Source: Candidatus Iainarchaeum sp. (lineage in GTDB: Archaea > Iainarchaeota > Iainarchaeia > Iainarchaeales > JACQJH01). From it: a stretch of DNA of 64,000 nt. Within the stretch, counting starts at the first letter, position 1; each line of letters begins with the position of its first letter. This document shows, piece after piece, positions 1 to 64,000 of the stretch. The translations under genes and the position numbers were made by a program. The notes below the pieces were generated by a model, which was given only the letters and a program-made list of their open reading frames with translations, was not told the origin of the DNA and did no database searches. Where the stretch lies: assembly GCA_016205145.1 (NCBI GenBank), contig JACQJH010000001.1:451501-515500 (forward strand). The letters are read 5' to 3'.

Positions 1-420
1 GAGGTTGGGTTGTATGGCAGCAGGACAAGCGCGTTCTCGGTCGACCCCGACATCGGCATAGCGGTTGACGTGACGAATTCGAATGACGTGCTTGAAGACC
101 GGCCGACAAAGATTCTGGGCAATGGCCCTGTGCTCATAGTCAAGGATTCGGACATGATTGCAAGCAAGTCCATCAATGACGCGCTTATCGCAATAGCAAA
201 GCGGAGGAAGGCATCATTGCAGCTTGCGGTGATGAGCGGCGGCACTACCGATGCGTTGAGCATTTCTCTTTCACGCGAGGGCGTTCCTGCAACCGTTGTC
301 GGCGTTCCGGTAAGGAACATGCACACTGTTTTCGGCATCGCTTCATTGCAGGACATCGAAGAGCTTGTTTTGCTGCTGGAGGATTTTTTGAAAAAGCCGC
401 CGAAAATCCGCCCGCAGTGA
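1..420 (+). CDS. M42-family peptidase/endoglucanase (FrvX-like), C-terminal fragment. The gene begins upstream of the window.
   Basis: The frame is open from base 1. Translation VDPDIGIAVDVT...VGVPVRNMHT...IEELVLLL resembles the C-terminal half of M42 aminopeptidases. Confidence 0.55.
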   Translation, partial: EVGLYGSRTSAFSVDPDIGIAVDVTNSNDVLEDRPTKILGNGPVLIVKDSDMIASKSINDALIAIAKRRKASLQLAVMSGGTTDALSISLSREGVPATVVGVPVRNMHTVFGIASLQDIEELVLLLEDFLKKPPKIRPQ

Positions 421-500
421 ACGGTTTTTTTCGGATTGGCGATTTGGGTAAAAGTTTTTATTGGCCGGCCGGAGTTTTATTCCGGCGGCGTGGGCTGCGC

Positions 501-531
501 TTGCCTTAATAATTGTGTTTGCCTTAATAAT
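501..531 (+). promoter_or_regulatory. Tandem direct repeat TTGCCTTAATAAT (501-513 and 519-531) upstream of the DsbA-like gene, followed by an AT-rich TATA-like stretch.
   Basis: Two exact 13-nt copies lie 18 nt apart, immediately 5' of an AT-rich box and an RBS. Confidence 0.35.
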
Positions 532-589
532 GTTTCTGCAAAAATATCTGTTAAAAACTTTAAAATAATTTTTGGAAAGGGGGAGTTTG

Positions 590-1420
590 ATGACAAAACT
601 TGGGGAAATGGACGCAAAATCTTCTGCGCAGATTCCAAACAGCTTGGTTCTCGCGGCAAGCATATTTATTTCGGCGCTGATTTTATCGGCATCTGTCCTG
701 ATGGTGGGCAATTCCATTACAACTGAAATTTCAAAGCTTTCAGGCCTGGCGCTTGCGCCGGCAAATGCAGGCGGAACAGGAACCCAAGAGCAAAACGTTC
801 CTTCGCCCGCGCAGGCTGCGCCTTCTCCTGAGCCGGCGGCGCCCGAAATTTCGCTGAAAACGGTTTCAGGCAATGCAGCCGGAGTCATGGGCGAGGACAA
901 TGCGCCGGTTACAATCGTGGAATATTCCGATTTCCAGTGCCCGTTCTGCAGGCGCCATTACACTGAAACGCACCAGCAGCTGATAGACAATTACGTGAAG
1001 ACCGGCAAGGCAAAGCTTGTTTTCAAGGATCTGCCTTTGGACTTCCATCCTTCGGCTTCAATGGCCGCGAACGCGGCAAGGTGCGGCGCGGAGCAGGGAA
1101 AGTTCTGGGAAGCGCATGACGCAATCTTTGACATGCAGCAGGCAAAGGATCCCAGCGGGGGAACCGTGCAGTTTTCTGCGCAGGACGTCAAGGATGCCGT
1201 CGCGAAGATTTCCGGAATCGACGCAACAAAGTTCAATTCGTGCGTTGACAGCAGCAAGTATGCAAGCGATGTGAAGGCAAGCTACACCGAAGGCTTTTCC
1301 ATCGGCATAAACGGCACGCCGAGCTTTGTCATCGGACCGACGGACGGCAAGGGCCAGATTGTCGTTGGGGCGCAGCCTTTCGCGACATTCAAGGCGGTCG
1401 TAGACGGGTATTTGGGCTGA
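590..1420 (+). CDS. DsbA-like thiol:disulfide oxidoreductase. It has an N-terminal TM anchor and a Pro/Ala-rich linker.
   Basis: The motif FQCPFCRRHY is a CxxC in DsbA/thioredoxin-fold context. A GGGGG RBS precedes the ATG at 590. The ORF-track start at 572 is an alternative. Confidence 0.75.
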   Translation: MTKLGEMDAKSSAQIPNSLVLAASIFISALILSASVLMVGNSITTEISKLSGLALAPANAGGTGTQEQNVPSPAQAAPSPEPAAPEISLKTVSGNAAGVMGEDNAPVTIVEYSDFQCPFCRRHYTETHQQLIDNYVKTGKAKLVFKDLPLDFHPSASMAANAARCGAEQGKFWEAHDAIFDMQQAKDPSGGTVQFSAQDVKDAVAKISGIDATKFNSCVDSSKYASDVKASYTEGFSIGINGTPSFVIGPTDGKGQIVVGAQPFATFKAVVDGYLG

Positions 1421-1465
1421 AACCCAAATACCCCACTTTCTTTCTTTTCATTTTTTTGCGGGCTG

Positions 1466-2017
1466 GTGCAATTGGATTTTTTTGATTCCATGAACGCGAA
1501 AACCGCGCATCTTTCCAGAGCTTTCCGCATTGTGTTTTCCCGGCCCAAATATTCGCTTCTTGCCATTTTTCTTGCCATGGCTCTTTTTTTGGGTGTAAAC
1601 TTTCTTGTCAACTGGCGCCTGCTTTCGGGTTTCGTGCTTGGAAACTTTCCGCTGTCAAACAAAATCACGGTCCTTTCCGGATTAGCGCAGGGAAGCCTGC
1701 TAAACAACACGACTGAAACTTTTTTTTCCTTCGCCGTCGTGTCATTGCTAATCGGCGTGAACGTTTCGCTTTTCGCCTATCGCATCAGGCATTCGGGCTT
1801 GGACAAAAAGGCGGGCGCGAGCGGCATTCTGGGCGGGTTTTTCGGGCTGTTTGCCGCGGGCTGCACGGCCTGCACGCTTTCGCTTGTGGCATTTTTCGGT
1901 TTCGCGGGATTGTTTGCGCTGCTGCCTTTCAGGGGCTTTGAAGTGTGGGCATTGGGAATCGCGGTCCTCATGTTGAGCATTTACTGGAATTCGAAAAGCA
2001 TCTGCGGAGTCTGCTAG
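1466..2017 (+). CDS. Small polytopic membrane protein with an intramembrane CxxC (AAGCTACTL) and a C-terminal CGVC. It may be a DsbB/VKOR-like partner of the adjacent DsbA-like protein. This is paralog 1 of 3.
   Basis: Several hydrophobic helices, with a CxxC inside a helix. Paralogs occur at 6747 and 9725. The start is GTG 1466 or ATG 1490. Confidence 0.45.
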   Translation: MQLDFFDSMNAKTAHLSRAFRIVFSRPKYSLLAIFLAMALFLGVNFLVNWRLLSGFVLGNFPLSNKITVLSGLAQGSLLNNTTETFFSFAVVSLLIGVNVSLFAYRIRHSGLDKKAGASGILGGFFGLFAAGCTACTLSLVAFFGFAGLFALLPFRGFEVWALGIAVLMLSIYWNSKSICGVC

Positions 2018-2029
2018 CAGTTCGGGGGA

Positions 2030-2596
2030 ATGCGCATGGGCCTGACAAAACACGAAAGGAAACAGCTGAAAAAAACGGAACGGCTTGAAAGCGAAAGGAC
2101 CCTTGGCGAAAAAAAGCGGAAGGAAAATTTCCTGAAAAACGCGGGCATGGCAATCCTTGCAATCGCGGTTGTCGCGGCAATCGCCTTTTTTGCGTTGCAG
2201 GCAAATGCCAACAGGCCCAAACTGGACACGCGCGGCATTTCCTTTCCGTTGGTGAACGTGCACTGGCACGCCACGCCCCGCATTTTTTTGTGCGGCGGGG
2301 AAAAGTTGATTCCGACGCCGCCTGAAACAAATCCTTTGCTGCACACGCATGAGGACAGGCTCATCCACATCGAAGGCAGCGTTTCCGGGCCGGAGCAGAT
2401 AACCCTGGAAAGGTTTTTTGACGGCATCGGCATAAAGTTTTCTTCAACCGGAATCTGGGGCAAAAGGAACGGCGACACCTGCGAAAACACGGGCAAGGCG
2501 GGAAAGGTTTCAATGAAGGTCAACGGTTCCGCAAACACTGAGTTCCAGAATTTTGTGCCAAAGGACGGCGACGTGATAGAAATTCGTTTTGAATAG
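2030..2596 (+). CDS. Membrane-anchored His-rich protein of unknown function (HWHATP...LLHTHED).
   Basis: One N-terminal TM helix. The extracytoplasmic domain carries clustered His residues. It sits inside the metal island. Confidence 0.4.
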   Translation: MRMGLTKHERKQLKKTERLESERTLGEKKRKENFLKNAGMAILAIAVVAAIAFFALQANANRPKLDTRGISFPLVNVHWHATPRIFLCGGEKLIPTPPETNPLLHTHEDRLIHIEGSVSGPEQITLERFFDGIGIKFSSTGIWGKRNGDTCENTGKAGKVSMKVNGSANTEFQNFVPKDGDVIEIRFE

Positions 2597-2606
2597 GCGT
2601 TGTGAC

Positions 2607-2801
2607 ATGAATAAAGTGAAACAAACCGCGTTGTTCACCTGCCCGGAATGCGGCGCAAAATCGGAAATAGCGGTTCCAACCGGCAGGTGCCTTGCCTTTC
2701 ACGAATGCGTGGCATGCCATAAAATCATCGCGGCAAAAAAATCCTGTTGCGTCATCTGCGACTACTCCGACAAGAAGTGCCCTGTTTCAGCAAAACACTG
2801 A
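2607..2801 (+). CDS. Small Cys-rich (about 10 Cys in 65 aa) zinc-ribbon-like metal-binding protein.
   Basis: The pattern is CPECG...CLAFHECVACH...CCVICDYSDKKCP. ATG is at 2607. The ORF-track TTG start at 2589 overlaps the upstream stop. Confidence 0.4.
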   Translation: MNKVKQTALFTCPECGAKSEIAVPTGRCLAFHECVACHKIIAAKKSCCVICDYSDKKCPVSAKH

Positions 2802-2864
2802 CTGGCCGCACTTTTGATTGTTTGGCTTTTTTTTGGCGCTCAGGGGCTGTTCCGCTTTTTCCAC

Positions 2865-2911
2865 ATGGTTTCAACAACGGTTATCTATGGTTTCAGCCGC
2901 ATTGTTTGCAT
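2865..2911 (+). promoter_or_regulatory. Conserved 47-nt promoter/operator motif, copy 1: GGTTTCA-n12-TATGGTTTCAGC-n7-TTTGCAT.
   Basis: It is nearly identical to 9181-9227. It contains a TATA-like TAT.TATGG and lies 42 nt upstream of the GGAGG-preceded ATG at 2953. Confidence 0.5.
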
Positions 2912-2952
2912 CAGAGCCTGATTCAGGCAATGTTTTTGCGGAGGAGACGGAA

Positions 2953-3630
2953 ATGCAGGGTTGTTGCGGGGAAGGGCACAAGTCCGGTTCCCATAAGTCT
3001 GGTTCGGCTGGCCAGCAAGCGGAATTCAAAACCAGTGCCGGCGGCAAAAAGCTGGGTTTTGGAAAAACCGCATTGACTGTGGTTTTGGCCTTGGCTGTTG
3101 TAGCAGGACTGCTGTTTTTCCTTCGCCCCGGCTCGACTGGACAGGTGTCCGCAACCGCGACGGGCAATACTGTCGGTGCTGTGGCGCCGGGTTTTGAGTT
3201 GAAGGACATTGCCGGAAACAGCGTGAAGCTGAGCGATTTCAAGGGCAGGGCTGTCATACTTTTTTTCAACGAGGGCGGAATGTGCTATCCTTCGTGCTGG
3301 AACCAGATAAAGGCTCTGGCAACGGATGAAAGGCTTAACAACGAAAACGTGGCGTCTTTCTCCGTGGTGGTTGACAACACTTCGGACTGGGAGAAAATCA
3401 CGGCTCACGTGCCCGGCTTTTCGCAGTCGGGCCTGCTCTTCGACACTTCAAAGGTTGTTTCGTCAAGTTACGGGGCGCTGAACATGCCGTCTTCGATGCA
3501 TGGCGGCATGATGCCGGGGCACACATATTATATCATCGGAAAGGACGGCAAAATAAAGTTCATTTTCGACGACCCGCAGATGGGCGTGAGGAACGACCTG
3601 CTTGCCGCTGAAATAGCAAAGCTGGTTTGA
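2953..3630 (+). CDS. Membrane-anchored thioredoxin-like (TlpA/redoxin family) protein with an N-terminal Cys/His-rich tail (MQGCCGEGHKSGSHKSGS).
   Basis: The active-site-like motif is GGMCYPSCW. There is a TM segment TALTVVLALAVVAGLLFF and a strong GGAGGAG RBS. The in-frame ATG at 2887 lies inside the conserved motif, so it was rejected as a start. Confidence 0.65.
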   Translation: MQGCCGEGHKSGSHKSGSAGQQAEFKTSAGGKKLGFGKTALTVVLALAVVAGLLFFLRPGSTGQVSATATGNTVGAVAPGFELKDIAGNSVKLSDFKGRAVILFFNEGGMCYPSCWNQIKALATDERLNNENVASFSVVVDNTSDWEKITAHVPGFSQSGLLFDTSKVVSSSYGALNMPSSMHGGMMPGHTYYIIGKDGKIKFIFDDPQMGVRNDLLAAEIAKLV

Positions 3631-3655
3631 CGGCTGGATTGTTTTTGGTGGTGGC

Positions 3656-4534
3656 GTGGGCGAACTGCTTTTAGGCGCGTCAATAATAACCGCTTTTGTG
3701 GCGGGAGTCGCGGCATTGTTCGCGCCGTGCTGCATTACCGTGCTCTTGCCCGCCTACCTCGGCTCGGTTTTCAGGCAGATGCGCACGGTTTTCCTCATGA
3801 CTTTCGTTTTCTTCCTGGGCCTGCTCGCGGTTTTCCTGCCGCTCGGCCTCGGCTTCGCGGCGCTCGGCGAAGCGTTCAGGCAGTTTCACGACGTCATTTT
3901 CGTCGGCGGAAGCGTTTTCCTCATAGTGCTTGGCGCCTCGATGCTTTTGGGAAAGCACTTTTCAATGCCATTTGCACCGCGCCCGTCTCCAAAAGTTACT
4001 GGTGCGGTTTCGGTTTTCGCGCTCGGCGTGTTCTCCGGCATAGCGACGCTTTGCTGTGCGCCCGTGCTTGCCGGAGTGCTGGCGCTTTCGATAATGCCGG
4101 GTTCGGTTTTCTGGGGCGGAGTCTACTCGCTGGCTTACGTGCTTGGCATGACGATTCCGTTGTTCGTAATTGCCTTCGCGCTTGACAAGTCGGATGCCCT
4201 TGAAAAAATCCGGCTGCTCAACAGGACCGTCGAATACGGCTTCGGCGGAGAAAAAATCAGCCTGCTTGCATCCGAAATGGTTGCAGCGTTGATGTTCATC
4301 GGAATGGGCTTGCTGACGATTTACTTTTTCATGACCGGGCAGCTTGCACAAAATTCCGGCTTCCAGGTTTCCACGAACGTGATGCTTGCAGGAGTGGCGG
4401 ATTTTGCCTCGAAGTATTTTTCGTGGGCACCGCCGGTTGCATTGGCGGGCGCGGTTGCGCTGATTTTGGCCGGCCTGGCGTTCATTGCCTTCAAAGAGAA
4501 GCATGGCCGGGGAAACGAAAAAAGGGAATCCTGA
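3656..4534 (+). CDS. ccdA: CcdA/DsbD-family transmembrane thiol-disulfide electron transporter.
   Basis: It has PCC and LCCAP motifs in TM helices (FAPCCITVLLPAYLG; IATLCCAPVLAG) and is polytopic. It has a GTG start. Confidence 0.8.
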   Translation: MGELLLGASIITAFVAGVAALFAPCCITVLLPAYLGSVFRQMRTVFLMTFVFFLGLLAVFLPLGLGFAALGEAFRQFHDVIFVGGSVFLIVLGASMLLGKHFSMPFAPRPSPKVTGAVSVFALGVFSGIATLCCAPVLAGVLALSIMPGSVFWGGVYSLAYVLGMTIPLFVIAFALDKSDALEKIRLLNRTVEYGFGGEKISLLASEMVAALMFIGMGLLTIYFFMTGQLAQNSGFQVSTNVMLAGVADFASKYFSWAPPVALAGAVALILAGLAFIAFKEKHGRGNEKRES

Positions 4535-4598
4535 TGGGAGGGATGAAAACGTGATTGCAAAAATAATCGAAAGCGCAAAGCGCAACCATCTCGCGCAG

Positions 4599-4760
4599 AT
4601 GGCAATCTGCTGCCTCTTGCCGGTGCTGCTGATAATCGCGTTGCAGCTTTTGGGTTACACGGGTTTCTGGGTTTATGCCCTGGCCCTCGCTTTGTGCATC
4701 GGCTCGCACATTGCAATGGCGGCTATTGGCGCGAAAAAAGAGGGGCAGTCATGCCATTAG
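4599..4760 (+). CDS. Small two-TM membrane protein with a CC pair (MAICCLLPVLL...).
   Basis: It is a short hydrophobic ORF in the island. The start is ambiguous between GTG 4551 and ATG 4599. Confidence 0.3.
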   Translation: MAICCLLPVLLIIALQLLGYTGFWVYALALALCIGSHIAMAAIGAKKEGQSCH

Positions 4761-4964
4761 ACTTAGGAAAGCACCGCGGCTGGCTGGAAAACGCCTTCTG
4801 GCTTCTCGTGCTCGCAGTCGCATACATTGCAATGCAAAAAGCAATGCATCCCGGCTGGACGGTTTTCGGAATCTGAATCCGCCGGGTGTATTTAGCCTGA
4901 TTTGGAAAAACTAATATAAATGCCGCTGCGCATCCATTAAAAACGCAGGAGGGCGGGATTAATC

Positions 4965-6689
4965 ATGGCGGGATTTGATGGCAGGACTGTCATTGGCTTG
5001 GCTTTGGTGGCCGTAATCGTGTTTGGGGCGGCGTTTTACATTGGCACATCCGGAAATTCCGGAATGCGTTCAGAGACGCGGCCGGCCGGAAGCGCGGCCG
5101 GGCAAACGGGCGCGGCATTCCCTTCCGGTGAATTGTCCGCCGGCGACAGGGCCATGATGGAGCACTGCAAGTCCATGCCGCAAATGCCGGGGTGCGAAAA
5201 ATTCGCCGGTCAGGAAGCCGCCGCAAATGGCGGTGCGGGTGCAAACGCCGGTTACTCTGATTCAGTTGCCGGGCTTTCCGCGGCAGGCGGAACCGCGGTT
5301 TATGATGCGAAAGACGGCGGAAAAATAACCCTGTCAGCGTCGGCCGTCAAAAAAACCGTTGCCGGCACGGAAGTCAGGATGCTTGCATACAACGGCCAGA
5401 TTCCGGGACCCACGATAAGAGTGAAACAGGGAAGCTCTCTGGAAGTGGAATTCATAAACGGCCTTGACTCCGAAACGACTGTGCACTGGCACGGCGTGAG
5501 AGTAAAAAACGATTTTGACGGCGTTCCGGGCGTGACGCAAAAGCCGGTCAAGCCCGGGGAAAAGTTTGTCTACCCGCTGGAGTTTCCGGACGAGGGCATA
5601 TACTGGTATCATCCGCACATGAGAGAGGACTACCAGCAGGAGCTCGGGCTTTACGGCAACATCATCGTCGAGCCGTCCGATGAAGGCTCTTACAACAAGG
5701 TCAACCGCGAAATGACGCTTGCGCTTGACGACATTCTGATGGAAGGCAATGGCATTGCCGCGTTCTCCGCCGATTTTGCGACGCATTCCCTGATGGGAAG
5801 GTTCGGGAACGTGATGCTGGTCAACGGCAGTGACAAATTTGAAATGGCCGCGCTGAAAGGCGAAACTGTGAGGTTTTTCGTCACGAATGCCGCGAACGCA
5901 AGGACATTCAACTTGGTTTTCGGGGGATTGAAGTTGAAGGTTGTCGGCGCGGACAGCGGAAAGTATGAAAAAGAATTTTTCGCGGACTCGGTTGTGGTGG
6001 CGCCGTCGGAAAGGTACGTTGTGGAAGTGCTGTTTGACGGGGAGGGAACATACAACATCCTCAATTCGACGCCTGAAGGAAAAACGGTTCTCGGCAAAAT
6101 AGCCGTGTCGGGCCGGCAGGCGGAAGAGGATTATTCCAAGGAGTTTTTTGAAACAATGGAAAATTCCCGGGTTGCTGACAGCATTTCCGGCATGAGGCGG
6201 TATTTTGACAAGCCCGCGGACCATGAAATAAGAATCGGCGTGGACCTGATGGGCATGAGTCATGGCAGCATGGCGATGGCTCAGGGAACCGGCGGCATCG
6301 AGTGGGAGGACGAAATGCCGCAAATGAACCTGGCCATGAACAGCAGGATAATGGAATGGCAGTTCATTGACGTGAAAACCGGGAAAAAGAACGAGGGCAT
6401 AAGCTATGAGTGGAAAAAAGGCGACAAAATCAAGTTGAGGATTTTCAACGACCCGGATTCCGCGCACCCCATGCAGCACCCGATCCATTTGCACGGCCAA
6501 AGGTTCCTGGCCATAAGCAGTGACGGGGTGGAAAGCGAAAACCTGGCGTGGAAGGACACGGTTCTGGTCCCGTCGGGTTCCACGGCGGACATTCTTGTGG
6601 ATGTCTCGAATCCCGGAAAATGGATGCTGCACTGCCATGTCCCGGAACACATGGAAAGCGGAATGCACACGACGGTAAACGTAATATGA
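4965..6689 (+). CDS. Multicopper oxidase (laccase/CueO-like), membrane-anchored or secreted.
   Basis: The copper-ligand motifs HWHG, HPIHLHG and HCHVPEHMESGMH are present. It has an N-terminal TM/signal and a GGAGGG RBS. Confidence 0.9.
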   Translation: MAGFDGRTVIGLALVAVIVFGAAFYIGTSGNSGMRSETRPAGSAAGQTGAAFPSGELSAGDRAMMEHCKSMPQMPGCEKFAGQEAAANGGAGANAGYSDSVAGLSAAGGTAVYDAKDGGKITLSASAVKKTVAGTEVRMLAYNGQIPGPTIRVKQGSSLEVEFINGLDSETTVHWHGVRVKNDFDGVPGVTQKPVKPGEKFVYPLEFPDEGIYWYHPHMREDYQQELGLYGNIIVEPSDEGSYNKVNREMTLALDDILMEGNGIAAFSADFATHSLMGRFGNVMLVNGSDKFEMAALKGETVRFFVTNAANARTFNLVFGGLKLKVVGADSGKYEKEFFADSVVVAPSERYVVEVLFDGEGTYNILNSTPEGKTVLGKIAVSGRQAEEDYSKEFFETMENSRVADSISGMRRYFDKPADHEIRIGVDLMGMSHGSMAMAQGTGGIEWEDEMPQMNLAMNSRIMEWQFIDVKTGKKNEGISYEWKKGDKIKLRIFNDPDSAHPMQHPIHLHGQRFLAISSDGVESENLAWKDTVLVPSGSTADILVDVSNPGKWMLHCHVPEHMESGMHTTVNVI

Positions 6690-6746
6690 GCGGCTGCCCG
6701 GAACCGGTTTTAATAACTGCGTTGCGGATTCATTCCGTGGCATAAA

Positions 6747-7217
6747 ATGCGAAAATGGTGGCAAGTGGACAAAAAAATAAAATTCCTGTTGGTTGGGGCG
6801 GGGCTTTCAATTCTGCTTTTCATAATCATGGGAACGCCCACGGCCCTCGTGCCCAACCCATTCATTCACTACAAGAGGATGGTTGCCGCGGCATGGTTGG
6901 ACTATTTTTTTCTCGCCTCAACCTCGATAATGCTTGCGGCATTGATTTCGCTGAAACTGTATTTCAGGTCGGGGCGCGGCCTCGGCGCAAAAGAAATCGG
7001 CGGGGGCGCGCTGGGCTTTCTTGCGTTCAGCTGCCCGATTTGCAATGCTCTTCTCGTGGCTTTGCTCGGCGGCGCGACGATAATGGCGTTCGTGGAGCCG
7101 TTGAGGCCGCTGTTTGGAGTCGTGTCGATTGCGATTTTGGGTTGGCTTATTTATGGCGCGCTGAAATGCGGGGGATGCAATGGCGCCGCAGGCCGGCACG
7201 GCATGAAAATTAATTAA
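6747..7217 (+). CDS. CxxC membrane protein, paralog 2 (FSCPICNALLVALLGG; C-terminal CGGCNG).
   Basis: Same architecture as 1466-2017. Confidence 0.45.
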   Translation: MRKWWQVDKKIKFLLVGAGLSILLFIIMGTPTALVPNPFIHYKRMVAAAWLDYFFLASTSIMLAALISLKLYFRSGRGLGAKEIGGGALGFLAFSCPICNALLVALLGGATIMAFVEPLRPLFGVVSIAILGWLIYGALKCGGCNGAAGRHGMKIN

Positions 7218-7247
7218 TCTGCTTGCATTTACATACAATCTGTTGCG

Positions 7248-7955
7248 GTGCTTGGAATGGCGTTTCCTTTGAACCCCTGGCTTTTCGGCTCGGCCGCCCT
7301 GCTGTTGTTGTGGCTGGCCATATGGCTTTTCAGGCCCGCTTTGCGCAGGGAAATGCTTTTGGTCAGCCTTTTCACCGCGCCTTTGGGTCTGACGGAACCG
7401 CTTTTTGTGCCCGAATACTGGACTCCGCCTTCGCTGTTCAACCTTGCCGCCACAACGGGCTTTGACATTGAAAGCATAGTCTTCTGCTTTGCCGCCGGGG
7501 GAATAGCGGCGGTCATCTACGAAATCCTGGTGAAATCGAGGCACAGTGAAATGTCCATGAATGAAATGCGTTCTAAACGGCACAGGTTCCACAAAATCGC
7601 GCTCGCCTCTCCCGCAATCGTTTTCGTGCCCCTGTACCTTTTTTCCGGCCTGAACCCGATATATGTTTCAATAATTGCGCTGTTTGCCGGCGCAATGGCG
7701 ACTGTCGTGTGCAGGCCGGATTTGAAGAAACCGGTCTTAACCGGAGGAACAGTATTTTTGCTCATCTATTTCTTTTTCTTCCTGTTTTTGAGCGTGGCAT
7801 TCCCGGATTTTGTGCCGAACGCGTGGAATTTTTCGGCCATCAGCGGCATTCTTGTTTTCGGCGTCCCTTTTGAGGAGCTGCTGTTCGCGCTTTCCTTTGG
7901 AATGGCGTGGGCGGGCCTTTACGAGCATTTTTTCTGGAAAAAACTGGTTCGTTAG
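7248..7955 (+). CDS. Polytopic membrane protein. It may be lycopene-cyclase-domain-like, based on PxEE-type motifs (GVPFEELLF).
   Basis: Seven or more hydrophobic helices and a PFEELLF motif. The family assignment is tentative. Confidence 0.35.
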   Translation: MLGMAFPLNPWLFGSAALLLLWLAIWLFRPALRREMLLVSLFTAPLGLTEPLFVPEYWTPPSLFNLAATTGFDIESIVFCFAAGGIAAVIYEILVKSRHSEMSMNEMRSKRHRFHKIALASPAIVFVPLYLFSGLNPIYVSIIALFAGAMATVVCRPDLKKPVLTGGTVFLLIYFFFFLFLSVAFPDFVPNAWNFSAISGILVFGVPFEELLFALSFGMAWAGLYEHFFWKKLVR

Positions 7956-7985
7956 GCCAATCAGGCAACCGGCAAAGGCTTCCGG

Positions 7986-8411
7986 TCAGTGCGCGCCGCC
8001 GCCCTTGAAAGTCCGCGCGCAGTGCCTGCAGCAGAATTTCAGGGTTTTTCCGTTTATTTTTTCCGTGTGGCCGCCTTCATAGACCATGCAGGCGCAGTGC
8101 GCGCACTGCGAAAGCTTCGGTTCCACGGCAAGGTCTATGAGGCCGCCGAACCTGTGCAGCATCGACTTGCAGAACGCCTTGCCTTCCGGCGTCAGAGCGT
8201 AAACCTTTTTTTCCCTCGCGCCCTCTGATTTGACCCGGATGTATTTTGCCTTTTCAAGTTTTGCGAGGAAAGGGTAGATCTGGCCGGGTGAAACCCTGCT
8301 TTCGAGCCTTTCGCTTATCTCCTTTATGAGCTCGTAGCCGTGCCTGGGGCCGTCGCACAGAAGAAGCATGCAATAGAATTTGGCCATGTTTGTGATCCTG
8401 ATTTCTTTCAT
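7986..8411 (-). CDS. PadR-family winged-helix regulator fused to a C-terminal TRASH metal-sensing domain. It is a candidate copper-responsive regulator.
   Basis: The N-terminus LCDGPRHGYELIKEI...GQIYPFLAKLE is a PadR signature. The C-terminus CAHC-x20-CCRHC fits the TRASH pattern C-x2-C-x19-22-C-x3-C. Confidence 0.7.
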   Translation of the reverse strand: MKEIRITNMAKFYCMLLLCDGPRHGYELIKEISERLESRVSPGQIYPFLAKLEKAKYIRVKSEGAREKKVYALTPEGKAFCKSMLHRFGGLIDLAVEPKLSQCAHCACMVYEGGHTEKINGKTLKFCCRHCARTFKGGGAH

Positions 8412-8453
8412 TGCGGTCAGGCGGATTTATCTGGGAAAACGTTTAAATATTTA

Positions 8454-8474
8454 TATATCTAAATTTGATATATC
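8454..8474. promoter_or_regulatory. Divergent promoter region with ATATATC-n7-GATATAT(C). It holds two copies of the self-complementary GATATATC-like element, between the PadR-TRASH gene and the Met-rich protein gene.
   Basis: Sequence TTATATATCTAAATTTGATATATC. These are TATA-like boxes for divergent transcription and/or an operator. Confidence 0.35.
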
Positions 8475-8542
8475 TGTTTTCTGGGCATCATTTTTCTGAG
8501 CGTCATTTGGGCTGGCAACAATTTTTTTTGGGGTGGTTTGCA

Positions 8543-9130
8543 ATGGTGGAAAAATCGGGTTTGCTGGCATTGGTTGTATTGGCGGGTTTAATCGCGTTGC
8601 CTGTTGCAATGGCGCAGGGTTCGGATGATTTTGCGCAGGCGAAGGCGCTGATCGACAGGAATGCGTCCTGCGGCAGCCTGAGCAGCGAACAGCTTGAACT
8701 GATCGGCGATTATGTGATGGAGCAGATCCATCCCGGCGAAGCCCACGAATATGTGGAATCGATGATGGGCGGCGAGGGCTCGGATAGCCTGAAACGGGCG
8801 CACATTGCCATGGCTTACAGGTTCTACTGTGCAGGCTTAGGTTCTGGGTTGAACGCAAACAGCCCGTATTATGGCGTAATGGGCGGCTATGGGATGATGG
8901 GTGGCATGATGTACGGCAACTATGGCGGGATGATGGGTTCTGGCAATGCCTATTCCACTTATGGGCTTATGGGATACGGCGGCGGAACCGCAAATTATCC
9001 TGGAATGATGGGCTATAATGCGTCAACCGGCGGCCTTGGCCTGCTTACGCAGGTCTTGTTTGTGGTGGCGCTTGGTCTCGCAGTTCTGTTCCTTGGCATT
9101 AAAGTCTTCGGGCAATTTCAAAAGCGGTGA
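8543..9130 (+). CDS. Secreted Met/Gly/Tyr-rich protein with a signal peptide and a C-terminal TM anchor. It is a putative periplasmic copper-binding protein.
   Basis: Signal peptide LLALVVLAGLIALPVAMAQG. The central region is MGGYGMMGGMMYGNYGGMMGSGNAYSTYGLMGYGG. The C-terminal TM is LFVVALGLAVLFLGI. Confidence 0.55.
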   Translation: MVEKSGLLALVVLAGLIALPVAMAQGSDDFAQAKALIDRNASCGSLSSEQLELIGDYVMEQIHPGEAHEYVESMMGGEGSDSLKRAHIAMAYRFYCAGLGSGLNANSPYYGVMGGYGMMGGMMYGNYGGMMGSGNAYSTYGLMGYGGGTANYPGMMGYNASTGGLGLLTQVLFVVALGLAVLFLGIKVFGQFQKR

Positions 9131-9180
9131 TTGAGGATTTGGGGTTGAATGTCCTGCGGGTTGTATGCCGGCCCGGAACA

Positions 9181-9227
9181 AAAGGTTTCAGCAATGCCTA
9201 TTTATGGTTTCAGCAGGAATATTTGCA
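9181..9227 (+). promoter_or_regulatory. Conserved 47-nt promoter/operator motif, copy 2, upstream of the cupredoxin-copZ-copA operon.
   Basis: AAGGTTTCAGCAATGCCTATTTATGGTTTCAGCAGGAATATTTGCAT aligns with 2865-2911. Confidence 0.5.
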
Positions 9228-9296
9228 TAGTTGTGTTTTTTTGCATCCGGTCTTTTTTATGAATTTTATGGGTGAAGGCTCTAAAGTGGTGGTCAG

Positions 9297-9728
9297 ATGA
9301 ATGAGGTTAAAGTCCAGCGTGTTTTCCTGTTGCTTGTGTTAGGCGCCCTGGTCGTGTTCGGCGGAATGGTTCTGTTTTGGTTTGGCGCTAATGCAGCGCC
9401 CGCCAGATCGGCATCGGTAAATAATCAGGGTATTGTTGCCGGAGGGAACGGCCAGGCACAGGACATTTACATCAGGGCGCTTTCAAGCGGAACCTATGAC
9501 AAAAGCGAGGTCACGGTAAAGAAAGGCGTGCCGGTCAGACTGCATTTTTCCGCTGACCCTGGCGCGGGCTGCGGAAGGTATCTGGTGCTATACGGCCTGA
9601 ACGTCAATGCGCTTTCCAAGAACGGCGAAGAAGCGGTTGTCGACTTCACGCCGCAACAGGAAGGCAGCTTTGAATACAATTGCGGTATGAGAATGTTCAA
9701 ACCCGGAACATTGAAGGTTTTGGCATGA
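9297..9728 (+). CDS. Cupredoxin-like copper-binding domain protein with an N-terminal TM anchor.
   Basis: The beta-rich domain has Cu-ligand-like residues HFSADPGAGCGRY...YNCGMRMFKPG in a Cys...Cys-x-Met arrangement. Confidence 0.55.
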   Translation: MNEVKVQRVFLLLVLGALVVFGGMVLFWFGANAAPARSASVNNQGIVAGGNGQAQDIYIRALSSGTYDKSEVTVKKGVPVRLHFSADPGAGCGRYLVLYGLNVNALSKNGEEAVVDFTPQQEGSFEYNCGMRMFKPGTLKVLA

Positions 9729-10201
9729 GCAGGCTTGAAGCTTTGGCCTTGGTGTTGTCGGAGCGCAGTCAGCTCGCAATATTTCTTGCGGCGTTTGCCG
9801 TGCTTTTGCCTTTGCTGGCAGTCAGCTCGGCAATAATTTCGCCGGTGGGTTTTGCGTTCAATCCTTTGGCTGAACCGCTTGGAATCGCTTTGACAATCGT
9901 CATTGCAATCCTGATGGGCCTGAACCTGACGGTCCTGTTGCATGCCCACGCACGCAATGCAAATGCAAAAAAGGGGACTGTCCTGTTCGGCGGCCTGGCG
10001 GCAACGTTTGCCACTGCCTGCCCTGTTTGCCCGCCGACATGGATTGTCCTGCTCGGCTTCGGCTCGGCCGCGGGCTTTCTTTCTGGAACCGGGATTTTCA
10101 TTGCAATTGGCAGCATAGTCTTGCTTTCATTGGCTCTTTACAATTCTTTGGGTTGCGCAGACGGAAACTGCGGGGTGGACAAGAATGGAAAAAATGATTA
10201 A
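9725..10201 (+). CDS. CxxC membrane protein, paralog 3 (ATACPVCPPTW; C-terminal CADGNCG).
   Basis: Its ATG overlaps the upstream stop (ATGA). Same architecture as 1466 and 6747. Confidence 0.45.
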   Translation: MSRLEALALVLSERSQLAIFLAAFAVLLPLLAVSSAIISPVGFAFNPLAEPLGIALTIVIAILMGLNLTVLLHAHARNANAKKGTVLFGGLAATFATACPVCPPTWIVLLGFGSAAGFLSGTGIFIAIGSIVLLSLALYNSLGCADGNCGVDKNGKND

Positions 10202-10388
10202 AGTGAAAGGCATGCATTGTAAGTCATGCGAAATCCTTGTCGCGGACTCCGTGTCTGAAATCAGCGGCGTGGAAAGCGTCAAGGCGGACAGCAGGAAGGG
10301 AACTGTTGTGGTGAATGTCCGGGATGCCGGGATTCTCGGCAGGGTGAAAGCCGCGATTGAAAAGGAAGGCTACAAGGTGGAAAACTGA
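10185..10388 (+). CDS. copZ: Copper chaperone CopZ (single HMA domain).
   Basis: The GMHCKSCE motif is the MxCxxC of an HMA domain. The protein is 67 aa. Confidence 0.8.
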   Translation: MEKMIKVKGMHCKSCEILVADSVSEISGVESVKADSRKGTVVVNVRDAGILGRVKAAIEKEGYKVEN

Positions 10389-11308
10389 TGGAATTCGAAC
10401 TTGAACTTGGCGGAATGTCCTGCGGCTCATGCGAGCGCATAATCGAAAAGGTTGCCGAGAAAGCCGGCGCGGAAGTCAAGGAAATCGACTCGCGCAAAGG
10501 CAGGGTCACAATCGTTTCCGAGGAATCCAAAATAGCCGGAATAAGGGAAGAGCTTGCCAAGCGCGGCTTTGCCGAAAAGGGCAGCAGGGAAGACGTGGGC
10601 AGGGGCGACCTGAAAAACGTTGTTGGCTACATTTTGGCAGTGCTGTCAATCCAGCCGCACGTCGAAGAGGAAGCCAGGCTCGTCAACCACGCCATTGCGT
10701 CCGCGATTATTTTGGCTGGGCTGAACATTCTGGCTTACCTGTTTTTTGTGCAGGGCCTGGAGAACGGCGAAAAGTACCTTCCATTCCTTGCATTGGCGAT
10801 TGTTGCGTCAATAACATCCGTTTTCGCGTACCTTCACGCCAAATGCTACCGTAAAATCATGTCCTGCCAGAACGGCATGATGGTCGGAATGACCATGGGC
10901 ATGGTTCCGGGCTTCATGGTCGGCGCAATCATTGCCGCGACAAACGGAATGTTTCTTGGCAGCGTGGCCGGAATTCTGACCGGCGCATGGCTTGGCCTGA
11001 AGAGCGGAAAATGCTGCGGCGTAATGGGCGCAATGGAAGGAGTCATGGCCGGCCTGATGTCCGGTTTGATGGGGCCGATGACAGTGATCATGACCCTCAA
11101 CGACAACATGCTCGTTCTGCTTTACCTGATTTTCGGAATCTCTGTTTTTTTGCTCGGCGGCCTGAGCTACATGCTGTACCGCGAGGAAGGCGAAACCCCG
11201 GTTGCGAACACAAAGCTGCCGGAATTCATTGTTCTCGGCATTGCGTTCAATCTTGTGCTGCTGGCGATAATGCTTTTTGCGGTTAAGGGGCCATTGAGGT
11301 TCGTGTGA
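10388..11308 (+). CDS. Fusion of an N-terminal HMA domain to a polytopic Met-rich membrane domain. It is a candidate Cu(I) channel or permease.
   Basis: The N-terminus carries GMSCGSCE. The membrane part is [19 protein letters not shown]...[24 protein letters not shown]. Confidence 0.55.
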
Positions 11309-11318
11309 GGGCGATGGC

Positions 11319-13775
11319 ATGAAAAAAATCACAGTCGGCATTAAAGGCATGCATTGCGCTTCCTGCGCCACGATAATCGAGCGTCGCCTCAAAAAAGTTG
11401 AAGGCGTGAAGGATGTCTCTGTCAGCGTCGCGGCAAACAGGGCGGCGATCGAATTTGATGAGGGCATTGCGGGCATTGAACAGTTTGGAAAGGCAGTGGA
11501 AAGTGCAGGGTACGAACTCGTCCAGCCGCAGGGGCAGGATTCCGGCGATGCGAAGATAACAATGCATGTAAAGGGCATGGATTCGCCGCATTGTGCGGGC
11601 ATTGTCGGGAATGCGCTCAAGGGAACCGCTGGAGTGAAAAAATTCGACCTCAGCTTCCAGAATGCCTCGGCAATGGTTGAATTCGATGCCTCCATCACCG
11701 GCTTTGATAAAATAAAGGCTTCGATTGCAAGGGCAGGCTATGATGCGGAACTGCTTGTCGGGGAGGAAACAGTGGACCAGGAGAAGGCCGCACGCGATAA
11801 AGAAATCGCGGAATTGAAGCGCAGGCTCGTTTTTTCGGCATTGCTGACCGTGCCGGTTGTCCTGCTTGCATTGCCGGAAATGCTGAAAACTGTTATGGCA
11901 TTCGAGTACCCGCAGTTCATAATGCAGAACATGGCTGCATTGCAATTGCTGTTTTCAACGCCGGTGATGTACCTTAACAGGGACATGTTTGTGAGGGGCT
12001 TCAGGGGGCTGTTGAATAACATGCCGGGCATGGACAGCCTTGTCGCTTTGGGCGTCGGGACAACCTATGCTTACAGCGCAATCGTGGCCCTGCGCATCAT
12101 TGGCGGAGTCATGTATTTTGAAACCGCTGCTTTGCTTCTCACGTTCATATTGCTTGGCAGGTACCTTGAGGCGATTGCCAAAGGAAAGACTTCCGAGGCA
12201 ATCAAGCGCCTTGTAGGGCTTGCGCCGAAAACCGCAATCGTGGTCAGGGCAGGAAAAGAGGTTGAAATTCCGATCAAGGAAGTTGTTGTCGGGGACATTG
12301 TCATTGTGAAGCCGGGCAGCAAGATTCCGGTTGACGGCGTCATAGTCGAAGGCGAAAGCAGCATTGACGAGAGCATGATTACAGGGGAGAGCATGCCCGT
12401 GCACAAGCGAAAAAATGACATTGTGATCGGCGGGACAATCAACGGCAATGGCTCTTTCAGGTTCAGGGCGACAAAAATCGGCAAGGACACAATGCTTGCG
12501 CAGATAATCCGTTTGGTGGAGGACGCGCAGGCAAGCAAGGCGCCGATCCAGAAGCTTGCAGACACTGTCGCAGGCTATTTTGTGCACGCAGTAATAGTGC
12601 TTGCATTGCTTGCCTTCGCTTACTGGTATTTCGTGGCAGGCCAGCCGTTTCTTTTCGCGCTCACAATCCTTGTTTCAACGCTTGTGATTTCCTGTCCTTG
12701 CGCAATGGGCCTTGCAACCCCGACAGCGGTCATGATTGGAACCGGCAAGGGCGCCGAGAACGGCGTGCTCATAAAAAACGCGGAGAGCCTTGAAATCCTG
12801 CATCAGGCCAAAACCTTTGTGTTCGACAAGACCGGCACAATCACCATGGGAAAGGCGTCGGTAACGGAAATCGTTCCGGTCGGAATCAAGGCAGCCGACC
12901 TTCTTTGCCTTGCGGCTTCCGCGGAAAAGAATTCCGAGCATCATTTAGCGCAGGCAATCGTGAAAAAGGCGAAGGAATCGAGGCTGAAAATTGCAGAACC
13001 GAAATCTTTCAAGGCGATTCCGGGGCATGGCGTCGAGGCAAAAGTCGGGGCGAAGAATGTTCTCATCGGAACTGTTGTCCTGATGAAAAAAAGCGGGGTC
13101 CGGATCGGAAACGATTTGGTTGGCAGGATGCAGTCGCTTGAAGAGCAGGGAAAAAGCGTTGTCCTTGTTTCGTCGGACGGAAAGCTTGTGGGAATGGTTG
13201 CGATTGCCGACACCATAAAAGAGCATGCTGCCGAGGCTGTAAGGCAATTGCAGGCAATGGGTTATGAAACCGTCATGATAACCGGCGACAATTCCCGCAC
13301 TGCAAACGCGATTGCAAAGCAGGCAGGCATTTCAAGGGTGCTGGCGCAGGTGCTTCCGTCGGACAAGGCCGCGGAAGTCAAGAAATTGCAGTTGAACGGA
13401 AGAAAGGTTGCCTTTGTCGGCGACGGCATAAACGATGCCCCGGCCTTGGCGCAGGCCGACATTGGAATCGCGATTGGCAGCGGCACCGACGTTGCGATTG
13501 AAAGCGGCGGAATAGTTTTGGTGAAAAGCGATTTGCGCGACATTGTGACGGCGGTAAAGCTTAGCAAATACACTCTCGGCAAAATAAAGCAGAATCTGTT
13601 CTGGGCTTTCGGCTACAATGCGGTCGGCATTCCGCTCGCGGCAGGCGCATTCTATCCTTTCACCGGCTGGCTTTTGTCGCCGGTCATAGCCGGAGCGGCA
13701 ATGGCTTTCAGCTCGGTAAGCGTTGTTTCGAACAGCCTGCTCATGCGCGGATGGAAACCGGATAAAAAGGTTTGA
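11319..13775 (+). CDS. copA: Copper-translocating P1B-type ATPase CopA with two N-terminal HMA domains.
   Basis: It has GMHCASCA and GMDSPHCA motifs, an [14 protein letters not shown] motif, DKTGTIT, and GDGINDAP. Confidence 0.92.
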
Positions 13776-14741
13776 CTATTGTTTTCCCGCGCTGAGCGCC
13801 TGGTAGTTTACCGCGCCGTAAGTGTTGTTTTCTTTGAGCGCGCGGATGATCTGCTGTGCCGCTTCGACCCCGCACTTGTCCTGCGCTTCCTTTGTGGCTG
13901 AGGCGATGTGCGGCGTGAGAATGACGTTGCCCAACTGCGTCAGCTCCGAGTTTTCCAATGGTTCTTTTGCGAAAACGTCGAGTGCAGCGCCGCCAAGCTT
14001 TCCGCTTTTAAGCGCTTGAACCAGGTCGGCTTCGTTTATTGCCCCGCCGCGCGCAGTGTTCACGATTTTTGCGCCGTCCTTCATTTTTGAAATAGTGTCC
14101 GCGTTAATCATTCCTTTTGTCTGCTCTGTCAGGGGAACGTGCAATGAAATCATGTCCGCCTGTGCCAGCAGTTCGTCCAACTGCACCAGGCTTGCGTTCG
14201 CTTCCCTTACATGCTCTTCTTTCGCGAAAGGGTCCGCAACGACGATTTTCATTCCGAATGCGTTGCCGCGTTTGGCAACTTCCCTTCCGATGCGGCCGAA
14301 GCCGATCAGGCCGAGAGTTTTTCCCTGAAGCTCGTTGCCCTTGAACGCTTTCTTCTCCCATTCGCCGCGCTTCATGCTCGCGTCGGCCTTTGCGATGTGC
14401 CTGTTCAATGCGATCATCAAACCGATTGCGTGCTCGGCAACGGAAACGGTGTTGCCTTCCGGGGTGTTGAAGACGAAAATGCCTTTTGCGGTCGCGGCCT
14501 GGATGTCAACATTGTCGAGGCCAACCCCGGCCCTTGAAACCGCTTTCATCTTGTGCGCTGCGGCGATGATTGCGGGCGTGACTTTCGTGGCGCTTCTCAC
14601 TATCATTGCGTCGTATCCGGAAACCGATTGCACGAGCTGTTCTTCGCTGAGCCCCTCCCGTTCATCGGCTTCGAGGCCCGCCTCTCTTATCATTTGCACG
14701 CCTTTTTTTGCGATGTTGTCCATTACGAGAACTTTTGCCAT
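13776..14741 (-). CDS. serA: D-3-phosphoglycerate dehydrogenase (2-hydroxyacid dehydrogenase family).
   Basis: Motifs GLIGFGRIGREVAKR (NAD-binding) and the catalytic region HIASAT. It sits next to a class V aminotransferase. Confidence 0.8.
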   Translation of the reverse strand: MAKVLVMDNIAKKGVQMIREAGLEADEREGLSEEQLVQSVSGYDAMIVRSATKVTPAIIAAAHKMKAVSRAGVGLDNVDIQAATAKGIFVFNTPEGNTVSVAEHAIGLMIALNRHIAKADASMKRGEWEKKAFKGNELQGKTLGLIGFGRIGREVAKRGNAFGMKIVVADPFAKEEHVREANASLVQLDELLAQADMISLHVPLTEQTKGMINADTISKMKDGAKIVNTARGGAINEADLVQALKSGKLGGAALDVFAKEPLENSELTQLGNVILTPHIASATKEAQDKCGVEAAQQIIRALKENNTYGAVNYQALSAGKQ

Positions 14742-14781
14742 TTTGGTCCCCCGGTTTTTCCCGTGCGATTTTCGCGGATTT

Positions 14782-15924
14782 TCACGCTATTGCCTTCATT
14801 GTGGCGAGAATCGAGTCGATTGTGTCCAGCAGTTCTTTCAGTTGTTCTTCCGTGGTGTCGCCCATGTGCGCTATCCTGAAAGTCTGCTGCTTGAGCTTGC
14901 TGTAACCGTTTGAAATCACATAGCCTTTTTTGCCGAGCTCTTCGTTCAGCTTGTCGATGTCGTATCCTTTCGTGTTTTTGATGCAGCTTAATGCGATTGC
15001 CTCGAAGCCCTTTTCCGGGAACAGTTCAAAGCCCTGTTCCTTGACCCAGGAGTGGCAGATGTTCCTCAGCTTTTCGTGCCTTGCAAACCTCTGTTCGAGG
15101 CCTTCCGCGAGCATGTTGTCAAGCTGTTTGTCCAGGCCGAACAATTGCGGTATTGCGGGCGTGCTCGGCGTATTGTTTTTCTGGTGGTATTTGTCCATTT
15201 CAATAAGGTCAAAATAATAGCCCCTGTTTTTCACTTCTTTCGCCTTGTCCAGCGCCTTCTGGCTCACGGATGCGATTGCCAGGCCGGGCGGCAAGGCAAA
15301 TGCCTTCTGCACTCCGGCAAGGCAGATGTCGATGCCGAAAGCGTCTGTGTCAATCGGCATTGCCGTCAGGCTTGAAACAGTGTCGACGCAGAAAATTGTT
15401 TCAGGATAGTCTTTCATCACTTTTGCGATTTGTTCAAGCGGGTTCAATACGCCGGTGGATGTTTCGCTGTGCACCAGCATTACAGATTCGTATTTTCCGG
15501 TTTCAAGCTTTTCCTTCAATGGCTCGGCCTTGTTTGCGAGGCCCCATTCCACGCTTAAAGCGTCGGCCTGCTTTCCGTTTGCGAGGCTGAGCCTGTGCCA
15601 CAGTTCGGAGAAGTTTCCGCATGTCATGTGCAGGCATTTTTCGTTTGCCGTGTTGCGCGAACAGGCTTCGAATGCGCCTGTGGAGGAGGACGTGAACATG
15701 AAGACCCTGTTCTTGGTGAACATTGCCTTCTGGATTTTCGGCTGGATTGAAGCGTACAGGCTTGCGAATTCCCTGCTCCTGTGCCCGATCATGGGCCTGC
15801 CTATCTCATGCCTGATTTCCTCGCTGACTTCCGTCGGACCCGGAATGAAAAGCCTTTTGTGCACTTCAAAATCCCCCCTAATTTCTGTTATATGCCTGAT
15901 AAAAGACTGATATTTAGCCGACAA
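14782..15924 (-). CDS. Class V aminotransferase (serine-pyruvate/phosphoserine aminotransferase-like).
   Basis: It starts with PGPTEV and has the length and motif pattern of PLP fold-type I. It is adjacent to serA. Confidence 0.75.
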   Translation of the reverse strand: MSAKYQSFIRHITEIRGDFEVHKRLFIPGPTEVSEEIRHEIGRPMIGHRSREFASLYASIQPKIQKAMFTKNRVFMFTSSSTGAFEACSRNTANEKCLHMTCGNFSELWHRLSLANGKQADALSVEWGLANKAEPLKEKLETGKYESVMLVHSETSTGVLNPLEQIAKVMKDYPETIFCVDTVSSLTAMPIDTDAFGIDICLAGVQKAFALPPGLAIASVSQKALDKAKEVKNRGYYFDLIEMDKYHQKNNTPSTPAIPQLFGLDKQLDNMLAEGLEQRFARHEKLRNICHSWVKEQGFELFPEKGFEAIALSCIKNTKGYDIDKLNEELGKKGYVISNGYSKLKQQTFRIAHMGDTTEEQLKELLDTIDSILATMKAIA

Positions 15925-16048
15925 CTTTTTTTAAAGCGTGCGTTCGGAGCCGGTTTCGTCCGGCTGGTTCGATGACGGGTATCTCGCGTTGCTCGATACC
16001 CATCTGCACTCAGCATTAAATGTTTCGGAGGCGTGCGACGGAGCCAGG

Positions 16049-17023
16049 TTATTCCTTGATTTCAGCGGCATCGATCTGCCCGTCGCCGTCCAAATCCAGG
16101 CCTTCGACAACTTTTGCGTGAATCCTTTCATTGAAAAGATTTGGCTTGGCAATCTTTTCAACGCTTTTTGCCATTGCGACAACCGCGGCCTTGGTGCCAG
16201 CATTGCGGTTTCCGGCTATGAGCAGAATGCGCTTGTCGCCGAAGAAAGGGTGTGGCGCCTTGACGATTATGCCTGTTGCGTCCTCGGTGTAGGTTTTTTC
16301 CGAAGCCGAGCTTTCAATGCCCCATGGGCCATTGCTTTGCACGAATTTTACGGGCAGCCTGTCGTTTATTTCCTGGCAGATCTTGTTTGTGATCGGCCCG
16401 CCGACAATGATTGCGTTGCTGTCAAGCTTTTCCAGTGACTCGACCATTGTGTCCAATAGCACGAAAGGGTATTTTATTTTGGAGGCATAACTGCCGAGGA
16501 TTGCTGCCAGTTCGACTGCCAGGTGGGAGTCCCTTGCCCTCGCCTTGAGCGGGCCGTGCGGATCGGGCGAGCCGATGATGATTTTGGCTGAAAAAACGCC
16601 CTTATGTATAAACGGTTCGAGGAATTCTGCAATCTCTTTAGGCACTTCCTTTTCCCTGCCTTCGATGGCCTGCTTTTCCCCGCCGGCATCCGGTGTAACG
16701 ATTGACACCGCGCCGAAGTCCGCGGAAAAGAATTTTGCCAGGGCGCCCTGTTTTTCCTGCGTCTTCTGCACCGACACAAGTCCGGATTTTTTCAGCTGGT
16801 TGATGTAATAGTATGCTTTCTGCTCCGGCATGCCCAGCTTTTTCGCCAGCTCGGCAGGATAAGCCGGCTTTTTCACCAGCTCAGAGTAAATTTTCCATGC
16901 GCTATCGCTGGCAAGCGGCCTTATTTCGCTTGCCTTGTGGGCAATTTTTGTGGCGATTCGCCTCCGGACCGCGTTCCTTTCAAATTCGACAAAATCCGCC
17001 AAAAACACCACCACTTTTAACAT
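16049..17023 (-). CDS. Winged-HTH transcriptional regulator with a central domain of unknown function and a C-terminal canonical EF-hand Ca2+-binding loop.
   Basis: The wHTH is AWKIYSELVKKPAYPAELAKKLGMPEQKAYYYINQLKKSGLV. The C-terminal DLDGDGQIDAAE matches D-x-D-x-D-G-x-I-x3-E. Confidence 0.5.
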   Translation of the reverse strand: MLKVVVFLADFVEFERNAVRRRIATKIAHKASEIRPLASDSAWKIYSELVKKPAYPAELAKKLGMPEQKAYYYINQLKKSGLVSVQKTQEKQGALAKFFSADFGAVSIVTPDAGGEKQAIEGREKEVPKEIAEFLEPFIHKGVFSAKIIIGSPDPHGPLKARARDSHLAVELAAILGSYASKIKYPFVLLDTMVESLEKLDSNAIIVGGPITNKICQEINDRLPVKFVQSNGPWGIESSASEKTYTEDATGIIVKAPHPFFGDKRILLIAGNRNAGTKAAVVAMAKSVEKIAKPNLFNERIHAKVVEGLDLDGDGQIDAAEIKE

Positions 17024-17187
17024 TTTAATAATGGTATAGCTTTTTTAATAATAATGGTTGAATTTTTATTTAAATGCTTGCCCCTGCGTTCTGAATTTTT
17101 TCTTAATGCTTCCGCGATTTTCGGGTTGGGTTTTAAATACCTGCGGAAAGCAATTGTCTTATTCGCAACTGTTTTTTGTGGTTTGTA

Positions 17188-18957
17188 ATGTGTGGAATCA
17201 TCGGCGTGAAAGGCCTGAACGGCTTCAATGAGGCGCAGCCTGCCATACTGTCGGGCCTGAAAAGCCTGGAATACAGGGGCTATGATTCCTGGGGAATTGC
17301 GCTGGAGCAGGCCGGCGGGTTTTTCGTTGAAAAGAAGGCCGGCAGGATTTCCGATGAAAAAGGCGTTTCCGAGATCCGGGCAGGCACGGGCATCGGCCAC
17401 ACTCGCTGGGCAACGCATGGAAAAGTCTGCGAGGCAAACGCGCATCCGCACCTTTCAAGGAACGGCAAAATTGCCGTGGTGCACAACGGCATAATCGAGA
17501 ACTATTCGGAGCTCAGGGAAACGCTTTCAGGCAACGGTTTCACTTTCGCATCGGAAACCGACACCGAAGTCGTTCCGCATCTGATTGAATCTTTCATGGC
17601 TGAACCCGGCAATGATTTTTTCGGCGCTGTGAGAAAGGCGCTGCTGCAGCTCGAAGGCAGCTTTGCAATCGTTGCAATGCACGCCGATTCCGATTCATTG
17701 GTTTGCGCGCGCAACGGCTCGCCCCTGCTTCTTGGAGTTTCGGATGACGCGCTTTTTGCGGCATCGGACATCACGGCTTTCCTTGGCCACACCAAAAACG
17801 CGGTTTACCTTGCCGACGGGGAAATGGCCCTGCTCTCTGACAGGCCGGAGGTTTTTTCCATTGCAACCGGCGAAGGCGTTCCGTTCAAGGTTGAAACCGT
17901 TGACTGGAACGTCGAGCAGGCGAAGAAGGGCAATTTCGCGCATTTCATGCTGAAAGAAATTTGCGAGCAGCCGCAGACAATCAGGCTTGCCATCGAGCAG
18001 GACAAGGCACTGCTTGACAAGGCAACCGGAATGCTGCGCGATGCTTTCGGCATCTTTTTTGTGGGCTGCGGCACAAGCTACCATGCCTGCGTTTCGGCGT
18101 CATACATGTTTTCCGGCATTGCGGGAAAGCACGTGAATGCCTGCCTTGCCTCGGAGTTTTCCAATTACACGGATTTCATCGGGCCGGGCGCGCTTGTCGT
18201 CGCGGTCTCGCAGTCCGGCGAAACCGCGGATTTGATTGACGCCGTGAAAACCGCAAAGCAAAAAGGCGCGAAGGTTTTGTGCATCGTGAACGTCATGGGC
18301 TCTTCGCTTTCAAGGCTCGGCGACGAAACCCTGATGATGAATGCCGGCCCTGAAATCTGCGTGCTGTCGACGAAAAGCTACACTTCACAGCTTGCAATCC
18401 TTCTGCTTCTGGCGTTTTCGCTTGCGGGCAAAGCACGGGAAGGCAGGGCGCTCATTCTGGATGCCGCGTCAAAAGTCAAAAAAGTCATTTCCGGAAACGA
18501 AAATGAAATCAAAAGGATTGCCGCCGCAACGAAAAACGCGAAAGACTATTTTGTCATTGGCAGGGACCTCGCATTCCCTTCCGCGCTTGAAGGCGCGCTC
18601 AAGATAAAGGAAGTCTCCTACATCCATGCCGAAGGCTTTGCCGGAGGGGAGTTGAAGCACGGCACAATCGCATTGGTCGAGCAGGGCGTTCCGGCAATAG
18701 TGTTTTCAACCGAAAAGACAAGGCCGCTCATCCTGGGCAATGCAATGGAAATAAAGTCGCGCGGCGGCATGATAATAGGCTTGGACTCGAAGCCGAACCC
18801 GCTTTTCGACCATTTCATTGAAGTGCCAGAAGTTTCGGAGGCAAACCCGATTTTAATGATTGTCCCAATTCAACTGCTTGCATATCATCTCGCATTGGAG
18901 CGCAATTGCGATCCGGACAAGCCGCGCAATCTCGCAAAATCTGTAACGGTGAAATGA
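17188..18957 (+). CDS. glmS: Glutamine--fructose-6-phosphate aminotransferase.
   Basis: MCGIIG N-terminal nucleophile, two SIS domains, and the conserved C-terminal VTVK. Confidence 0.92.
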   Translation: MCGIIGVKGLNGFNEAQPAILSGLKSLEYRGYDSWGIALEQAGGFFVEKKAGRISDEKGVSEIRAGTGIGHTRWATHGKVCEANAHPHLSRNGKIAVVHNGIIENYSELRETLSGNGFTFASETDTEVVPHLIESFMAEPGNDFFGAVRKALLQLEGSFAIVAMHADSDSLVCARNGSPLLLGVSDDALFAASDITAFLGHTKNAVYLADGEMALLSDRPEVFSIATGEGVPFKVETVDWNVEQAKKGNFAHFMLKEICEQPQTIRLAIEQDKALLDKATGMLRDAFGIFFVGCGTSYHACVSASYMFSGIAGKHVNACLASEFSNYTDFIGPGALVVAVSQSGETADLIDAVKTAKQKGAKVLCIVNVMGSSLSRLGDETLMMNAGPEICVLSTKSYTSQLAILLLLAFSLAGKAREGRALILDAASKVKKVISGNENEIKRIAAATKNAKDYFVIGRDLAFPSALEGALKIKEVSYIHAEGFAGGELKHGTIALVEQGVPAIVFSTEKTRPLILGNAMEIKSRGGMIIGLDSKPNPLFDHFIEVPEVSEANPILMIVPIQLLAYHLALERNCDPDKPRNLAKSVTVK

Positions 18958-18958
18958 G

Positions 18959-20347
18959 ATGGCGGAAGAAACTGCAATGAACGCAGGCACGCGGAAAAGG
19001 CGGCTGTTTGAAACCGACGGCATCCGCGGAAAGGCCAATGCCTATCCGATGACGCCTGAAATAGCGTTGCGCGTGGGCAAGGCTGTCGCAAAATATTTCC
19101 TTGAACGCAACGGAAAAACGAGCCACCGCATTGTCATAGGCAAGGATACGAGGCGTTCAGGTTACATGCTTGAAAACGCGCTTGTCTCAGGAATAGTTTC
19201 AATGGGCGCGAACGCCCTGCTTGTCGGGCCCATTCCGACCCCGGCGATAGCGCACCTGGCAAAGTCCCTGAACTGCGACGCCGGAATAATGCTTTCCGCT
19301 TCACACAATCCTGCCGAGGACAACGGCATAAAGATTTTTTCGGGGGAAGGCTTCAAGCTTGACGACAAAGTCGAGCTTGAAATCGAAAGGCTCATTTTTT
19401 CCGACATCGACGCCTCGCACATAACCGGAAACCTGGTCGGCGGGGCGAAAAGGATTGACGATGCCGCGGGCAGGTACATTGAATTCGTAAAGAATTCCAT
19501 TAACAACCAGCCCTTGGACGGCCTGAAAATCGTGCTTGACGTGGCGAACGGCTCGGCTTACAGGATTGCGCCGTGGGTTTTCTCGGAACTCGGCGCGGAA
19601 GTCATTGTCATGAACGATTCGCCTGACGGCATGAACATCAATGCAGACTGCGGTGCACTGCACGTGCAGGGCATGCTGGAAAAAGTAAAGGAAACCGGCG
19701 CAGGCATAGGCATTGCTTTCGACGGCGACGCCGACAGGATAGCGGTCTGCGACGAAACCGGAAAGGAAGTTGACGGCAACGCTTTGCTCGCCATTTTCGC
19801 GCTTGACCTTTCGGACAAGGGAAAGCTGAAAAACAATTGCGTCGTCTCGACGGTCATGGCAAACTCCGCCCTGACGGAACTGCTCGGCGGGCACGGCATC
19901 AGGACAGTCCATACGCCGGTCGGCGACAGGTATGTGATAGGCGAAATGCGCAGGGGAACATCAAATTTCGGCGGCGAGCCGAACGGCCACACTGTCTTTT
20001 TCGATTACAACACCACGGACGACGCAATGGTCGCGGCATTGCAGCTGCTTGCGATAATGAAACGGTCCGGCAAAAAGGTTTCCGAGCTTGCTTCGGTGCT
20101 CAGGCCTTTTCCGCAGGCGCTTGTCAATGTGAAGGTCCGCGAAAAAAAGCCTTTTGAAACCCTGCCCCGCGTGAAACAAAAAATCGCGGAAGCGGAAAAA
20201 TCTTTGGCAGGCAACGGCAAGGTTTTGGTGCGCTATTCGGGCACGGAAATGCTTGCCAGGGTTCTGGTTGAAAGCGGTTCCATGGAAAAATCCGAATCGC
20301 TCGCTGCTGGCATCGCAAACGTGATAAAAAATGAAATCGGCGCGTGA
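18959..20347 (+). CDS. glmM: Phosphoglucosamine mutase/phosphohexomutase.
   Basis: SASHNPAEDNGIK active-site serine loop and FDGDADR metal-binding loop. Confidence 0.88.
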   Translation: MAEETAMNAGTRKRRLFETDGIRGKANAYPMTPEIALRVGKAVAKYFLERNGKTSHRIVIGKDTRRSGYMLENALVSGIVSMGANALLVGPIPTPAIAHLAKSLNCDAGIMLSASHNPAEDNGIKIFSGEGFKLDDKVELEIERLIFSDIDASHITGNLVGGAKRIDDAAGRYIEFVKNSINNQPLDGLKIVLDVANGSAYRIAPWVFSELGAEVIVMNDSPDGMNINADCGALHVQGMLEKVKETGAGIGIAFDGDADRIAVCDETGKEVDGNALLAIFALDLSDKGKLKNNCVVSTVMANSALTELLGGHGIRTVHTPVGDRYVIGEMRRGTSNFGGEPNGHTVFFDYNTTDDAMVAALQLLAIMKRSGKKVSELASVLRPFPQALVNVKVREKKPFETLPRVKQKIAEAEKSLAGNGKVLVRYSGTEMLARVLVESGSMEKSESLAAGIANVIKNEIGA

Positions 20348-21014
20348 AAAACCGGTGATTTGGATGGCTGAACTGGCTGGGCAAAAAATCCGCGGGTTTT
20401 TGCGGCGGGTTGAAAAGGAAATCGCAAATGCAAAGAACGCCGAACTCGAATTCTGGAAACTCCTCGACGAGGCGGAAAAGCTTTGTGAAGGCATTCAGAA
20501 TGCAAGCGAAGGCGCGGTTGAGCAGAATGTTGTCGTGGAAGGATTGCTGTCCGTCGGAAAAGGCTCGGTTGTCAAGGCCGGCTCGCGCATCGAAGGCGAT
20601 GTTTTCATTGGCGGGAACTGCGTGATCGGGCCGAACGCGTACCTGCGCAAGTCTGTCGTAATCGGCGACAACTGCCATGTCGCAAACTCTGAAATAAAAA
20701 ATTCTGTCATACTGCATGATTCGAACGTCCCGCATTACTCTTACGTCGGCGACTCCGTAATTGGCGCGAACGTGAATCTCGGAGCGGGAACAAAGATTGC
20801 GAATCTGCGCTTTGACGACAAGAACATTTTCGTTGCGGTTGCCGGCAAAAAAACCGATTCCGGCAGGCGCAAGCTCGGCTGCCTCATAGGCAACAATTCG
20901 AAGCTTGGCATAAATTCCAGCGTCAACTGCGGCGTCATAATCGGCAACGGCTGTTTTGTCCGGCCGGGGAAAGTTGTGGAAAAGAACCTTGAAGATGGGG
21001 CAAAACTTGATTGA
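20331..21014 (+). CDS. Left-handed beta-helix (hexapeptide repeat) acetyltransferase. It is GlmU C-terminal-domain-like and has no nucleotidyltransferase domain.
   Basis: It carries repeated [LIV]GxxxxI hexapeptides (IGGNCVIGPNAYL..., IGANVNLGAGT...). Its start overlaps the glmM stop. Confidence 0.65.
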   Translation: MKSAREKPVIWMAELAGQKIRGFLRRVEKEIANAKNAELEFWKLLDEAEKLCEGIQNASEGAVEQNVVVEGLLSVGKGSVVKAGSRIEGDVFIGGNCVIGPNAYLRKSVVIGDNCHVANSEIKNSVILHDSNVPHYSYVGDSVIGANVNLGAGTKIANLRFDDKNIFVAVAGKKTDSGRRKLGCLIGNNSKLGINSSVNCGVIIGNGCFVRPGKVVEKNLEDGAKLD

Positions 21015-21026
21015 TTTTTTCGCGCC

Positions 21027-21371
21027 TCATCTTGTCTTGTATCCGAATTTCCGGCTGTATTTTTTGTGGTCGTACCACTCCAAAATGATGCTTACAACAA
21101 TTATTTCGTCCCTTGCCACTGAATAAATCAGCTGCCATCCTTTCGGCAGATTGTATTTCCAGCAGTTGTCTATTCCGTATTTCCTGAAATATTCCTTCGG
21201 AACCTGTTTTTTCGGCACCTGTATTCCTGAAAACGCGTTTTCCCGGATGTTTTCAAATGCCTTTTCCAAAAATCCGCTGAGCGCAAGGTCTTCAGTTGTC
21301 GAATGCCCCAATTCTTGGAATGCTATTTTTATTTTTTCATCCGCAAACCTGATTTTTGACGCAAGTTTCAT
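21027..21371 (-). CDS. RelE/ParE-superfamily toxin-like protein.
   Basis: The C-terminal WQLIYSVARDEIIVVSIILEWYDHKKY resembles the RelE beta-core. It overlaps the upstream gene by 4 nt. Confidence 0.45.
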   Translation of the reverse strand: MKLASKIRFADEKIKIAFQELGHSTTEDLALSGFLEKAFENIRENAFSGIQVPKKQVPKEYFRKYGIDNCWKYNLPKGWQLIYSVARDEIIVVSIILEWYDHKKYSRKFGYKTR

Positions 21372-21664
21372 TTTTTGTTTCCCCAGCCAAGGCTTTCCAT
21401 GGCGAGGTATTTTCTGGCAAGCGCCGGATTATAAATCCAGGCTATTTTTCGTTCCTTGTCGAGGGCAATCTTTCCCGAGTCCAGAAGATAGCCGATGGTG
21501 GTGCAGTATGTCTGGTACATCATTTTTTTCGGCAGTTTTTCCCACAGCATTCTTTTCCTGAATTCGCCTGAATGCGCTTTTATGACTTTTTCGACCATTA
21601 AGACCGTGTCCAATCGGGGATAGCGCGTGATTTGAACGGTTTCCGAAGCCACAAAAAGCACCAA
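21368..21664 (-). CDS. Small protein upstream of, and translationally coupled to, the RelE-like gene. It is a putative antitoxin or DNA-binding partner.
   Basis: Operon position and 4-nt overlap. No recognised motif. Confidence 0.3.
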   Translation of the reverse strand: MVLFVASETVQITRYPRLDTVLMVEKVIKAHSGEFRKRMLWEKLPKKMMYQTYCTTIGYLLDSGKIALDKERKIAWIYNPALARKYLAMESLGWGNKK

Positions 21665-21670
21665 TCCTTG

Positions 21671-21688
21671 TTATATCAGTTGATATAA
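21671..21688. promoter_or_regulatory. Perfect inverted repeat TTATATCA-GT-TGATATAA immediately upstream of the putative toxin/antitoxin operon. It is a candidate autoregulatory operator.
   Basis: 8-bp arms with a 2-nt spacer, located 7 nt 5' of the start codon complement. Confidence 0.35.
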
Positions 21689-21778
21689 TAAGTATTTTAA
21701 ACCGTTTCTCCTGGCGCCCGTGTGTAAGTGGGCGGAATGCGATGCGTTTGCGAAGGTGCCTGCAAACGGCTGTTCCGG

Positions 21779-24700
21779 TCAGTAGATTATTTCCTTGCCT
21801 TTCATCGCGTCCAGGAAAATCGTGCGGTTCTTTCCGTCATAGCTTTTCAGCCTTCCCTCGTATGCCGGCATGTAAACGGTTTCGATTTTTTTGACGACGA
21901 TCTTGCTCCACAGCCTTTTCAACGATTCCGCCGCCTGTTCCTTTGAAACGCGCGGGGCCTCGATTGCCACGGATTCCTGCTGTTTCAATGGCAGGCCGTG
22001 CAGCGAATTCATTATGGGGTGCAGCGGGTTTGCGGGCAAATCAACGCTCTCGTTTAGCCTGAAGGAAGTTTCATTGTTCGCGGTTTCAATTTTGATTATG
22101 TTCTTGTCCGCGAGGCTTTTCAGCAGCCTCCTGAGCCTGGCCTCGTCCATGCCGGTTTTCTGCATCAATGCTTCCAGGCCGGCCTTATCCTTTTTGAGAG
22201 CGTTGAAGAGAATCGCCTCGTTTTCGTTCAGCTGCGAAAATTCCTTGAATCCGCGTGACTCCAAAAACTCGTTTCCGGCATAGTGCAGGAATTCGCCGCT
22301 CAGGGAATTGACGTATGCCTCGCCGACATTGAAAATTTCCTTGGAGCCGAAATAGTTGAATTTGAACGCGAAAACGGGAATGAATTTGAGGTAAACGCTT
22401 TCCAGCATCTCCTCCTTTCCGAAAAATCCCAAAAACTTTTTTTGCCGCATGGCATTGAACGCTTTTCTCGCGGCTTCCTCATTGACCTGCACCGGAAACG
22501 CGAGCAGTTCCGGCGGTTCCTGCACTCCGGCTGCGGTTTCAGGTTTCGGCGCCTCTTCCTTCAAAACCTTCTTTTCGATTTCCTCCGCCTTTCTTGTCGC
22601 CTCTTCGAGCTTTTTCTCCATTTCCTCTTCGTAGCCGGGCACGCTCACGGTCTGCTTTTCGGAGTCAAATTCTATTCCCTTGCGGTCGAGCTGTTCCATT
22701 ATGTCCGATGGTTCAATGTTCGCCTTGAACTTGTTGTTGACAGTGTTTATGATCTGGCGGATTTTTTCAAGCTCAATCACGCCTTCCTTTTCAATTTTGG
22801 CGAGGCACATTTCCAATGCAAGCTTTTTCGCCTTCTCCGGATCCAGGTCCTTCGACAGTTCTGCGGTTTCAGCTTCCCTGCCTTCGTGCTGTGACATTCT
22901 CGGCCTGACCCTCATTACGAACGCCCTGCTTGTCTCCTCGCGCCTGTCGCCGGTAAGCGCGGTTCCAACGGGAAGCGTTTTGATGAACGTGGGCTTCCTG
23001 AATTTTTTTGGAATCAGGGTGGGAGTCCTCTTGAAAACGGATTTTATGTCGTCGTCGAAGACAAGCTTGTGCGTCATTATTATGTCAAGCTGTGACAGCA
23101 CGTGCGAGTCGATTGCAGACGGCTGTTGTGTTGCGAAGACAAGCGAGCAGCCGGGCTGGCGGCCCTGCTTCACATATTCTATGAGCGAAGTTGTCGCAGG
23201 CGTCTTGACGTTTCCGCTCGGAATGAGCGTATGCGCCTCGTCTATGAACAGCCATGTCGGCGGAATCTCAAGCTCCATCATTTCATCCGCATCAACAGTC
23301 TTGTGCCTGCTAGCCGCCTCACGCCTTGTGGTTTTTTTGCGCGCTGCAAGAATGCGCCTGCCAAGAATGCCTATGACCAGCGCGGAAACATTGTCCTCAA
23401 GGAAAGAGGTGTCGATGATTGTGAGCTGGTTTTCCATGCTCAGTTCGCCCAGAGGTGTGCCCTTATCGGAGAAAACGCCCCAGTTTTTTGCGGCGTCAAA
23501 CCTTGAAACCAGCGCCCTGATAGAATCGGGCTTGTAGCCCTTGTCCGAGGAATGCAGTTCCTTGTCGTTTTCAAGGCAGTTTATCAGGTCGTCAAGCGTG
23601 TAATTGCCTTTTTTTCCCGCAATTTTCGGTCCTTCCTTCTGCTCGTAGCCGCTTCTCACCTTTGAAATGACCTTTTCTATGAGCAGGCCGCTCGGCGAAA
23701 ACCTTTCAATGCCGAATGTGAGGCACCAGTCGTCGGTTGAAAGCAATGAGGCGTGCATGGAAAACGTCGCGTCAAACGTTCCGCCCGGCACCTGGTCCTT
23801 GACTCCCGCAGGAATGAATACCTTGAGGTTGTCCAAACCCTGCGGTGTCAGATCCCATTTTGCAAGCATGCCAATTTCCCTTTCATCCTTGTTCGGGAAC
23901 CTCATCGACCAGAACACGCCGATGGGGTCTATCACGATTATGCCGACGTTCTTGTTTTTGTGCGCCAGCTCTTCCGCGAGAACGCCCAAAACGTAAGACT
24001 TTCCGGATCCGCGGGCACCGTTCACGAAAATGACGTGCGGGTTGAGGCTGTCCACCAATACATTGAAATCGTTGAGTTCGGAGTCCTGCACTTTTCCGAC
24101 AAACAGGCCGGCTTCCTCGCCGTACTTTTCAAACAACGACTTTTTCCTGCCGATGAACGCAATCTTTTTTTTCTCGTCAGACAATAAGCTGAGTTCGAAC
24201 CTGCCGCCTTCCTCGTCTCTCTCCTTCTCTTTCTCGGTTTTCGCCTCGACCGGGTTTGGCTTGTGCTGGTCGGAATAAATGTCCGCTTCGCGGATGCCGA
24301 CTTCCTTGTCGAACGGCAGGAGTTCATCCTTCTGCGCGTAAATGGATGCCTTCTCCAGAATGACGTCCTTTATCTGCTGCTTGTCCTCTTCCTCCAAGGC
24401 GATTTGTTCAAGCTCGTCGTTCATTTCAAGGTCGTCAGCTGCCTGCTTTTTGGCCTTGACTCCCGCCGCATCTAAATCCGTTTCCGCGCCTTTTCCCGCC
24501 CTGCCTTCGCCGGCAATGCCATTCCCGCTTTCCTTTGCCGCGGCGTTTTGGGCGGGTTTTTGTTTCGCCTGCCTTTTCCTTTTCACGCGCTTTTCATCGG
24601 GCGCCGCGCTTTCAATAACGGTTTCGTTTTCGAACCCGGCTTTTTCGGCCGGAACGCCTTTTCCTTTTTCCGCTGTTTCCGGCGCGTTTTCTTCTGTTAT

Positions 24701-24904
24701 GTTTTCGCCTTCTTCGCCCGCGCTTTTCGCCTTTTTTTCGGCTTTTTCCTTCAGTTCAATGGTCTTTTTCTTCCTTGCCTCGCGCGCCGCCTTGCGCTCG
24801 TTGCTTTCGCCCAAGACCTCGTCGAAAATGTCCTTGTCGTCCTCGACAAAAGAGGTCTCAATGACCTTCTCGTCATCGCTTTCGCTGGCTTCGGCTTCAG
24901 GCAT
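21779..24904 (-). CDS. Large (1041 aa) HerA/DUF87-type P-loop ATPase. It has a roughly 260-aa acidic/Lys-rich disordered N-terminus and a roughly 400-aa C-terminal extension containing wHTH-like segments.
   Basis: Walker A FVNGARGSGKS. Walker B with DEAH (LFIDEAHTL). A VFATQQPS sensor-like motif. The rest is low-complexity E/K-rich. Confidence 0.65.
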   Translation of the reverse strand: MPEAEASESDDEKVIETSFVEDDKDIFDEVLGESNERKAAREARKKKTIELKEKAEKKAKSAGEEGENITEENAPETAEKGKGVPAEKAGFENETVIESAAPDEKRVKRKRQAKQKPAQNAAAKESGNGIAGEGRAGKGAETDLDAAGVKAKKQAADDLEMNDELEQIALEEEDKQQIKDVILEKASIYAQKDELLPFDKEVGIREADIYSDQHKPNPVEAKTEKEKERDEEGGRFELSLLSDEKKKIAFIGRKKSLFEKYGEEAGLFVGKVQDSELNDFNVLVDSLNPHVIFVNGARGSGKSYVLGVLAEELAHKNKNVGIIVIDPIGVFWSMRFPNKDEREIGMLAKWDLTPQGLDNLKVFIPAGVKDQVPGGTFDATFSMHASLLSTDDWCLTFGIERFSPSGLLIEKVISKVRSGYEQKEGPKIAGKKGNYTLDDLINCLENDKELHSSDKGYKPDSIRALVSRFDAAKNWGVFSDKGTPLGELSMENQLTIIDTSFLEDNVSALVIGILGRRILAARKKTTRREAASRHKTVDADEMMELEIPPTWLFIDEAHTLIPSGNVKTPATTSLIEYVKQGRQPGCSLVFATQQPSAIDSHVLSQLDIIMTHKLVFDDDIKSVFKRTPTLIPKKFRKPTFIKTLPVGTALTGDRREETSRAFVMRVRPRMSQHEGREAETAELSKDLDPEKAKKLALEMCLAKIEKEGVIELEKIRQIINTVNNKFKANIEPSDIMEQLDRKGIEFDSEKQTVSVPGYEEEMEKKLEEATRKAEEIEKKVLKEEAPKPETAAGVQEPPELLAFPVQVNEEAARKAFNAMRQKKFLGFFGKEEMLESVYLKFIPVFAFKFNYFGSKEIFNVGEAYVNSLSGEFLHYAGNEFLESRGFKEFSQLNENEAILFNALKKDKAGLEALMQKTGMDEARLRRLLKSLADKNIIKIETANNETSFRLNESVDLPANPLHPIMNSLHGLPLKQQESVAIEAPRVSKEQAAESLKRLWSKIVVKKIETVYMPAYEGRLKSYDGKNRTIFLDAMKGKEIIY

Positions 24905-25016
24905 GGAAAAACCAAGCTATATTGTGTGTTTTCATATATTTATGTTTTCTCTGCCGCGGCAAGAATTCTTAAATATTAGTTAAGGTTTTAGTAGGTGGGG
25001 TTGTCAAGGTAATTGA

Positions 25017-26894
25017 ATGTCCGCGTTTTCTTCTGATGAAACGGGCCAAGTCCCGGTAGCCTTGAAATTGCTCGCCGTGCTTGCCATCATCGCGTTCGTG
25101 CTTGCCCTTGTTTCATTGGGCCGGAACGGGCAGGCAAACCTTGCGGGCCGGTTTGCCGGAGCGCAAGCCGATTTTGGCGGAACATGCCTGTTCGGGGATT
25201 TTTTCTGCTTTTCCGGATCAGGCGGGGCGCAGGATTCATTCGAAGGGGATTCGGCTGTTTCCGGTTCAGGTTTCGATTATGCAAATGAGCCGGGCATGCC
25301 GGAAGCCGGCGGCGGTTTTTATGGCGGCTATGATTCCGGCGCGGCGCCGGAAGATTTTGGCGCCGGCCCGGAAACGGGTTCGGACCCTGATTATGGCGGC
25401 CAAAGAGGCGCGCCTTCCGGAAGCGGACTGCCGGAAATTTACGGTTCGGTCCAGCCGGCCGGCAGTTTTGGTGGCGTGAACGCCGGAAAAAGCGTTCTTG
25501 ACAGGGAAAGGCCGCCCGTCAGGATGCCAAAAAACCTGCCCCAGTCATCCGAAAAATCCGGTCCGAAAGCTGTTGCGGCCTCTTTTGAAAAGTATTCCTC
25601 GGACTATCCGCCAGAATGCAAAGAGCATTGCCCGTCGGTCACGGTTTTCTGTTTGCCGGAAGGCCAACTTGCGGATGAATGCGGTGAAGGCGCCACTGCC
25701 TGTGCGGATGAGGCTTCCTGTGAAATCAGCCTGCTTGATTCGGCCTGCGGGTCTGCGGGAATAAGCTCTGGAACATATCCTGCCGGTGAAATCGAGGATA
25801 TTTTGAACGATGCCAAGGAAAAGTCCGCGCCAGGGCCAGATGAGGCGGAGGACATTTGCACGCTGGAACACGAATTCAGGCACATCTGCGACCCTGATGA
25901 CAGGCCGCCCGGTTCCCGCCAGCAATGCACCGAAGTTTATGCCGAAGTCTACGAGGACAAGTGCATGAACGACTTTGCCGAGGCGAACTGCGGCGAAAAC
26001 CAGAATTGGACCGATGAGCAGTGCGGCGACCTTTGCGGCAGAATAGAGTACGGCAATTATGTGCGCAAGTGGGATGACTGCATGTGCCAGAATGCGGTTT
26101 CGGCAGAGGGCAAGTACAGCACCGGTTCAACCGGCTCATCCGACTGCTGTTCTTGCATAAGCCAGTGCACGGCCTATGGCGATAATATGGCGATGCCGCA
26201 GGCATGCATTGACAAGGGCTTTGTCAACCAGAAGGACGCCCAAAGCGCGTGCGCCGGCATTTCAAAAGCGGGAAGCGGCCACGGCTGCGACTATTGGAGC
26301 AGTGACGAGCACGACGAAGCCCAGATTTTCGGCCAGTGCGGCGGCCCCGGCATCTTTCTCGGCTGCTGTTCCGGTTACCCTTCCGGGCAAAACCCGTGGC
26401 CGGGAAACAAATGCGAAAGCTGTGACGCGCTTTTGGCATTGCAGGTTCCTGTCGGCGACGACGGAAAAACAGACTATGCCCTGCTTAAAACGCAGAGGCT
26501 TGAGGCGGTTGCAAAAGCCTGCAATGGCGCTCCCGCCAATTTCGATTCCGAGTTCAAAGACGGTTCCGATGGGCAGATATTGGAAGTTTGCGTGGTCTGC
26601 AACGACCCGTGCCGGCCCTGCTATCAGCAGGCGGGCGGAACAACATCTTCATGTTTTCCGAAAGGGCCTGCAGGCACTTGCGCCCCTGAAAAGGATGATG
26701 CCGCGCTTTTGGGCTTGATCAAAAACATTGCAAAGGGCAGCGGAGTCTGCGCAAATCCTTTGACGGCTTATATGACAAGCATGCAGGCCGGCCCGTACTG
26801 CGGCCAGGCGTGCTGTGCCGACTATAGCTGCCCACTCCCAGAATATGGCAACACCACTCCAGGCATTGCCGGATGCGTGCTCTGCGATAGTTAA
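25017..26894 (+). CDS. Membrane-anchored, extracellular, extremely Cys-rich protein (about 60 Cys) with a Gly/Asp/Ser/Tyr-rich disordered linker.
   Basis: N-terminal TM LKLLAVLAIIAFVLALVSL. A GSG/GGY-rich region. Then a dense Cys domain ending GCVLCDS. It is divergent from the HerA-like ATPase gene. Confidence 0.5.
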   Translation: MSAFSSDETGQVPVALKLLAVLAIIAFVLALVSLGRNGQANLAGRFAGAQADFGGTCLFGDFFCFSGSGGAQDSFEGDSAVSGSGFDYANEPGMPEAGGGFYGGYDSGAAPEDFGAGPETGSDPDYGGQRGAPSGSGLPEIYGSVQPAGSFGGVNAGKSVLDRERPPVRMPKNLPQSSEKSGPKAVAASFEKYSSDYPPECKEHCPSVTVFCLPEGQLADECGEGATACADEASCEISLLDSACGSAGISSGTYPAGEIEDILNDAKEKSAPGPDEAEDICTLEHEFRHICDPDDRPPGSRQQCTEVYAEVYEDKCMNDFAEANCGENQNWTDEQCGDLCGRIEYGNYVRKWDDCMCQNAVSAEGKYSTGSTGSSDCCSCISQCTAYGDNMAMPQACIDKGFVNQKDAQSACAGISKAGSGHGCDYWSSDEHDEAQIFGQCGGPGIFLGCCSGYPSGQNPWPGNKCESCDALLALQVPVGDDGKTDYALLKTQRLEAVAKACNGAPANFDSEFKDGSDGQILEVCVVCNDPCRPCYQQAGGTTSSCFPKGPAGTCAPEKDDAALLGLIKNIAKGSGVCANPLTAYMTSMQAGPYCGQACCADYSCPLPEYGNTTPGIAGCVLCDS

Positions 26895-26959
26895 GAAACC
26901 TGGCTGTGCGGCTTTGGCTTTTGGCAAGTTATCTTTAAATACTTTCCCGAAACCAATAT

Positions 26960-28657
26960 TTGCGAGAGTTATGCCAAGTGATTCACTTTGGGTTCGCGAG
27001 TGATTCTTCTTCTGTAAACCTGCATAGCTTTCAGCACGCAAAAAAAGGCTCAATCTGCCCAACATTCAAGACCGTCCAGACATCAAACAGTTTTGATGCA
27101 ACCGGGTTTTTCGCAAAACTCTCCGATTACGGCAGGAAGGAAAACTGCATTTTGTTTGAAAGCGCGGACATAGTCAAAAAGTACGGCGAGCACAGCATCG
27201 GCTCCTCTTCGCCCTGCCTGAAAGTTTCCGGAAAAGGCGCGAAATTCGGGATTCTTGCCCTCAATGCGACCGGCGAAAGGTTCCTGAAATTCCTCCACAC
27301 CCGCCTGGGCTTCTGTGACAGTGTCAAATTCGCTAAAACGAAAATCTCCGGCTCGCTCAAGCCGAAAGCGCAGGGCGTTTCCGAGGAGGAAAGGCTGAAG
27401 CTGAAAACGCACGCCGACATTCTGCGGCAGATTGCTTTCGCATTGAAGCCAGCCGGCTTGGCCGTGCCATTCCCTGCTTATGCCGGCTTGTTCGGCGCGA
27501 TTTCCTATGACTTCATAGACCAGTTCGAGTTCCTGCCGAAAAACAGGGCAGACCCGCTCAAGGACCCGGATTACGAACTGTTCTTCCTTGACAATTTGTT
27601 CCACTGCAACCATGCAAAAAAAACTCTCACTTTCGTGGCAAATGCCCTGCTCTTTGACGGCACGAAAAAAGAAATGGAAAATGAAAAAACGCGCTGCCTT
27701 GCGAAAATCGCGGAAATGGAAGCCGCGCTCGCAATGCCCCTGCCAAAAAAACGCAGGTTCAAAACGCGCGCCGGCAATGCGCAAAAAATGTCAACCGACT
27801 GCGCAAAAAAAGATTTCATCAAAACCGTTGAAAAGTGCAGGGAAAACATCCTGGCGGGCGACGTTTTCCAGATAGTGCCCAGCCGCACAAGCATCGTTCC
27901 CTATTCCGCCGAGCCGCTGGACATTTATTCCGAACTCAAAAAACTCAATCCCTCGCCTTACATGTTTTTCGTGAATGCGAAAAGCGGCATCCTGCTAGGA
28001 AGCTCGCCGGAAACGTTTTTGCGCGTGCAGGCAAAGAATGGCAAAGGCGGAAAGTATGAAAAATCCGTTGAAATCCGGCCGATTGCTGGAACGAGGCCGC
28101 GGGGCAAAACCGAAGCAGAGGACGCGGCCTTTGAAAAAGAACTCCTCTCCGATGAAAAGGAACTGGCCGAGCACACGATGCTGATCGACCTGGCGCGCAA
28201 CGACGTGGCACGCGTTTCGATTCCCGGCACAAGGCGCGTTGAAACTCCGTATCATGTCGAAAAGTATTCGCACGTCCAGCACATTGTTTCAAACGTTCTT
28301 GGCACATTGAAGCCGGAGCTTGACTGCCTGCACGCTTATCTTGCAAGCATGAACATGGGCACTTTGACAGGCGCGCCCAAGGTGAAGGCAATGGAGTTGT
28401 TGCGCCGTTATGAGAAGACAAAGCGCGGCTTTTACGGGGGAAGCGTTGCCTATATCACTCCATCAGGAGAGCTTGACTCCGCAATCGTCATCAGGAGCGC
28501 GAGGCTGAAAAACGGCAAGGCGTTTGTGCGCGCCGGCGCAGGCATTGTCTTCGATTCGGTGCCGGAAAAGGAATTCGATGAAACCGGGCGCAAGGCGCAG
28601 GCCTGCCTGAATGCAATCGAAAGCGCGAACAAAAAAGCCGGGGCGGCGGGAAAATGA
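26960..28657 (+). CDS. trpE: Anthranilate synthase component I.
   Basis: Motifs LLESA..., IRPIAGTRPRG, LIDLARNDVARV and GAPKVKAMEL. The start codon is ambiguous (TTG 26960 or GTG 26978). Confidence 0.88.
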   Translation: MRELCQVIHFGFASDSSSVNLHSFQHAKKGSICPTFKTVQTSNSFDATGFFAKLSDYGRKENCILFESADIVKKYGEHSIGSSSPCLKVSGKGAKFGILALNATGERFLKFLHTRLGFCDSVKFAKTKISGSLKPKAQGVSEEERLKLKTHADILRQIAFALKPAGLAVPFPAYAGLFGAISYDFIDQFEFLPKNRADPLKDPDYELFFLDNLFHCNHAKKTLTFVANALLFDGTKKEMENEKTRCLAKIAEMEAALAMPLPKKRRFKTRAGNAQKMSTDCAKKDFIKTVEKCRENILAGDVFQIVPSRTSIVPYSAEPLDIYSELKKLNPSPYMFFVNAKSGILLGSSPETFLRVQAKNGKGGKYEKSVEIRPIAGTRPRGKTEAEDAAFEKELLSDEKELAEHTMLIDLARNDVARVSIPGTRRVETPYHVEKYSHVQHIVSNVLGTLKPELDCLHAYLASMNMGTLTGAPKVKAMELLRRYEKTKRGFYGGSVAYITPSGELDSAIVIRSARLKNGKAFVRAGAGIVFDSVPEKEFDETGRKAQACLNAIESANKKAGAAGK

Positions 28658-29034
28658 CTGCAATTATTAACCTGTCTTTTGATGAAGCTATGGCAGTTTA
28701 TGAGGAAGTCATGCTTGCAACGGATTCGAAACCGGCTGTCAGGATTTCCGGCACTTTGGAGCACATCCTGCTTTCATGCGAGAATTCGTTTAACGGCGAA
28801 AATGATGCCTTGTTTTTCAAGGCGGCTTTTTTGCTAAAGGAAATAATTTCAAAGCACCCTTTTATGGATGGAAACAAGCGCGGCGCTCTGGCCATAACCG
28901 ATGCTTTTCTGAGCCAAAACGGACAATTTTTGGAGTTTGAAAGGCAGGATGTGGCATTTTTGGAAGAAATAGACTTCAAAAAACTGCGGGTTGGCACGAT
29001 AAAAAAATTTTTGGAGAAAAAGGTGAAAGTCTAA
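28654..29034 (+). CDS. doc: Doc (death-on-curing)/Fic-fold toxin family protein.
   Basis: The KHPFMDGNKRGALA motif matches HPFx[DE]GNKR. The protein is 126 aa. Its ATG overlaps the trpE stop (ATGA). Confidence 0.7.
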   Translation: MTAIINLSFDEAMAVYEEVMLATDSKPAVRISGTLEHILLSCENSFNGENDALFFKAAFLLKEIISKHPFMDGNKRGALAITDAFLSQNGQFLEFERQDVAFLEEIDFKKLRVGTIKKFLEKKVKV

Positions 29035-29168
29035 TGGCTCGCCAAAACCTTGTAAATTTCAATGTTCCTTTTGACTACTTTGCGGGCAACTTTCCTGAAT
29101 TTTTCGTCAGCCATATTAATATCTCTGCGATAAGTGCATTTAAACATTTGCAGGCGGCGGGAAAATGA
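29034..29168 (+). CDS. 44-aa ORF bridging doc and the next gene, with overlapping stop/start codons at both ends.
   Basis: TAATG overlap with the doc stop and ATGA overlap with the downstream start. It is not in the ORF track because it is under 60 aa. The protein is MARQNLVNFNVPFDYFAGNFPEFFVSHINISAISAFKHLQAAGK. Confidence 0.3.
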   Translation: MARQNLVNFNVPFDYFAGNFPEFFVSHINISAISAFKHLQAAGK

Positions 29169-29965
29169 GCAGCAAACAAAGAACACCGGTTTCACCCACA
29201 AGCCGGCTGAGAAATTTGATAGCCGATTCTTATTTCAGGGCGTCTCCTCGTGCCAAAACGGATTTGCGCACGGGGCTGAGTGAAGGCCACGGAGGGAGTC
29301 ATCCGGATTATCCGAACAGGGGCGCAATGAATGTTTTTGAGGTAATTGATGATGGGAAACCGTTAAGGGGCATTAGGAAAAGTTTCCAATTGGCTCTGCG
29401 TCTTGTGGCTGATTTCCATGGCCGGCCGGCAACTGGCATTTTGAGAATGGGCAAAGCAGGAATAAGGCGCAAAGTTAGCGGCGAAGCGGCACATCTTCTT
29501 CCGGGGCACGGGCTTGCCGGGCCACAATTTGTTGAGCAGAAGATTTTTGAAAATGTTCCGCCCGACAAACTTGAGCTTTTCATTGATATTGCCAGAAAAA
29601 ATAAGGGCGAGCCGTTGGCGAGGTTTCTGGAACGTGAAACGGTTTCCGGAATATATTCTGATGAGGAACGGGCAGCCCTTTGCGAAGGGTTTCCGACCGT
29701 CGGCAGGCTTTTGGCGGCCGTAAGGGCCGGTTTGCTTGTAAAGCTGACCGAACAGGCGATAGTAGAACTTGCATATGCGCACAGAGTGCAACTTCCGAAA
29801 CCGTTTACTGGCAGGCCCCTAAAAACGCACGTGATTTTGGAATATCTTGCGCCAAAATATCCTTCGCGCGAGGCGATGATTGCCGACATTGAACGGGTTG
29901 TGCAAGAAATTCCCGGGTACCAGTTTGTTGCCGAACTGGAAAGAGTTGAAGGTGAAAAAAGATGA
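29165..29965 (+). CDS. Hypothetical 266-aa protein, translationally coupled upstream to the 44-aa ORF and downstream to trpG. It is not TrpF.
   Basis: ATGA overlaps at both ends. No recognised domain. Its composition is somewhat AT-shifted relative to the trp genes. Confidence 0.4.
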   Translation: MSSKQRTPVSPTSRLRNLIADSYFRASPRAKTDLRTGLSEGHGGSHPDYPNRGAMNVFEVIDDGKPLRGIRKSFQLALRLVADFHGRPATGILRMGKAGIRRKVSGEAAHLLPGHGLAGPQFVEQKIFENVPPDKLELFIDIARKNKGEPLARFLERETVSGIYSDEERAALCEGFPTVGRLLAAVRAGLLVKLTEQAIVELAYAHRVQLPKPFTGRPLKTHVILEYLAPKYPSREAMIADIERVVQEIPGYQFVAELERVEGEKR

Positions 29966-30600
29966 GCAAAGGCAAAAGAGGAAAAGGCGCGCGAGGCAAG
30001 GGCATCAACGTTTTGTTCATCGACAACTTCGATTCTTTTACATACAATCTTGTGGACGAGTTTGCGAAACGCGGTTGCCGCGTGAAGGTTTTCCGCAACA
30101 ACATCGCCATCGCAAAAATCAAAAGCGAGGCGAAAAAGTTCAAGGCTCGGCTGATTGTCATTTCGCCCGGCCCCTCGACGCCGGAGCGCGCGGGCAATTC
30201 TATTGCGGTCATAAAAGAGTTTGCCGGAAAAATCCCGGTTTTCGGCGTTTGCCTTGGCCTGCAGGCAATGGTTGTTGCCTTCGGCGGAAAGGTTGCAAGG
30301 GCGCCTGAAACCGTGCACGGCAAGCCGTCTGACGTGGTGCATGACGGCAGAACCATTTTTGAAGGAATTACAAATCCTTTTTCGGCGGGAAGGTATCATT
30401 CCCTTTGCGCTGTCAAAGTGCCATCCTGCCTGCAGGTTTCGGCTTTGTCGGAGTCGAAAGTCGTCATGGCTTTGCGGCACGAAAAATCGGGGAAGACTTT
30501 CTGTGAGGGCGTTCAGTTCCATCCCGAAAGCATTTTAACGCAGGAAGGCGGAAAGATTATTGAAAACATAATTAAAATGGCAGAACGTGATGGCAGATGA
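29962..30600 (+). CDS. trpG: Anthranilate synthase component II (glutamine amidotransferase).
   Basis: Nucleophile elbow GVCLGLQ and the HPES motif. Confidence 0.9.
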   Translation: MSKGKRGKGARGKGINVLFIDNFDSFTYNLVDEFAKRGCRVKVFRNNIAIAKIKSEAKKFKARLIVISPGPSTPERAGNSIAVIKEFAGKIPVFGVCLGLQAMVVAFGGKVARAPETVHGKPSDVVHDGRTIFEGITNPFSAGRYHSLCAVKVPSCLQVSALSESKVVMALRHEKSGKTFCEGVQFHPESILTQEGGKIIENIIKMAERDGR

Positions 30601-31613
30601 TCCGTGACAGCCTTTCAAAACTGGTTGAGCGCAAAAGCCTTTCCGATGCGGAAATGCAGGTATGCGTTTCGGAAATGATGATGGGTGAAGCCACGCCGGG
30701 CCAGATAGGCGCGTTCCTCGCGGCAATGCGCATGAAACCTGAAAGTGCCGGGGAAGTCGCTTCCGCAATGATGGCGATGCGCAAATTCATGGTTCCGGTG
30801 AAACCCAAAACAACCGAACCGCTTTTGGACATTGTGGGCACGGGCGGCGATGCCGTGAAGACTTTCAATGTTTCGACGTGCGCGGCAATCATTGCAAGCG
30901 CTGCAGGCTGCAGGGTTGCAAAGCACGGCAACCGCTCTTTCACAAGCAAATGCGGCTCCGCGGATGTTTTGGAAGCTTTGGGCGTCAAGGTCGGCCTCGA
31001 TGCGGAAAAGTGCGCGGAAATGATTGACAGGATCGGAATAGCGTTCATGTTTGCCCCGACGCATCATCCTGCAATGAAGTTTGCCGGCCCTGTGCGCAAG
31101 GAAATCGGTTTCAGGACAATCTTCAACCTGCTCGGCCCGCTCACAAACCCGGCAATGGCGCAGACAATGGTTGTCGGCGTGTACGAAAAGGAACTGGTTG
31201 AAAAGACAGCCAATGTTTTGAAAACTGTCGGAGTGGAGCACGCGCTTGTATTGCACGGCCTGGACGGATTGGACGAGTTTTCGACTGTCGGGCAGACTTT
31301 TGTCGCCGAGCTTTCAGGCAAAAAGATTTCAACCAAGACTTTTTCGCCTAAGGATTTCGGCTTCAAAAAGGCGAAAGCGCAGGACATTGCCGGCGGTTCG
31401 GCTGAAGAGAATGCCAAAATAATTCTCGCAACCCTGAGCAACGAGGAGAAGGGAGCGAAGCTTGACATTGTCTTGTTGAATGCGGGCGCCGGCATTTTCG
31501 TGAACGGAAAGGTGAAAAGCGTGAAGGAAGGCGTTGCGGTGGCAAGGCAGGCAGTCGAATCGGGTGCTGCGCTGAAAAAGCTGGGGCAATTAAAGGAGTT
31601 GTCGAACAGATGA
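30597..31613 (+). CDS. trpD: Anthranilate phosphoribosyltransferase.
   Basis: GTGGDAVKTFNVST and the KHGNRSFTSKCGSADVLEALG motif. Confidence 0.9.
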   Translation: MIRDSLSKLVERKSLSDAEMQVCVSEMMMGEATPGQIGAFLAAMRMKPESAGEVASAMMAMRKFMVPVKPKTTEPLLDIVGTGGDAVKTFNVSTCAAIIASAAGCRVAKHGNRSFTSKCGSADVLEALGVKVGLDAEKCAEMIDRIGIAFMFAPTHHPAMKFAGPVRKEIGFRTIFNLLGPLTNPAMAQTMVVGVYEKELVEKTANVLKTVGVEHALVLHGLDGLDEFSTVGQTFVAELSGKKISTKTFSPKDFGFKKAKAQDIAGGSAEENAKIILATLSNEEKGAKLDIVLLNAGAGIFVNGKVKSVKEGVAVARQAVESGAALKKLGQLKELSNR

Positions 31614-32389
31614 CTTCCGTCAATTTTTTGGAAGGCATTGTTTCGGCTAAAAAGCGCGAGCTTTGCCTGAAAAAGGAGAAGCTTCCGTTCGAGCGCATGA
31701 AGAAAGCCCTCAATCCTGCGGAAAAGGATTTTAAGGCCGCGATCGAGGGCAAGCAGAAAATCTCCCTTGTCGCGGAAATCAAGATGGCGTCACCTTCGGC
31801 GGGAACGCTTTTGCAGGGCGCATCCCCCGTAGAGATTGCGGCGCTTTACGCAAAATACGCCGACGCGGTTTCATTTGTTTCTGACAAATCTTATTTCAAG
31901 GGCAACATCGCGGATTTGCCGAAAGTCTCATCGGTTTCCGGCCTGCCAGTGCTGATGAAGGACTTCATAATAGACGAGTACCAGATTCTGGAAGCGCGCT
32001 TTTTCGAAGCGGATGCGGTTCTGCTGATTGCGTCCATGCTGAAAACCGAAACCCTTGCCGATTTCATTTCAACCGCTGAAAGGCTTTCAATGCATTGTGT
32101 TGTAGAGGTGCATTCGCGCTCCGAACTTGACAAGGCGCTTGAGGCCGGCGCGGAAATAATCGGCATCAACAACCGCAACCTCACGGACTTTTCAATCGAC
32201 ATGAACACGACAAAAAACCTTGCGCCGTTCGTGCCCAAGAAAAAGGTCGTCATTTCGGAATCCGGTTTTTCTTCAAGGCATGATGTTGAAAAGTTCCGCG
32301 GCGAAATCGACGCAATCCTTGCCGGAACCGCCATACTCAAGGCGCAGGACAGGGAAGCAATGCTGAAGGAGCTTTCAGGAAGGCAATGA
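31610..32389 (+). CDS. trpC: Indole-3-glycerol phosphate synthase.
   Basis: EIKMASPSAG and the TIM-barrel pattern. It overlaps the trpD stop. Confidence 0.87.
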   Translation: MTSVNFLEGIVSAKKRELCLKKEKLPFERMKKALNPAEKDFKAAIEGKQKISLVAEIKMASPSAGTLLQGASPVEIAALYAKYADAVSFVSDKSYFKGNIADLPKVSSVSGLPVLMKDFIIDEYQILEARFFEADAVLLIASMLKTETLADFISTAERLSMHCVVEVHSRSELDKALEAGAEIIGINNRNLTDFSIDMNTTKNLAPFVPKKKVVISESGFSSRHDVEKFRGEIDAILAGTAILKAQDREAMLKELSGRQ

Positions 32390-32440
32390 TTGGAGAATTC
32401 GCGGATGAAGAATTCGTGAATGAAGGATATTTGAAACTGG

Positions 32441-33637
32441 ATGTTGGTTTTGATGGCTGGGATCGGCAGGTTTGGAAAGTTCGGCGGCATTTTCGTGCCG
32501 GAAACCCTTATGCCGGCGTTGGAGGAATTGCAGGCGGCGTTTTCAAAGTATTCGAAGGACAAGGCTTTCAACCGCGAGCTTGATTATCTGCTTAAAGAAT
32601 ATGCTGGCAGGCCCACGCCGTTGACTTTCGCGGACAACCTTTCAAAAATCGTCGGGGCGAAAGTTTACCTGAAGCGCGAGGACCTGCTGCATACGGGCGC
32701 GCACAAGCTCAACAATGCTTTGGGGCAGGCCCTGCTTGCAAAGCGCATGAAAAAATCCAGGCTTATTGCGGAGACCGGCGCTGGCCAGCACGGCACGGCT
32801 GTCGCGACCGCGGGTGCAAAACTGAAATTCAAGACCGAAATTTTCATGGGCGAGGTTGACATTGAAAGGCAGAAGCCGAACGTTTTCCGGATGAAACTGC
32901 AGGGGGCAAAGGTTGTTCCGGTTTCAAGCGGGGGAAAAACCCTCAAGGACGCGATCAACGAGTGTTTGCGCGACTGGGTTGCAAGTTCCGGGTACACGCA
33001 TTACCTTCTCGGTTCGGCTTTGGGCCCGCATCCTTTTCCGGGCATGGTTGCGCATTTCCAGAGCGTCATTGGCAAGGAAGCCAGACGGCAGATTTTGAAA
33101 GCCGAGGGCAGGCTTCCGGATTCGGTTGTGGCGTGCGTGGGCGGCGGCTCGAACTCAATCGGCATTTTCAGGGAATTCCTGAAAGACAAAAAGGTCGGCC
33201 TGCTCGGAGTCGAGGCCGGCGGCCTGGGCATTGAAACCGGAAAGCATGCCGCGCGGTTTGCTGACAAAAAGCTGGGCAGGCCCGGCGTTATCCACGGCAC
33301 TTACACTTACGTTTTGCAGGACAAGTTCGGGCAGATTTACAACACGCATTCCGTGAGCGCGGGCCTGGATTACAGCGCTGTCGGCCCTGAACATTCGCTC
33401 TTGAAGGAAGCGGGCAGGGCAAAGTATTCTTACGCTACTGACCGGCAGGCATTGAATGCGTTCAAGGTCTTGTCGGAAGAAGAAGGAATCATTCCGGCTT
33501 TGGAAAGCGCGCACGCTGTCGCGTACCTGCTCAACCACAAAAACGAGTTCAAGGGCAAGACCGTTGTCTTGAATCTTTCCGGCCGCGGAGACAAGGACAT
33601 TTTCCACGCGGCAAAACAACTGGGTGAGGAAATTTGA
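32441..33637 (+). CDS. trpB: Tryptophan synthase beta chain.
   Basis: [13 protein letters not shown] and the PLP-Lys motif [13 protein letters not shown]. Confidence 0.92.
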
Positions 33638-34461
33638 AAAAAACAGGGGAAACGCGCGAAACGCGCTTTGAAAAAAGGTTTTCTGAATTGCGCTCGGCCG
33701 GGCGGCATGCCTTTGTGCCGTTCGTGGTTTTGGGCGACCCGGATTTTGAAACCTCGCTTGAAATAATCAGGACGCTGATTGCTTCCGGCGCTGATGCCCT
33801 TGAATTGGGATTTGCCTTCTCCGACCCGATTGCCGACGGCCCCGTGATTCAGGAAGCCGACCAGCGAGCGCTCGCATCCGGCATGGACACAGACAGGAAT
33901 TTCGAACTGTTGAAAAAAATCCGTTTGCTTGACGCGGAAATTCCAATCTCGCTGCTAATCTATTCAAATCTTATCCTGCAATTCGGCATTGACCGGTTTT
34001 ACAAAAATTGCGCGGAATGCGGCGTTGACGCGGTTCTCGCGTCAGACGTTCCAGTCGAGGAATCGAAGCCGTTCCTTGCCTGCGCGAAAAAATTCGGAGT
34101 GCACCAGATTTTTTTGGTCACGCCGAATGAAACCGAATCGAGGCTGAAAAAAATCCTCGCGGTCTCAAACGGTTATGTTTACGTTGTAGCGGTTCTTGGC
34201 GTTACCGGCGCGCGCGAAAACGTGCAGTCCGTGGCAAAGGGCCTGCTGCAAAAACTGGCAAAAAAAACAAGGCTGCCACTGCTCGTGGGATTCGGCATTT
34301 CGAAGCCGGAGCATGTGCGGGAAATCATTGCGTCCGGCGCGGACGGCGCGATTGTCGGCAGCGCAATCGTCAGGAAAATCGGCGAAAACCTTTCTGACAG
34401 GGAAATGCTTTTGCGTGAACTTAAGAAATTCGCCTCCAGTCTGAAAAGTGCTTCGCTCTGA
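33634..34461 (+). CDS. trpA: Tryptophan synthase alpha chain.
   Basis: The start overlaps the trpB stop. Motifs [11 protein letters not shown] and LVGFGIS. Confidence 0.87.
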
Positions 34462-34587
34462 CAAAAATTTGCTTTAAAAACCCTTGCCAGAAAAATTTTT
34501 CTAATCGGTTATCGCAGGCTGTCGCAGGCAGAGGGTTTGAGCGTAGCGAGAACCCTCAACGTCGCACCCGCCGGGCGATGACGGCGA

Positions 34588-34660
34588 GGGCCTGTAGCTC
34601 AGCTGGTAGAGCGCCGCATTCGCATTGCGGAGGCCACGGGTTCGAATCCCGTCGGGTCCA
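34588..34660 (+). tRNA. tRNA-Ala (anticodon CGC) with the G3:U70 identity pair. No CCA is encoded.
   Basis: Cloverleaf GGGCCUG/CGGGUCC acceptor, anticodon loop UUCGCAU, TUC loop TTCGAAT, discriminator A. Confidence 0.85.
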
Positions 34661-34662
34661 AA

Positions 34663-34790
34663 CACGCGCTTTCGATCGCGTGTGCCGAAACCAAGGCGTA
34701 TCACTGTCGTGATACGCCGGGTAAGCAAAAACGCGCTTTCAGCGGGACCGAAACCAAGGCGTACCGATGCTGCAGTTAACCGCGCGGGCT
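34663..34790 (+). repeat. Conserved tRNA-trailer structured module (copy A, with a degenerate second repeat): hairpin + GCCGAAACCAAGGCG + hairpin + CGCCGGGTAAGC.
   Basis: The same module with compensatory stem changes follows tRNA-Ser(UGA) and tRNA-Ser(GGA), and occurs at 51366. Confidence 0.5.
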
Positions 34791-34800
34791 TGATTGTGAA

Positions 34801-36048
34801 TCAGGTTTTTGCAATCGCGTTTTCAAGTTCCGCAATCAAATCGTCCGCATTTTCTATTCCCACGCTCAGCCTCAGCAGGCCGTCGGTGATTCCTTTCCTT
34901 TTGCGCTCTTCCGGCGGCAGGGAACTGTGCGACATTGTCGCGGGGTGGCTGACCAGGCTTTCGACTCCGCCCAGGCTTTCGCCGTAGGTCCAGATGTGCA
35001 GATGTTCAACGAGTTTTTCCGCTGCCTTCAGCCCGCCTTTGAGCTCGAATGAAACCATTCCGCCGGATCCGGTCTGCTGTTTTTTTGCAAGGCCGTGCTG
35101 TGGATGCCCTGCCAGGCCTGGGTAATGCACTTTTTCCACTTTCGCGTTGCCTTCGAGGAATTCCGCGACTTTTTGCGCGTTCTTGTTGTGCTGTTCCATT
35201 CTCAGGTGCAGGGTTTTCAGGCCCCTCAATGCAAGGAAGCATTCCATCGAAGCCATTATGCCGCCGGTCGCGCGCGCATTGAACCGCAGGTTTTCTATGA
35301 GCTCCAAATCATCCGAGCTGATGCTGCCGCCGACCACGTCATTGTGCCCGGCATAGTATTTTGTGAGGCTGTTCAAGACAATGTCTGCGCCGAATTTTTT
35401 TGGCTTCTGGAAATGCGCGGTCAGGAAAGTGTTGTCCACAAGCAATGGAATGCCGCGGCGTTCACAGGTTTCCTTCATCGCCTTGATGTCGACAAGCTTC
35501 AGCATTGGGTTTGTGGGTGTTTCGACAAAAACAAGCTTTGTGTTCGGCTTGAGGCTTTTTTCAAGATTTTCGGGTTTTGTCAAATCAACGAAGTCGGCCT
35601 GCGCCCCGAACTTGTCCAGGACGCGCTTTGTCAGCCTGTAGAACCCGCCGTAGCAGTCGTCGTTGAAAATGATGTGGTCCTTGTTCGAGAGCGTGTGGAT
35701 CAGTGCCAATGACGCGGCAATGCCCGAGCCGAAGCAGACGCTTTGCCCGTAGCCTTCAAGATGCGACATCGCCTTTTCAAGAACCTCGCGCGTCGGCGTT
35801 GACATCCTGCCGTATTCGAAGCCGTGCGGCCTGCCGATGCCGGCCTGCCTGTAAGTTACGGCCTGGTGGATGGGCGTGCAAATTGCCCCCGTTGCGGCGT
35901 CCTGCTGGTTGCCGCCATGCACGCACAAGGTCTCGAAGCCCAGCTTCTTTTCCTCGCCCTTCCCAATCACGTCAAGTGTGTACGCCATCGAAGAAAACCC
36001 TCTGCTTACAGAAACCCCCTTTATTCTTTTTATAATAATTGTTGACAT
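34801..36048 (-). CDS. Cys/Met-metabolism PLP-dependent enzyme (cystathionine gamma-synthase/beta-lyase/O-acetylhomoserine sulfhydrylase family).
   Basis: The PLP-lysine motif is NSLTKYYAGHNDVVGG. The likely true start is the internal MAYTLDVIGK. Confidence 0.82.
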   Translation of the reverse strand: MSTIIIKRIKGVSVSRGFSSMAYTLDVIGKGEEKKLGFETLCVHGGNQQDAATGAICTPIHQAVTYRQAGIGRPHGFEYGRMSTPTREVLEKAMSHLEGYGQSVCFGSGIAASLALIHTLSNKDHIIFNDDCYGGFYRLTKRVLDKFGAQADFVDLTKPENLEKSLKPNTKLVFVETPTNPMLKLVDIKAMKETCERRGIPLLVDNTFLTAHFQKPKKFGADIVLNSLTKYYAGHNDVVGGSISSDDLELIENLRFNARATGGIMASMECFLALRGLKTLHLRMEQHNKNAQKVAEFLEGNAKVEKVHYPGLAGHPQHGLAKKQQTGSGGMVSFELKGGLKAAEKLVEHLHIWTYGESLGGVESLVSHPATMSHSSLPPEERKRKGITDGLLRLSVGIENADDLIAELENAIAKT

Positions 36049-36168
36049 GATTATTCAAATGTGAATTTAGGCTTTTGAATCCGCTTTGCCGGAGCCCCGC
36101 GCCGGGGAAAAAGCTTTTTATTACCTTTAACCCTTATTCTGTCAAAATTTTTTTAGTTTGGTGGTGGT

Positions 36169-36783
36169 TTGTTGAAAAAATCGTTTATTGCAGTTTCAAT
36201 TTTCTTCCTGATTTTCCTTTTGGGCTGTGCGCAGCAGGGCACCGGCATTGGCGGAGTTTCCCTGAAGGACTGCGGCAATGACGCGACCTGCTTCGACGCG
36301 GCTTCGCAGAAATGCGAGGCGGCGAAAGCAACGCTTTCACAGTCAACCGAACAGGGCTCCGTTCAAACCTATGCGGAGAGCAGGGGCAAGTCCGGCGGAA
36401 ACTGCGAATTTTATTCCAAGATAATCAAGTTTGACATTGCCACGGATGCCCCCGGGGTTTCGCCCGAATTTTCGGCCAAGGTGAATGCTCTTGTCAAGGG
36501 CCTTGAAGGCAAGGACATGGTATGCAGGGTTCCGGAGGACAAGGCAAAATCCCAGGTGCTGGACTTTGCCGAAAGCCAGGACCTTTTTGAAAAGTACTGC
36601 TCCGGTGCGCTGAAAGACGAGCTTTCAGCACTGCAGTCCAAGCTTGCGGATTTGGTGCAGCAGGAACTGCAGGCGCAGATTGCGGCAGCAGGCCCACAGT
36701 CCGGAACCGCTGACCCAACGGCTGAACAGCCCGCATATCCTGACTATGCTCCGCCGGTTGATGAAACGGGAAGCGCGCAATAA
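36169..36783 (+). CDS. Putative lipoprotein or secreted protein of unknown function.
   Basis: Signal peptide with lipobox-like LLGCAQQ. It is Cys-containing and has a Pro/acidic C-terminus. Confidence 0.45.
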   Translation: MLKKSFIAVSIFFLIFLLGCAQQGTGIGGVSLKDCGNDATCFDAASQKCEAAKATLSQSTEQGSVQTYAESRGKSGGNCEFYSKIIKFDIATDAPGVSPEFSAKVNALVKGLEGKDMVCRVPEDKAKSQVLDFAESQDLFEKYCSGALKDELSALQSKLADLVQQELQAQIAAAGPQSGTADPTAEQPAYPDYAPPVDETGSAQ

Positions 36784-36817
36784 GCGCTTCTCCCCTTTTC
36801 TTTTTTTTTTAATTTTT

Positions 36818-37441
36818 TCATTTGCCGAGAATTTCGGTCCTGCCGGAATAAAGCTTTTTGAATTTCTCGGCGTCCGCAGCCGAGCCCACAATGCTCGCGT
36901 AATGCATGGGCACGGCAATTTTCGGCCTGATTGTTTCAGCCGCCTTTGCTGCTTCTTCCGCGGTCATCACATAGGTTCCTGAAACGGGCAAAAACGCGAC
37001 GTCGATGTTTTCGAGCCCTGACATTTCCGGAATGAAATCCGTGTCGCCGGCGTGGTAAACGCGAATTCCGTCCATTTCAATTACAACGCCGATGCCCAGT
37101 CCCTTCGGATGGAATTTCTTGTTTGTGTTGTACGCCTCCACCGCGGAAATTCTGGCCCCGGCAATTTCAATGCTTTCGCCTGCGGACAAGCCGCTTGCGT
37201 TTTTGCCGATTTTTGCGGCACAGCTTTTGGCGCAGACGATTTTTGTCTTTTCGGACGAAATTTTTGCGATATCCTGCAGGCTCAGGTGATCGAAATGTTC
37301 GTGCGTTACAACGATTATGTCCGCCTTGAAACCGGCGGCAATCCTGAACGGGTCGATGCACACTGTTTTCGAGCCGGAAATCTTGGCCGAATCATGGCCC
37401 AGAAGCTCAAATGAAACATTCCTGAATTCAAGTTTTCCCAA
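36818..37441 (-). CDS. Metallo-beta-lactamase-fold hydrolase.
   Basis: VVTHEHFDH (HxHxDH) and a downstream HAGD. Confidence 0.75.
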   Translation of the reverse strand: MGKLEFRNVSFELLGHDSAKISGSKTVCIDPFRIAAGFKADIIVVTHEHFDHLSLQDIAKISSEKTKIVCAKSCAAKIGKNASGLSAGESIEIAGARISAVEAYNTNKKFHPKGLGIGVVIEMDGIRVYHAGDTDFIPEMSGLENIDVAFLPVSGTYVMTAEEAAKAAETIRPKIAVPMHYASIVGSAADAEKFKKLYSGRTEILGK

Positions 37442-37480
37442 TCAAACACCGCCAGCATGTTTTGGTGCATTCCGGCTTTT

Positions 37481-38635
37481 TTATTTTTTGCCCGCATTGA
37501 GCACGACGATTGCGGTTGCGCTTGCCAGGGCGCTGAATGCGAATGCCGCCTGCGCCCCGAAAGCGCCCCACAGCACTCCTGCGATAATGCTTGCAGGCAA
37601 CAGCAGCAGTCCCGTTATGCCCTGGTACGTGGCAATGGCACCAGTCCTTTTTTCCTTCGGGACAAGCTCCGAGGCAATCGTGCGCTGAATGGTTTCAGTG
37701 CCGGCTGTGGCAATGCCATAAAGCAAAAGAAGCACGACTGCAATCCAGATTTCATTGGAGATTGCGAGCAGGGCGAAGGAAACCGCGAACAACGCAAATG
37801 AGACTGACAATCCATTTTTCCTTCCAAACCTGTCGGCAAGCCTGCCCAATGGAACCGTGAACAGCGCATACGCAATGTTGAATGCAAGGTATGCAAGCGG
37901 CACGAAAGCTATCGGCATTCCAAGCTCCTGGATTCTTATAAGGAGAAACGCAAGGCTCATGTTTCCGGCGGCAAAAACGCATGATGCCAGAAAGAACCGC
38001 CTGTAGCCAGTGCCTTCGCCGGCTAAAACCTTTTCCTCGGACGCCTTTGCATTTTTTGCCGCCGGTTCCCTTACAAGCACGAATATTGCCACCAGTGCCA
38101 CAACTGCCGGAATGAACGAGAGCAGGAAAACGAGCCTGAAATTGCCGGAAAAAACCGCGAGAATTGCGAACGCCAATAGTGGGCCGATTATCGCTCCAAG
38201 CGTGTCCATTGCGCGGTGCACGCCGAAAGAAAACCCGCGCGAACTCTTATCGGAAGAATCGGCTATGAGCGCGTCCCTCGGCGGCCCCCTGAGGCCTTTT
38301 CCGGCGCGGTCAACGAACCTGACTGCAAGGACATGCCACCACACGGTTGAAAGCGCAAAAAACGGTTTTGCTATCGCCGACAAACCGTAACCGAAAATCA
38401 TCGCGCTCTTTTTTTTGCCGAAAAACTTTTCCAGTTTGGGCGCGAGGAGGCTGAATACGCTGGCGGTCGATCCGGCAATGCCCTCGATCATGCCTATGGC
38501 CGCCTTGTCAAGCAGGAGCACGCCTGACATGAATGCCGGCAGAATGGAAAAAATCATTTCGCTTGAAATGTCGGTAAGCAGGCTGACAATGCCCAGAACA
38601 AAGACATTCGGCTTGATTTTGTCAAAAAACCCCAT
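37481..38635 (-). CDS. MFS transporter.
   Basis: 12 predicted TM helices. MFS loop motifs RFVDRAGKGLRGPPRDA and LADRFGRK. Confidence 0.8.
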   Translation of the reverse strand: MGFFDKIKPNVFVLGIVSLLTDISSEMIFSILPAFMSGVLLLDKAAIGMIEGIAGSTASVFSLLAPKLEKFFGKKKSAMIFGYGLSAIAKPFFALSTVWWHVLAVRFVDRAGKGLRGPPRDALIADSSDKSSRGFSFGVHRAMDTLGAIIGPLLAFAILAVFSGNFRLVFLLSFIPAVVALVAIFVLVREPAAKNAKASEEKVLAGEGTGYRRFFLASCVFAAGNMSLAFLLIRIQELGMPIAFVPLAYLAFNIAYALFTVPLGRLADRFGRKNGLSVSFALFAVSFALLAISNEIWIAVVLLLLYGIATAGTETIQRTIASELVPKEKRTGAIATYQGITGLLLLPASIIAGVLWGAFGAQAAFAFSALASATAIVVLNAGKK

Positions 38636-38659
38636 CCTGCACCGCCGCGCCCAAAACCT

Positions 38660-39778
38660 TCAGGTGTTTCCGACCGCGCTTTTTTTGATTTCGTGGACCG
38701 CCAGCACGAACAATCCAGCAGTCCACGCGAAAGGCTTTTCGCATTTGAGCATGAATGAGTTTGCCGGAACGCCTTTTTCGTCGAGTATTTCAGGCGAGGC
38801 ATTGGCCATGTTTATGATGCCTGCGATTGCCCTGAGCTGCTGTTCCGCTTCCTTTGACAACCCCATCTGTTTCATTGCAACCGCGTTCAGGCAGCCGATC
38901 CACGGCCAGCTGAAGCCGTTATGGTAATGGTATGCCCTGAACGGCAGGAGCAGGAGCGCAATGCGCCATGGCGGATAAGGCGGAAAATTGGTTTTCATGG
39001 GCACTTTCGCAAGCTGCCTCTGCTTCACGTAATTCTGCACCATCTGCGCCTGCACACCATCGGCTATTCCCCAAAGGCACGCCAAAACGTTTCCGTCCGA
39101 GGAGAAAAAATCCTGTTCCCAGAAATCGAACCAGTCGTTGTAATAGCCGCCGTTCCAGAACCGCTGGTTCAATTTTTCCCTGACGCGTTCCGCAAGCCGT
39201 GCATGTTCTTCCGCAGGTTCCTTTTTCCCGGCAATGGCGCAAAGCTTTGAAAAATCCGACAACGCCCTGCAATAACAGCAGTTCGTGTAAAGCACGTTCC
39301 CGAATTTGAGGACAGTGTCCATCCAGTTGGCGAAAAGCCCTTCCTCGATGAGGAAATCACTGTTGCGGTCCCCCGCTTTCAGCCAGGCCATCGCCTTTTC
39401 TGCCTTTTCAAAATTGTCCAACAGGAATTTCCTGTCATTGCTTTTCTGCACATAGTCAAGGAATGCCATGAAAAAAAGCGCCTGGCTGTCGATGCAGGGC
39501 GAAAAAAGCATGGGCTTGTACGATGGCCTGAGCTTCCTTGAAACCCTGCCCGGCAGCAAGCCGTCCTTTCTCTGCAGGGAAAGGAACAGCGACAGGTTCT
39601 TTTTGGAAATTTCAAAGTCCCCGAGGCAGTTCGCGCCCAAAGAGGCGAAAAAGGAATCCCGCGCCCAGTACTCGTTGAAATTCCTCAGGCCTGCTACAAT
39701 CCCGTCCTTTGAATAGCATCTGCGCAGGTCGCCGGCCGCGGTTTCATACGCGAGCGCAATCTCGGTTTTTTCGGGCAT
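38660..39778 (-). CDS. Six-hairpin (alpha/alpha)6 glycoside hydrolase, GH63/glycogen-debranching C-terminal-like.
   Basis: Trp/Tyr-rich pattern (NFNEYWARDSFF, LYTNCCYCRAL, WNGGYYNDW) typical of GDE_C/GH63-like enzymes. Assignment is by resemblance. Confidence 0.5.
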   Translation of the reverse strand: MPEKTEIALAYETAAGDLRRCYSKDGIVAGLRNFNEYWARDSFFASLGANCLGDFEISKKNLSLFLSLQRKDGLLPGRVSRKLRPSYKPMLFSPCIDSQALFFMAFLDYVQKSNDRKFLLDNFEKAEKAMAWLKAGDRNSDFLIEEGLFANWMDTVLKFGNVLYTNCCYCRALSDFSKLCAIAGKKEPAEEHARLAERVREKLNQRFWNGGYYNDWFDFWEQDFFSSDGNVLACLWGIADGVQAQMVQNYVKQRQLAKVPMKTNFPPYPPWRIALLLLPFRAYHYHNGFSWPWIGCLNAVAMKQMGLSKEAEQQLRAIAGIINMANASPEILDEKGVPANSFMLKCEKPFAWTAGLFVLAVHEIKKSAVGNT

Positions 39779-39915
39779 GCCGCAAAGAATAGGAGCAAAA
39801 AAGCTTTAATGCTTTCAATTTGGCTGGCTTTTCTTCCGCCTTACCGGAAAAGCTTTTTAACCCCTTTACCTTTAATTAGTTCAGGTTTTTTTTGAGTCGC
39901 GGGGGAGAGAAAAAA

Positions 39916-42441
39916 GTGCAACGCTGGCATGCGGCTTTTCTTGCACTTCTCGCCGTATTGGTCCTTCCCGCAGGCGCATTCGCCGCGGTTTCACTCTCAA
40001 TCGCAGGCGGCGCGGCATACACCAACACCGCGACGCCGCAACTCGCCATAACCGCAGATAACACGACCGACGCCAACATGTTCTTTTCCTGCACTGGCGC
40101 GGTATGGTCAGCATCACAGCCATTCCAGGCAACTTATTCGTCTTTCAACATCACTTCCGGCGAAGGCTGTTCGTCTGGCGACGGCCTGAAACCGGTTCAC
40201 GTCAAAGTCCAAAAGCAAACCGGCGAAGAAACCGACAACAAAACGATAACCCTTGACACGTCGGTTCCGACAATTTCCGGCCGGACTCCGGCAAACAACA
40301 CTTACACTTCCAACACACTGCCGGCAATAATTTTCGATGCCAACGATTCCGGCTCAGGCATCAACGATTCAAACACGGTTTTGAAAATCGGCGGCTCCGC
40401 TGTCGACCTGACCGGCAAGAAAACCGCCACAAGCACGGGTTACAGGATTTCATACGCGATTTCCTCTGCCTTGTCGCATGCCCAGACCGTGAGCCTTGAG
40501 GCAAGCGCGGCCGACAATGCAGGAAACACTGTTTCCTCGTCCTGGTCTTTCACAGCGGATTTGCAGGGTCCATCAACCGCAAGCGTTTCATCTTCAAGCG
40601 ACACAAACAATGCGAATGTCAAGTTTTCCATAAGCAATGTTTCGGATTCCGGCATCGGCGTGACCCAAGGCAATGGAAAGGTTGCGTTTTCATGCACGAA
40701 TTCTCTGCCTTCAACAAGCGTTGCGTTCGCATCAGACGTAAACTTTGACATCACTTCGTCAAGCCACGGCTGTTCTTCTGGCGAGGGCGCAAAAGCCCTC
40801 TATTTCTGGGTTGCCGATGACTTGGGCAACTGGATGCAAACCGCTGCGCAGAAAACTGTAAACTATGATATAACAAAGCCGTCCACGCCTTCAACGCCCC
40901 GCATCACAGTCGGCGACAGCAAGATTGACCTTGCATGGGATGCGGCGTCCGACAACCTGAGCGGCCTCAAGGAATACGTCATTTACCAGGACAACGCTCT
41001 TCTCACCACTACCACGTCGACAACTTACACTGTAACCGGCCTTTCAAACGGTTCGACTTATTCTTTCAGCCTGAGTTCGCGCGACAATGCCGGCAACCAA
41101 AGCGACAAGTCCGGCAGTTCCGCTGGCGTGCCGGTGTCGTCTTCCGGCAGTTCCGGAAATTCCGGCTCTTCCGATTCATCCGATGATTCTGACAGCCCCG
41201 CGCCAACTGTGCTTGTCGACTCCACCCTGCCTGATGTTTCGTTTGTCAATCCTTCCGCGGGCGACAATGTCAAGGGCATTTTTGAGGTTAAGGTGAAGGC
41301 GACGGATGCGCGCGCGATTTACAATGTGGGCCTTTACGTCGACTCCAAGGATGAAAAAAACCTTGTCGCGGCAAAGGACGTTTCGGAGAACGACGAGTTT
41401 GCCTTTTCGGTTGATTCCTCGAAATGGCCTGACGGCAGCCATGAACTGATTGCGGTTGCAACGGACTTTTCGCCTCAGCGCAACAAGAACGAGGCAAAGC
41501 TTGCGGTTGTTTTCGCCAACGCCGAAAAAAAGCCGGAGCAGGCAGTGCAAAAGAAGGCCAAAACCGAAGAGCAAAAGCCTGAAACGGTTTATTCAAAAGT
41601 TTACATTATGCCTTCCAGGGAAAGCGCGGCAAAGGCCCTGGCCTTGCTTGGATTGGGTGCCAATGCAAGCGCAGAGGCCGCGAACACTGTTTCCAATGGA
41701 ACGCTTGAAAGGAAAATCGAGATTTCGTCTGATGCGGACAGCAACGGCTTGTTCGGCTTGAAAGTGCGGATTTCATTCACGAACGTTTCCGGCGGCGGCA
41801 GCCTGAAGGTCCTGGAATTCGTGCCAAAGGAAATAGCAGAAAAGGCTTCTTTAATCCGGTCGGAACTCCCCTTCAATGTCATTGCCGACGACCCGGTAAT
41901 AGAGTTTGACGTGAACGCGGATGCAAACCAGAGCGTTTCAATCGACTACTGGCTTGAGGCGGATTTGAACAAGGCCGAAGCGGAAAAGCTTTCAAAGGCA
42001 AACCTTGCATCCAAATTCAGCGCGCCCCCCGTTGTTCTGCCCGCGGAGACCAAAATAGATTACGCTTCGATAAAGGCCGCGGTTGAACCAAAACCGGATG
42101 ACTTGCTTTCCGGTTTTTCCGGCCTGCTGAGCCTCGCCGACATGAAGCTTCCGTTCGGGCTGAACGCGGGCATGGCTGTCCTCGGCATAATTGCGGTTTC
42201 ATTGGTGTTTTTGTTCGGAGCGTCGTTTTTGAGGAAAGCGCATTCGCCGGCTGAACAAGGCGAGCCGGGGGAAGAGCTCGGCGAAAAGGTTTTCGTCGAA
42301 GCCGACGAGACAATTGCAACGGAGCCTGTCACGGCTCCAGGGCAGATAATAAAAAGGCCCGCCGATAAAAAGCGGAAAAAGGATTCCCTGGAAAAGATTG
42401 AGGACAAAATAAAGGGCCTGCGGTCGAAAGAAGATTTATAA
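39916..42441 (+). CDS. Large cell-surface protein. It has a signal peptide, repeated Ig-like modules with a GCSSG[DE]G motif, an FN3 domain, a Ser-rich linker, and a C-terminal TM anchor plus a charged tail.
   Basis: Signal FLALLAVLVLPAGAFA. Repeats ITSGEGCSSGDGLKPVHV and ITSSSHGCSSGEGAKALYF. FN3-like ...LAWDAASDNLSGLKEYVIYQ...TYTVTGLSNGSTYSFS. C-terminal TM GMAVLGIIAVSLVFLFG. GTG start. Confidence 0.6.
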   Translation: MQRWHAAFLALLAVLVLPAGAFAAVSLSIAGGAAYTNTATPQLAITADNTTDANMFFSCTGAVWSASQPFQATYSSFNITSGEGCSSGDGLKPVHVKVQKQTGEETDNKTITLDTSVPTISGRTPANNTYTSNTLPAIIFDANDSGSGINDSNTVLKIGGSAVDLTGKKTATSTGYRISYAISSALSHAQTVSLEASAADNAGNTVSSSWSFTADLQGPSTASVSSSSDTNNANVKFSISNVSDSGIGVTQGNGKVAFSCTNSLPSTSVAFASDVNFDITSSSHGCSSGEGAKALYFWVADDLGNWMQTAAQKTVNYDITKPSTPSTPRITVGDSKIDLAWDAASDNLSGLKEYVIYQDNALLTTTTSTTYTVTGLSNGSTYSFSLSSRDNAGNQSDKSGSSAGVPVSSSGSSGNSGSSDSSDDSDSPAPTVLVDSTLPDVSFVNPSAGDNVKGIFEVKVKATDARAIYNVGLYVDSKDEKNLVAAKDVSENDEFAFSVDSSKWPDGSHELIAVATDFSPQRNKNEAKLAVVFANAEKKPEQAVQKKAKTEEQKPETVYSKVYIMPSRESAAKALALLGLGANASAEAANTVSNGTLERKIEISSDADSNGLFGLKVRISFTNVSGGGSLKVLEFVPKEIAEKASLIRSELPFNVIADDPVIEFDVNADANQSVSIDYWLEADLNKAEAEKLSKANLASKFSAPPVVLPAETKIDYASIKAAVEPKPDDLLSGFSGLLSLADMKLPFGLNAGMAVLGIIAVSLVFLFGASFLRKAHSPAEQGEPGEELGEKVFVEADETIATEPVTAPGQIIKRPADKKRKKDSLEKIEDKIKGLRSKEDL

Positions 42442-42477
42442 TCAATAATGGTGCAATAAAATCGGGGTTGAAATTTT

Positions 42478-43254
42478 TTGGGCGAAAGCTTTCTTTTTTG
42501 TTCGGGGAAAGGCGGAGTCGGGAAGACTTCTTCCGCGATAAACCTTTCCTTCGCTTTGGCCGAGCTTGGCAGGCGTGTCGCGCTCGTCGACGTCAATGTC
42601 CCGAATCCGAACATCGCGTTCCATTTGAAGATTCCGGATTACGTTGAAACCCTGAATGAATTGATGCTGGGGAAAAAGCAGCAGCACAAGATTCCCGGCT
42701 ATTACAACTGGCGCCTTCGCATTGTTCCCGCGGCGTTTTCCGTGAGGGCAATGGAGAGCTTTGACCTCCGCTCTTTCAGCGCAGCGCTCAAAGGCATCTG
42801 CTCTGAAACCGATGTCATGATGCTTGACTCCGCACCAGGCCTCGGCGCGGAAGTCGTGGCGTCGCTTGAGGTTTCCGACAAGGTTGTCATAGTCACAAAC
42901 CCTGAAATTCCGGCCCTGGCGGATGCGGCAAAGACAATCCACATAGCAAATGACCGCGGCATAGAGGTTTCCGGCGTAATAGTGAACAGGGTGGGAAGGT
43001 TCAGGCACGAGCTGAAGCGCAGTGAAATCCTGAACGTGATCGACAATGTTCCGATTCTGGGCGAGATTCCCGAAGACCCGTTTGTTTCAAGCGCCGTGCG
43101 TTCCGGACAGCCGGTCGTGCTCAAATATCCTGCGAGCAAGGCGGCGCGCGAATACAAGCGCATTGCATCCAAGCTCATAGGCGAAAAGTTCGTCGACAGG
43201 ACCGGCGTTGTGGACCGCCTGCAATTGTTCCTTGAAAAATTCAAGCCGGTCTGA
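42478..43254 (+). CDS. MinD/ParA-family ATPase.
   Basis: Deviant Walker A SGKGGVGKTS. TTG start. Confidence 0.8.
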   Translation: MGESFLFCSGKGGVGKTSSAINLSFALAELGRRVALVDVNVPNPNIAFHLKIPDYVETLNELMLGKKQQHKIPGYYNWRLRIVPAAFSVRAMESFDLRSFSAALKGICSETDVMMLDSAPGLGAEVVASLEVSDKVVIVTNPEIPALADAAKTIHIANDRGIEVSGVIVNRVGRFRHELKRSEILNVIDNVPILGEIPEDPFVSSAVRSGQPVVLKYPASKAAREYKRIASKLIGEKFVDRTGVVDRLQLFLEKFKPV

Positions 43255-43304
43255 GGCAATTGTTTTAATTCCGTCATTGCATTGGTCTTTCAGGTGGTTG
43301 TCTT

Positions 43305-43949
43305 TTGAAAATTGCCGCATCAGTCCTGTCAGCCGATTTTTCGCGCCTTGGCGAGGAAATACGCGCTGTTGATGGCGCGGGCGTTGACTGGCTCCAGTTT
43401 GACGTCATGGACGGCATTTACGTTCCGAACATTTCTTTCGGCGCGCCAATAATCGCGTCGGCGCGCAAAGCTTCAAAGCTTTTTTTCGATTCGCATTTGA
43501 TGATTGCCAAACCGGAGCGGTTCATAAGCCAGTTCGCGGAAGCCGGCAGCGACAACATCACTTTTCACGTCGAAGCAACAAGGAATCCTGCGAAAACAAT
43601 AAAGATTATCCACGACAACGGCTGCAAGGCGGGGGTTGCGGCAAACGCAAAGGTTCCGGTCAAAAAACTTCTGCCATTCCTTTCAGAAGCCGACCTGGCG
43701 CTCATAATGACGGTCAACGCCGGTTTTTCAGGCCAGTCATTCATTTCCGGGTGCCTGAAAAAGGTCGAGGCCGTGGCAAAAACCAATGAAAGGGAAAAGC
43801 TCGGCCTTGAAATACAGGTCGACGGCGGAATAAACGCAAAAACCGCGCCATTGTGCCTTGCCGCGGGGGCAAACAACCTGGTTTCGGCTTCGCACATTTT
43901 CAAATCCGCCGATTATGCGAAGGCAGTGCTTTCGCTCCGGGGCCGGTAA
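43305..43949 (+). CDS. rpe: Ribulose-phosphate 3-epimerase.
   Basis: SVLSADFSRLGEE, DVMDG and the HLM motif. TTG start. Confidence 0.87.
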   Translation: MKIAASVLSADFSRLGEEIRAVDGAGVDWLQFDVMDGIYVPNISFGAPIIASARKASKLFFDSHLMIAKPERFISQFAEAGSDNITFHVEATRNPAKTIKIIHDNGCKAGVAANAKVPVKKLLPFLSEADLALIMTVNAGFSGQSFISGCLKKVEAVAKTNEREKLGLEIQVDGGINAKTAPLCLAAGANNLVSASHIFKSADYAKAVLSLRGR

Positions 43950-43950
43950 A

Positions 43951-45306
43951 ATGGACGCCGCGGAAAAAATGCGCATTCTCGATGCAAACCTCGCATATTA
44001 CGGCATTTCGGTTGCGGATGCAATGGAAAACGCCGGCAAAGGCGTTGCCTCGGAAATCGAAAAGCGCTTCTGCCGGGGCAAGCGCAAAAAAATAGCTGTT
44101 TTCTGCGGCCTTGGCAATAACGGCGGCGACGGCCTGGTTTGCGCGCGTTATCTTGCAAAAAAAAACTCCGTTCACGTTTTCCTTGCCGGCAGGCCTGAAT
44201 TGATAAAAACCCCGGAAGCAAAGCTGAATTGGCAGAGGCTCAAAAAAACCAATGCCAAAGTGAAATGCATTTCTTCTGCATCGGAAATTTCCGCCGGCAA
44301 ATTCGACATTGTAGTCGAAGCCTTGGTGGGTTTGGGCGTTGAAGGCAGGCTGAAAGAGCCATTGCATTCCATTGTCGCAAAACTGAACGCCTTGCATGCA
44401 GGCAAGGTTGCAGTGGATGTTCCCGCGCCGGGCTTCAAGGCTGATCTGACCGTCTCCCTTCACAACGCAAAAGTGAATGGCGCCGTCGTGGTCGGCATCG
44501 GCATTCCAAAAGAGCTGGAAAACTTCACCGGCCCGGGCAATGTGAAAATCCTGAAACGGCCGGCCAAAAACAGCCACAAGGGCGAGAACGGAGTCGTTTT
44601 GCTTGTAGCAGGTTCAAGGAAATGGCATGGCGCCCCGGTTTTTGCCGGCCTCACGGCTTCAAGGCTCTGCGACCTGGTTTTGTTTGCCACTGCCCGGGAA
44701 AACATTCCAATAGCAAAGAAGGCTTCGCCGGAATTCATTGTCTTTCCCCTCCAATCTGCCTTGAAGGAAATAAACAAGGCTGACTGCGTGCTCATCGGCC
44801 CGGGCCTTGAGCCGAGCGCTTCAAACAAGGCGCTGATCAAAAAGCTTCTTTCGCACAAGGACAAGAAGTTCGTGCTCGACGCAACCGCGCTCCGGCTTGC
44901 GAACCCGTACTGGCTGAACGCAAATTGTGTTGTGACGCCGCACCGCGCCGAATTCAAGGCACTGTTCAAAGCCGGGCCGAACGAAAAAAACGTGAAGGCA
45001 ATGGCGAAAAAGTTCAACTGCATTGTCGTCCTGAAAGGTTCCGTCGACCTCATTTCCGACGGCCGGGCGGTTTACAAGAATTTTTCCGGCAACCAGGGCA
45101 TGACCAAAGGCGGCACTGGAGACGTGCTTGCCGGCCTGATTGCGGGCTTTGCGGCAACAAACGATTTGCTTTTGTCGTGCCTTGCCGCAGCTTTCCTGAA
45201 CGGCTTTGCCGGCGACTTGCTGAAAGAAGAGCGCGGATTCATGTTCAATGCCCAGGATTTAATGGAAATGATTCCCCGCGCAAAAAAACTTTTGGATGAA
45301 TTGTGA
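43951..45306 (+). CDS. nnr: Bifunctional NAD(P)H-hydrate repair enzyme (YjeF-N epimerase + ADP-dependent dehydratase).
   Basis: FCGLGNNGGDGLVCARYL (YjeF_N) and the C-terminal carbohydrate-kinase-like GGTGDVLAG. The ORF-track start at 43858 overlaps rpe, so ATG 43951 is preferred. Confidence 0.82.
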   Translation: MDAAEKMRILDANLAYYGISVADAMENAGKGVASEIEKRFCRGKRKKIAVFCGLGNNGGDGLVCARYLAKKNSVHVFLAGRPELIKTPEAKLNWQRLKKTNAKVKCISSASEISAGKFDIVVEALVGLGVEGRLKEPLHSIVAKLNALHAGKVAVDVPAPGFKADLTVSLHNAKVNGAVVVGIGIPKELENFTGPGNVKILKRPAKNSHKGENGVVLLVAGSRKWHGAPVFAGLTASRLCDLVLFATARENIPIAKKASPEFIVFPLQSALKEINKADCVLIGPGLEPSASNKALIKKLLSHKDKKFVLDATALRLANPYWLNANCVVTPHRAEFKALFKAGPNEKNVKAMAKKFNCIVVLKGSVDLISDGRAVYKNFSGNQGMTKGGTGDVLAGLIAGFAATNDLLLSCLAAAFLNGFAGDLLKEERGFMFNAQDLMEMIPRAKKLLDEL

Positions 45307-45313
45307 ACGGGCT

Positions 45314-46189
45314 TTATTCGGAGTCGACGCCTTTCACGCCCTTATCCGTTTCATGGCCCGGCTTTTCCCGGTTTTTCCTTAAGCGAAGGTATGCCGCATA
45401 GACTATTCCGAGATACGCAAAGTATCCGAGCACCTGCGACAGGGATGGCGCGGTGTCATATCCGACAATGCCTTTCAGGATTCCGCCGACTGCGCCTTTC
45501 TCGTGCATCAATGCGTAGCTGCCGTCGGCATTCATCGGCGGCGTGATGTCGTAAACGTGTTCCACTATGACGGGGAGCGCACCGGCTTCCTCCAATTCAT
45601 GGATTCCCTGTGAAAACAGGCCGGCCGCCAGCAGAACGAGAATTATGCTTGTGAATTTGAAGAACCTGCTCAATCTGACGTGCACGATGTGCCTGAAAAT
45701 AAGGTATGCCGCCACAACCGCCAAGGCAAACCCGATTGCAACCGCAGCAATGCTCACGGCTCCGGAGGAAATCCTGATGCCGTTAAGGAAAAGCACTATT
45801 TCAATGCCCTCGCGGAATATGTTCACGAATGACAGCATTGCAATGCCGATGCCGCTGCCAAGCATTGCCTGCCTGCCCACGCCCCGCTCTACTTCCTGCG
45901 CGATTTTCCTGTGCTTTAACATCCAGAGTATGAGCCATGTCACGAGAGCAGCCGCAACAATGAGCGTGACTCCTTCAAAAAGCGCTTCGACCGGCTCGAA
46001 GGCTTCCTCTGCAAACCCGAACAATGCCGCGGCAAGAACGCTCGCGATTCCCGCAAAAGCCGCGCCAATCCACACGTTTCCGGCAAACCTGCCGTTGCCG
46101 GTCTTGTAAAGGTACGCGAGCATTATGCCCACAAGCAATGAAATCTCGAAAAATTCCCTGAACGCAACAATGAATTCCGCAAGAGCCAT
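45314..46189 (-). CDS. FTR1/EfeU-family high-affinity iron permease.
   Basis: Two RExxE motifs in TM helices (FREFFE, FREGIE). The upstream part of the 452-aa track ORF is non-protein-like, so the start was taken at MALAEF. Confidence 0.7.
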   Translation of the reverse strand: MALAEFIVAFREFFEISLLVGIMLAYLYKTGNGRFAGNVWIGAAFAGIASVLAAALFGFAEEAFEPVEALFEGVTLIVAAALVTWLILWMLKHRKIAQEVERGVGRQAMLGSGIGIAMLSFVNIFREGIEIVLFLNGIRISSGAVSIAAVAIGFALAVVAAYLIFRHIVHVRLSRFFKFTSIILVLLAAGLFSQGIHELEEAGALPVIVEHVYDITPPMNADGSYALMHEKGAVGGILKGIVGYDTAPSLSQVLGYFAYLGIVYAAYLRLRKNREKPGHETDKGVKGVDSE

Positions 46190-46266
46190 TTGCACCAGTT
46201 TTGCAGTTTTTTTCCCATTTATTTTTTGAAGCCGCCAAGTCACGCCGGCCCAAAAAGCCAGTTCTA

Positions 46267-46290
46267 TTGTGGAACATTGTTGTGGAACAT
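46267..46290. promoter_or_regulatory. Tandem direct repeat TTGTGGAACAT x2 in the divergent FTR1/PAS-regulator intergenic region.
   Basis: Exact 11-mers at 46267-46277 and 46280-46290. Confidence 0.4.
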
Positions 46291-46358
46291 ATTTTAAACC
46301 TTTCCCGTTCCTTCCGCCGGCGCAAGCCTTTAAATTCCTGAGCCGCCTATTCTTTTGC

Positions 46359-46943
46359 ATGGTTTCCGAAGCGGAAATAATCAGGGCGCTCGATTCATCC
46401 GGACGCGGCCAGTCGATTTCCGAGCTTTCCGGCAGGCTCAAGGCCGACAGGCGCACTACCGCCAAACTGCTTGAAGTGCTCAAGGCGAAAGGCATTGTAG
46501 AGTTCGAGCGCGTGGGCATGGTCAAATTGTGGTCGGTTTCCAAGTCGCCGATAATTTCACTGCTTTTGAAGGACGACGAGCAGAGCGTCGTGCTGAAAAA
46601 CATCCTCAACTCGCTTGACGAGGGAATAAGCATTCTCGACAAGGACCTGAAAATCATCTGGGTAAACGACACCGTAAAAAAAATGGCGAAGCGCCTGACG
46701 CACCTGCAGGGCAGGCGCTGCTATGAAACCTACCTGAACCGCAAGGACATCTGTGCAAAGTGTCCTGCAATGAAAACCTTCAGCTCCGACAAAATGCAGA
46801 AATCCGTAGAGCGCGGAAAGGACAAGAACAACAACTCCTACCACTACCAGTTCATCACCGCGCCGATCAGGGGCAGGGACGGAAAGGCAATCGCGATAAT
46901 CGAAACGATCCGGGATTTGTCCGACTTGACAGGCAAAGCCTGA
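46359..46943 (+). CDS. Winged-HTH + PAS-domain sensor/regulator.
   Basis: N-terminal wHTH (ISELSGRL...TAKLLEVLKAKGIVEF) followed by a PAS-like fold with Cys residues (CYETY...CAKCPAM). Confidence 0.5.
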   Translation: MVSEAEIIRALDSSGRGQSISELSGRLKADRRTTAKLLEVLKAKGIVEFERVGMVKLWSVSKSPIISLLLKDDEQSVVLKNILNSLDEGISILDKDLKIIWVNDTVKKMAKRLTHLQGRRCYETYLNRKDICAKCPAMKTFSSDKMQKSVERGKDKNNNSYHYQFITAPIRGRDGKAIAIIETIRDLSDLTGKA

Positions 46944-47039
46944 ATTTTTTTTGATTGCCTGCGCAATTCAAATCACCGGCAACCCGCCTGTGTTCGCTTA
47001 AAAAACCCTGGGCAGTTCAATTTTTCCAAGCTGATTCAA

Positions 47040-48335
47040 ATGGCCGAACCTGTCGATATGAACCATGCGTTTTCAAAGGCGCTTGAACTGATGGAAGGGA
47101 CGCGCAAAAACGTTTTCATTACGGGAAGGGCGGGCACGGGCAAATCGACCCTGCTGGGCCATTTCAAAAGCGTTTCAAAAAAACGGCTTGCTGTAATCGC
47201 CCCGACCGGTGTTGCGGCTGTCAACGTCGGCGGCCAGACAATCCACTCGTTTTTCGGCTTCAAGCCGAACATCACGGTCGGCAAGGTGAAGGTTTCAAAA
47301 AAGCGCAGGATATTCGAGGCCCTAGACGCAATCATCATCGACGAAATTTCGATGGTGCGTGCCGACATCCTGGACTGCATCGACCGTTTCCTGAGAGTCA
47401 ACCGCGGCAATCTTGGCGAGCCGTTCGGCGGCGTGCAGATGATTTTGTTCGGCGACCTCTATCAGCTTCCGCCGATTGTGTCTGGTGCTGAGCGCGCGCA
47501 CTTTTCGACTTTTTACCGAAGCCCATACTTTTTCGACTCGGATGCCTTTGAAGGCCTCGGGCTTGAAATAATCGAGCTTGACGAGGTTTACAGGCAGAAG
47601 GACAGGGAATTCGTAAGCTTGCTTGACGGGGTAAGGCATAACAGGATTTCCGACGAGCACCTGAAGCGCCTGAATGCACGGGTCATGCCGTCCTTTGAGC
47701 CGAAAGAAAACGAATTTTACGTGCGCCTGTGCACGCTGAACAGCATGGCGGATGAAATCAACGCGGCGGAACTCGAAAAAATCAAAGCCTATGAATACCG
47801 CTTCCGCGCGGCATCGGAAGGCGATTTCGGAAACGAGTACATGCCATGCGAACAGGAACTCAAACTCAAACTGGGCGCGCAGGTGATGTTTTTGAACAAC
47901 GATTCGGAAAAGCGCTGGGTGAACGGCTCGATGGGAAAAGTCATAGGCTTCCGCAGGGAAAATGAAAACTATGCAATCCAGGTCGAACTGCCCACAAAGG
48001 AAAAGGTTGCCGTAAACCCGCACACCTGGGAACTGTTCAGGCCGAAACTCGACCCGCTCCGGAACGCGCTCGCATATGAAACGATCGGCTCTTTCACGCA
48101 GTATCCTTTGCGCCTGGCCTGGGCCATCACAATCCACAAAAGCCAGGGAAAAACGTTCGAAAAGGCGATAATCGATTTCGGCCATGGAACATTTGCGCCG
48201 GGACAGGCTTACGTCGCCTTGAGCCGGTGCACGACGCTTGAAGGCATGGTCCTCAAAAGGCCGCTTGAAAAAAGGCACGTGATGGTCGACAAAAAAATCG
48301 CGGACTTCATGGAAAAAGCGAAAAAGCCGGGATGA
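47040..48335 (+). CDS. Pif1/RecD-family 5'-3' DNA helicase.
   Basis: Walker A GRAGTGKST and DEISMV. The C-terminus AITIHKSQGKTF...AYVALSRC is the Pif1/UvrD_C_2 signature. Confidence 0.8.
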   Translation: MAEPVDMNHAFSKALELMEGTRKNVFITGRAGTGKSTLLGHFKSVSKKRLAVIAPTGVAAVNVGGQTIHSFFGFKPNITVGKVKVSKKRRIFEALDAIIIDEISMVRADILDCIDRFLRVNRGNLGEPFGGVQMILFGDLYQLPPIVSGAERAHFSTFYRSPYFFDSDAFEGLGLEIIELDEVYRQKDREFVSLLDGVRHNRISDEHLKRLNARVMPSFEPKENEFYVRLCTLNSMADEINAAELEKIKAYEYRFRAASEGDFGNEYMPCEQELKLKLGAQVMFLNNDSEKRWVNGSMGKVIGFRRENENYAIQVELPTKEKVAVNPHTWELFRPKLDPLRNALAYETIGSFTQYPLRLAWAITIHKSQGKTFEKAIIDFGHGTFAPGQAYVALSRCTTLEGMVLKRPLEKRHVMVDKKIADFMEKAKKPG

Positions 48336-48439
48336 TGGCTAGAACCTAGGGCGCCCAAAGAAATGACTGGTCAAGTGGATAATTGTATGGGTAGATAATT
48401 AATAACATTCATTCAATAAATTAAATTATTTTTTGAAGT

Positions 48440-49150
48440 TTGCGTGTCTGGGTGATTAATATAGGAAACCCAATAAATTTTGTCAAAACAAGTTTTAACA
48501 AAATAATAATCAGCACAAAAATTCAAAAAATCAATTATGTGCAACGAATTCTCCTGCTCGTAGTGTCTTGGACGCTTATTGGCTCGATTATAGGAATAAA
48601 TCTAGTAAAATTTAATCTCATTGAAGTTTCAAATTCGTCAATTATTGGTTTGTGTATTTTTAATTGTAATAATATTCAAAATGTCCAAGACAACAAAATA
48701 ACCGAAGAACAAAGGCAAATTGAATATAATAAACATCTGAGGCTTGTGGATTCAACTATTGCAGAGCTAAAAAACAATAGGGGTATTGCTAATCAGTATT
48801 TTGATGATAACAAATCGTATCTAGTTTATCACTACCTATTTTCAAAACGATTTAAAACGACCCAGCTTGAAACGCTAATAAACTCTTCAGATTTTAGAAA
48901 CAATAGCATTATGGGACTTCTAGGTATAGTTGAAACAAACACCAAAAGTGCAAATAAATATCTTGACAATTTAGAACAAATGTTAAAACAAATTGAAACT
49001 GAAGGGCAGTATGATCAATATGGTAAATATGAAGAAACATTTCAAAATATTTTTGAAAAAATTATTAAACCGCTGAACCAAGCGCAAGAAACATTAATTC
49101 AGTTATTAACAAAATACAAGGTTTCTGTGGGCATTAATTCTTTTCCGTGA
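48440..49150 (+). CDS. Orphan ORF within an approximately 0.85 kb AT-rich islet. It is a membrane-anchored, Asn/Ile/Lys-rich protein, and its start is uncertain.
   Basis: The island has strikingly low GC relative to its flanks. There is one TM segment and no recognised motif. Confidence 0.3.
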   Translation: MRVWVINIGNPINFVKTSFNKIIISTKIQKINYVQRILLLVVSWTLIGSIIGINLVKFNLIEVSNSSIIGLCIFNCNNIQNVQDNKITEEQRQIEYNKHLRLVDSTIAELKNNRGIANQYFDDNKSYLVYHYLFSKRFKTTQLETLINSSDFRNNSIMGLLGIVETNTKSANKYLDNLEQMLKQIETEGQYDQYGKYEETFQNIFEKIIKPLNQAQETLIQLLTKYKVSVGINSFP

Positions 49151-49198
49151 GCAAATAAAATTTTGTGTGGCGGTTATTGAATCTTGGTCCTTTTGTTA

Positions 49199-51031
49199 TT
49201 ATTCCCACTCGATCGTCGCGGGCGGCTTGTGCGTTATGTCGACGTACACTCCGCTGATCTTTGTCTTCGGCACTTTTTCCAAAAGCTTTTTCACGAACTT
49301 TTCGGGCAGGGGGAAAAATTTTGCGGTCATTGCCTCGCGGCTCTGCACCGGCCTCAAGACAATCGATTCGCGGCGCCTGCAGTCCGTTCCAACTGGAATC
49401 AAAACTGTCGGGAACTGCCATATTTCATTCATCAGGCCCTGCTTTTCGACCAGCTTCATCACAATCTCATCCATTTCCTGCAGCAATTCAATCCTTTTAG
49501 CGTTCAAATCCTTTGCGAACAGGTTGATGCTTTCCGCCTTTTCCCGGTTAACGCAATAGACAACCCTGTTGACTTCCGGCACTTCGTTTGTGATGCGCGT
49601 TGAAACGAATTCAAGGGCCTTCCAGCCGCTTTTGCCGAACAATGCCATGACATGCTTGTACGAGCGCGAATCGCCCTGGACGCCGACGCTTTTCAATGGC
49701 AAAACCTTTGGCCGCAAACCGGATTCGGCGCAGATTCCGGAAGCCTTTTTTTCGATTGCGGCAATCTCCTTTGCGCTGGAATCACTTTTGCCATTTGAGC
49801 ACAATGCCCTGATTGCAAGTCCCGGCCCGGGAAACGGGTGCCTCAAAACCATTTCATTGGGCAAACCGATGCTTTCGCCCAGCGCCCTGACTTCATCCTT
49901 GTACAACTGCTTCAACGGCTCTATGACAATGCCTTTCGCAATCATTTCCTCTATGACCGGAACGCGGTTGTGGTGCGTCTTGATTTTAGAGGCAAACTTT
50001 GTTCCGGCAGTCTCAATCGTGTCAGGATAAATAGTTCCCTGGCACAAAACCCACTGCTCATGGTTCAATCCGAGCTTTTCAATTTCCGCCTGCATTATTT
50101 CAACAAACAGGTTGCCTATGATTTTTCGCTTTTCCTCCGGGTCGAAAACGCCCTTAAGCGCCGCGAAAAACCTTTTCGACGCGTCAACGGTTGTAACATC
50201 GCACAATCCGAGCTTTTTGAACGCCTTTTTCACGCTTTTCGATTCATTCCTGCGCATGAAGCCCGTGTCAACGTGCAAGGCAAAAACCCTGTCACGCGGC
50301 AGGGCCTTACTCACCAAAGCCAATGCAACAGTGCTGTCGACTCCGCCGGAAACAAGGCTGAAAACCTTCCTGTCGCCGACAGCCCTGACAATCTCGATTA
50401 TCTCCCTTGAAAGATAATTTTCCATTGTCCAGTTTGCATCGCAGCCGCACACGTCAAAAACAAAATTCTTGAGAATCTGCATGCCGTTCTCAGTATGCGT
50501 GACTTCAGGATGAAACTGCAAACCGAAAAATTTCCTGCCTGCATCAGCAACCGCCGCGGCTTCACAGTCGTCGGTGCTGCCAATCACTTCAAACCCTTCC
50601 GGCAGTTTCTCGACAGTGTCGCCGTGCGACATCCACACCTTTTCATTGCCCTGCAACAAGTGGAACAGCCCTTCGGATTTTTTGACGTGCAGGAAAGCCG
50701 AGCCGTACTCCTTTGTCTTTCCGGCAGAAACCGTTCCGCCAAGCGCCTGTGCCATTAATTGGTGGCCATAACAAATGCCCAGCACCGGCTTGCCCAGTCC
50801 GAGAATCTTCCTGTTGAACGGCGGAGCATTCCTGTCGTAAACCGAGTTCGGCCCGCCGGACAAAATTATCCCGCAGCAGTTTTCAAGCTCTTTTTCGGAA
50901 ACAGTCGGCTCCTTTATCTCCGAAAAAACGTTCATTTCGCGGACGCGCCTTGCAATCAGATGCGCGTACTGCGCGCCGAAGTCGATTACAACTATGCCCT
51001 TCTGTTCCTGCATAAACTCAGATAACATCAA
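49199..51031 (-). CDS. guaA: GMP synthase (glutamine-hydrolysing).
   Basis: GATase GICYGHQ, PP-loop SGGVDSTV, and C-terminal IEWE. Confidence 0.92.
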   Translation of the reverse strand: MMLSEFMQEQKGIVVIDFGAQYAHLIARRVREMNVFSEIKEPTVSEKELENCCGIILSGGPNSVYDRNAPPFNRKILGLGKPVLGICYGHQLMAQALGGTVSAGKTKEYGSAFLHVKKSEGLFHLLQGNEKVWMSHGDTVEKLPEGFEVIGSTDDCEAAAVADAGRKFFGLQFHPEVTHTENGMQILKNFVFDVCGCDANWTMENYLSREIIEIVRAVGDRKVFSLVSGGVDSTVALALVSKALPRDRVFALHVDTGFMRRNESKSVKKAFKKLGLCDVTTVDASKRFFAALKGVFDPEEKRKIIGNLFVEIMQAEIEKLGLNHEQWVLCQGTIYPDTIETAGTKFASKIKTHHNRVPVIEEMIAKGIVIEPLKQLYKDEVRALGESIGLPNEMVLRHPFPGPGLAIRALCSNGKSDSSAKEIAAIEKKASGICAESGLRPKVLPLKSVGVQGDSRSYKHVMALFGKSGWKALEFVSTRITNEVPEVNRVVYCVNREKAESINLFAKDLNAKRIELLQEMDEIVMKLVEKQGLMNEIWQFPTVLIPVGTDCRRRESIVLRPVQSREAMTAKFFPLPEKFVKKLLEKVPKTKISGVYVDITHKPPATIEWE

Positions 51032-51189
51032 AAACCTTTAAACACGAACACAACACCAAAAACCGCACGAACGCCTTGAATGCAAAAGAGAAAAAGAGTG
51101 TTTCCCGAAACCGCGGAAATTATGTCCAATCCCAAAACATATTTAAAAAGTTGCAGGCAAAAACCTTGAAAGTGTTGGGAGTTGAAGGG

Positions 51190-51365
51190 GCGAGTCATAC
51201 CGCTTGCGGTTCCCTGGCTTGCCCTCTCATTTTTATCCTGAGCCGCTTTCGTCCGGCTCGCCGTCTCGTCCGGCGGGTACGTTTTGTGGTGTTCGCGCCG
51301 TTGCGGAACACCACGCATGCTTTGCGGGGTTTGCAAGGGGTGCAACCCCTGCGTTTTATCCGGCT
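51190..51365 (+). ncRNA. Candidate structured ncRNA of unknown identity, made of multiple GC-rich hairpins. The strand is uncertain.
   Basis: Nested inverted repeats (GAGCCG..CGGCTC, GTGGTGTTC..GAACACCAC, GGGG-TGCAA-CCCC). No ORF. It is directly followed by a copy of the tRNA-trailer module. Confidence 0.2.
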
Positions 51366-51411
51366 GGTTCGAAACCAAGGCGGCCTGCTGTTGCAAGCCG
51401 CCGAGTGAGTC
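51366..51411 (+). repeat. tRNA-trailer-like module copy B (GGTTCGAAACCAAGGCG + hairpin + CGCCGAGTGAGT), not preceded by a recognisable tRNA.
   Basis: Core GAAACCAAGGCG and CGCCGAGT, with a distinct stem sequence. Confidence 0.4.
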
Positions 51412-51531
51412 AGTACTCCTGACCCTCCCCCGAAATTCCTGATTTTTTCCCACAAAAACCATTAAAAAACTCCCTGACCAAGAATAGTTCAAGGCACCGG
51501 AATCAAAGTGCCAAAAAGCCACCATCAAATT

Positions 51532-51735
51532 GCGGGGGTGGCGGAGCGGTCTAACGCGCCAGCCTTGAGAAACCTTTTTCTTTCTTGAGAAGAAAGAAAA
51601 AGCTTCAATGCAAAATCAAAGATTTTGCATGCATCAAAAATTTGATTTTTGATGTACCAAAAAGAAAGAACCGTTCTTTGTTTCAGGCAAGCTGGTATCC
51701 GAAAGGATGCGCGAGTTCGAATCTCGTCCCCCGCG
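51532..51735 (+). tRNA. tRNA-Ser (anticodon UGA), class II, with an approximately 120-nt intron in the anticodon loop.
   Basis: Exons give a GCGGGGG/CCCCCGC acceptor, a 3-bp D-stem with an 11-nt loop, anticodon stem CCAGC/GCTGG, loop CUUGAG|A, a long variable arm, TTCGAAT, and G73. The intron is 51570-51689. Confidence 0.75.
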
Positions 51736-51736
51736 A

Positions 51737-51800
51737 GCACGCAGTTTCGGCTGCGTGGAGCGAAACTAAGGCGGTTCACACTGTGAACCGCCGAGTAAGC
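51737..51800 (+). repeat. tRNA-trailer module copy C.
   Basis: Hairpin CACGCAG-TTTCGG-CTGCGTG, then GAGCGAAACTAAGGCG, a hairpin, and CGCCGAGTAAGC. Confidence 0.5.
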
Positions 51801-51887
51801 AAAAAAATCACATCGCGTTTTTCGCCTTGCAAAACCGGTTTCGTTTTTAAACATTTTCCACCCAATCTTGGACAAGGTGAGTTGTGG

Positions 51888-52442
51888 ATGAAAAGGCTTG
51901 CAATCGCTTTAATCGCAATCTTATTGCTTTTCGGCTGCACCGTGCCGAAAAAGCCGTCAGGCAATGACAATAATGCGGCTGTAAATCCCCCAGTTGGAGT
52001 TGATTTGATGAAAAACGTTGTGGAAAAAGGCGACACTGTCAAAGCCGACTACATTGGCACGTTTGTCGACGGCAACAAGTTTGATTCTTCGATTGACCGG
52101 AAAGAGCCGCTGGAATTCGTGGCCGGCGCCGGACAGATGATAAAAGGCTTTGACGCCGCAGTCATTGGCATGAAATTGAACGATGAGAAGAACATAACTC
52201 TCCAGCCCAAGGACGCGTACGGCGAAAAGGACCAAAGCCTGGTCAAGCAGGTTCCGAAATCCAATCTTACCGACCAGAACATTTCACCCGAAGTCGGCAT
52301 GACCTTGTTCGCGAACGGCCAGCAGATTGAAGTCACGGCAGTCGACGAGAACACAGTCACTTTGGACTTCAACAGCAGGATGGCGGGCAAAACCCTGAAC
52401 TTCTGGCTCAAAGTGGTCGGAATAACCAAAAAGCGGGCTTAA
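51888..52442 (+). CDS. FKBP-type peptidyl-prolyl cis-trans isomerase, lipoprotein-like.
   Basis: Lipobox LLFGC. FKBP core YIGTFVDGNKFDSS...FVAGAGQMIKGFDAAVIGM. Confidence 0.75.
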   Translation: MKRLAIALIAILLLFGCTVPKKPSGNDNNAAVNPPVGVDLMKNVVEKGDTVKADYIGTFVDGNKFDSSIDRKEPLEFVAGAGQMIKGFDAAVIGMKLNDEKNITLQPKDAYGEKDQSLVKQVPKSNLTDQNISPEVGMTLFANGQQIEVTAVDENTVTLDFNSRMAGKTLNFWLKVVGITKKRA

Positions 52443-52640
52443 ACCAAGCCTGCCCCTCTTTTTTTATTCTTTATTTAACAGCTTTTGGTATGTTAGGATA
52501 AGCCGCCGGGCGGCAGAGGCATTGAGCTTTTGCGAAATGCCTCAACATCGCACGTTGGCGACGAAAACGCGCTGAAAGCGCGTAGGGCTATGCGAGTGAA
52601 ACGAGCATAGTGCGTCGCACCAGACGGGCGATGACGTCTT

Positions 52641-52824
52641 GCGGGGGTGGCGGAGTGGTCTAACGCGCCAGCCTGGAACTGCCCTTTCTTTTCTTTGAAA
52701 AAGAAAAGAAAGTGCAAGGTGCCCAAAGAAAAGAAAACGGGCCATTGCCCGGAAAAGGCGCTTTGCAAGGCACCAACAAGCTGGTTTCCGCAAGGAAGCG
52801 CGAGTTCGAATCTCGTCCCCCGCG
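52641..52824 (+). tRNA. tRNA-Ser (anticodon GGA), class II, with an approximately 100-nt intron.
   Basis: The exons are near-identical to the tRNA-Ser(UGA) exons. The anticodon loop is CUGGAA|A. The intron is 52679-52778. Confidence 0.75.
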
Positions 52825-52888
52825 TGCCGCTTTCGGGCGGCAGTGCCGAAACCAAGGCGTATTGCTAATCGCAATACGCCGAGTAGGC
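52825..52888 (+). repeat. tRNA-trailer module copy D.
   Basis: Hairpin TGCCGC-TTTCGG-GCGGCA, then GTGCCGAAACCAAGGCG, a hairpin, and CGCCGAGTAGGC. Confidence 0.5.
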
Positions 52889-52943
52889 TCAATCAGGCAA
52901 AAAGGCTATTAAGCTTTAGCAGAAAGAATTAATCTTACTCAAA

Positions 52944-53026
52944 GCGGGGTTACCCAAGCGGTTAACGGGAGCGGGTTGAGGGCCCGTAGCTTAGTGCTTA
53001 CAGCGGTTCGAATCCGCTACCCCGCA
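52944..53026 (+). tRNA. tRNA-Leu (anticodon GAG), class II, with no intron.
   Basis: Acceptor GCGGGGT/ACCCCGC, anticodon loop UUGAGGG, long variable arm, A73. An integrase gene lies immediately downstream. Confidence 0.8.
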
Positions 53027-53087
53027 AAAGAAAATTGCGTTCTGTTTTGACCCCCTGCTTTTATTTGAAAAAGGCAGGAGGGTTTGT

Positions 53088-54209
53088 ATGATTAAGACAG
53101 AATCGCAGCTTTCAAACTACTTTTCTGGGTTCGAGGAACAGATAGGCAAGCACAACGCCCAGTTAATAATTGCTTTTGCCGAAAAGCACAGGGCGACCGT
53201 TACAGAGCCGAGCCTTCAACGAATTAGCACGGTTTGCATTCGTTTGAAGTCTATTGCCAAGTGGCTGAACAAGCCTCTGGACAGGCTAACCGAAGCCGAC
53301 CTAATCAGGCTTAACACGGCAATGCGCGACAAGGGCATGAAGTCAAGCGCGGACTACCGGCAATGCCTAAAGCACTTTTTCAAGCTGACCGACAAAAAGC
53401 GTTTCTATGACCTCATTGAATCAGAATACCTGCGAAACGTCAAGAAAAAGGGCACAGACCAGCTTGTGGACGCGGAAGAATTTTGGAGTCAAAGCCAATG
53501 CAACGATTATCTCATGGAAAGCCTTAACCGTTCCAAAAGGCACGGTGCGTTTGCTGCAATTTGGTTGTCGTGTGGCATGAGGCCGCATGAAATAATGGGT
53601 TTGCATAAGGCAGACCTTGAATTGGATGGACAAAGCCTTGTAGTCAAGGTTCGGAGCGGCAAAACCGGCAAAAGAACAATCGTGTTAAACGGCAACGAAG
53701 GAACAGGGGTTTTTCGATATGTTGAGCCTTACCTTGACACTTTGAAAGACAACGAAAAGCTATTTTCCCTGACTTACAAGGCCGTTGAAAAATGCCACCA
53801 CAACATTTGTGAAAAAATAGGCTTGCCGGAAGGCAAAAGCCGAAAGCTTTACATGAGCAGAAAACGGACTTTGACACGCTGGTATAACGAGTTTGGGCTT
53901 GTCAAGGCCGCCAAAATGTGCGGCCACGTGCAAGGCGGTCGGGCAATGAAACACTATTTGGACATGACCGACGAGGAATTGAAGGAAAACAAGCGGCCGG
54001 AACGCCTTGAAAACAAGGTTTGCCCCAATCCAAATTGCAAGCAAGTCAACGAACCGCTTAGCGGCCTATGCTCCAAATGCAGCAGCCCGCTGGACAGGGA
54101 ACGCTTTGACGAGCTGATAAAAAGCAGCTTGGACGAACTGGTTGAAACAAAAATTGCGCTGGCAATCGTCAAACTCCAAAATGAAGCCCTGAAACTCAAA
54201 ACCCAATAG
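53088..54209 (+). CDS. int: Tyrosine recombinase/integrase with a C-terminal zinc ribbon.
   Basis: Catalytic region RPHEI...GHVQGGRAMKHY. C-terminal CPNPNC...CSKC. Confidence 0.85.
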   Translation: MIKTESQLSNYFSGFEEQIGKHNAQLIIAFAEKHRATVTEPSLQRISTVCIRLKSIAKWLNKPLDRLTEADLIRLNTAMRDKGMKSSADYRQCLKHFFKLTDKKRFYDLIESEYLRNVKKKGTDQLVDAEEFWSQSQCNDYLMESLNRSKRHGAFAAIWLSCGMRPHEIMGLHKADLELDGQSLVVKVRSGKTGKRTIVLNGNEGTGVFRYVEPYLDTLKDNEKLFSLTYKAVEKCHHNICEKIGLPEGKSRKLYMSRKRTLTRWYNEFGLVKAAKMCGHVQGGRAMKHYLDMTDEELKENKRPERLENKVCPNPNCKQVNEPLSGLCSKCSSPLDRERFDELIKSSLDELVETKIALAIVKLQNEALKLKTQ

Positions 54210-54759
54210 GCTGCCCTTCATGTGCCAACAAAAAGGTTATAAATGCCAGACGATTTATTTACTGTATGAATAGTGCCGGAGCAGGCAATGTTGATGCAAT
54301 AGCTGTTTTTGGTGTTGCCGGAGCGATTTTAGGCGCAATTTTTCCCATTTTTGGAACCAACACCGTCATAGTTGGGCTGTTTGCCGGCATAATAATAGGG
54401 TTCCTTATACAACGGGGGTGATTTTCTGGACACCCCAACATATATAGCAATTTTTGGGCTGTTTGCAGTTCTCCTTCTAATATACCGAAAATTCGTTCTG
54501 AAAAAAGAACTGTCATACAGAATTTATTTTGTGGTTATTCTCGGAACGTTATCTGTTGCAGAAGCCACGTCCGCAATCATTTTGTATTTTTTTAATTTGG
54601 ATTTGGGGATTATAAGCAAAGATTTGCTGTTTGTCGTTGCGGGTGGCTTAATGCTTTTGTTTTCTTTGGGTTTTGTTTTTCGGGAAATTCGCGAGACCGA
54701 AAAATAAGGTTAAGAGCGCTGGAAAAAGGAAAGAAAGGCACATTAGCGGTAGACTAAAA

Positions 54760-55236
54760 CTAATTCTTGCGTTTTCTATTTGAAGTCCTTCTTTTTGCTT
54801 TTGTCTTATAAACTTCGTTTACCAACTTGTTAGAGTAATAACCCCTAATATCTATGCCCAATTCTTCACATGCTTTTTTTCTGGATTTGCCTTGCCGCTT
54901 TTTATTTAAAAGCCTTTTTTTCAAATATTCTCGGTTGTGTTCTGGGCGAATGCCAGAAACCAAAATTTTTTGCACCTTGTTAAACTGTCTTTTCTTAATT
55001 ATCGACTTTTTCGACTCACAATAAAACCCATTTCTAAGAATATAACTGATTGAGCTAACTGGCATTTTCATTATTTCCGCTGTTTTTCTGATTTCAAATT
55101 CTTCCAAAAAGACCTCAAAAATATGTCTAACCTTGTTGGCTGCTTTCTTATCAATAGTCAAAACCTGTATTACCTTCTTTTCTAGTTTATAGCCTAGCGG
55201 GGCACGCCACAAAATTTTATTGCTCATACTAATCAC
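54760..55236 (-). CDS. Basic HTH DNA-binding protein in the element cargo.
   Basis: HTH-like TAEIMKMPVSSISYILRN and a Lys/Arg-rich C-terminus. Confidence 0.35.
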   Translation of the reverse strand: MISMSNKILWRAPLGYKLEKKVIQVLTIDKKAANKVRHIFEVFLEEFEIRKTAEIMKMPVSSISYILRNGFYCESKKSIIKKRQFNKVQKILVSGIRPEHNREYLKKRLLNKKRQGKSRKKACEELGIDIRGYYSNKLVNEVYKTKAKRRTSNRKRKN

Positions 55237-55344
55237 ACTAGTTCTAACTGGGTTTTAAACCAATATGTGGGGTGGCTTCTTGAACAGTATTCGTCAAACT
55301 TTTTTAGAAATGTTTTTCTTGGTCAAAGGGGGTATACTATGGGG

Positions 55345-55503
55345 ATGATTATGCCATCACAAAAACGATTCGGGAAAAAAATGAAACTTTGCGTTAGCGA
55401 GGCAATGTTTGCCCGTTTGCAAAAACTCGCCAAAAAAGAGGAGACGACAATTGCGGAAATCGTTCGCGCCACCCTGAAAAGGGAAGTAGGGGCGGAATTA
55501 TGA
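55345..55503 (+). CDS. Ribbon-helix-helix (CopG/Arc-like) protein.
   Basis: KLCVSEAMFARLQKLAKKEETTIAEIVRATL has the beta-strand plus two helices pattern. It is preceded by a GGGGG RBS. Confidence 0.45.
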   Translation: MIMPSQKRFGKKMKLCVSEAMFARLQKLAKKEETTIAEIVRATLKREVGAEL

Positions 55504-55651
55504 CCTTGTTCGCTGGAATTCCTGTGGAGAAAATTCGAAAAAGTGCGGAACTCCGCGAGGCGTTCCTTGAACTCAAAAAGGCTTTCGAGCCGGGGCGCAT
55601 TGAAAAATAAAAAAAGGCGAGGCCCTGCAAGACCTCGGCCAAAAAGAAGGT

Positions 55652-55915
55652 ATGCCAATGCAGATTACGATTTCTAGAAATAAAAGCACGGGGCTGGCGC
55701 TTTACGACGGCAAAGCCTGCGCGGTTTGCGGGGCAACGAAAGGAGGGGCAAAACGTTGGGTGTTTGTGTTTTCATACTGTCAAAAAGCCAAGGTTTGCGG
55801 CCCGTGCGTTTTTCAAATAGGCCCAGCAAATGTTTCCGAGTGGCTTGAAAAAAAAGCTGTTTTTGACAAAAAAGGCTATTTGACCGGCTTTCGGCCGGGG
55901 GTGGTCGTCCCGTGA
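55652..55915 (+). CDS. Small Cys-cluster (zinc-finger-like) protein.
   Basis: CAVCG...YCQKAKVCGPC. Confidence 0.35.
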   Translation: MPMQITISRNKSTGLALYDGKACAVCGATKGGAKRWVFVFSYCQKAKVCGPCVFQIGPANVSEWLEKKAVFDKKGYLTGFRPGVVVP

Positions 55916-56514
55916 CCTCTACACCGGATGAAACAACAACGCTTGAAGAGAGCAGGCGAGTTTCGGAATTGAAGCACCTGAGCAAGGAAGCTTTTTTGAT
56001 ACAGATTACCGCAACGGAAAAGAAGATTCAGGAAGCTTTAGTAGCTGTGAAAAAACTCCATGCCAATGCCGAAATTATTTTGCAGGGAACCGCACTTGGC
56101 AAATTTGGAAAACTCGCAGACAAAGCTTTTACAGTTCTTCAAAAAAATGGCCAATTTTCAACAAACGATGCTAGCAAATTTGGCGTATTTGGTTCAAGAG
56201 ACCTGGACAAACTCTTCACTGAAATCTCAAAACGTTATCCTGAAGTGCGAACACAAAAAACCACGTTGTACGGCTCCAACCAGAAAATTCGGGTCGCAGT
56301 AATTGACGTACACGAGTTCGAAAAGGCAAAATCTGGGCCTTACAATGACATTCGCAATTTTGTCGTTGAGAAAAATCCGACACGTGACCAACTCATTGAA
56401 AAGTTTGGCTGGGGCGAAAAAGTCGCTAATGATACAATCGCATTGCTTGCGCGGAAGGGAATGCTTTGCTGGTCAGATGGCAGATATTCCTGGGAGGACG
56501 CTCAACTAGTCTGA
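55912..56514 (+). CDS. Hypothetical element protein of 200 aa.
   Basis: It is translationally coupled to the upstream ORF. No motif was recognised. Confidence 0.3.
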   Translation: MTSTPDETTTLEESRRVSELKHLSKEAFLIQITATEKKIQEALVAVKKLHANAEIILQGTALGKFGKLADKAFTVLQKNGQFSTNDASKFGVFGSRDLDKLFTEISKRYPEVRTQKTTLYGSNQKIRVAVIDVHEFEKAKSGPYNDIRNFVVEKNPTRDQLIEKFGWGEKVANDTIALLARKGMLCWSDGRYSWEDAQLV

Positions 56515-57178
56515 GGGAGTTGGGTTGTTGTAGAGTAGTATAGTAGAGTTGAAAACATATATCTCAACTAACTCCCCCCTACTTAGTTGGGTACGTTATA
56601 GGTCTATGAAAAATTATGAGAGAAAAGGAATGTTCCCAACTGGTTAAGGGGAGTTGGGTATTTTGTAAGGTGTTTTTGTGAAAAAGTCTGAAACTCAGCT
56701 TGTCCGAACAAACCTTTTGTTGCCTGAGTCTTGCCGGGCTGTGTTGAGGTTAGTTGGCTCTGGTAGCTTGTCAAAAGGTTGCAGAATTTTGGCACAGCAG
56801 GCGATTAAAACAGAGTTTGCGGCTGGCAGGCCGCGAAAATTTGACGGCGGGAAAGGCAAGGAAAATGTTGCGCATTACCACACTGGTTTTCAGAGTGCTT
56901 TCGATATACTTGAACAGCAAAAGAAGGTGGTTGGTTGAATAAAAAGAAGCGGCAAAGGCGTGTGCAGGAGTTTCTGTTTTTGGACGAGCCAACGCCCACA
57001 GCCTTGTTCCTGAAGCTGAACCGGCTTTCAAGGCAAGGCTGGCGAACCGAAATTACTGACGTCCACCATACCGAGTTTTTCCGTTCCTGCACGGCTGTTG
57101 TTTCGTGGCGTCGTGTCATGCCGCGTTTTAGCATTTCCTACACGGGAAAGGGAAACTGAAGTCAAAGGAGGACTGACT

Positions 57179-57544
57179 ATGAAAAATGCAGAAATTAAGA
57201 AAACAAAAGAAGAAACGCCATCAACCCTTGGGAACGAAACGTCTGATGAGGAAGCCGAACCAGGGCCGAAACCCAAAGGCAGGCCGCCGAAATCTTCCAT
57301 AAAAATCGAAGGCGAACCGCAGCAGGACGCGTGCGAAAAAATGCAGCAGTTGGCAATTTGTTTGACCTCGATTGACATGAGCAAGCTTTCATGGCTGAAG
57401 AGGAAAGGCCATTTTTCATACCTGTCCGAAACGATGCGGGAACTCGTGCGTGCCGAGTTTTTGCGGCTGCACCCCGAACCACCATTGTGGCCGGATGATA
57501 GTGTTTGGAAGAAACAGGGGAAGGACAAGACGACGGTTGGTTGA
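57179..57544 (+). CDS. Hypothetical protein with an AT-hook-like GRP motif (PKPKGRPPKSS).
   Basis: A GGAGG RBS precedes the ATG at 57179. Confidence 0.3.
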   Translation: MKNAEIKKTKEETPSTLGNETSDEEAEPGPKPKGRPPKSSIKIEGEPQQDACEKMQQLAICLTSIDMSKLSWLKRKGHFSYLSETMRELVRAEFLRLHPEPPLWPDDSVWKKQGKDKTTVG

Positions 57545-59097
57545 GGCAAGAAGGTGGTTTGTTTGGTGAAATCGAGGCGAAAGCTGCTCAACGAACTCGG
57601 CGGCTTGAGGCGCAGCAATAACGCTTTGAAAAGCGAGCTTGACGCATTAAGATTGCCGGAAGGCGAGCTTTGGCGCAAGGCGCATACATTGTTTCAAGAA
57701 AACCTGCGGCTTCGTGCAGAATTGGAACAGATACGAAAACAGAGGGCTAGTTTCCCATGAAACCCGCAGCAATCGCACAGGATTCACACAACTTCTGACA
57801 GGATTGCAACCAAAACAGACCTTTTTGGGCGTTTTTCAGTCATTTTAAGCCCATTTTGGGCTTGTTTTGAAGCCTTTTCCGGCTGCTTTCTCGGCCGGTG
57901 AGGGGTGTGTGTGAGATGCTTTTTGCTGGGCTACTTTTATCTGTAAACCCCATTAAATGATTCGCAAAGTAATTTGACGATTACCAAAAAAATTTTTTTC
58001 GATGGCAACTGCTGCCGCAATAGCATTTGTTTAGGGTGGTTGGATGGCTCGGAAAATCATTGGGCGATACCTATTATCGAGAGGTGTCTCTATTATTGGC
58101 CGGTCAAAAATCAAAAACAAAGCCAATTTTCCAAAAAATTTTCAGAAAACCGAGTATCGACTCGACGAAAAGAAAAGCGTTTACTTGCAATGGGCTGAAA
58201 TCAGGGATGCGTGGGTTAACTTCCAAAGCCTCGATGACCTGACCACTTGGCTGGAAGACATTTTGCCTAACGCTTCCGGCAAATATTATATCAGATGCTT
58301 CGCTGAATGGCACGCGTTCATTCCCCAGCCAACCACAAAGAAACGGTTGAAAAGAAAACGCGGCCGACCGTTCAGCAAAAAGGAAAGAAAGTTTAGAATT
58401 GGTTGGGACATCATTTGTGCCTTTGCCATAGAATCCGGCACGGTAATGAGAGTCTTCGCGCACAAGCGAGGCAAAACCGATTATTCGCCGAAGCGGCGGA
58501 ATGCTTACTGGCTTTTGGGTGCAATCCAAGACCAGAAGGAAGGCAAGCATGTCTTCGACCAGATTTAAAGGCGGGCAAAGCCTACATGCTTTTTTCGCAA
58601 ACCATTTGCCTTCAACCCGCAACGCCCTGCCCCGCAAACGGTTAAGGCATTGCCAGCAAGGGAGTTTAGTAGAAAAGCCCCGCATTTGCCTTCAAGCCAA
58701 GCAGGAGCGCGGGCGCAAAAGCCTTGCAGTTGAAATTAAGCCATGCCAACAAAAGATTAACCATGCTGGCTGCGCGTCCATAAAATCATTTGCGAAAATC
58801 GCAAGCCAAAAGGGCAGGAGTTGTGAGGCCATTTCTCATTAAGGCCTTAACACTTTTGAAAAGCGTTGACGAATACAAGCCCTTTCCCGAAAACCCTTTC
58901 GACTATTCCAGCCAGCCCCTTGTGCAGAAAAGCCCCACAGAAGGCTTCAAGGCTTTCCACTTCACCGGCGAAAAATGCCTAAAGAATAGTTCAACATATG
59001 CAGCAAAAACATTGCGCTTTTGAAAAGTGTTTGCCTTTCAATCAAAAGCCTTCAACGCTTCTCTAAAGGGTCAATTGTTTTTCATTCATTTCTCGTT

Positions 59098-59946
59098 TTA
59101 TTGGAGTTGCACTTCAATTGGAATTGCTATTTCTGGAGTGCCACAAATAATAGAATATGGCGTCACTGAGTTGTCAACTTGTCCAACACAAATGGTAACT
59201 GAGCCTGCTTCATTCTGGCTTGTAGAGCCATAACTCGAATAAGCTATTTTTAGTACAGTGCTTTGTTTTGGTCTTAAATTATATAACTCATCTTCGAACC
59301 CTATAATACCAACGTTATGCGATGTGCTATTAATTGACGTTCTAATGCCCTGCACCTCAAAATCAGAATCGTTTGTTATTGTAAGTGTTTTTTCATCCTT
59401 ATAGACCGTTTCTTTGATACTTGGTTCGTTTGGATAAACCGGCATGCTTTTCGGAGTCAAATCAATTTTTTTCGGGGCGACTTCCAGTTTTATTTCTGGC
59501 GGTGGAATTTGGAATGTTTTGCAGTCGGATGAATTAGACACGCAATAACGGATAGGGGAAATTTCTAGAGACTCTGATTGCAACAGTATGCCAATGAGAG
59601 AAGCTGAACAAACACTTTGTGGTTCACAAGAAATAGTGGTTGGCAAAGAGTCCACCGCGCTAATGCTATCATAATATATATTTAGCTCAATAGCTTTACC
59701 TTCATTTGACTTATTTTCAAATTTTACCTCTGCTGTTCCAATGGGTCTTATATCTTGTTTTGCGCCTATCGCCGCCATATCAATTGGATAGATAGATTTC
59801 CAGTTTGCCCCTTTAAATTCAATCGAGTCTATTTTAGGTTGGGCTTGTTGGATACAGCCGGTTAAAAAAATTCCTGTCAAAAAGACTGCAATCAAGATTA
59901 GCAAAATATTCCGGCCAGGTCCTAATTTTTCCCAATTATTGTTCAT
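59098..59946 (-). CDS. Secreted or lipoprotein-like element protein.
   Basis: N-terminal TM/signal with LTGC. The domain is beta-rich and Ser/Thr-rich. Confidence 0.35.
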   Translation of the reverse strand: MNNNWEKLGPGRNILLILIAVFLTGIFLTGCIQQAQPKIDSIEFKGANWKSIYPIDMAAIGAKQDIRPIGTAEVKFENKSNEGKAIELNIYYDSISAVDSLPTTISCEPQSVCSASLIGILLQSESLEISPIRYCVSNSSDCKTFQIPPPEIKLEVAPKKIDLTPKSMPVYPNEPSIKETVYKDEKTLTITNDSDFEVQGIRTSINSTSHNVGIIGFEDELYNLRPKQSTVLKIAYSSYGSTSQNEAGSVTICVGQVDNSVTPYSIICGTPEIAIPIEVQLQ

Positions 59947-60035
59947 TATACCACACTCTTATTGTCAAAACCCAGTATAAATATGTTACGTTACTGTTAC
60001 TCTGGCTTTAATTTAGGGGTTCAGTCACTAATTCT

Positions 60036-60284
60036 ATGTCTGAGTATGACCTGTTGGCGCAGATTAGGCGCGGCAAGATTAAACCCCAAATCCTTAAGCT
60101 TTTACAAGAACCAAAAACGCCAACAGACTTGAAAAAGATTATCGGAGCCCATAGAGAAACAATCAGCAGAGCAATACTCGAAATGGAAGAAAAAGGCCTA
60201 GTAACTTGTCTGAACCCAAAACAACCAAACTTTAGGTACTATCAAATTACAAACAAAGGAAAAAACCTATTGAAGAAAGTATGA
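60036..60284 (+). CDS. Small winged-HTH (ArsR/MarR-like) regulator.
   Basis: ILKLLQEPKTPTDLKKIIGAHRETISRAILEMEEKGLV. Confidence 0.45.
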   Translation: MSEYDLLAQIRRGKIKPQILKLLQEPKTPTDLKKIIGAHRETISRAILEMEEKGLVTCLNPKQPNFRYYQITNKGKNLLKKV

Positions 60285-60302
60285 GAATTTCTTATTTGCA
60301 CC

Positions 60303-61265
60303 CTAGTTAAGTAATTTTTCGCATTCTGCACTTGATTCACGCCATATACAAAATGTTACTTCTTTTTCTAGGGGGTATGACTGTTCTGTGCAATTTTCAC
60401 AATAGAGGGATACATTTAATTTGTGTAAGCCCACGGGGACGTTTTCTGGGTTACACTTTTGTTTATGTGCCCCGTCTGGCCTCTCGCTGCAGGCATTGAA
60501 TGAAATTTTCATATCTCTTTTTGTGCTTTCTAATCCGCTTAGGTTTTGGATAGTACTTTCTAGTATTTGTGGCCAGAAAATGCTATTTACGCCATTGCTG
60601 TCCTTCTCATTTGCAAGCATAGTAATTATTCCGGTATCTGTAATACCAAGATTTTGCAGTTTAAGTTTTAACCAACCGCCCGAGATTTGTTTATAATTCC
60701 CATTTTCATCAGTTTCAAATTTTGCTATTTCGCTGGCACTAAAAAATAAATCTGTTTTTTCGTCACCAAAACTTGTTTGCAAGTATGGAATGATATGTGG
60801 CGTTCTATCTAAAGTTGTGGCTAAAAGCCGTGTTTGATTCGACATCTCTTCAACTGTTTTCTTGTTTTCATTTAAAAAAGAGGCATTGAAGTATGCGCCC
60901 ACGAGAAGCGCGGCTAGAGTTATTACTGCAACTACTTTTGAAATATTTAAAGAAAAATTCGCAATCTTTGAATTTTCTTCTGCTTTGTCAGCTAGTTTTT
61001 TTGCCGATTCTGCAATTTGTTTTGTTTCTTCCACCATACTTTTTGTTGCAGCTATATTTCTATCTTGTCTTTCTAGTGAGTGCCAAAATTTTCTTTTATT
61101 ATCTTCGGCTTTGAAAGGCTCAGCCCTGCTATCTGTGAGTTTGTAGGCAAAACGAACAACTAATTCGACTTCTTCGTCTGTGCAATCGGACATGTTTCTT
61201 TTGCCAGTCACTACACTGTTAGCAATCTCAATAGCTCTGTTTTCGTCACTGAGCATAAAAATCAA
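60303..61265 (-). CDS. Membrane/coiled-coil protein with a C-terminal Cys-rich module.
   Basis: A TM helix, a long alpha-helical region, and a C-terminus CSERPDG...CNPEN...CENC...FCIW...C. Confidence 0.35.
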   Translation of the reverse strand: MIFMLSDENRAIEIANSVVTGKRNMSDCTDEEVELVVRFAYKLTDSRAEPFKAEDNKRKFWHSLERQDRNIAATKSMVEETKQIAESAKKLADKAEENSKIANFSLNISKVVAVITLAALLVGAYFNASFLNENKKTVEEMSNQTRLLATTLDRTPHIIPYLQTSFGDEKTDLFFSASEIAKFETDENGNYKQISGGWLKLKLQNLGITDTGIITMLANEKDSNGVNSIFWPQILESTIQNLSGLESTKRDMKISFNACSERPDGAHKQKCNPENVPVGLHKLNVSLYCENCTEQSYPLEKEVTFCIWRESSAECEKLLN

Positions 61266-61270
61266 TTAAA

Positions 61271-61831
61271 CTATGTTAAATCAAGTAAGTCCGTTTTGTT
61301 AGCAAGGTTGAGTAGGCCAGTGGAAAAAACCCAAGACGCAATCGCTAATGTGCCAAGTCCTGCCACTGCCAATATAACTTTGGCGATAAAAATTACTTGT
61401 GCTACAATAACCTGATTACTAAACAGCAACATTAATTTTACTAGAGGACTTTGATTAAACTCAGTTGTCGATAAATAAATTGTAGCATTAAAAAAAATTA
61501 ATCCGAAAATAAAAAGAATGGTGGAAGTAAAAAAGTTTTTTCCAGATTCTGTCGCAATTGTCTTTTGTTTTTTTTCATTCACTGCTCTGCTAAATTCAAA
61601 ACTTAGGAGGCTAAATGTTGTTGAAACAACAATTGCTGCTTCCCATAGCACGAAATATTCGGCAAATTCGTTCAATCTATTTATGTCTGGAATTAATCTA
61701 AGGATAAACGCAAATATTGCCAACGTAACTAAGCCGGCAATCATAACTGCCGACAATTTAATGGCAATTTTTATAATTTTGTTTATTTTTTTCTTAATAT
61801 TGGACTTGTCGAACTTTTTCAATAAAAACAC
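61271..61831 (-). CDS. Polytopic membrane protein (AT-rich cargo).
   Basis: Multiple hydrophobic helices. Confidence 0.35.
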   Translation of the reverse strand: MFLLKKFDKSNIKKKINKIIKIAIKLSAVMIAGLVTLAIFAFILRLIPDINRLNEFAEYFVLWEAAIVVSTTFSLLSFEFSRAVNEKKQKTIATESGKNFFTSTILFIFGLIFFNATIYLSTTEFNQSPLVKLMLLFSNQVIVAQVIFIAKVILAVAGLGTLAIASWVFSTGLLNLANKTDLLDLT

Positions 61832-61877
61832 CTATTAATTTGGTTGAAATTTACGATTCAAATACGAAAATCAACAA

Positions 61878-62615
61878 TTATACTTTCAAAATGTATTGTT
61901 TATCCTTCTTTGTCCAGCGGCCTTTTAGGATTATTGGGTGCGCTCCTTTTTCGACATATTTGCCAGAATAATAGTTTAAATCTGCGCTTTCTCCAACGTC
62001 TAAAATTGCTACAATCAAGTCAGGATAAAAGTTTGTATATTCTTCTATTTGTGCCATTAGATTTCGCAAAACATTGTTGTTTTTTGCTATTTTGACTTCA
62101 ATGCCAATTCTTCTGTTTATGACCATGTCTATTTTTTCGCCATGCTCTAATGGCACTTCAGGTTCAACCTGCCAATGCGGTTTGCTTGCTTTTAACAATG
62201 TTTCCAAAACAAATGACAATTCCCGTTCATTTTGAAAAATTCTATCAGACTCAAATTTTTTTAATATCCCAAGTATTTCTAACACTTCTGAATCAATTGG
62301 TGTTTTTCTTTTGTAAACCCACAAATTAGCCCATTTATCAATACGCTCCATATCGGCCATAAGTCCTTTGAAAAAAGACACTGTTGGTATTGATAATAGG
62401 AATAATCCTAAAAGCAAGCTCAATAGGCTACTAACAAAATCTGTTTTGAACCCACCCCAACCAAAAATTCCAGCTAAACCCAAAAATACCGATATGACAC
62501 CAATAGCTAGTAAAACAACAAAAAGTTCTGTTTTGGTTATCTTTTTTTGTCGTTTTGAGGGTGTGTTATTCCATGTATTTTTAGGCCTGCGCGCAAATGA
62601 TTTGAACCTGCCCAT
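61878..62615 (-). CDS. Membrane-anchored protein with a PD-(D/E)xK nuclease-like C-terminal motif.
   Basis: N-terminal TMs. The C-terminal GEKIDMVINRRIGIEVK has the D...E.K arrangement. Confidence 0.35.
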   Translation of the reverse strand: MGRFKSFARRPKNTWNNTPSKRQKKITKTELFVVLLAIGVISVFLGLAGIFGWGGFKTDFVSSLLSLLLGLFLLSIPTVSFFKGLMADMERIDKWANLWVYKRKTPIDSEVLEILGILKKFESDRIFQNERELSFVLETLLKASKPHWQVEPEVPLEHGEKIDMVINRRIGIEVKIAKNNNVLRNLMAQIEEYTNFYPDLIVAILDVGESADLNYYSGKYVEKGAHPIILKGRWTKKDKQYILKV

Positions 62616-63045
62616 CTGCCAAAATTATGTCCTTCTAGTTAAAAAGTTTTTCGGCATTATTGGCTGTGGCTTTAAAGTTGTAGGTTGCATTTGAGCATTT
62701 AACAATTCAGTACAAGCAGAGTTAAAGTTCTCGCAATTCATAGTTTCCGGTCTTGTTTAAAACCCATTCTAGCTTTTGTCCGGCTTGCCAGCCTTTGGCC
62801 TTGACAAGCGGTGGCGCGATTGTGAGAACAAACGCCCCGCTTTGGTGTTGTTGGAGTTTTGGCATTTCGGTTCACCAAAAAAACTTTATATTAGTATTGA
62901 CATTATATAAGATATAAAAGCAGGGGTTATAACGTAGAATTGTAATCAATCAGAACGCATTTTTTTATTTCGGCTACCCCGCATCATAATCTGATTCGTC
63001 ACTTGTGCATGGTCGTATTTTCTCTGGTTAATTTTTTTGGCGGCC

Positions 63046-63069
63046 AAAAGTTCTACGCGTAGAACTTTT
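63046..63069. promoter_or_regulatory. Perfect 24-bp palindrome AAAAGTTCTACGCGTAGAACTTTT upstream of the DtxR/MntR-family gene. It is a candidate metalloregulator operator.
   Basis: Exact self-complementarity, 28 nt upstream of the start codon. Confidence 0.45.
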
Positions 63070-63096
63070 TAAGCTTATCTGTGTTCATAGTGCTTT

Positions 63097-63495
63097 ATGG
63101 TTAACCAATCCAGGCTGGATTATGTCCGGGCGATTTTCATTTTGTCCGGCAGGCTGGGCGAGGTTCGCGGCAAGGGCCTGTCGGAATACCTTGGCGTGAG
63201 CAAGAACACTGTTTCGACAATGCTGAAGCGCTTGAGGGCGCAGAAGCTTGTTTTGTATGAAGAGTATGGCGCGGTTTCATTGACAAAGAAGGGCGAGCGG
63301 CTGGCGAAAGACCTTACCGCAAGGCACAGGCTCATAGAGCTTTTTCTTACCAGGGTTCTCAAGCGCAATCCCAAGACAGTGCATGGCGAGGCCGACCTTT
63401 TGGAGCACGCTTTTTCCGAGCAGAGTTTGAAGTCGATGCGAAAGCTTTTGGGCAATCCCAAGTTTGACCCTCACGGGAAAACAATTTTCGTTTGA
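63097..63495 (+). CDS. mntR: DtxR/MntR-family metal-dependent transcriptional repressor.
   Basis: N-terminal HTH (SEYLGVSKNTVSTMLKRL) and the metal-binding region (HRLIELFL...HGEADLLEH). Confidence 0.8.
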   Translation: MVNQSRLDYVRAIFILSGRLGEVRGKGLSEYLGVSKNTVSTMLKRLRAQKLVLYEEYGAVSLTKKGERLAKDLTARHRLIELFLTRVLKRNPKTVHGEADLLEHAFSEQSLKSMRKLLGNPKFDPHGKTIFV

Positions 63496-63507
63496 GGCTG
63501 ATTTTGG

Positions 63508-64000
63508 ATGGTTTTACAACGCCTAAACAGGTTTACAGAGGCCTTGGGCAGGGTTTTGTCGAAGTTTCGCGTGTTCTCGGATCCGAAATTTTGGGCGTTT
63601 TTCGGCACCGGCCTGATTGTCAGCGTCGCGTACATGGATCCGGGCAATTGGGGAACCTCGATTGCGGCCGGCTCGGTTTACAATTACAGCCTGCTTTGGG
63701 CTATCTGGCTTGCAAGTGGAATGGCAATGCTTTTCCAGTATTTGTCCGGAAAAATGGGGATTGCAGGCTATTCTCTTGCCGAAGTCATTCATCTGCGCTG
63801 GAAAAACAGGTCGCTTGTGCTTGTTTATTGGCTGCTTGCAGAAGCCGCCATTCTTGCAACCGATCTTGCTGAGTTTTTGGGAATCGTCGTTGCACTAAAC
63901 CTTCTGTTCGGCGTGCCCTTGCTTTTAGGCGCGTTCATAGCAATGCTTGACGTCCTGTTGCTTTTGTTCCTTGCCTCCAAGAGCTTTCGCGCAATCGAAT
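63508..64000 (+). CDS. mntH: Nramp-family divalent metal (Mn2+/Fe2+) transporter MntH. The N-terminal part runs off the window end.
   Basis: GTGLIVSVAYMDPGNWGTSIAAGSVYNYSLLW is the Nramp DPGN signature. There is no stop codon before 64000. Confidence 0.85.
   Translation, partial: MVLQRLNRFTEALGRVLSKFRVFSDPKFWAFFGTGLIVSVAYMDPGNWGTSIAAGSVYNYSLLWAIWLASGMAMLFQYLSGKMGIAGYSLAEVIHLRWKNRSLVLVYWLLAEAAILATDLAEFLGIVVALNLLFGVPLLLGAFIAMLDVLLLLFLASKSFRAIE

Follow-up and report, generated by a model that had tools for sequence, protein, structure and literature searches.

The analysed window, a 64-kb stretch of DNA of Candidatus Diapherotrites (Iainarchaeota, DPANN; the source is a MAG), carries between positions 572 and 13775 a run of genes for copper and for thiol-redox proteins, which raises the question whether they make up one system and what such a system would do. 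The block described in an earlier sequence-only reading was confirmed as real, each listed gene being at the position given for it: it is contiguous and holds 18 genes, 17 of them on the + strand in the ORF list (Table 1). Nearly all names given there were upheld by Pfam and NCBIfam matches (DsbA, TlpA-like, CcdA, multicopper oxidase, CopZ, CopA and PadR-TRASH), the proteins did not turn out to have unrelated functions, and the copper-plus-thiol-redox reading stands, its interpretation as a whole being partly supported. The label extracytoplasmic fits part of the island, but CopZ, the HMA domains, the GDCCVxC protein and the PadR-TRASH regulator carry no export signal. Five genes were absent from the earlier list, those for the 188-aa, GDCCVxC, 85-aa, 41-aa and lycopene-cyclase-domain proteins. 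About 13 kb of a tiny archaeal genome is given to the island. The assignment to Diapherotrites comes from proteins identical to HY394_02240, HY394_02270 and HY394_02295 of a MAG of that group, and a tRNA with an intron is compatible with an archaeal host.

Table 1. Genes and DNA elements of the island, with positions in the window and the matches or motifs on which each assignment is based.
Feature	Position	Strand	Evidence
DsbA-like thiol oxidoreductase, membrane-anchored	572..1420	+	Thioredoxin_4 1.1e-30, DSBA 3.2e-15 (Pfam)
MerT-like paralogue A, 4-TM	1466..2017	+	family HMM 5e-35; C-T-A-C in TM3, C-G-V-C at C-terminus
Conserved 188-aa membrane-anchored His/Cys protein	2030..2596	+	HWH, HTHED..IH motifs; 2 Cys
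Small Cys-rich GDCCVxC-domain protein, predicted cytoplasmic	2589..2801	+	NCBIfam NF041374, 4.6e-14
E1 promoter/operator-like element, copy 1	2867..2897	+	GGTTTCA-N15-GGTTTCA around TATA-like box
Thioredoxin-fold TlpA/ResA/Prx-like protein, membrane-anchored	2953..3630	+	AhpC-TSA 9e-16, Redoxin 3e-9
CcdA/DsbD_TM-type membrane protein	3656..4534	+	Pfam DsbD_TM 2.2e-7
85-aa membrane protein	4503..4760	+	H..QMAICCLLP, C-terminal C-H; orthologue in L008
Conserved 41-aa membrane protein	4751..4876	+	gene called in L001-L003; L008 orthologue 4e-21
Three-domain multicopper oxidase (MCO), membrane-anchored, Met-rich inserts	4965..6689	+	Cu-oxidase_3/Cu-oxidase/Cu-oxidase_2
MerT-like paralogue B	6747..7217	+	family HMM 3e-62; C-P-I-C in TM3, C-G-G-C tail
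Lycopene-cyclase-domain membrane protein	7248..7955	+	Pfam PF18916 2.1e-17; outside conserved core
PadR-type winged-helix regulator, C-terminal TRASH-like Cys cluster	7986..8411	-	PadR 1.2e-16; TRASH_HVO_1752_C 7e-5
E2 element TATATATC-N7-GATATATC, candidate PadR operator	8452..8474		just after TTTAAA box
Secreted protein, C-terminal anchor, Gly/Met/Tyr-rich tract	8543..9130	+	sequence, composition
E1 promoter/operator-like element, copy 2, upstream of cupA-like operon	9184..9214	+	same 31-nt element
CupA-like Cu(I) chaperone, membrane-anchored, cupredoxin fold	9297..9728	+	Cupredoxin_1; C92 and C129-G-M-R-M
MerT-like paralogue C	9725..10201	+	family HMM 4e-42; C-P-V-C in TM3, C-x5-C tail; ORF opens 9680
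CopZ-type HMA metallochaperone, no signal peptide	10185..10388	+	Pfam HMA 1.7e-12; C-K-S-C
HMA domain fused to 7-helix Gly/Met-rich membrane domain (HMA-7TM)	10388..11308	+	weak HMA match + membrane domain
P1B-1 Cu(I)-exporting ATPase CopA	11319..13775	+	Pfam: HMA (two) + E1-E2 ATPase + hydrolase

The clustering is not a matter of chance, the same gene sets being found again in other genomes. In both Iainarchaeota and Micrarchaeota the genes CupA / MerT-like C / CopZ / HMA-7TM recur as a module, as a rule with CopA after it; three Micrarchaeota loci keep it, with CopA next in two of the three. In Candidatus Iainarchaeum andersonii (L008) the genes for DsbA, A, the 188-aa protein, B, the two small TM proteins, CupA, C, CopZ and HMA-7TM keep the order seen here. 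The A gene, for which the public annotation gives a start near 1490, adjoins DsbA orthologues in six other genomes (seven in total, from two phyla). Orthologues of B are present at eight genome loci (49-70% identical), and those of C lie between the CupA-like and CopZ genes in L008, L023, L025 and L026. The 188-aa protein, to which HY394_02240 is identical, has orthologues in L008, L010, L012 and L013 (1e-42 to 1e-48), and the 85-aa protein has one in L008 (1.4e-33). The lycopene-cyclase-domain gene had no orthologue in loci L004-L014, and it has no obvious place in a copper-island model.

At the export end of the island, CopA shows the motifs CPC459, DKTGT503, GDGIND701, GYN765 and MAFSS795, among them CPC / GYN / MxxSS, the signature of Cu(I)-ATPases of the efflux type P1B-1, which is that for Cu(I)/Ag(I). 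The protein that had been called a cupredoxin has that fold, but it is a homologue of pneumococcal CupA and not a blue-copper electron carrier; the ligand pattern C...CxMxM is present and the Cu(I) ligands align in the PDB matches (CupA 2MRY/4F2E, 9e-10; pneumococcal CopA MBD 4F2F, 7e-7). Pneumococcal CupA acts on the cytoplasmic side, whereas the protein studied here seems, from its charge distribution and linker, to lie outside the cell, which makes the analogy weaker. In the pneumococcal system CupA hands Cu(I) to CopA (PMC5646241).

The HMA-fused Met-rich membrane protein is likewise present as described. Its 77 homologues, wherever an organism name is given, all belong to Micrarchaeota or Diapherotrites (DPANN). 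In their alignment 34 columns are invariant, most of them G or M, including 11 invariant Met; C160 is invariant, H150 nearly so, and a CC pair is usually kept. The AF2 model was of high confidence (pLDDT 92.9, pTM 0.88). Among solved structures no match to the 7-helix domain was obtained, PDB matches being to the HMA domain only.

The three CxxC membrane proteins are real paralogues, as had been proposed: they are 23-29% identical, share an invariant C-x-x-C and are captured by one family HMM. Their assignment to thiol redox holds less well: the CxxC is real, but they are kin of the MerT superfamily, and metal relay is at least as likely as oxidative folding. The family is unnamed and comprises about 1,600 cluster representatives. 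Its C-terminal half appears to be a remote homologue of MerT, the mercury transporter. An hhalign comparison of the family with MerT residues 8-75 (with a provisional MerT sequence) gave 94% probability and an E-value of 1.4e-7, and aligned the Cys helix, the E-P-x-R-P loop, the next helix and the cytoplasmic Cys region. Pfam MerT was matched by 8 of 36 family members, none at Pfam's MerT threshold, and B gave a weak NCBIfam MerTP match (0.002) across the Cys helix. Positive-inside counts indicate an N-in/C-in topology, matching MerT. However, MerT has a vicinal CC where the family has CPxC, and the likeness covers two helices only. The structure model was of moderate confidence (pLDDT 68.7), and a structural search with it gave no match. 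Distant members adjoin CDF transporters, ArsR, P1B ATPases, redoxins and DsbD_TM. MerT is an Hg(II) importer, and import would seem to make little sense in an island for export, except for capture or hand-off.

Of the remaining proteins, the DsbA-like one has a CPFC motif at residue 123. The TlpA-like protein combines a C-Y-P-S-C motif with a Met/His-rich insert, and its best PDB matches were the Prx-like 2ywn (6e-6) and ResA; its CxxxC, in place of CxxC, points to no single role, and reductase, peroxidase or Cu-binding may each apply. Its reading frame is open from 2818, and the publicly called start is 2887, an ATG overlapped by E1 copy 1; the ATG at 2953 has GGAGG 8 nt upstream. The CcdA-type protein matched DsbD_TM with 30.9 bits (cut-off 27.1) and carries two vicinal CC pairs (residues 25-26, 133-134). 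The GDCCVxC protein, with 10 Cys in 70 aa, matched NF041374 with 52.4 bits (cut-off 40). The secreted protein is Met-rich, as had been claimed (residues 111-175: M 15%, G 32%, Y 12%). Neither it nor the 85-aa protein had a family match in Pfam/NCBIfam-type searches, and the 188-aa protein had none in Pfam, NCBIfam or PDB. The multicopper oxidase has the four copper motifs HWH174, HPH216, HLH508 and HCHVPEHMESGM556, and its PDB relatives are laccase (1e-51) and CueO (1e-31). Its Met-rich inserts are typical of CueO-type cuprous oxidases, and judged by its sequence it is likely to be one. Being membrane-anchored and lacking a twin-arginine signal, it must get its copper outside the cell.

Whether the island operons are regulated together was addressed through the DNA elements. 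E1 occurs twice in the 64 kb, where none is expected by chance, and it is kept in five other genomes (L004, L005, L008 with three copies, and the Micrarchaeota L023 and L025). Across non-redundant loci totalling 246 kb it has nine sites; each lies on the coding strand, directly before an island gene and in most cases at an operon start. The regulator's TRASH match remained below the cut-off (23.3 against 27 bits). Its orthologues adjoin CopA in L005, L006, L010 and L011, and in the same four loci the PadR-divergent intergenic region contains GATATATC-N7-GATATATC; E2 is thus found beside PadR in five genomes. Relatives encode a DUF7343 winged-helix protein beside E1; no DUF7343 regulator was found in the window. 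The conservation of operator-like E1 and E2 before island operons gives in-silico support for co-regulation. Two island operons share E1, and the island is apparently co-regulated and may be induced by copper; both readings come from DNA motifs only.

Taken together, the locus is probably a copper-stress island that keeps Cu(I) from the cytoplasm and limits copper damage to surface thiols. We infer some six transcription units. Directions and substrates of transport are assigned by analogy, and copper would be the metal of the uncharacterised proteins as well. In the cytoplasm CopZ, the HMA domains and perhaps the GDCCVxC protein would bind Cu(I), which CopA would pump out. HMA-7TM, encoded between copZ and copA, could be a second Cu(I) conduit, taking up the ion at the conserved His/Cys of its cytoplasmic face and passing it along Met-lined helices. 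At the surface the CupA-like chaperone and the Met/Gly-rich protein would bind the released Cu(I), and the Met-rich oxidase would turn it to Cu(II). Surface disulfides open to scrambling by copper may be formed, corrected or protected by DsbA and by the TlpA/Prx-like redoxin, which CcdA would feed. The MerT-like proteins would be paired with membrane-anchored, Cys-bearing partners (A with DsbA, B with the 188-aa protein or the oxidase, C with CupA) and, by likeness to MerT, which moves Hg(II) through the membrane, would use the intramembrane CPxC to transfer a thiophilic metal ion between the outer face and the Cys tail in the cytoplasm. PadR-TRASH probably represses the island from E2 when copper is absent, and a second regulator would act at E1.

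A less probable role for the MerT-like proteins is that of transmembrane thiol-disulfide relays and not metal carriers, with DsbA, CupA and the 188-aa protein as their redox partners. Through the intramembrane CPxC, reducing or oxidising equivalents would then move between the surface partner and the Cys tail in the cytoplasm, which would make the proteins functional analogues of DsbD/ScsB or DsbB/VKOR in hosts that probably lack quinones. The strict conservation of the DsbA / A pair argues for this, as do the redox-active Cys pair in every MerT-like partner, the invariant in-helix CxxC and the second cytoplasmic Cys pair of most close members. Moreover, Pfam revealed no DsbB or VKOR gene in the island, and the electron source that resets CupA is not known (PMC5646241). 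However, the sequence likeness is to MerT and not to DsbB, VKOR or DsbD; extracytoplasmic loop cysteines as used by DsbB and VKOR are absent; two C-terminal Cys occur in only 17% of the wider family; and distant members adjoin metal pumps (CDF and P1B), often with no DsbA near.

That the island serves chiefly cuproprotein biogenesis seems unlikely. Copper would then be supplied to the Sec-exported oxidase (a ferroxidase with FTR1, or a laccase), and the thiol proteins would keep ligand cysteines reduced, like TlpA and Sco at CuA sites. The need of the oxidase for copper from outside fits this, and so do the position of the B gene directly after it, the Sco-like CxxxC spacing with a His further on in the TlpA-like protein, an FTR1 iron permease gene at 45314-46672 and the dependence of Rhodobacter MCO maturation on CopA efflux (PMC8456105). 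Yet most relatives keep CupA / C / CopZ / HMA-7TM / CopA and DsbA / A without an oxidase near, CopA is of the efflux type with two HMA domains, the inserts are those of cuprous oxidases, FTR1 lies 39 kb away and the PDB search of the TlpA-like protein gave no Sco match. General resistance to soft metals (Hg, Ag, Cd, Au) by mer-like uptake and sequestration, rather than a response to copper, is quite improbable. MerT-related and GDCCVxC proteins, HMA proteins as close to MerP as to CopZ, vicinal CC pairs in CcdA, the 85-aa protein and HMA-7TM, and the CDF and ArsR genes beside distant MerT-like members would suit it, but neither MerA nor MerB turned up in the island or among the ten largest ORFs elsewhere in the window, the CopA signature is that for Cu(I)/Ag(I), the oxidase and CupA are copper-specific components, and Met-rich tracts suit Cu(I)/Ag(I) and not Hg(II). 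Finally, a MAG as source, the lycopene-cyclase-domain gene and a TlpA/CcdA pair that is not kept in relatives' loci could hint at neighbours by chance or an assembly artefact with no functional link. This is scarcely credible, given the same contig structure in three independent read sets, a GC content uniform with the flanks, synteny across two phyla and the shared E1/E2 elements.

The locus had been called unusual, and its membership and DPANN host are so. The pairing of copper defence with thiol redox as such is, however, already known from bacteria (Scs together with Cue/Cop), where Scs links copper to envelope thiol redox through Dsb-like oxidoreductases (PMC10907172). What is new here is two uncharacterised membrane families, the MerT-like 4-TM proteins and HMA-7TM, which would act by the mechanisms proposed above.

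The region between window positions 572 and 13775 is best explained as a copper-stress island with two arms. It contains 18 protein-coding genes, 17 of which are on the + strand, according to open reading frames combined with public gene calls from three independent contigs of the same organism, the same locus having been assembled out of three read sets. Three of the proteins have identical counterparts (HY394_02240, HY394_02270 and HY394_02295) in a Candidatus Diapherotrites MAG. Nearly all gene identities proposed in the sequence-only reading were borne out by Pfam and NCBIfam profile searches. These gave a membrane-anchored DsbA, in which a motif check found CPFC, a DsbD_TM protein (CcdA), a three-domain multicopper oxidase (MCO), a CopZ-type HMA protein, a copper P-type ATPase (CopA) and an HMA domain joined to a membrane domain (HMA-7TM). 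Five genes had been missing from that list: those of a conserved 188-aa protein, a GDCCVxC-domain protein, two small membrane proteins and a lycopene-cyclase-domain protein, the last an occupant of the metal island of a DPANN archaeon. For the 188-aa protein, both small membrane proteins and the Met-rich protein nothing useful was obtained from Pfam at E<=5.

Features of the island and of the remainder of the window
Feature	Position	Strand	Remark
13-nt direct repeat	500-535		Just upstream of dsbA
DsbA	572-1420	+
MerT-like protein A	1466-2017	+
Conserved 188-aa His/Cys protein	2030-2596	+
GDCCVxC-domain protein	2589-2801	+	NF041374 above cut-off
E1, first site	2867-2897		Promoter/operator-like element
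TlpA-like protein	2953-3630	+
CcdA	3656-4534	+
Small membrane protein	4503-4760	+
Small membrane protein	4751-4876	+
MCO	4965-6689	+
MerT-like protein B	6747-7217	+
Lycopene-cyclase-domain membrane protein	7248-7955	+	PF18916, 2e-17
PadR-TRASH regulator	7986-8411	-
E2	8452-8474		Candidate PadR operator
Met-rich protein	8543-9130	+
E1, second site	9184-9214		Promoter/operator-like element
CupA-like protein	9297-9728	+
MerT-like protein C	9725-10201	+
CopZ	10185-10388	+
HMA-7TM	10388-11308	+
CopA	11319-13775	+
HerA/DUF87-type ATPase	21779-24904	-	1,041 aa
tRNA-Ala	34588-34660
Fibronectin-III-domain protein	39892-42441	+	849 aa
FTR1-family iron permease	45314-46672	-	Pfam 1e-40; N-terminal extension of ~160 aa
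PIF1-like helicase	47040-48335	+
Low-GC stretch	48000-49000 and 54000-63000		GC 0.34-0.47
tRNA (Rfam)	52641-52824	+	184 nt, 43 bits, probably intron-containing
tRNA-Leu(GAG) (ARAGORN)	52944-53026	+

The island is flanked by housekeeping genes (M42 peptidase, 2-hydroxyacid dehydrogenase and aminotransferase by profile search). Its GC content is continuous with that of the neighbourhood; therefore, it does not look recently imported. MerA was absent among the ten largest remaining open reading frames of the window, which encode housekeeping proteins and an FTR1 permease. Because FTR1 permeases are usually partnered by a multicopper ferroxidase or a cupredoxin, this permease might be functionally linked to the island MCO, 39 kb away. 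The HerA/DUF87-type ATPase, fibronectin-III-domain and PIF1-like helicase genes are unrelated to the island. Rfam and ARAGORN disagreed on the three tRNA candidates of the window: the candidate with a probable intron, which is in keeping with an archaeal host, was not called by ARAGORN, which placed its tRNA-Leu(GAG) 120 nt downstream of it. Shortly past these tRNA genes the GC content begins to fall from ~0.52, reaching its lowest value, 0.34, between 61 and 62 kb, and the low-GC stretch may be an integrated foreign element.

CopA carries CPC459, GYN765, MAFSS795, DKTGT503 and GMHCASC10, i.e. the marks of a P1B-1 Cu(I)/Ag(I) ATPase (CPC in TM4, YN in TM5, MxxSS in TM6, DKTGT and an N-terminal HMA CxxC), and matched Pfam E1-E2_ATPase (3e-63) and HMA (twice). 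Multicopper oxidases are defined by HxH, HxH, HxxHxH and HCHxxxHxxxxM together with three cupredoxin domains. All four copper-ligand motifs were present in the MCO (HWH174, HPH216, HPIHLH around 508 and HCHVPEHMESGM556), as were three Cu-oxidase Pfam domains, and its nearest solved structures were bacterial laccases and CueO. Its Met-rich inserts (MPQMNLAM451 and the N-terminal MMEHCKSMPQMPGC) and its genomic context are only suggestive of a cuprous oxidase rather than a laccase or ferroxidase.

The presumed cupredoxin at 9297-9728 did match Cupredoxin_1, but turned out to be a homologue of CupA instead of a blue-copper electron carrier. It matched CupA of S. pneumoniae (2MRY/4F2E, E 9e-10, phmmer) and also 4F2F, the cupredoxin-type metal-binding domain of pneumococcal CopA. 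An N-terminal hydrophobic helix was seen as in CupA, and C92 and C129-G-M-R-M align to C74, C111, M113 and M115, the ligands described for CupA (PMC5646241). Because of this match and the aligned ligands, the protein is considered a membrane-tethered Cu(I) chaperone. The cupredoxin-type metal-binding domain of CopA, to which the cytoplasmic CupA delivers Cu(I), has no equivalent here, as the metal-binding domains of the island CopA are HMA domains. In addition, CupA-like orthologues have strongly positive N-termini ahead of the anchor and, past it, low-complexity linkers rich in Gly, Ala, Ser and Gln that resemble those of the exported DsbA and MCO. From these three properties it appears that the CupA-like protein may face outward, opposite to pneumococcal CupA.

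HMA-7TM had 77 homologues and all of those with an organism name belonged to Micrarchaeota or Diapherotrites, including Candidatus Bilamarchaeum. Nearly all of the 34 invariant columns in their alignment are Gly or Met, located in S-C[12 protein letters not shown]...G-A-T-N-G-M-F...[10 protein letters not shown]-x-M-A-G-L-M-S-G. By topology, the cytoplasmic face bears the invariant C160, the nearly invariant H150 and a CC pair that is usually kept. In a confident AlphaFold model (pLDDT 92.9, pTM 0.88) the HMA domain precedes seven long helices, and in the PDB matches were found for the HMA domain alone, both by structure and by profile. On the basis of composition and context we propose that HMA-7TM is a Cu(I) conduit, in which the cytoplasm-facing Cys and His residues would be loaded by the tethered HMA domain or CopZ and Cu(I) would be carried by the Met-lined helices.

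For the thiol arm, DsbA matched Thioredoxin_4 (107 bits) and DSBA (57 bits), with its active site at CPFC123 and an N-terminal anchor followed by a Pro/Ala linker. Pfam searches of the island proteins revealed no DsbB or VKOR as a reoxidation partner. CcdA passed the Pfam DsbD_TM cut-off (30.9 bits versus 27.1) and has its TM1 and TM4 cysteines at 25-26 and 133-134, both of them unusual CC pairs. The TlpA-like assignment held for the thioredoxin fold (AhpC-TSA/Redoxin profiles; PDB matches to Prx-like proteins and ResA, 6e-6 to 1e-3) and not for the active site, which is the CxxxC of M-C-Y-P-S-C-W instead of the W-C-x-x-C of TlpA/ResA. It is thus by fold alone that the protein belongs there. 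As to a possible Sco copper chaperone, CxxxC and P-G-H-T-Y-Y-I-I-G-K-D-G with a distal His are present; the PDB search gave no Sco structure and Pfam no SCO1-SenC match. Its public start (ATG 2887, in the region 2818-2953) falls within the element E1; a start at ATG 2953, with GGAGG 8 nt upstream, is more likely. From there the mature N-terminus would be M-Q-G-C-C-G-E-G-H-K-S-G-S-H, a Cys/His-rich tail.

The three CxxC membrane proteins A, B and C are indeed paralogues (23-29% identity), and beyond what had been noticed before they are related to MerT and have four helices. A word-indexed search yielded 30 relatives, and all named ones were Diapherotrites or unclassified archaeal MAGs. The related loci were scanned with an alignment of the B clade, and the spread of the whole family was seen as cluster representatives, of which an exhaustive profile search retrieved 1,637 (E<=1e-3), with 540 remaining at E<=1e-10; the ones that were looked up all lacked an informative name. 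Shared by the family are GG ahead of an invariant C-P-x-C-N in helix 3, two outer loops, G-I-P-T-x-L-I-P-N-P-x-F-x-R-M-T-P (conserved, with an invariant Arg) and E/A-P-x-R/Q-P, and a cytoplasmic tail that usually has one or two Cys. By Lys/Arg counts, both termini and loop 2 face the cytoplasm. A weak NCBIfam MerTP match covered the Cys helix. Pfam MerT (PF02411) was found below threshold in 8 of 36 family members (best 3.8e-5) and in none of the three window paralogues at E<=0.01. Hhalign of the family against a manually entered MerT sequence gave 94% probability (E 1.4e-7) over MerT residues 8-75, that is the unit of Cys helix, loop, helix and cytoplasmic Cys. Tied to MerT in their C-terminal half by three independent results, these proteins look like a sister family. 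Membership in the MerT family itself was rejected in view of CPxC in place of a vicinal CC, four helices instead of three and scores below the Pfam threshold. A Foldseek search of the PDB with a moderately confident model gave no match (best E 1.0). Since distant members adjoin CDF transporters, ArsR, a YHS-HMA P-type ATPase, redoxins, DsbD_TM, rhodanese and PadR, the family is tied to metal-resistance neighbourhoods generally.

Synteny in relatives, named as a check in the sequence-only reading, was present in loci of Iainarchaeia and Micrarchaeota. In Candidatus Iainarchaeum andersonii the genes for DsbA, an A-type protein, the 188-aa protein, B, both small membrane proteins, CupA, C, CopZ and HMA-7TM occur in conserved order. 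Other Iainarchaeia have DsbA, the 188-aa protein, B, PadR and CopA, with MCO and CupA at times. Three Micrarchaeota loci contain CupA, C, CopZ and HMA-7TM, followed in two of them by CopA; their ~150-aa genes encode C-type orthologues (E ~1e-29 to 1e-31 in two, 4e-10 in the third). The DsbA/A-type pair was found in seven genomes from two phyla. Thus, a different neighbour is conserved beside each of the MerT-like paralogues, whose paralogy is old. The TlpA-like/CcdA pair and the genes for the Met-rich, GDCCVxC and lycopene-cyclase-domain proteins were not found in the relatives' loci and, therefore, this genome has the most extended version of the island seen. Directly 3' of B, two of the related loci (L005, 10461-11648, and L008, that of Candidatus Iainarchaeum andersonii, 5489-6673) encode a 394-aa exported rhodanese-domain protein with the motif C-C-G-N-S-T-A-F-P-D-C-N-H-G. 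Genes for a DUF411 protein and for a DsbD_TM-like protein of 409 aa are present in L005 as well, and in a further locus, L004. All of these are alternative accessory sets of the same island.

Because the host is archaeal, a scan for sigma-70 promoters and intrinsic terminators was uninformative and the intergenic regions were read directly. E1 is a 31-nt element, GGTTTCA-N15-GGTTTCA around a TATA-like box. In its strict form it occurred exactly twice in the 64-kb window (zero expected in shuffles), upstream of the TlpA-like gene and of cupA. Slightly relaxed, it was found nine times in 246 kb of non-redundant loci, two Micrarchaeota included, and all nine sites were on the coding strand just upstream of island genes, mostly at operon starts. 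In several relatives a DUF7343 winged-helix gene is divergent from E1; no regulator of this type was present in the 64-kb window. E2, GATATATC-N7-GATATATC with TATATATC as the first half here, directly follows a TTTAAA box between the PadR gene and its divergent neighbour, both in this window and in four other genomes. Its dyad symmetry would fit a PadR dimer. In the PadR-TRASH regulator the PadR domain was confirmed (60.9 bits versus a cut-off of 27) and the TRASH match remained below the Pfam threshold (23.3 bits versus 27); a TRASH-like cluster of Cys was seen at 103, 106, 108, 127, 128 and 131. As motifs, E1 and E2 are the best available evidence suggesting co-regulation. No promoter element conserved across genomes was found upstream of dsbA. 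The direct repeat there consists of two copies of TTGCCTTAATAAT with 18-nt spacing and is not kept upstream of dsbA in other genomes. A different repeated motif occurs in relatives, CATAATGTAAC or GTTACAT repeats adjoining a TATTTAAA box, upstream of B in the related loci L012 (~3420-3460) and L013 (~7870-7910) and of dsbA in the Micrarchaeota locus L025 (~10050-10090). It resembles the classical ATGT/ACAT boxes of PadR and might represent yet another, third kind of operator in the regulon.

Common to the island and the Cop/Cue systems (CopZ-CopA of Firmicutes, CopA-CueO of E. coli and copY-cupA-copA of S. pneumoniae) are a P1B-1 Cu(I) ATPase that bears HMA domains, chaperones of the HMA and of the CupA type (the latter with the cupredoxin fold and C...CxMxM ligands), a Met-rich MCO and a dedicated metal-sensing repressor, putative in the island, encoded in the cluster. 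The island differs from them in having PadR-TRASH in place of CopY, CueR or CsoR, CupA and CopZ together beside a CopA with HMA rather than cupredoxin-type domains, CupA probably on the outer face, C and HMA-7TM inserted in the operon, and a DPANN host without a periplasm. Archaeal CopR/CopT-CopM-CopA clusters (Saccharolobus, Pyrococcus) have a TRASH regulator beside a P1B copper ATPase (PMC7830388), as the island has its TRASH-like one, but its DNA-binding domain in these clusters is Lrp/HTH-type instead of PadR-type, their chaperone is the TRASH-type CopM instead of HMA/CupA, and their gene set is far smaller.

The thiol arm resembles the ScsABCD system of Salmonella, Proteus and Caulobacter in its copper-linked envelope thiol oxidoreductases. 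Scs comprises a DsbA-like Cu(I)-binding protein, a DsbD-family electron transporter and a membrane-bound TlpA-like reductase or peroxiredoxin-type client (PMC10907172, PMC3322552, PMC8900818). It joins copper and envelope thiol homeostasis (PMC10907172), and reduction of an envelope peroxiredoxin by the DsbD family (PMC3322552) is paralleled by the thiol arm. However, the island has a minimal CcdA with CC pairs and neither ScsA nor a multidomain DsbD of the ScsB type, its DsbA is paired with a MerT-like protein, its thiol genes are physically fused to efflux operons, and there is no sequence orthology past the shared folds. With generic DsbA, redoxin and CcdA folds and no ScsB architecture, the island was classed as an analogue of Scs and not a member. 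The likeness of A, B and C to MerT/MerP (and MerF/MerC) lies in the Cys-pair helix preceded by GG....A, the E-P-x-R-P extracytoplasmic loop, a second helix followed by a cytoplasmic Cys, the N-in orientation and an adjoining CxxC metal-binding partner. In contrast to MerT they have CPxC for the vicinal CC, lack its third helix and possess two additional N-terminal helices with a P-T-x-L-x-P-N-P...R-M loop, and their context is copper, CDF or P1B efflux without MerA rather than mercury reduction.

In the best-supported reading, the two-armed copper-stress island, Cu(I) inside the cell would be buffered by CopZ and the HMA domains, perhaps with help from the GDCCVxC protein, and CopA would export it, possibly along with HMA-7TM. 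Outside, the CupA-like and the Met/Gly-rich protein would bind Cu(I), the MCO would turn it into Cu(II), and DsbA and the CcdA-fed redoxin would hold surface cysteines in the correct pairing. The MerT-like proteins are the least certain part of this mechanism. By analogy with MerT they might relay metal via CPxC, which fits the homology and the metal contexts and is given slightly less than an even chance. That they are a thiol-disulfide relay serving DsbA and CupA is rather doubtful; in its favour are the strict association of DsbA with A-type proteins and the fact that CupA receives its electrons from an unknown source (PMC5646241). Another possibility is a role in biogenesis, the island supplying copper to the Sec-exported MCO (for comparison, PMC8456105); this is weakened because most relatives are without an MCO.

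A more far-reaching and rather unlikely alternative is a copper machine of DPANN archaea (Iainarchaeota and Micrarchaeota) without bacterial counterpart, made up of two new classes of membrane proteins. HMA-7TM, with its Gly/Met-zipper helices, would then be a CopZ-fed Cu(I) channel or exporter of a new type. The members of the 4-TM MerT-like CPxC family, which counts ~1,600 cluster representatives across archaea and bacteria, would each be paired with a dedicated surface Cys protein (A with DsbA, B with the 188-aa protein and C with CupA), and Cu(I) or electrons would be shuttled across the membrane by these pairs. If true, the A-type protein would also provide DsbA with the membrane partner that it lacks in quinone-poor archaea.

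Returning to the copper-stress island, CopA, CopZ, CupA, MCO, DsbA and CcdA are ordinary members of known families, and the pairing of copper efflux with thiol oxidoreductases has bacterial precedent. New are the host lineage, the conserved five-gene module with two uncharacterised membrane proteins between chaperones and pump, the three partner-specific MerT-like paralogues and the putative PadR-TRASH regulation with conserved operator-like sites. Literature searches found no paper on any of these four, nor one that describes a MerT-like copper family, GDCCVxC or a DPANN copper island. DPANN archaea, whose small genomes measure about a megabase, are considered to have lost most functions that are not essential. 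That a conserved copper/thiol locus of more than 13 kb is kept in such a genome implies strong selection by copper stress at the cell surface. The predicted sites E1 and E2 would allow prediction of the metal regulon in uncultivated archaea. The island also provides an experimental handle on two unnamed protein families, the widespread MerT-related CPxC proteins and HMA-7TM, the latter named in DPANN archaea alone and with a confidently predicted fold without match among solved structures. From either membrane family a new mechanism for transferring Cu(I) across membranes might emerge, and the DsbA-paired one could be relevant to the recycling of disulfide-forming enzymes in archaea that have neither DsbB nor VKOR.

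Follow-up and report, generated by a model that had tools for sequence, protein, structure and literature searches.

Two operons of one copper island, both contained in the 64-kb stretch of archaeal DNA analyzed here (hereafter, the window), are each preceded by a 47-nt segment of nearly the same sequence. Do these segments constitute a promoter/operator common to both operons and, if so, which protein reads them? A sequence-only reading of the window had proposed a common regulator, and its candidate was the PadR-TRASH protein encoded between the two operons (7986-8411, - strand).

Domain assignments confirmed the gene context on which that proposal was built. The first segment (copy 1, 2865-2911, + strand) lies upstream of operon 1 (2953-7955, + strand), which encodes an AhpC/TSA-type TlpA (2953-3630), a DsbD_TM/CcdA protein (3656-4534), small ORFs, a multicopper oxidase (4965-6689) and two further proteins, namely a 156-aa membrane protein and a protein with a lycopene-cyclase domain, which complete the operon up to 7955. 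The second segment (copy 2, 9182-9228, + strand) lies upstream of operon 2 (9297-13775, + strand), made of genes for a cupredoxin (9297-9728), a 158-aa membrane protein, the HMA protein CopZ (10185-10388), a 306-aa HMA protein and the CopA P-type ATPase (11319-13775). Thus, the block tlpA-ccdA-MCO follows copy 1, the block cupredoxin-copZ-copA follows copy 2, and genes of copper export or envelope thiol-redox functions are found downstream of the two copies.

A 45-nt pattern, GGTTTCAnCAnnnnnTATnTATGGTTTCAGCnnnAnTnTTTGCAT, matched the 64-kb window exactly twice, at 2867-2911 and 9184-9228 on the + strand, and the count stayed at two when three mismatches were allowed. None of 100 dinucleotide-preserving shuffles contained a match, and the chance expectation is likewise none. 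The near-identity of the two copies is thus real: they agree in 37 of the 47 nt originally delimited, and their flanks agree at chance level (8/30 upstream and 13/40 downstream). Some details had to be amended. The coordinates of copy 1 stand, while copy 2, placed before at 9181-9227, runs from 9182 to 9228. Two repeated boxes do flank a TATA element in each copy, but they are separated by 22 nt from start to start rather than by some 21 nt. The half-site had been written as GGTTTCAGC; because box 1 of copy 1 reads GGTTTCAAC, the unit common to all boxes is (A)TGGTTTCA. All four boxes match this unit with 0 mismatches, in direct orientation, and box 2 abuts the TATA box in both copies.

The window host is an archaeon of the Iainarchaeota/Diapherotrites type, as indicated by an intron-containing tRNA and by PadR-TRASH homologues that belong to DPANN and other archaea. 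Since the host is an archaeon, the element formerly described as "TATA-like" can be re-read as a genuine TATA box that follows a BRE-like AA, and both copies show the corresponding core promoter, an 8-bp A/T-rich TATA box preceded by AA. In copy 1, box 1 (GGTTTCA after AT, 2867-2873) is found directly 5' of the BRE-like AA (2876-2877, as read from the sequence), at a predicted position of about -44 to -38. The TATA box, TTATCTAT, occupies 2881-2888, and box 2 (GGTTTCA followed by GC, 2889-2897) abuts it, at about -22 to -14 by prediction. Copy 2 repeats this arrangement, with box 1 at 9184-9190 (GGTTTCA), the BRE-like AA at 9193-9194, the TATA box CTATTTAT at 9198-9205 and box 2 at 9206-9214 (GGTTTCA followed by GC). 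The 82 non-redundant relatives described below agree with these TATA boxes, as their equivalent positions, left unconstrained in the search, read aTATa/gTAT. Each copy ends in TTTGCAT (2905-2911 and 9222-9228), a string already noticed before and which most likely is the initiator region, with the transcription start site (TSS) inside it. We infer the start sites, near A2910 and, by the same reasoning, near A9227, from the spacing of about 26 nt expected between TATA box and TSS and from a weak T..CAG signal found in relatives at +40 to +44, the same offset as the TTTGCAT of the window. The predicted leader of operon 1 is about 43 nt long, up to the ATG at 2953, and contains a GGAGG Shine-Dalgarno (2940-2944); that of operon 2 is about 70 nt long, up to the ATG at 9297, which a GGTGGT Shine-Dalgarno precedes.

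Bacterial promoter architectures were also considered. Readings of GG...TTTGCAT as a sigma-54, Bacteroidetes-type or ECF promoter were discarded by inspection, because the host is archaeal and, in the case of sigma-54, the spacing does not fit; a sigma-70 promoter with a MerR-type spacer is inapplicable in an archaeal host.

Related loci were collected in two ways. One set was fetched via the PadR-TRASH protein, independently of the motif. Seven loci of this set (L001, L002, L005, L006, L008, L013 and L023) contain GGTTTCA-N15-GGTTTCA with TATATAT before box 2, and in all seven the module precedes cop or thiol-redox operons. One of them, the complete AR10 genome (L002, position 9213, - strand), carries the syntenic site of copy 2 between the same two flanking genes. 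A second set came from a motif-first metagenome scan that yielded 91 stretches and 84 distinct instances. Altogether, some 90 related genome or metagenome loci have the GGTTTCA module in front of copper or envelope thiol-redox operons, and the genes downstream encode HMA/CopA proteins, DsbA-like proteins, Trx-DsbD proteins and Cys-rich secreted or envelope peptides. The module is confined to an Iainarchaeota-like subset of loci.

Positions that were free in the search pattern are conserved as well: AT is found 5' of box 1 (A in 62/82 and T in 52/82 non-redundant instances), GC is found 3' of box 2, and the TATA box and an A/T-rich -10 region are retained. At position 10, which the pattern limited to A or G, A is present in 76/82. 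The repeated unit is a 9-mer in direct orientation with a 22-bp period, sometimes in three copies, and box 1 is sometimes palindromic (GGTTTCATGAAACC). In the orthologue of copy 1 at L146, 35 contiguous nt are identical within otherwise diverged intergenic DNA. A close relative (L176, 94% identical) is conserved through TTTGCA and diverges right after, and is otherwise too close to be informative. A generic scan, which accepted any 8-mer recurring after 21-23 nt provided that an A/T-rich stretch preceded its second occurrence, was abandoned because it was swamped by matches in AT-rich genomes. The objection that the motif might be a generic promoter element fails on two counts: there are only two matches in 64 kb, and in about 90 related loci the motif precedes copper or thiol-redox genes. 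These data support the view that the GGTTTCA module is a shared promoter/operator of copper-related operons, and the notion of a common regulator is supported along with it.

Which protein, then, might bind the boxes? Among 66 informative instances, defined as those for which 650 nt or more were available upstream, a divergent gene for a DUF7343 membrane protein starts 22-150 nt from box 1 in 45. Several of the other 21 instances look like chance matches on non-archaeal contigs. The DUF7343 protein cluster is present in 52 of the ~90 motif-first loci, and no other DNA-binding family is enriched among their 2,316 ORFs. The protein has around 170 aa and consists of a transmembrane helix (TM1), an outward loop with the signature C-x4-7-C-x-H-E, a second transmembrane helix (TM2), a long linker helix and a C-terminal winged helix in which the recognition helix KVKSHR is invariant. 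Pfam assigns it to DUF7343, with MarR/TrmB-like similarity. An AlphaFold model of moderate confidence (pLDDT 75, pTM 0.48) shows two long helices, the loop and the winged helix, and its best PDB matches are regulators of the MarR, ArsR and CodY types. In databases we saw the family only as "hypothetical protein" or "uncharacterized membrane protein", and a full-text literature search for DUF7343 retrieved no paper. At L013, two paralogous regulators are found, one next to GGTTTCA boxes and the other next to the variant TGTTTCA. In the GC-rich relatives L113 and L173, the regulator gene stands beside a nearly identical module, GGTTTCAAGAACGGCTATATATGGTTTCAGCCGCA. These associations suggest that the DUF7343 membrane protein, and not PadR-TRASH, would be the factor that binds the GGTTTCA boxes.

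The window itself departs from the divergent layout, as no DUF7343 gene starts 22-150 nt from box 1 of either copy. Neither tblastn with 53 family members nor an unfiltered HMM search of six-frame ORFs found a homologue in the 64-kb window, and the 9.4 kb upstream of it (L172) contain only housekeeping genes. Sites of this kind exist in relatives: a 1.19-Mb contig carries a single site linked to the regulator (L112) along with two satellites (L126), and the window sites resemble the satellite sites of L126, L082 and L146. Given the absence of the gene from the window and from the upstream 9.4 kb, we infer that the window sites are satellites, controlled in trans by a DUF7343 regulator presumably encoded beyond the window. 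A Cys-rich ORF of 64-70 aa (2589-2801) sits where relatives encode the regulator gene. As an alternative regulator this ORF was rejected, because its homologues are found only in L146 and L009 and do not track the motif.

An explanation that deserves consideration is that the boxes are bound by some other factor, be it a soluble regulator encoded elsewhere or a specialized TFB/TBP variant. The link between motif and DUF7343 is one of guilt by association, association does not amount to binding, and the gene could be just a conserved member of the regulon or a neighbor. The existence of the motif in a window where a DUF7343 gene is absent within 73 kb agrees with this explanation, and so does L020, which has a DUF7343 gene and lacks the canonical motif within 11 kb. 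However, a divergent gene that starts so close to box 1 in 45/66 instances is arranged as regulators and their operators classically are, and the C-terminal domain of the protein is a genuine DNA-binding winged helix whose recognition helix is invariant. The paralogs of L013 adjoin different box variants, and other DNA-binding families are unenriched in the motif-first ORFs. Furthermore, recognition of the BRE by TFB would leave the identical box downstream of the TATA box unexplained. We therefore regard a different binding factor as rather unlikely.

The candidacy of the PadR-TRASH protein fares worse. It had obvious attractions: the gene lies between the two operons, the protein joins a PadR winged helix to a metal-binding TRASH domain, and it shares islands with the GGTTTCA motif in the window and in the seven protein-fetched loci named above. 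It could thus be imagined that PadR-TRASH occupies both pairs of boxes and lets go when the TRASH cysteines take copper. However, PadR-TRASH genes are accompanied by a different element, which we call motif B. In the window, the palindrome TATATATC-N7-GATATATC is located at 8452-8474, downstream of a TATA box (TTTAAATA, 8442-8449) and between the divergent genes for PadR-TRASH and a Gly/Tyr/Met-rich protein. To retrieve PadR-TRASH loci, an alignment of 27 sequences offered no searchable conserved stretch, and the search was redone with the 11 closest sequences. Motif B, as GATATATC-N7-GATATATC, is present at a fixed offset upstream of the PadR-TRASH gene in 41/80 loci (31-75 nt, occasionally up to 165 nt), with only 5 matches elsewhere in 1.17 Mb, and it recurs in Iainarchaeota, Micrarchaeota, Bathyarchaeia, Hadarchaeota, Aenigmatarchaeota and Woesearchaeota.

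The GGTTTCA module behaves differently. Only about 8 of the 80 PadR-TRASH loci contain it, and in these loci it is never found at the PadR promoter; the PadR promoter of the window likewise lacks a GGTTTCA box. Among the proteins of the motif-first loci, the PadR-TRASH cluster counts five, one of them being that of the window, hence at most 4 of the ~90 loci, compared with 52 for the DUF7343 cluster. The two motifs have no sequence similarity, and the GGTTTCA boxes are direct repeats, not the dyad-symmetric operator expected for the PadR-TRASH regulon. Co-occurrence across lineages and location in the regulator's own promoter are features of motif B and not of the GGTTTCA motif. Motif B at 8452-8474 is thus the likely operator of PadR-TRASH, and the assignment of the GGTTTCA boxes to the adjacent PadR-TRASH protein, which is probably the wrong candidate, is very improbable.

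A non-regulatory origin of the similarity (the leftover of a segmental duplication, a small mobile element or repeat, or an RNA motif within the transcript) is extremely improbable: a duplication could in principle yield two ~47-nt copies in one island, but identity ends exactly at the borders of the module, a perfect footprint persists inside diverged DNA, in ~90 loci from many organisms the module is always upstream of genes, in sense orientation and with the TATA box in register, inverted termini and target duplications are absent, Rfam gives no match at the module, and both boxes precede the predicted TSS.

We thus favor, with a probability of about 65%, a reading in which the two operons have operator-bracketed archaeal promoters under one trans-acting DUF7343 membrane regulator, and PadR-TRASH runs a separate circuit. 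Each copy would be a core promoter, with its BRE-like AA, 8-bp TATA box and an initiator about 26 nt past the TATA center, and two direct ATGGTTTCA operator boxes, set 22 bp or two helical turns apart, would bracket the BRE/TATA, the GGTTTCA of box 2 falling at about -22 to -16. Since each promoter serves one half of the copper and envelope thiol-redox island, both would answer to one trans-acting factor. The factor envisaged is a one-component membrane sensor-regulator of ~170 aa with a DUF7343 winged helix. Bound to the boxes along the same DNA face, regulator units would lie on both sides of the BRE/TATA and block assembly of TBP, TFB and RNA polymerase; copper, or the thiol oxidation that copper drives, would be sensed by the outward Cys/His loop and would lift the block. 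PadR-TRASH would constitute a second, cytoplasmic circuit acting through its own palindrome at 8452-8474.

Two aspects of the proposed circuit call for caution. Dimeric winged-helix proteins commonly recognize inverted repeats spaced by about one helical turn, and direct repeats 22 bp apart would need either two regulator units or an unusual geometry. In addition, a box upstream of the BRE, such as box 1, occupies a typical activator position, and the regulator may activate instead of repress.

A broader and more tentative proposal concerns the network as a whole. In DPANN archaea of the Iainarchaeota-like type, a hitherto undescribed one-component membrane sensor-regulator, with an outward Cys-x-Cys-x-His-Glu loop between two transmembrane helices and a DUF7343 winged helix, may read extracytoplasmic copper or thiol-oxidation stress, bind direct ATGGTTTCA repeats that flank the TATA box at a spacing of two helical turns and thereby tether its promoters to the membrane. 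Together with PadR-TRASH and its GATATATC palindrome, it might form a two-compartment copper network, of which the window would represent the trans-acting, multi-operon form.

To our knowledge, gene regulation in the uncultured DPANN archaea is almost wholly unexplored. The analysis defines a cis-element precisely and provides ~80 natural variants of it, together with a coherent regulon of copper and envelope-thiol genes and a specific family of candidate regulators, and two regulatory circuits are told apart within one copper island. PadR-TRASH, itself uncharacterized, gains a likely operator that is conserved across several archaeal phyla. The assignments of both DUF7343 and PadR-TRASH are accessible without culture, using recombinant soluble domains and short DNA probes. 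If true, a membrane-tethered regulator of this kind would be a new archaeal way for a metal or redox signal from outside the cytoplasm to act on a BRE/TATA promoter.

The closest known system is CopR of Pyrococcus furiosus, Thermococcus onnurineus and Sulfolobus, which joins an Lrp-type HTH to a TRASH domain and recognizes a semi-palindromic cop-motif, TTNNCAWWWTGNNAA (PMC7830388). CopR is a soluble, octameric protein of the Lrp family that senses copper through its cytoplasmic TRASH domain, and at copA-type promoters its operator lies directly upstream of the BRE, with extra contacts downstream of the TATA box (PMC7830388). The module described here resembles the CopR system in serving an archaeal copper regulon, in the location of the operator by the BRE, in the divergent regulator gene of the relatives and in the use of one motif over several operons. 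It differs in that its TATA box is flanked by direct ATGGTTTCA repeats and in its association with a winged-helix DUF7343 protein that has two transmembrane helices and an outward Cys/His loop. The cop-motif TTNNCAWWWTGNNAA has 0 matches in the window, and the TRASH protein of the window carries a PadR winged helix instead of an Lrp domain. A bacterial cop promoter of the CopY, CueR or CsoR type was rejected too, as the host is archaeal and the CopY cop box (TACAnnTGTA) is absent from the window (0 matches).

In other archaeal regulators such as MDR1, LrpA, Phr, TrmBL1 and SurR, a group of dual regulators and of repressors with sites at or past the TATA box, the position of the operator relative to the BRE/TATA sets the outcome: sites that abut the TATA box downstream block recruitment of RNA polymerase, and sites upstream of the BRE can activate. 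These proteins are soluble and bind mostly palindromes, for instance GTTn3AAC for SurR and TATCAC-N5-GTGATA for TrmBL1. The likeness to the GGTTTCA module resides in the position of the operator at the BRE/TATA, and the difference in the direct 9-mer repeats. The operators of Bacillus subtilis PadR and of LmrR resemble motif B, which is dyad-symmetric and located in the regulator's own divergent promoter; unlike them, the GGTTTCA motif is a direct repeat, lies off the PadR promoter and does not track PadR-TRASH in phylogeny.

Membrane-anchored one-component regulators of transcription offer a further comparison. The bacterial proteins ToxR and CadC have an N-terminal winged helix of the OmpR type, one transmembrane helix and a periplasmic sensor, and Sulfolobus ArnR and ArnR1 are anchored in the membrane, ArnR having an N-terminal HTH and C-terminal transmembrane helices. 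We know of none of these regulators that has been tied to copper islands in DPANN archaea. The DUF7343 protein shares with ToxR, CadC, ArnR and ArnR1 a DNA-binding domain tethered by transmembrane helices, a design in which an extracytoplasmic or membrane signal can be passed directly to promoters. Unlike ToxR, CadC and ArnR, it has its parts in the order TM1, short Cys/His loop, TM2 and C-terminal MarR/ArsR-like winged helix.

The GGTTTCA module occurs twice in the window, both times on the forward strand: copy 1 at 2865-2911 (ATGGTTTCAACAACGGTTATCTATGGTTTCAGCCGCATTGTTTGCAT) and copy 2 at 9182-9228 (AAGGTTTCAGCAATGCCTATTTATGGTTTCAGCAGGAATATTTGCAT). The sequence-only reading was right in noting two near-identical copies, each with two half-sites; however, the position it gave for copy 2 is one base too far to the left, and the half-sites, which are GGTTTCA boxes, are spaced 22 nt and not about 21 nt apart. 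Each window copy has two boxes and no more. The cores are identical at 37 of 47 positions, and identity in the flanks is at chance level (8/30 and 13/40). A degenerate 45-nt pattern made from the shared positions matches the 64-kb window twice, also when three mismatches are allowed, and has no match in 100 dinucleotide-preserving shuffles. The gene neighborhood is also as previously noted. Copy 1 precedes genes for an AhpC/TSA-type TlpA, a DsbD_TM/CcdA protein and a multicopper oxidase; copy 2 precedes those for a cupredoxin, an HMA CopZ, a 306-aa HMA protein and the CopA P-type ATPase; and the gene for a PadR + TRASH protein (7986-8411, reverse strand) lies between the two operons. The cis-element itself is solidly established.

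Close homologues of the PadR-TRASH protein are all archaeal (Diapherotrites/Iainarchaeota, Aenigmatarchaeota, Micrarchaeota, Bathyarchaeia and others), with 'Candidatus Iainarchaeum' MAGs and the AR10 genome as the best named relatives, and Rfam detects an intron-interrupted tRNA spanning 184 nt at 52641-52824. The window is archaeal; therefore, the element previously described as TATA-like should be read literally, as a true 8-bp TATA box (TTATCTAT or CTATTTAT). A BRE-like AA is found 4-5 nt upstream of the TATA box, and TTTGCAT, about 26 nt from the TATA center, occupies the position expected for an initiator. If transcription is taken to start at the CA of TTTGCAT, box 1 (about -44 to -38) would adjoin the BRE on its upstream side; the BRE-like AA would fall at about -35 and -34, followed by the TATA box (-30 to -23) and box 2 (-22 to -16). 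Shine-Dalgarno sequences and start codons are found after copy 1 (GGAGG, ATG at 2953) and copy 2 (GGTGGT, ATG at 9297), and the inferred start sites predict leaders of about 43 nt for operon 1 and about 70 nt for operon 2.

Additional observations concern the leader of operon 2 and the distal part of the window. At 9236-9258, the predicted leader contains a second TTTGCAT (9240-9246) as well as runs of seven T (9236-9242) and six T (9253-9258). Because oligo-T runs are termination signals in archaea, attenuation within this leader is conceivable; the region has diverged in a close relative (L176, an ENA contig whose PadR-TRASH protein is 94% identical to that of the window). The tRNA detected by Rfam lacks an ARAGORN call, and ARAGORN places a tRNA-Leu 120 nt beyond it, at 52944-53026. 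Over the last 16 kb (48000-64000), G+C falls from about 0.52 to 0.35-0.46, which may mark a foreign island or another segment with an origin of its own.

Conservation of the module was examined in 80 loci around PadR-TRASH homologues, one genome per species, retrieved without use of the motif. The closest loci (L001, L002, L005, L006, L008, L013 and L023) contain GGTTTCA-N15-GGTTTCA with TATATAT immediately before box 2, upstream of genes and in sense orientation without exception. The complete AR10 genome (L002) has a variant module between a Gly/Tyr/Met-rich gene and a cupredoxin-CopZ-HMA-CopA operon, in synteny with window copy 2. An orthologue of copy 1, from a different organism (L146), matches it without interruption over 35 nt (GGTTTCAACAACGGTTATCTATGGTTTCAGCCGCA), while the rest of the intergenic region shows only about 55-65% identity, a pattern that reads as a clear phylogenetic footprint.

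A motif-first scan of a metagenome collection with the query GGTTTCANNARNNNNNNNNTATGGTTTCA yielded 91 stretches, 84 of them distinct instances, and position statistics were made on 82 non-redundant instances at positions left unfixed by the search pattern. Box 1 is preceded by A in 62/82 and by T in 52/82; hence, the repeated unit is ATGGTTTCA. Other unfixed positions show aTATa/g completing the TATA box and GC after box 2, and an A/T-rich stretch is found where the -10 region is expected. About ten instances (L081, L097, L139, L145, L151, L154, L156, L159, L160 and L162) carry a third GTTTCA box about 22 nt upstream of box 1, and in some instances, L092 among them, box 1 is palindromic (GGTTTCATGAAACC or TGAAACC-AT-GGTTTCA). 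Third boxes and inverted partners indicate that the half-site is used in several arrangements.

In the motif-first loci, the genes downstream of the module belong to few families. About 20 loci have HMA chaperones and CopA ATPases, about 12 a Cys-rich membrane-anchored family of 237 aa, and about 10 DsbA-like thioredoxins; a thioredoxin-DsbD fusion, small secreted Cys-rich peptides and a DUF411-like protein also occur. These genes form a coherent regulon of copper and envelope thiol-redox functions. With two copies in 64 kb, both in the copper island, the module is not a generic promoter element, and the earlier proposal of a shared, probably copper-responsive promoter/operator is supported.

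Two features of the islands themselves deserve mention. The 306-aa protein (10388-11308) has a weak N-terminal HMA domain followed by about 240 residues without a family match; it is also conserved in L002 and L013, where its gene lies between copZ and copA. Similar HMA proteins of 290-375 aa are encoded by the first gene after the module in L006, L008, L105, L123, L124 and L160. Between ccdA and the PadR-TRASH gene, L176 has no genes for the multicopper oxidase, the 156-aa protein or the lycopene-cyclase-domain protein, so the block at about 4965-7955 is variable between near-identical islands.

Which protein binds the module? The sequence-only reading had suggested PadR-TRASH. Intergenic regions beside PadR-TRASH genes contain, however, a TATA box (TTTAAA) followed by a palindrome, GATATATC-N7-GATATATC (motif B), unrelated to the GGTTTCA module. 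In 41/80 loci, motif B (at most two mismatches) precedes the PadR-TRASH gene by no more than 200 nt, at stereotyped offsets (mostly 31-38 or 57-75 nt); among these loci are some from Micrarchaeota, Bathyarchaeia, Hadarchaeota, Aenigmatarchaeota and Woesearchaeota. Elsewhere in the 1.17 Mb there are five matches, two of them directly upstream of copA (L006, L008). Its single window copy (8452-8474) lies 63 nt from the PadR-TRASH start codon, between this gene and the divergent gene for a Gly/Tyr/Met-rich secreted protein; TATA box and palindrome (TTTAAATA and TATATATC-N7-GATATATC) together span 8442-8474. Because motif B is dyad-symmetric, lies in the regulator's own divergent promoter and is conserved as far as the protein, it is likely the PadR-TRASH operator. 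The GGTTTCA module is a direct repeat, is not in the PadR promoter and is confined to an Iainarchaeota-like subset. PadR-TRASH is thus not supported as the module binder and is reassigned to 8452-8474.

The divergent gene (8543-9130), whose promoter is covered by motif B, encodes a secreted or membrane-anchored protein with a low-complexity region (GGMMYGNYGGMMGSGNAY...) and no Pfam match. Genes for homologues are found at the equivalent position in L002, L003 and L004, and the product might serve as a Met-rich envelope protein that binds Cu(I).

When the 2,316 ORFs of the motif-first loci were clustered, one family stood out, a protein of about 170 aa present in 52 loci. Among 66 distinct instances with at least 650 nt of upstream sequence, its gene is divergent and starts 22-150 nt from box 1 in 45; of the other 21, several look like chance matches on non-archaeal contigs, with satellite copies making up the remainder. 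The same layout is found in L001, L002, L005, L013 and L023. In the protein, an N-terminal hydrophobic helix is followed by a short loop, in which C-x4-7-C-x-H-E is conserved, and then by a second hydrophobic helix that runs on into a charged linker. Its C-terminal domain matches Pfam DUF7343, with weaker similarity to MarR, TrmB and HTH_24, and the predicted recognition helix contains an invariant KVKSHR. An AlphaFold model (mean pLDDT 75) shows helices at 3-34 and 45-95, the loop at 35-44 and a canonical winged helix at 99-165, and Foldseek finds MarR, ArsR and CodY-type DNA-binding domains in the PDB. In the databases, members of the family are named either 'hypothetical protein' or 'uncharacterized membrane protein' throughout; no paper that mentions DUF7343 came up in a full-text search, nor was a description of such a regulator found in the literature on DPANN or on archaeal copper.

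The assignment of the DUF7343 protein to the module agrees with three more observations. One contig (L013) encodes two paralogues (5727-6293 and 10642-11181): one adjoins canonical GGTTTCA boxes (11201, forward strand), and the more divergent one adjoins three TGTTTCA boxes with 21-22 nt spacing (5752-5773, reverse strand), upstream of cupredoxin-CopZ, a pairing that may reflect regulator/operator co-variation. A 1.19-Mb contig carries one regulator-linked site (L112) and two sites without regulator (L126). Lastly, in L009 (10001-10872), L020 (1244-2199) and L135 (about 2600-3533), the DUF7343 gene comes immediately after PadR-TRASH and has the same orientation. The two regulators belong therefore to the same islands; their genes may be co-transcribed in these loci, which suggests one functional unit in some lineages. 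Altogether, the comparative evidence argues strongly for the DUF7343 protein as a better-supported candidate binder than PadR-TRASH.

The DUF7343 gene was found neither in the window (tblastn and unfiltered HMM search) nor in the 9.4 kb upstream, which hold Lon, SMC, ribosomal protein L44e and M42 peptidase genes. In AR10 it lies between a 188-aa gene and the module; the same position in the window holds only a small Cys-rich ORF (2589-2801), immediately upstream of copy 1, with homologues only in L146 and L009. The product of this ORF, of about 64 aa, has several CxxC-like pairs and matches DUF7129 weakly. If the model is right, both window copies would be satellite sites served in trans by a regulator encoded outside the window. 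In the GC-rich relatives L113 and L173, the regulator adjoins GGTTTCAAGAACGGCTATATATGGTTTCAGCCGCA, almost the same as copy 1.

In archaea, a factor that binds immediately downstream of the TATA box keeps RNA polymerase from being recruited, and one that binds immediately upstream of the BRE can either recruit TFB or compete with it. The identical boxes are two helical turns apart, and the bound units (two dimers, a higher oligomer or one flexible dimer) would lie on one DNA face, flanking TBP/TFB. Our best estimate, with a probability of about 0.5, is that they would repress by occluding the promoter, and that the outward Cys/His loop would sense copper or copper-driven thiol oxidation and relieve repression. 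Copper-dependent activation is a less likely alternative. CopR of Pyrococcus furiosus makes contacts on both sides and acts as an allosteric switch (PMC7830388).

The module would work in the manner of archaeal metal-responsive operators that overlap BRE/TATA. A bacterial CopY, CueR or CsoR promoter is rejected, as the window has no cop box and the host is archaeal. The logic resembles that of the CopR regulon, but the regulator proteins differ, the CopR cop-motif is absent from the window, and the GGTTTCA module is not a member. Although topology and domain order differ, the DUF7343 candidate would share with ToxR, CadC and ArnR the principle of a membrane-tethered one-component regulator.

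Follow-up and report, generated by a model that had tools for sequence, protein, structure and literature searches.

To our knowledge, experimental work on copper sensing in archaea is almost confined to the Lrp-TRASH CopR proteins of thermophiles, and we know of nothing on copper sensing in DPANN archaea, which have not yet been grown alone. The first-pass annotation of the locus described here held that archaeal copper regulators usually pair Lrp/HTH folds with a TRASH domain; this agrees with the characterised CopR, which consists of an Lrp/AsnC part and a TRASH domain implicated in copper sensing (PMC7830388). CopR/CopT is represented by PF0739 of Pyrococcus furiosus and has homologues in Thermococcus onnurineus and Saccharolobus solfataricus (PMC7830388). 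PadR proteins act as dimers on inverted repeats, autoregulation of their own gene has been proposed, and subfamily 2 is defined by a winged helix-turn-helix (HTH) followed by a single C-terminal helix (PMC3506622). The LmrR-type proteins of this subfamily stop after the C-terminal helix, at about 110 amino acids, and a TRASH domain is found in none of those described; their ligands are organic and located at the dimer interface, or no ligand is known. CopY of Enterococcus hirae is a small winged-helix dimer of the BlaI/MecI type with a C-terminal CxCx4CxC motif; replacement of Zn(II) by Cu(I) frees this repressor from the palindromic cop box (TACAnnTGTA) upstream of the cop genes. Finally, the small protein Ta0938 (PDB 2FQH) and HVO_1752, whose C-terminal TRASH domain is Pfam PF24273, are proteins without an assigned function, and deletion of HVO_1752 gave no phenotype (PMC8223754).

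We analysed a 64-kb stretch of DNA (the window) from a tiny groundwater archaeon. The product of the open reading frame at 7986-8411 on the minus strand is most likely a copper sensor of a type not described so far, made of known parts, and is best read as a domain-swapped analogue of the Lrp-TRASH CopR, in which a PadR domain carries the TRASH domain. The protein corresponds to GenBank MBI4052843.1 of a Candidatus Diapherotrites MAG, where its sole annotation is 'PadR family transcriptional regulator'. No description of the PadR-TRASH architecture or of an ATATATC-N7-GATATAT operator was found in the literature.

Domains of the PadR-TRASH protein

The padR-TRASH gene (7986..8411, minus strand) encodes 141 amino acids plus a stop. 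The protein starts with MKEIRITNMAKFY, and the start codon is right, since this N-terminus is kept in the homologues. The PadR winged HTH domain (Pfam PF03551) covers residues 17-81 (8169..8363, minus strand) with 60.9 bits against a cut-off of 27 (E 1.2e-16), and the same model is matched by 36 of 36 homologues; no match to the Lrp/AsnC family was found in the 141-aa protein. The recognition helix reads SPGQIYPFLAKLEK and the wing REKKVYALTPEG; the wing motif R-x-K-K-x-Y-x-L-T-x-x-G is shared with PadR subfamily 2 (LmrR, bcPadR1/2, Rv3488, 1XMA), as are the Pfam family, the fold and the single long C-terminal helix. The AF2 model of the full protein has a mean pLDDT of 89.7 (about 95 in the PadR part) and consists of helices at residues 9-20, 25-36 and 42-54, a wing at 58-73, a helix at 75-99 and then a beta-beta-beta-beta-alpha module. 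The best PDB matches of this model in Foldseek are the subfamily-2 proteins 1xma, 7wh4/5zi8 (Rv3488) and LmrR, together with the archaeal PadR-like RosR; TM-target values are 0.63-0.80 for 1xma, 7wh4, 6abt, LmrR and others. The PadR-like N-terminus proposed in the first pass is therefore confirmed both by the Pfam HMM and by the fold. Based on the secondary structure of the model, the long helix of residues 75-99 (8115..8189, minus strand) leads into the TRASH domain without a linker and corresponds to the single dimerisation helix of subfamily 2; the protein is predicted to be a dimer. This scaffold differs from that of CopR, an Lrp/AsnC protein with an octamer-forming domain.

The TRASH-type Cys-rich domain, which is predicted to bind metal, comprises residues 100-136 (8004..8114, minus strand). 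Its pattern is C103-A-H-C106-A-C108-x18-F-C127-C128-R-H-C131, exactly the C-x2-C-x20-C-x3-C spacing that had been read earlier, and C106-x20-C127-x3-C131 fits the TRASH motif C-x19-22-C-x3-C (Ettema et al. 2003, as cited in PMC7830388). The spacing of 20 between C106 and C127 is found in 56 of 64 family representatives, and C103 adds a CxxC. In the alignment of 36 homologues C103 and C106 are invariant, C127, C128 and C131 are conserved in at least 90%, and H105 and C108 are frequent; all five cysteines (C103, C106, C127, C128 and C131) are invariant among 43 aligned C-terminal segments. The FCC doublet is present in 63 of the 64 wider family representatives. The PadR-TRASH variant, FCC often combined with CxHCxC, differs from the FCS of the YHS domains in the neighbouring ATPases and chaperones, in which TRASH domains also occur. 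A C-terminal TRASH-type domain as presumed Cu(I) sensor is shared with CopR/CopT, and the short His-containing tail of some PadR-TRASH members is another likeness to CopR.

Concerning the domain models, the PadR half of the fusion is clear and the TRASH half is borderline: TRASH_HVO_1752_C (PF24273, cut-off 27) scores 23.3 bits in the full protein, below the cut-off, and 27.3 bits for the isolated domain. The same model is matched at E<=0.01 by 31 of 36 homologues (best 3.6e-8). The zf-FCS, Arc_trans_TRASH, ATPase-cat_bd and L24e models match the Cys domain only weakly, the classical YHS model does not match it, and Arc_trans_TRASH matches one of 36 family members. A word-index homology search with a 47-column alignment of the Cys domain gave no matches. 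The full-length Foldseek search matched the PadR part only, and the Cys domain was therefore modelled alone (46 residues, pLDDT 85.3). This model matches L24e/Rlp24 at TMq 0.72-0.76, with an rmsd of 1.4-1.9 Å over 42-44 of the 46 residues; the E-values are modest, 5e-3 to 1e-1, owing to the shortness of the domain. L24e is a member of the Pfam TRASH clan. The closest sequence relatives of the domain, FCC doublet included, are Ta0938 and the C-terminal TRASH domain of HVO_1752; Ta0938 is the nearest with a solved structure (E 7e-4), and its alignment spans the Cys domain only. The Cys spacing, the matches among the homologues and the L24e-like fold thus support the assignment of the C-terminus to TRASH.

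Copper genes around the regulator and across the family

The regulator (7986-8411, minus strand) and a Met-rich protein gene (8543..9130, plus strand) are transcribed divergently, as the first reading had stated. The Met-rich protein has 195 amino acids and contains a signal peptide, a conserved domain, a Met/Gly/Tyr-rich stretch and a C-terminal membrane anchor; a homologue lies in the same divergent position at one further family locus (L006). A TTG at 8465 was rejected as the start of this gene, and ATG 8543 is called on the identical public contig. After a gap of 166 bp follows a tightly packed set of copper genes on the plus strand (9297-13775), which encode a cupredoxin-like protein (9297-9728), a CxxC membrane protein (9725-10201), an HMA chaperone (10185-10388), an HMA-fused Met-rich membrane protein (10388-11308) and the P1B-1 Cu(I) ATPase CopA (11319-13775; motifs CPC, YN-x4-P and M-x2-SS). 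The gap contains T-runs and a TATA-like stretch, and a separate cupredoxin-copA promoter may lie near 9255-9275. On the other side, the left block of the island (4965-7955, plus strand) converges on the 3' end of padR; it contains the genes of a multicopper oxidase (4965-6689), a CxxC membrane protein (6747-7217) and a membrane protein with a Lycopene_cyc domain (7248-7955). The composition of the copper cluster gives no sign of a foreign island, its GC content (0.52-0.55) being that of the flanks.

The PadR-TRASH family is rare: in a set of 1.84 billion representatives about 66 clusters match at E<=1e-30, a number that bears out the earlier remark that the architecture is uncommon; it is archaeal and mostly found in DPANN. 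With a search profile made from an 11-sequence subset of the 36-homologue alignment, 19 family loci were examined from Diapherotrites, Aenigmatarchaeota, Micrarchaeota, Hadarchaeota and others. An ATPase with DKTGT and CPC motifs is found 0-4.7 kb from the regulator in all 19 loci, and all 17 complete copies have the P1B-1 motifs CPC, YN-x4-P and M-x2-SS. Relative to the regulator, the ATPase gene is divergent in 11 loci, downstream on the same strand in seven and upstream in one. Genes of thiol-redox proteins (AhpC/redoxin, DsbD/CcdA, OsmC) are also present near several family members. A position beside P1B-1 copA, often divergent from it and with a palindromic site at the shared promoter, is likewise seen for CopR/CopT, and the genomic context strongly supports a role of the 7986-8411 product as a copper regulator.

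A predicted operator at the padR promoter

The intergenic region between padR and the Met-rich gene contains the perfect palindrome ATATATC-TAAATTT-GATATAT (8453..8473), to which the PadR dimer is predicted to bind as its operator. The 21-bp site has a 7-7-7 geometry, ATATATC-N7-GATATAT; in the window TTATATATC is found at 8451-8459, the 7-base spacer TAAATTT at 8460-8466 and GATATATC at 8467-8474. ATATATC alone occurs five times in the 64 kb, where about one occurrence is expected and five were reached in 2 of 100 shuffles, and ATATATC-N6-9-GATATAT occurs once (0 of 100 shuffles). No further copies of the palindrome are found in the window, even at 3 mismatches, which rules out an element repeated across the island promoters. 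The repeated ATATATC element of the first-pass annotation is thus present in its letters, but the conserved feature is an inverted and not a direct repeat. The same annotation had named the protein as the best candidate regulator of the island; a copper-regulator role is strongly supported by the Cu(I)-type ATPase at all 19 family loci, whereas the operator, found only in the padR/Met-rich intergenic region, does not extend this support to control of the whole island. The scan at up to 3 mismatches found no operator upstream of the multicopper-oxidase block and none upstream of the cupredoxin-copA block, and direct control of copA here is therefore only putative.

A predicted TATA-box-like element, TTTAAATATTT (8442..8452), lies between the operator and the padR start, at positions of about -31 to -41 relative to the ATG. 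Similar elements, TTTAAATA / CTTTTTAA, are found 26-52 bp upstream of other genes of the window. The operator differs from the CopR motif TTNNCAWWWTGNNAA, and neither this motif nor the CopY cop box has a match in the window. As in PadR subfamily 2, the inverted repeat is placed upstream of the gene of the regulator itself; the published PadR box is ATGT-N8-10-ACAT (PMC3506622), as compared with ATAT-N9-ATAT inside the palindrome here. The only copy of the classical form ATGT-N8-ACAT in the window lies within the oxidase gene; this frequency is that of chance (20 of 100 shuffles), and the copy is irrelevant. A scan for sigma-70 promoters and intrinsic terminators, which is not applicable to archaea, gave nothing above background.

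Looking at the family, 18 of 19 loci have the palindrome (up to 2 mismatches, spacer 7 or 8) upstream of the regulator gene, at a distance of 8-90 bp from its start, and 11 of these copies are perfect. In the exception (L024) padR follows copA, and here it is the copA ATG that the palindrome precedes, by about 10 bp; at L015 the DNA between the two genes contains another perfect copy. On the padR side, a TTTAAATA-type box directly follows the palindrome in the window and at L003, L011, L013, L019 and L022. At the Micrarchaeota loci L014, L016-L018, L020 and L025 only 8-13 bp separate the end of the palindrome from the start codon, and at L011, L013 and L023 it occupies most of the 60-70 bp gap to the divergent copA. 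The palindrome also accompanies many TRASH-less PadR genes in bacteria. In a reverse test, a PadR-family gene was found beside the exact palindrome in 29 of 120 random metagenome loci, mostly bacterial and with 30-71% GC, and of the 11 sites (up to 1 mismatch) in 667 kb of DNA surrounding PadR-only relatives, 10 lie no more than 250 bp upstream of the PadR match.

Could the ATATATC repeats simply be AT-rich archaeal promoter elements, that is, the two TATA boxes of divergent promoters, which the regulator does not bind? Located in a region of divergent promoters, the half-sites do resemble TATA boxes, and in AT-rich intergenic DNA there is some background, with 34 matches observed at 2 mismatches against 8.75 in block shuffles. 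However, C7 (16 of 17 sites), G15 (17 of 17) and the spacing of 7-8 bp are kept across phyla, and the other promoters of the window use TTTAAATA / CTTTTTAA, none with the palindrome. The exact palindrome beside PadR genes in mostly bacterial loci, in DNA of up to 71% GC where an archaeal TATA box is irrelevant, therefore points to a PadR operator, and we regard the TATA-box explanation as highly improbable. From its conservation in sequence, ATATATC-N7-GATATAT is a predicted conserved palindromic PadR operator.

Proposed action, alternatives and meaning

The regulator is probably a copper-responsive PadR-type repressor that binds the palindrome, autoregulates, controls divergent cop genes and is released by Cu(I); we infer dimer binding, Cu(I) as the ligand, repression over activation and release on metal. 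A dimer of the subfamily-2 winged helix and dimerisation helix (residues 1-99), fused directly to the TRASH-type domain (100-136), would sit on the 21-bp palindrome, which abuts the TATA/BRE region of the padR promoter and at the same time would fall in the leader or promoter of the divergent Met-rich gene that precedes the copper-efflux genes. With the operator occupied, both divergent promoters would be low. When cytoplasmic Cu(I) rises, it would be bound by the thiolates of C103, C106, C127, C128 and C131, possibly displacing a resting Zn(II). Metal binding would shift the C-terminal helices and the distance between the two recognition helices, and the dimer would come off its site, with derepression of the cop genes and of padR. 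This action is like that of CopY in outline only: CopY has another type of winged helix and another Cys fold and motif than the CxHCxC...FCCxxC of PadR-TRASH.

In a four-Cys treble clef the Zn can also have a purely structural role; L24e is an example. The Cys domain might be such a Zn ribbon, or else a switch that works by thiol redox chemistry. The regulator would then sense something other than Cu(I), be it oxidative or disulfide stress, Zn/Cd/Ag or a small molecule bound at the dimer interface of PadR, and its tie to the copper genes would be loose. The best fold matches of the domain, L24e/Rlp24, in which the equivalent site is structural, are in line with this, as are the closest solved relative Ta0938, of no known function, the marginal TRASH HMM score, the thiol-redox genes near several members and the presence of RosR, an oxidative-stress regulator, among the structural matches. 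We nevertheless consider it unlikely, because the Cu(I)-type ATPase is near in every family locus, often directly divergent or in the same operon, the near-invariant fifth cysteine (of the FCC doublet) with a frequent sixth Cys and a His exceed the need of a structural Zn site, and the TRASH domains found in the ATPases and chaperones nearby are part of copper trafficking (PMC7830388). Another question is the direction of control. The same protein and operator could form a copper-dependent activator or dual regulator like Pyrococcus CopR, staying bound upstream of the BRE, where binding of Cu(I) would switch the protein allosterically so that it promotes TBP/TFB recruitment at the cop promoter. 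At the padR promoter the operator is upstream of the TATA box, which counts against a repressor, and the sites immediately upstream of a TTTAAATA-type box in the window and five other loci are placed as the CopR motif is at copper-activated promoters; in Pyrococcus a site directly upstream of the BRE goes with copper-dependent activation (PMC7830388). Against this, the Micrarchaeota sites just before the start codon cover the TATA-to-start region, which is repressor geometry, and the sites in the short copA gaps fill most of the available DNA. The PadR proteins of described function in the cited literature, for example LmrR, are repressors (PMC3506622 among the sources), and the CopR model needs an Lrp-type octamer that wraps DNA (PMC7830388), which a PadR dimer does not provide. 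Activation is thus quite unlikely, and the Cu(I)-released repressor is the reading that we prefer.

Tentatively, we propose that cytoplasmic Cu(I) may be sensed mainly by PadR-TRASH proteins in several DPANN lineages (Diapherotrites, Aenigmatarchaeota, Micrarchaeota) and in some other archaea, with these proteins taking the place of the Lrp-type CopR. A bacterial-style, two-fold-symmetric repressor module, sharing its box with a large uncharacterised bacterial PadR clade, would have been made a metal sensor by fusion of a five-cysteine FCC-type TRASH domain onto the dimerisation helix, and a cluster of Cu(I) and cysteine thiolates might span the two subunits. If this is true, ATATATC-N7-GATATAT represents a class of PadR operator that is found across domains and has not been described before. 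The presence of the palindrome near TRASH-less bacterial PadR genes would give a predicted operator to a large group of uncharacterised PadR regulators. The fusion indicates that the TRASH sensor domain is portable between unrelated DNA-binding scaffolds. The 141-aa protein, the 21-bp predicted operator and the target genes form a complete testable unit, and the palindrome together with PadR-TRASH would be a cheap marker of copper-resistance cassettes in metagenomes.

The PadR-TRASH protein and its cysteine domain

The padR-TRASH ORF (7986-8411, minus strand; 141 aa) corresponds to GenBank MBI4052843.1, which is annotated only as "PadR family transcriptional regulator". GlmS, encoded elsewhere in the window, has 100% identity to a protein from a 613-kb contig of a Candidatus Diapherotrites MAG. 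Its N-terminus (MKEIRITNMAKFY) is kept across homologues, and the start codon is therefore taken to be correct. The PadR domain proposed in the first-pass annotation is confirmed by Pfam (residues 17-81; 60.9 bits, cut-off 27, E 1.2e-16), while NCBIfam gives generic PadR similarity only. The C-terminal cysteines follow the pattern C103-A-H105-C106-A-C108-x18-F126-C127-C128-x2-C131; C103, C106, C127 and C131 thus show the C-x2-C-x20-C-x3-C spacing that had been read there. The TRASH assignment holds for the spacing and the L24e-like fold, and is borderline by HMM score: TRASH_HVO_1752_C (PF24273) matches residues 102-136 of the full-length protein at 23.3 bits (E 7e-5; cut-off 27) and the isolated Cys domain at 27.3 bits. 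The isolated domain also has weak matches to Ta0938, zf-FCS and ATPase-cat_bd, and the Cys domains of other family members match Arc_trans_TRASH and L24e as well. PF24273 is matched at E<=0.01 by 31 of 36 homologues (best 3.6e-8). The nearest solved sequence relative of the Cys domain is Ta0938 (2FQH, E 7e-4), and the FCC doublet is common to both.

Based on a 36-sequence alignment, the AlphaFold2 model of the regulator (mean pLDDT 89.7) consists of three helices and a beta wing forming a winged HTH, and a long helix (75-99) to which residues 100-136, folded as four short strands and a helix, are joined without a linker. Foldseek against the PDB returned PadR subfamily-2 structures with target TM-scores of 0.63-0.80, including 1xma, M. 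tuberculosis Rv3488, Listeria and Bacillus PadR-like proteins and LmrR; the Halobacterium PadR-like protein RosR is also among the matches. Members of subfamily 2 are about 110 residues long and dimerise through one C-terminal helix (PMC3506622), a description that residues 1-99 match in the model. Modelled separately (pLDDT 85.3), the Cys domain resembles ribosomal protein L24e and Rlp24 (query TM 0.72-0.76, rmsd 1.4-1.9 A, 42-44 of 46 residues). The L24e and TRASH families belong to one Pfam clan. Because of this fold match, the PF24273 matches in the family and the relationship to Ta0938, the C-terminus is accepted as a TRASH-class module of a distinct variant, with borderline HMM support for this protein.

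The PadR-TRASH architecture is real and rare. A word-index search recovered 40 relatives, all from metagenomes or MAGs but for one cultured bacterium, matched weakly and in the PadR part alone; the source names, where given, are Diapherotrites, Aenigmarchaeota and Promethearchaeota. When 1.84 billion cluster representatives were searched exhaustively with a profile, 12,943 generic PadR matches were obtained, of which 66 reach E<=1e-30 and are essentially the full-length family; this bears out the earlier description of the architecture as uncommon. Concerning the cysteines, the 36-sequence alignment shows no variation at C103 and C106 and a conservation of at least 90% at C127, C128 and C131, and all five are invariant across 43 aligned C-terminal segments. 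In a wider set of 64 representatives, 63 carry the FCC doublet, 56 keep the 20-residue spacing, 45 have H105 and 42 have C108. The YHS/TRASH domains of the chaperone and ATPase neighbouring the regulator at one related locus (L011) show the common pattern of one N-terminal Cys plus FCS; the additional cysteines therefore set the PadR-TRASH family apart.

The palindrome and its association with PadR genes

The intergenic sequence reads TTATATATC (8451-8459), TAAATTT and GATATATC (8467-8474). ATATATC occurs five times in the window against about one expected, and the composite ATATATC-N6-9-GATATAT once, and never in shuffles. No second copy of the palindrome is present in the 64 kb even at three mismatches. 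When the upstream regions of family loci are aligned by eye, their common feature is an inverted repeat, ATATATC-N7-GATATAT, and not a direct one. Of the repeated ATATATC promoter element described initially, the half-sites and the 7-base spacer stand, as an inverted repeat present in single copy in the window.

The window and 18 related loci were scanned with up to two mismatches and spacers of 6-8. The palindrome lies 8-90 bp upstream of the regulator start in 18/19 loci, and the upstream copy is perfect in 11 (the window, L003, L006, L009, L011, L013, L014, L017 and L018, and with spacer 8 L019 and L022). Across the 17 spacer-7 sites A3, T4, T6, G15, A16, T17, A18 and T21 are invariant, C7 is present in 16 and the spacer is A/T-rich. 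All sites with at most one mismatch in 269 kb of family loci adjoin padR or copA; at L024, where padR follows copA, such a site (one mismatch) precedes the copA ATG by about 10 bp. L006 has a tandem pair upstream of padR (7892-7912 and 7942-7962), and the only perfect copy at L015 (spacer 8, 6529-6550) sits between padR and copA; these two-operator loci suggest cooperative or separate control of copA. The published PadR box is ATGT-N8-10-ACAT (PMC3506622), and the palindrome read as ATAT-N9-ATAT has nearly the same geometry; two family sites read ATATGTC.

The association extends beyond this family. In 667 kb around PadR-only relatives (L026-L091), 10 of 11 sites with at most one mismatch precede the PadR match by no more than 250 bp, and these include perfect sites in genomes of 64-70% GC. 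The exact palindrome also stands upstream of several bacterial PadR relatives in 64-71% GC genomes (L038, L068, L069, L090). In the reverse direction, the exact 14-base palindrome was sought in a metagenome collection, and among the 120 random matches returned and analysed (L092-L211; spacer 7 or 8) a PadR-type ORF, recognised by the family profile, directly adjoins it in 29. One of these encodes a PadR-TRASH protein and 28 encode ordinary short PadR proteins without TRASH (for example beside the sites at L117 2077-2097, L128 554-574 and L149 3915-3935), in DNA of 30-71% GC that is evidently mostly bacterial. The palindrome thus accompanies the PadR domain through bacteria and archaea, independently of TRASH, copper genes and promoter type. 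A mere pair of archaeal TATA boxes is excluded by this co-occurrence with PadR in bacteria, irrespective of promoter type. This shared occurrence with the PadR domain argues strongly, though indirectly, for the palindrome being the operator of this PadR clade, which looks like a large, uncharacterised and cross-domain one. An incomplete collection of papers yielded no account of the palindrome in connection with PadR proteins.

Copper genes and the reach of the regulator

The 19 loci comprise the window, five from exact-protein look-ups and 13 from species-representative genomes (Aenigmatarchaeota, Micrarchaeota, Hadarchaeota, MAGs labelled Methanosarcinales, and Candidatus Benthortus). In all 19 a P-type ATPase containing DKTGT and CPC is encoded 0-4.7 kb from the regulator; the loci come partly from related genomes and are not 19 independent events, although arrangements and neighbours vary widely. 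The ATPase gene is divergent in 11 loci, downstream on the same strand in seven and immediately upstream in one. All 17 complete ATPases contain CPC, YN-x4-P and M-x2-SS, which in the Arguello classification is the P1B-1 Cu(I)/Ag(I) signature. A consistent link between the PadR-TRASH family and Cu(I) ATPases is seen in at least four archaeal lineages. In the Micrarchaeota loci L014, L016 and L017 the padR-TRASH-copA cassette starts directly after a tRNA 3' end (GGTTCAATCCCTGCTTCGGGCGA), upstream of about 5900, which hints at mobility of the cassette or at its insertion at a tRNA locus. Near the copper ATPase of two family loci is a DUF7343/MarR-like winged-helix gene (L003 4388-4879; L006 15799-16341) that might encode a further regulator of these clusters.

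The window also contains a multicopper oxidase, a cupredoxin-like protein, an HMA chaperone and an HMA-fused membrane protein. The divergent Met-rich gene noted previously is indeed present opposite padR (8543-9130, plus strand; 195 aa), with the ATG at 8543 as called on identical public contigs, and it is the obvious predicted target of the single operator. Its product is Met/Gly/Tyr-rich; besides a signal peptide and a C-terminal anchor it has a Met-rich stretch and a conserved N-terminal domain marked by the motif GDYxMEQxHPGEAHE. It matches no Pfam family and is possibly an extracytoplasmic Cu(I)-binding protein. A homologue occupies the same divergent position beside padR-TRASH at L006 (7359-7889, minus strand; 45% identity over 96 aa, E 8e-31). 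The tightly packed cupredoxin-to-CopA block (9297-13775, plus strand) starts 166 bp beyond the Met-rich gene, and its co-transcription with that gene is uncertain, given the T-runs there and a stretch, CTTTTTTATGAATTTTA, that is TATA-like. Upstream of the oxidase block (4965-7955) is a separate region that lacks the palindrome. No other regulator gene is found in the window's copper cluster. The view that this is the best candidate regulator of the island is plausible, and the sequence bears it out for the central divergent promoter only, where the predicted operator lies.

Several other genes of the cluster were observed. The regulator is flanked by two membrane proteins that are distant relatives of each other (24% identity, E 8e-6), at 6747-7217 and 9725-10201 (both plus strand); both have CP-x-C inside a transmembrane segment, a Cys-rich C-terminus and no family assignment, one has a weak MerTP-like match, and they are candidate copper or thiol-handling permeases. 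A Lycopene_cyc-domain membrane protein (7248-7955, plus strand; E 2e-17), unexpected among copper genes, lies between the multicopper oxidase block and the regulator. Just upstream of copA, 10388-11308 (plus strand; 306 aa) fuses an N-terminal HMA-like domain to a Met-rich polytopic membrane domain, with no family match besides weak HMA.

The GC content of the copper cluster (0.52-0.55) is no different from that of its flanks. In the last 16 kb (about 48000-64000) GC falls from about 0.52 to 0.36-0.46 around tRNA genes, and this segment may be foreign or integrated. It contains a 184-nt Rfam tRNA match (52641-52824, plus strand) without an ARAGORN call, probably an intron-containing tRNA, as would suit an archaeon, and, 120 bp beyond, a tRNA-Leu(gag) called by ARAGORN (52944-53026, plus strand) and absent from Rfam at gathering score.

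Sign of regulation and relation to known copper regulators

Boxes resembling TTTAAATA or CTTTTTAA precede the start codons of other window genes by 26-52 bp. In padR orientation the sequence is ATATATC-AAATTTA-GATATAT-AAATATTTAAAC-(29 nt)-ATG; this puts the end of the predicted operator at the expected BRE position of the padR promoter. On the opposite strand the same TATA-like stretch and the predicted operator lie 70-100 bp before the Met-rich gene, which has a Shine-Dalgarno-like GGGGTGG, and the operator would separate the TATA box of that gene's promoter from the transcription start. The site spans the TATA-to-start region of padR itself in the Micrarchaeota loci, and occupies most of the 60-70 bp gap to divergent copA at L011, L013 and L023. 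Judged by position, these placements would fit repression by occlusion, the mode described for LmrR and the other PadR proteins of known function in the literature covered (including PMC3506622). The regulator may instead work in a CopR-like activating mode, since in Pyrococcus promoters the CopR site likewise lies directly upstream of the BRE (PMC7830388).

The system is like archaeal CopR in having a TRASH sensor adjoining copA and a palindromic site at a shared promoter, but the DNA-binding domain is PadR and not Lrp/AsnC, and the CopR motif is absent from the window. The regulator is not a CopR-family member; it belongs to the PadR family, subfamily-2 type, plus an added domain. Bacterial CopY resembles it in logic only, and no CopY cop box is found in the window. 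A literature search (PadR with TRASH; copper and DPANN; HVO_1752, Ta0938) returned nothing on the PadR-TRASH architecture; on HVO_1752 the only remark found was that its deletion had no phenotype (PMC8223754).

The sequence observation is confirmed and its interpretation as a copper regulator is supported. The initial reading was refined twice: the repeat became a conserved palindromic predicted PadR operator, and the family gained a consistent linkage to Cu(I) ATPases. The regulator is a putative TRASH copper sensor on a PadR chassis, built of known parts and with no new principle.
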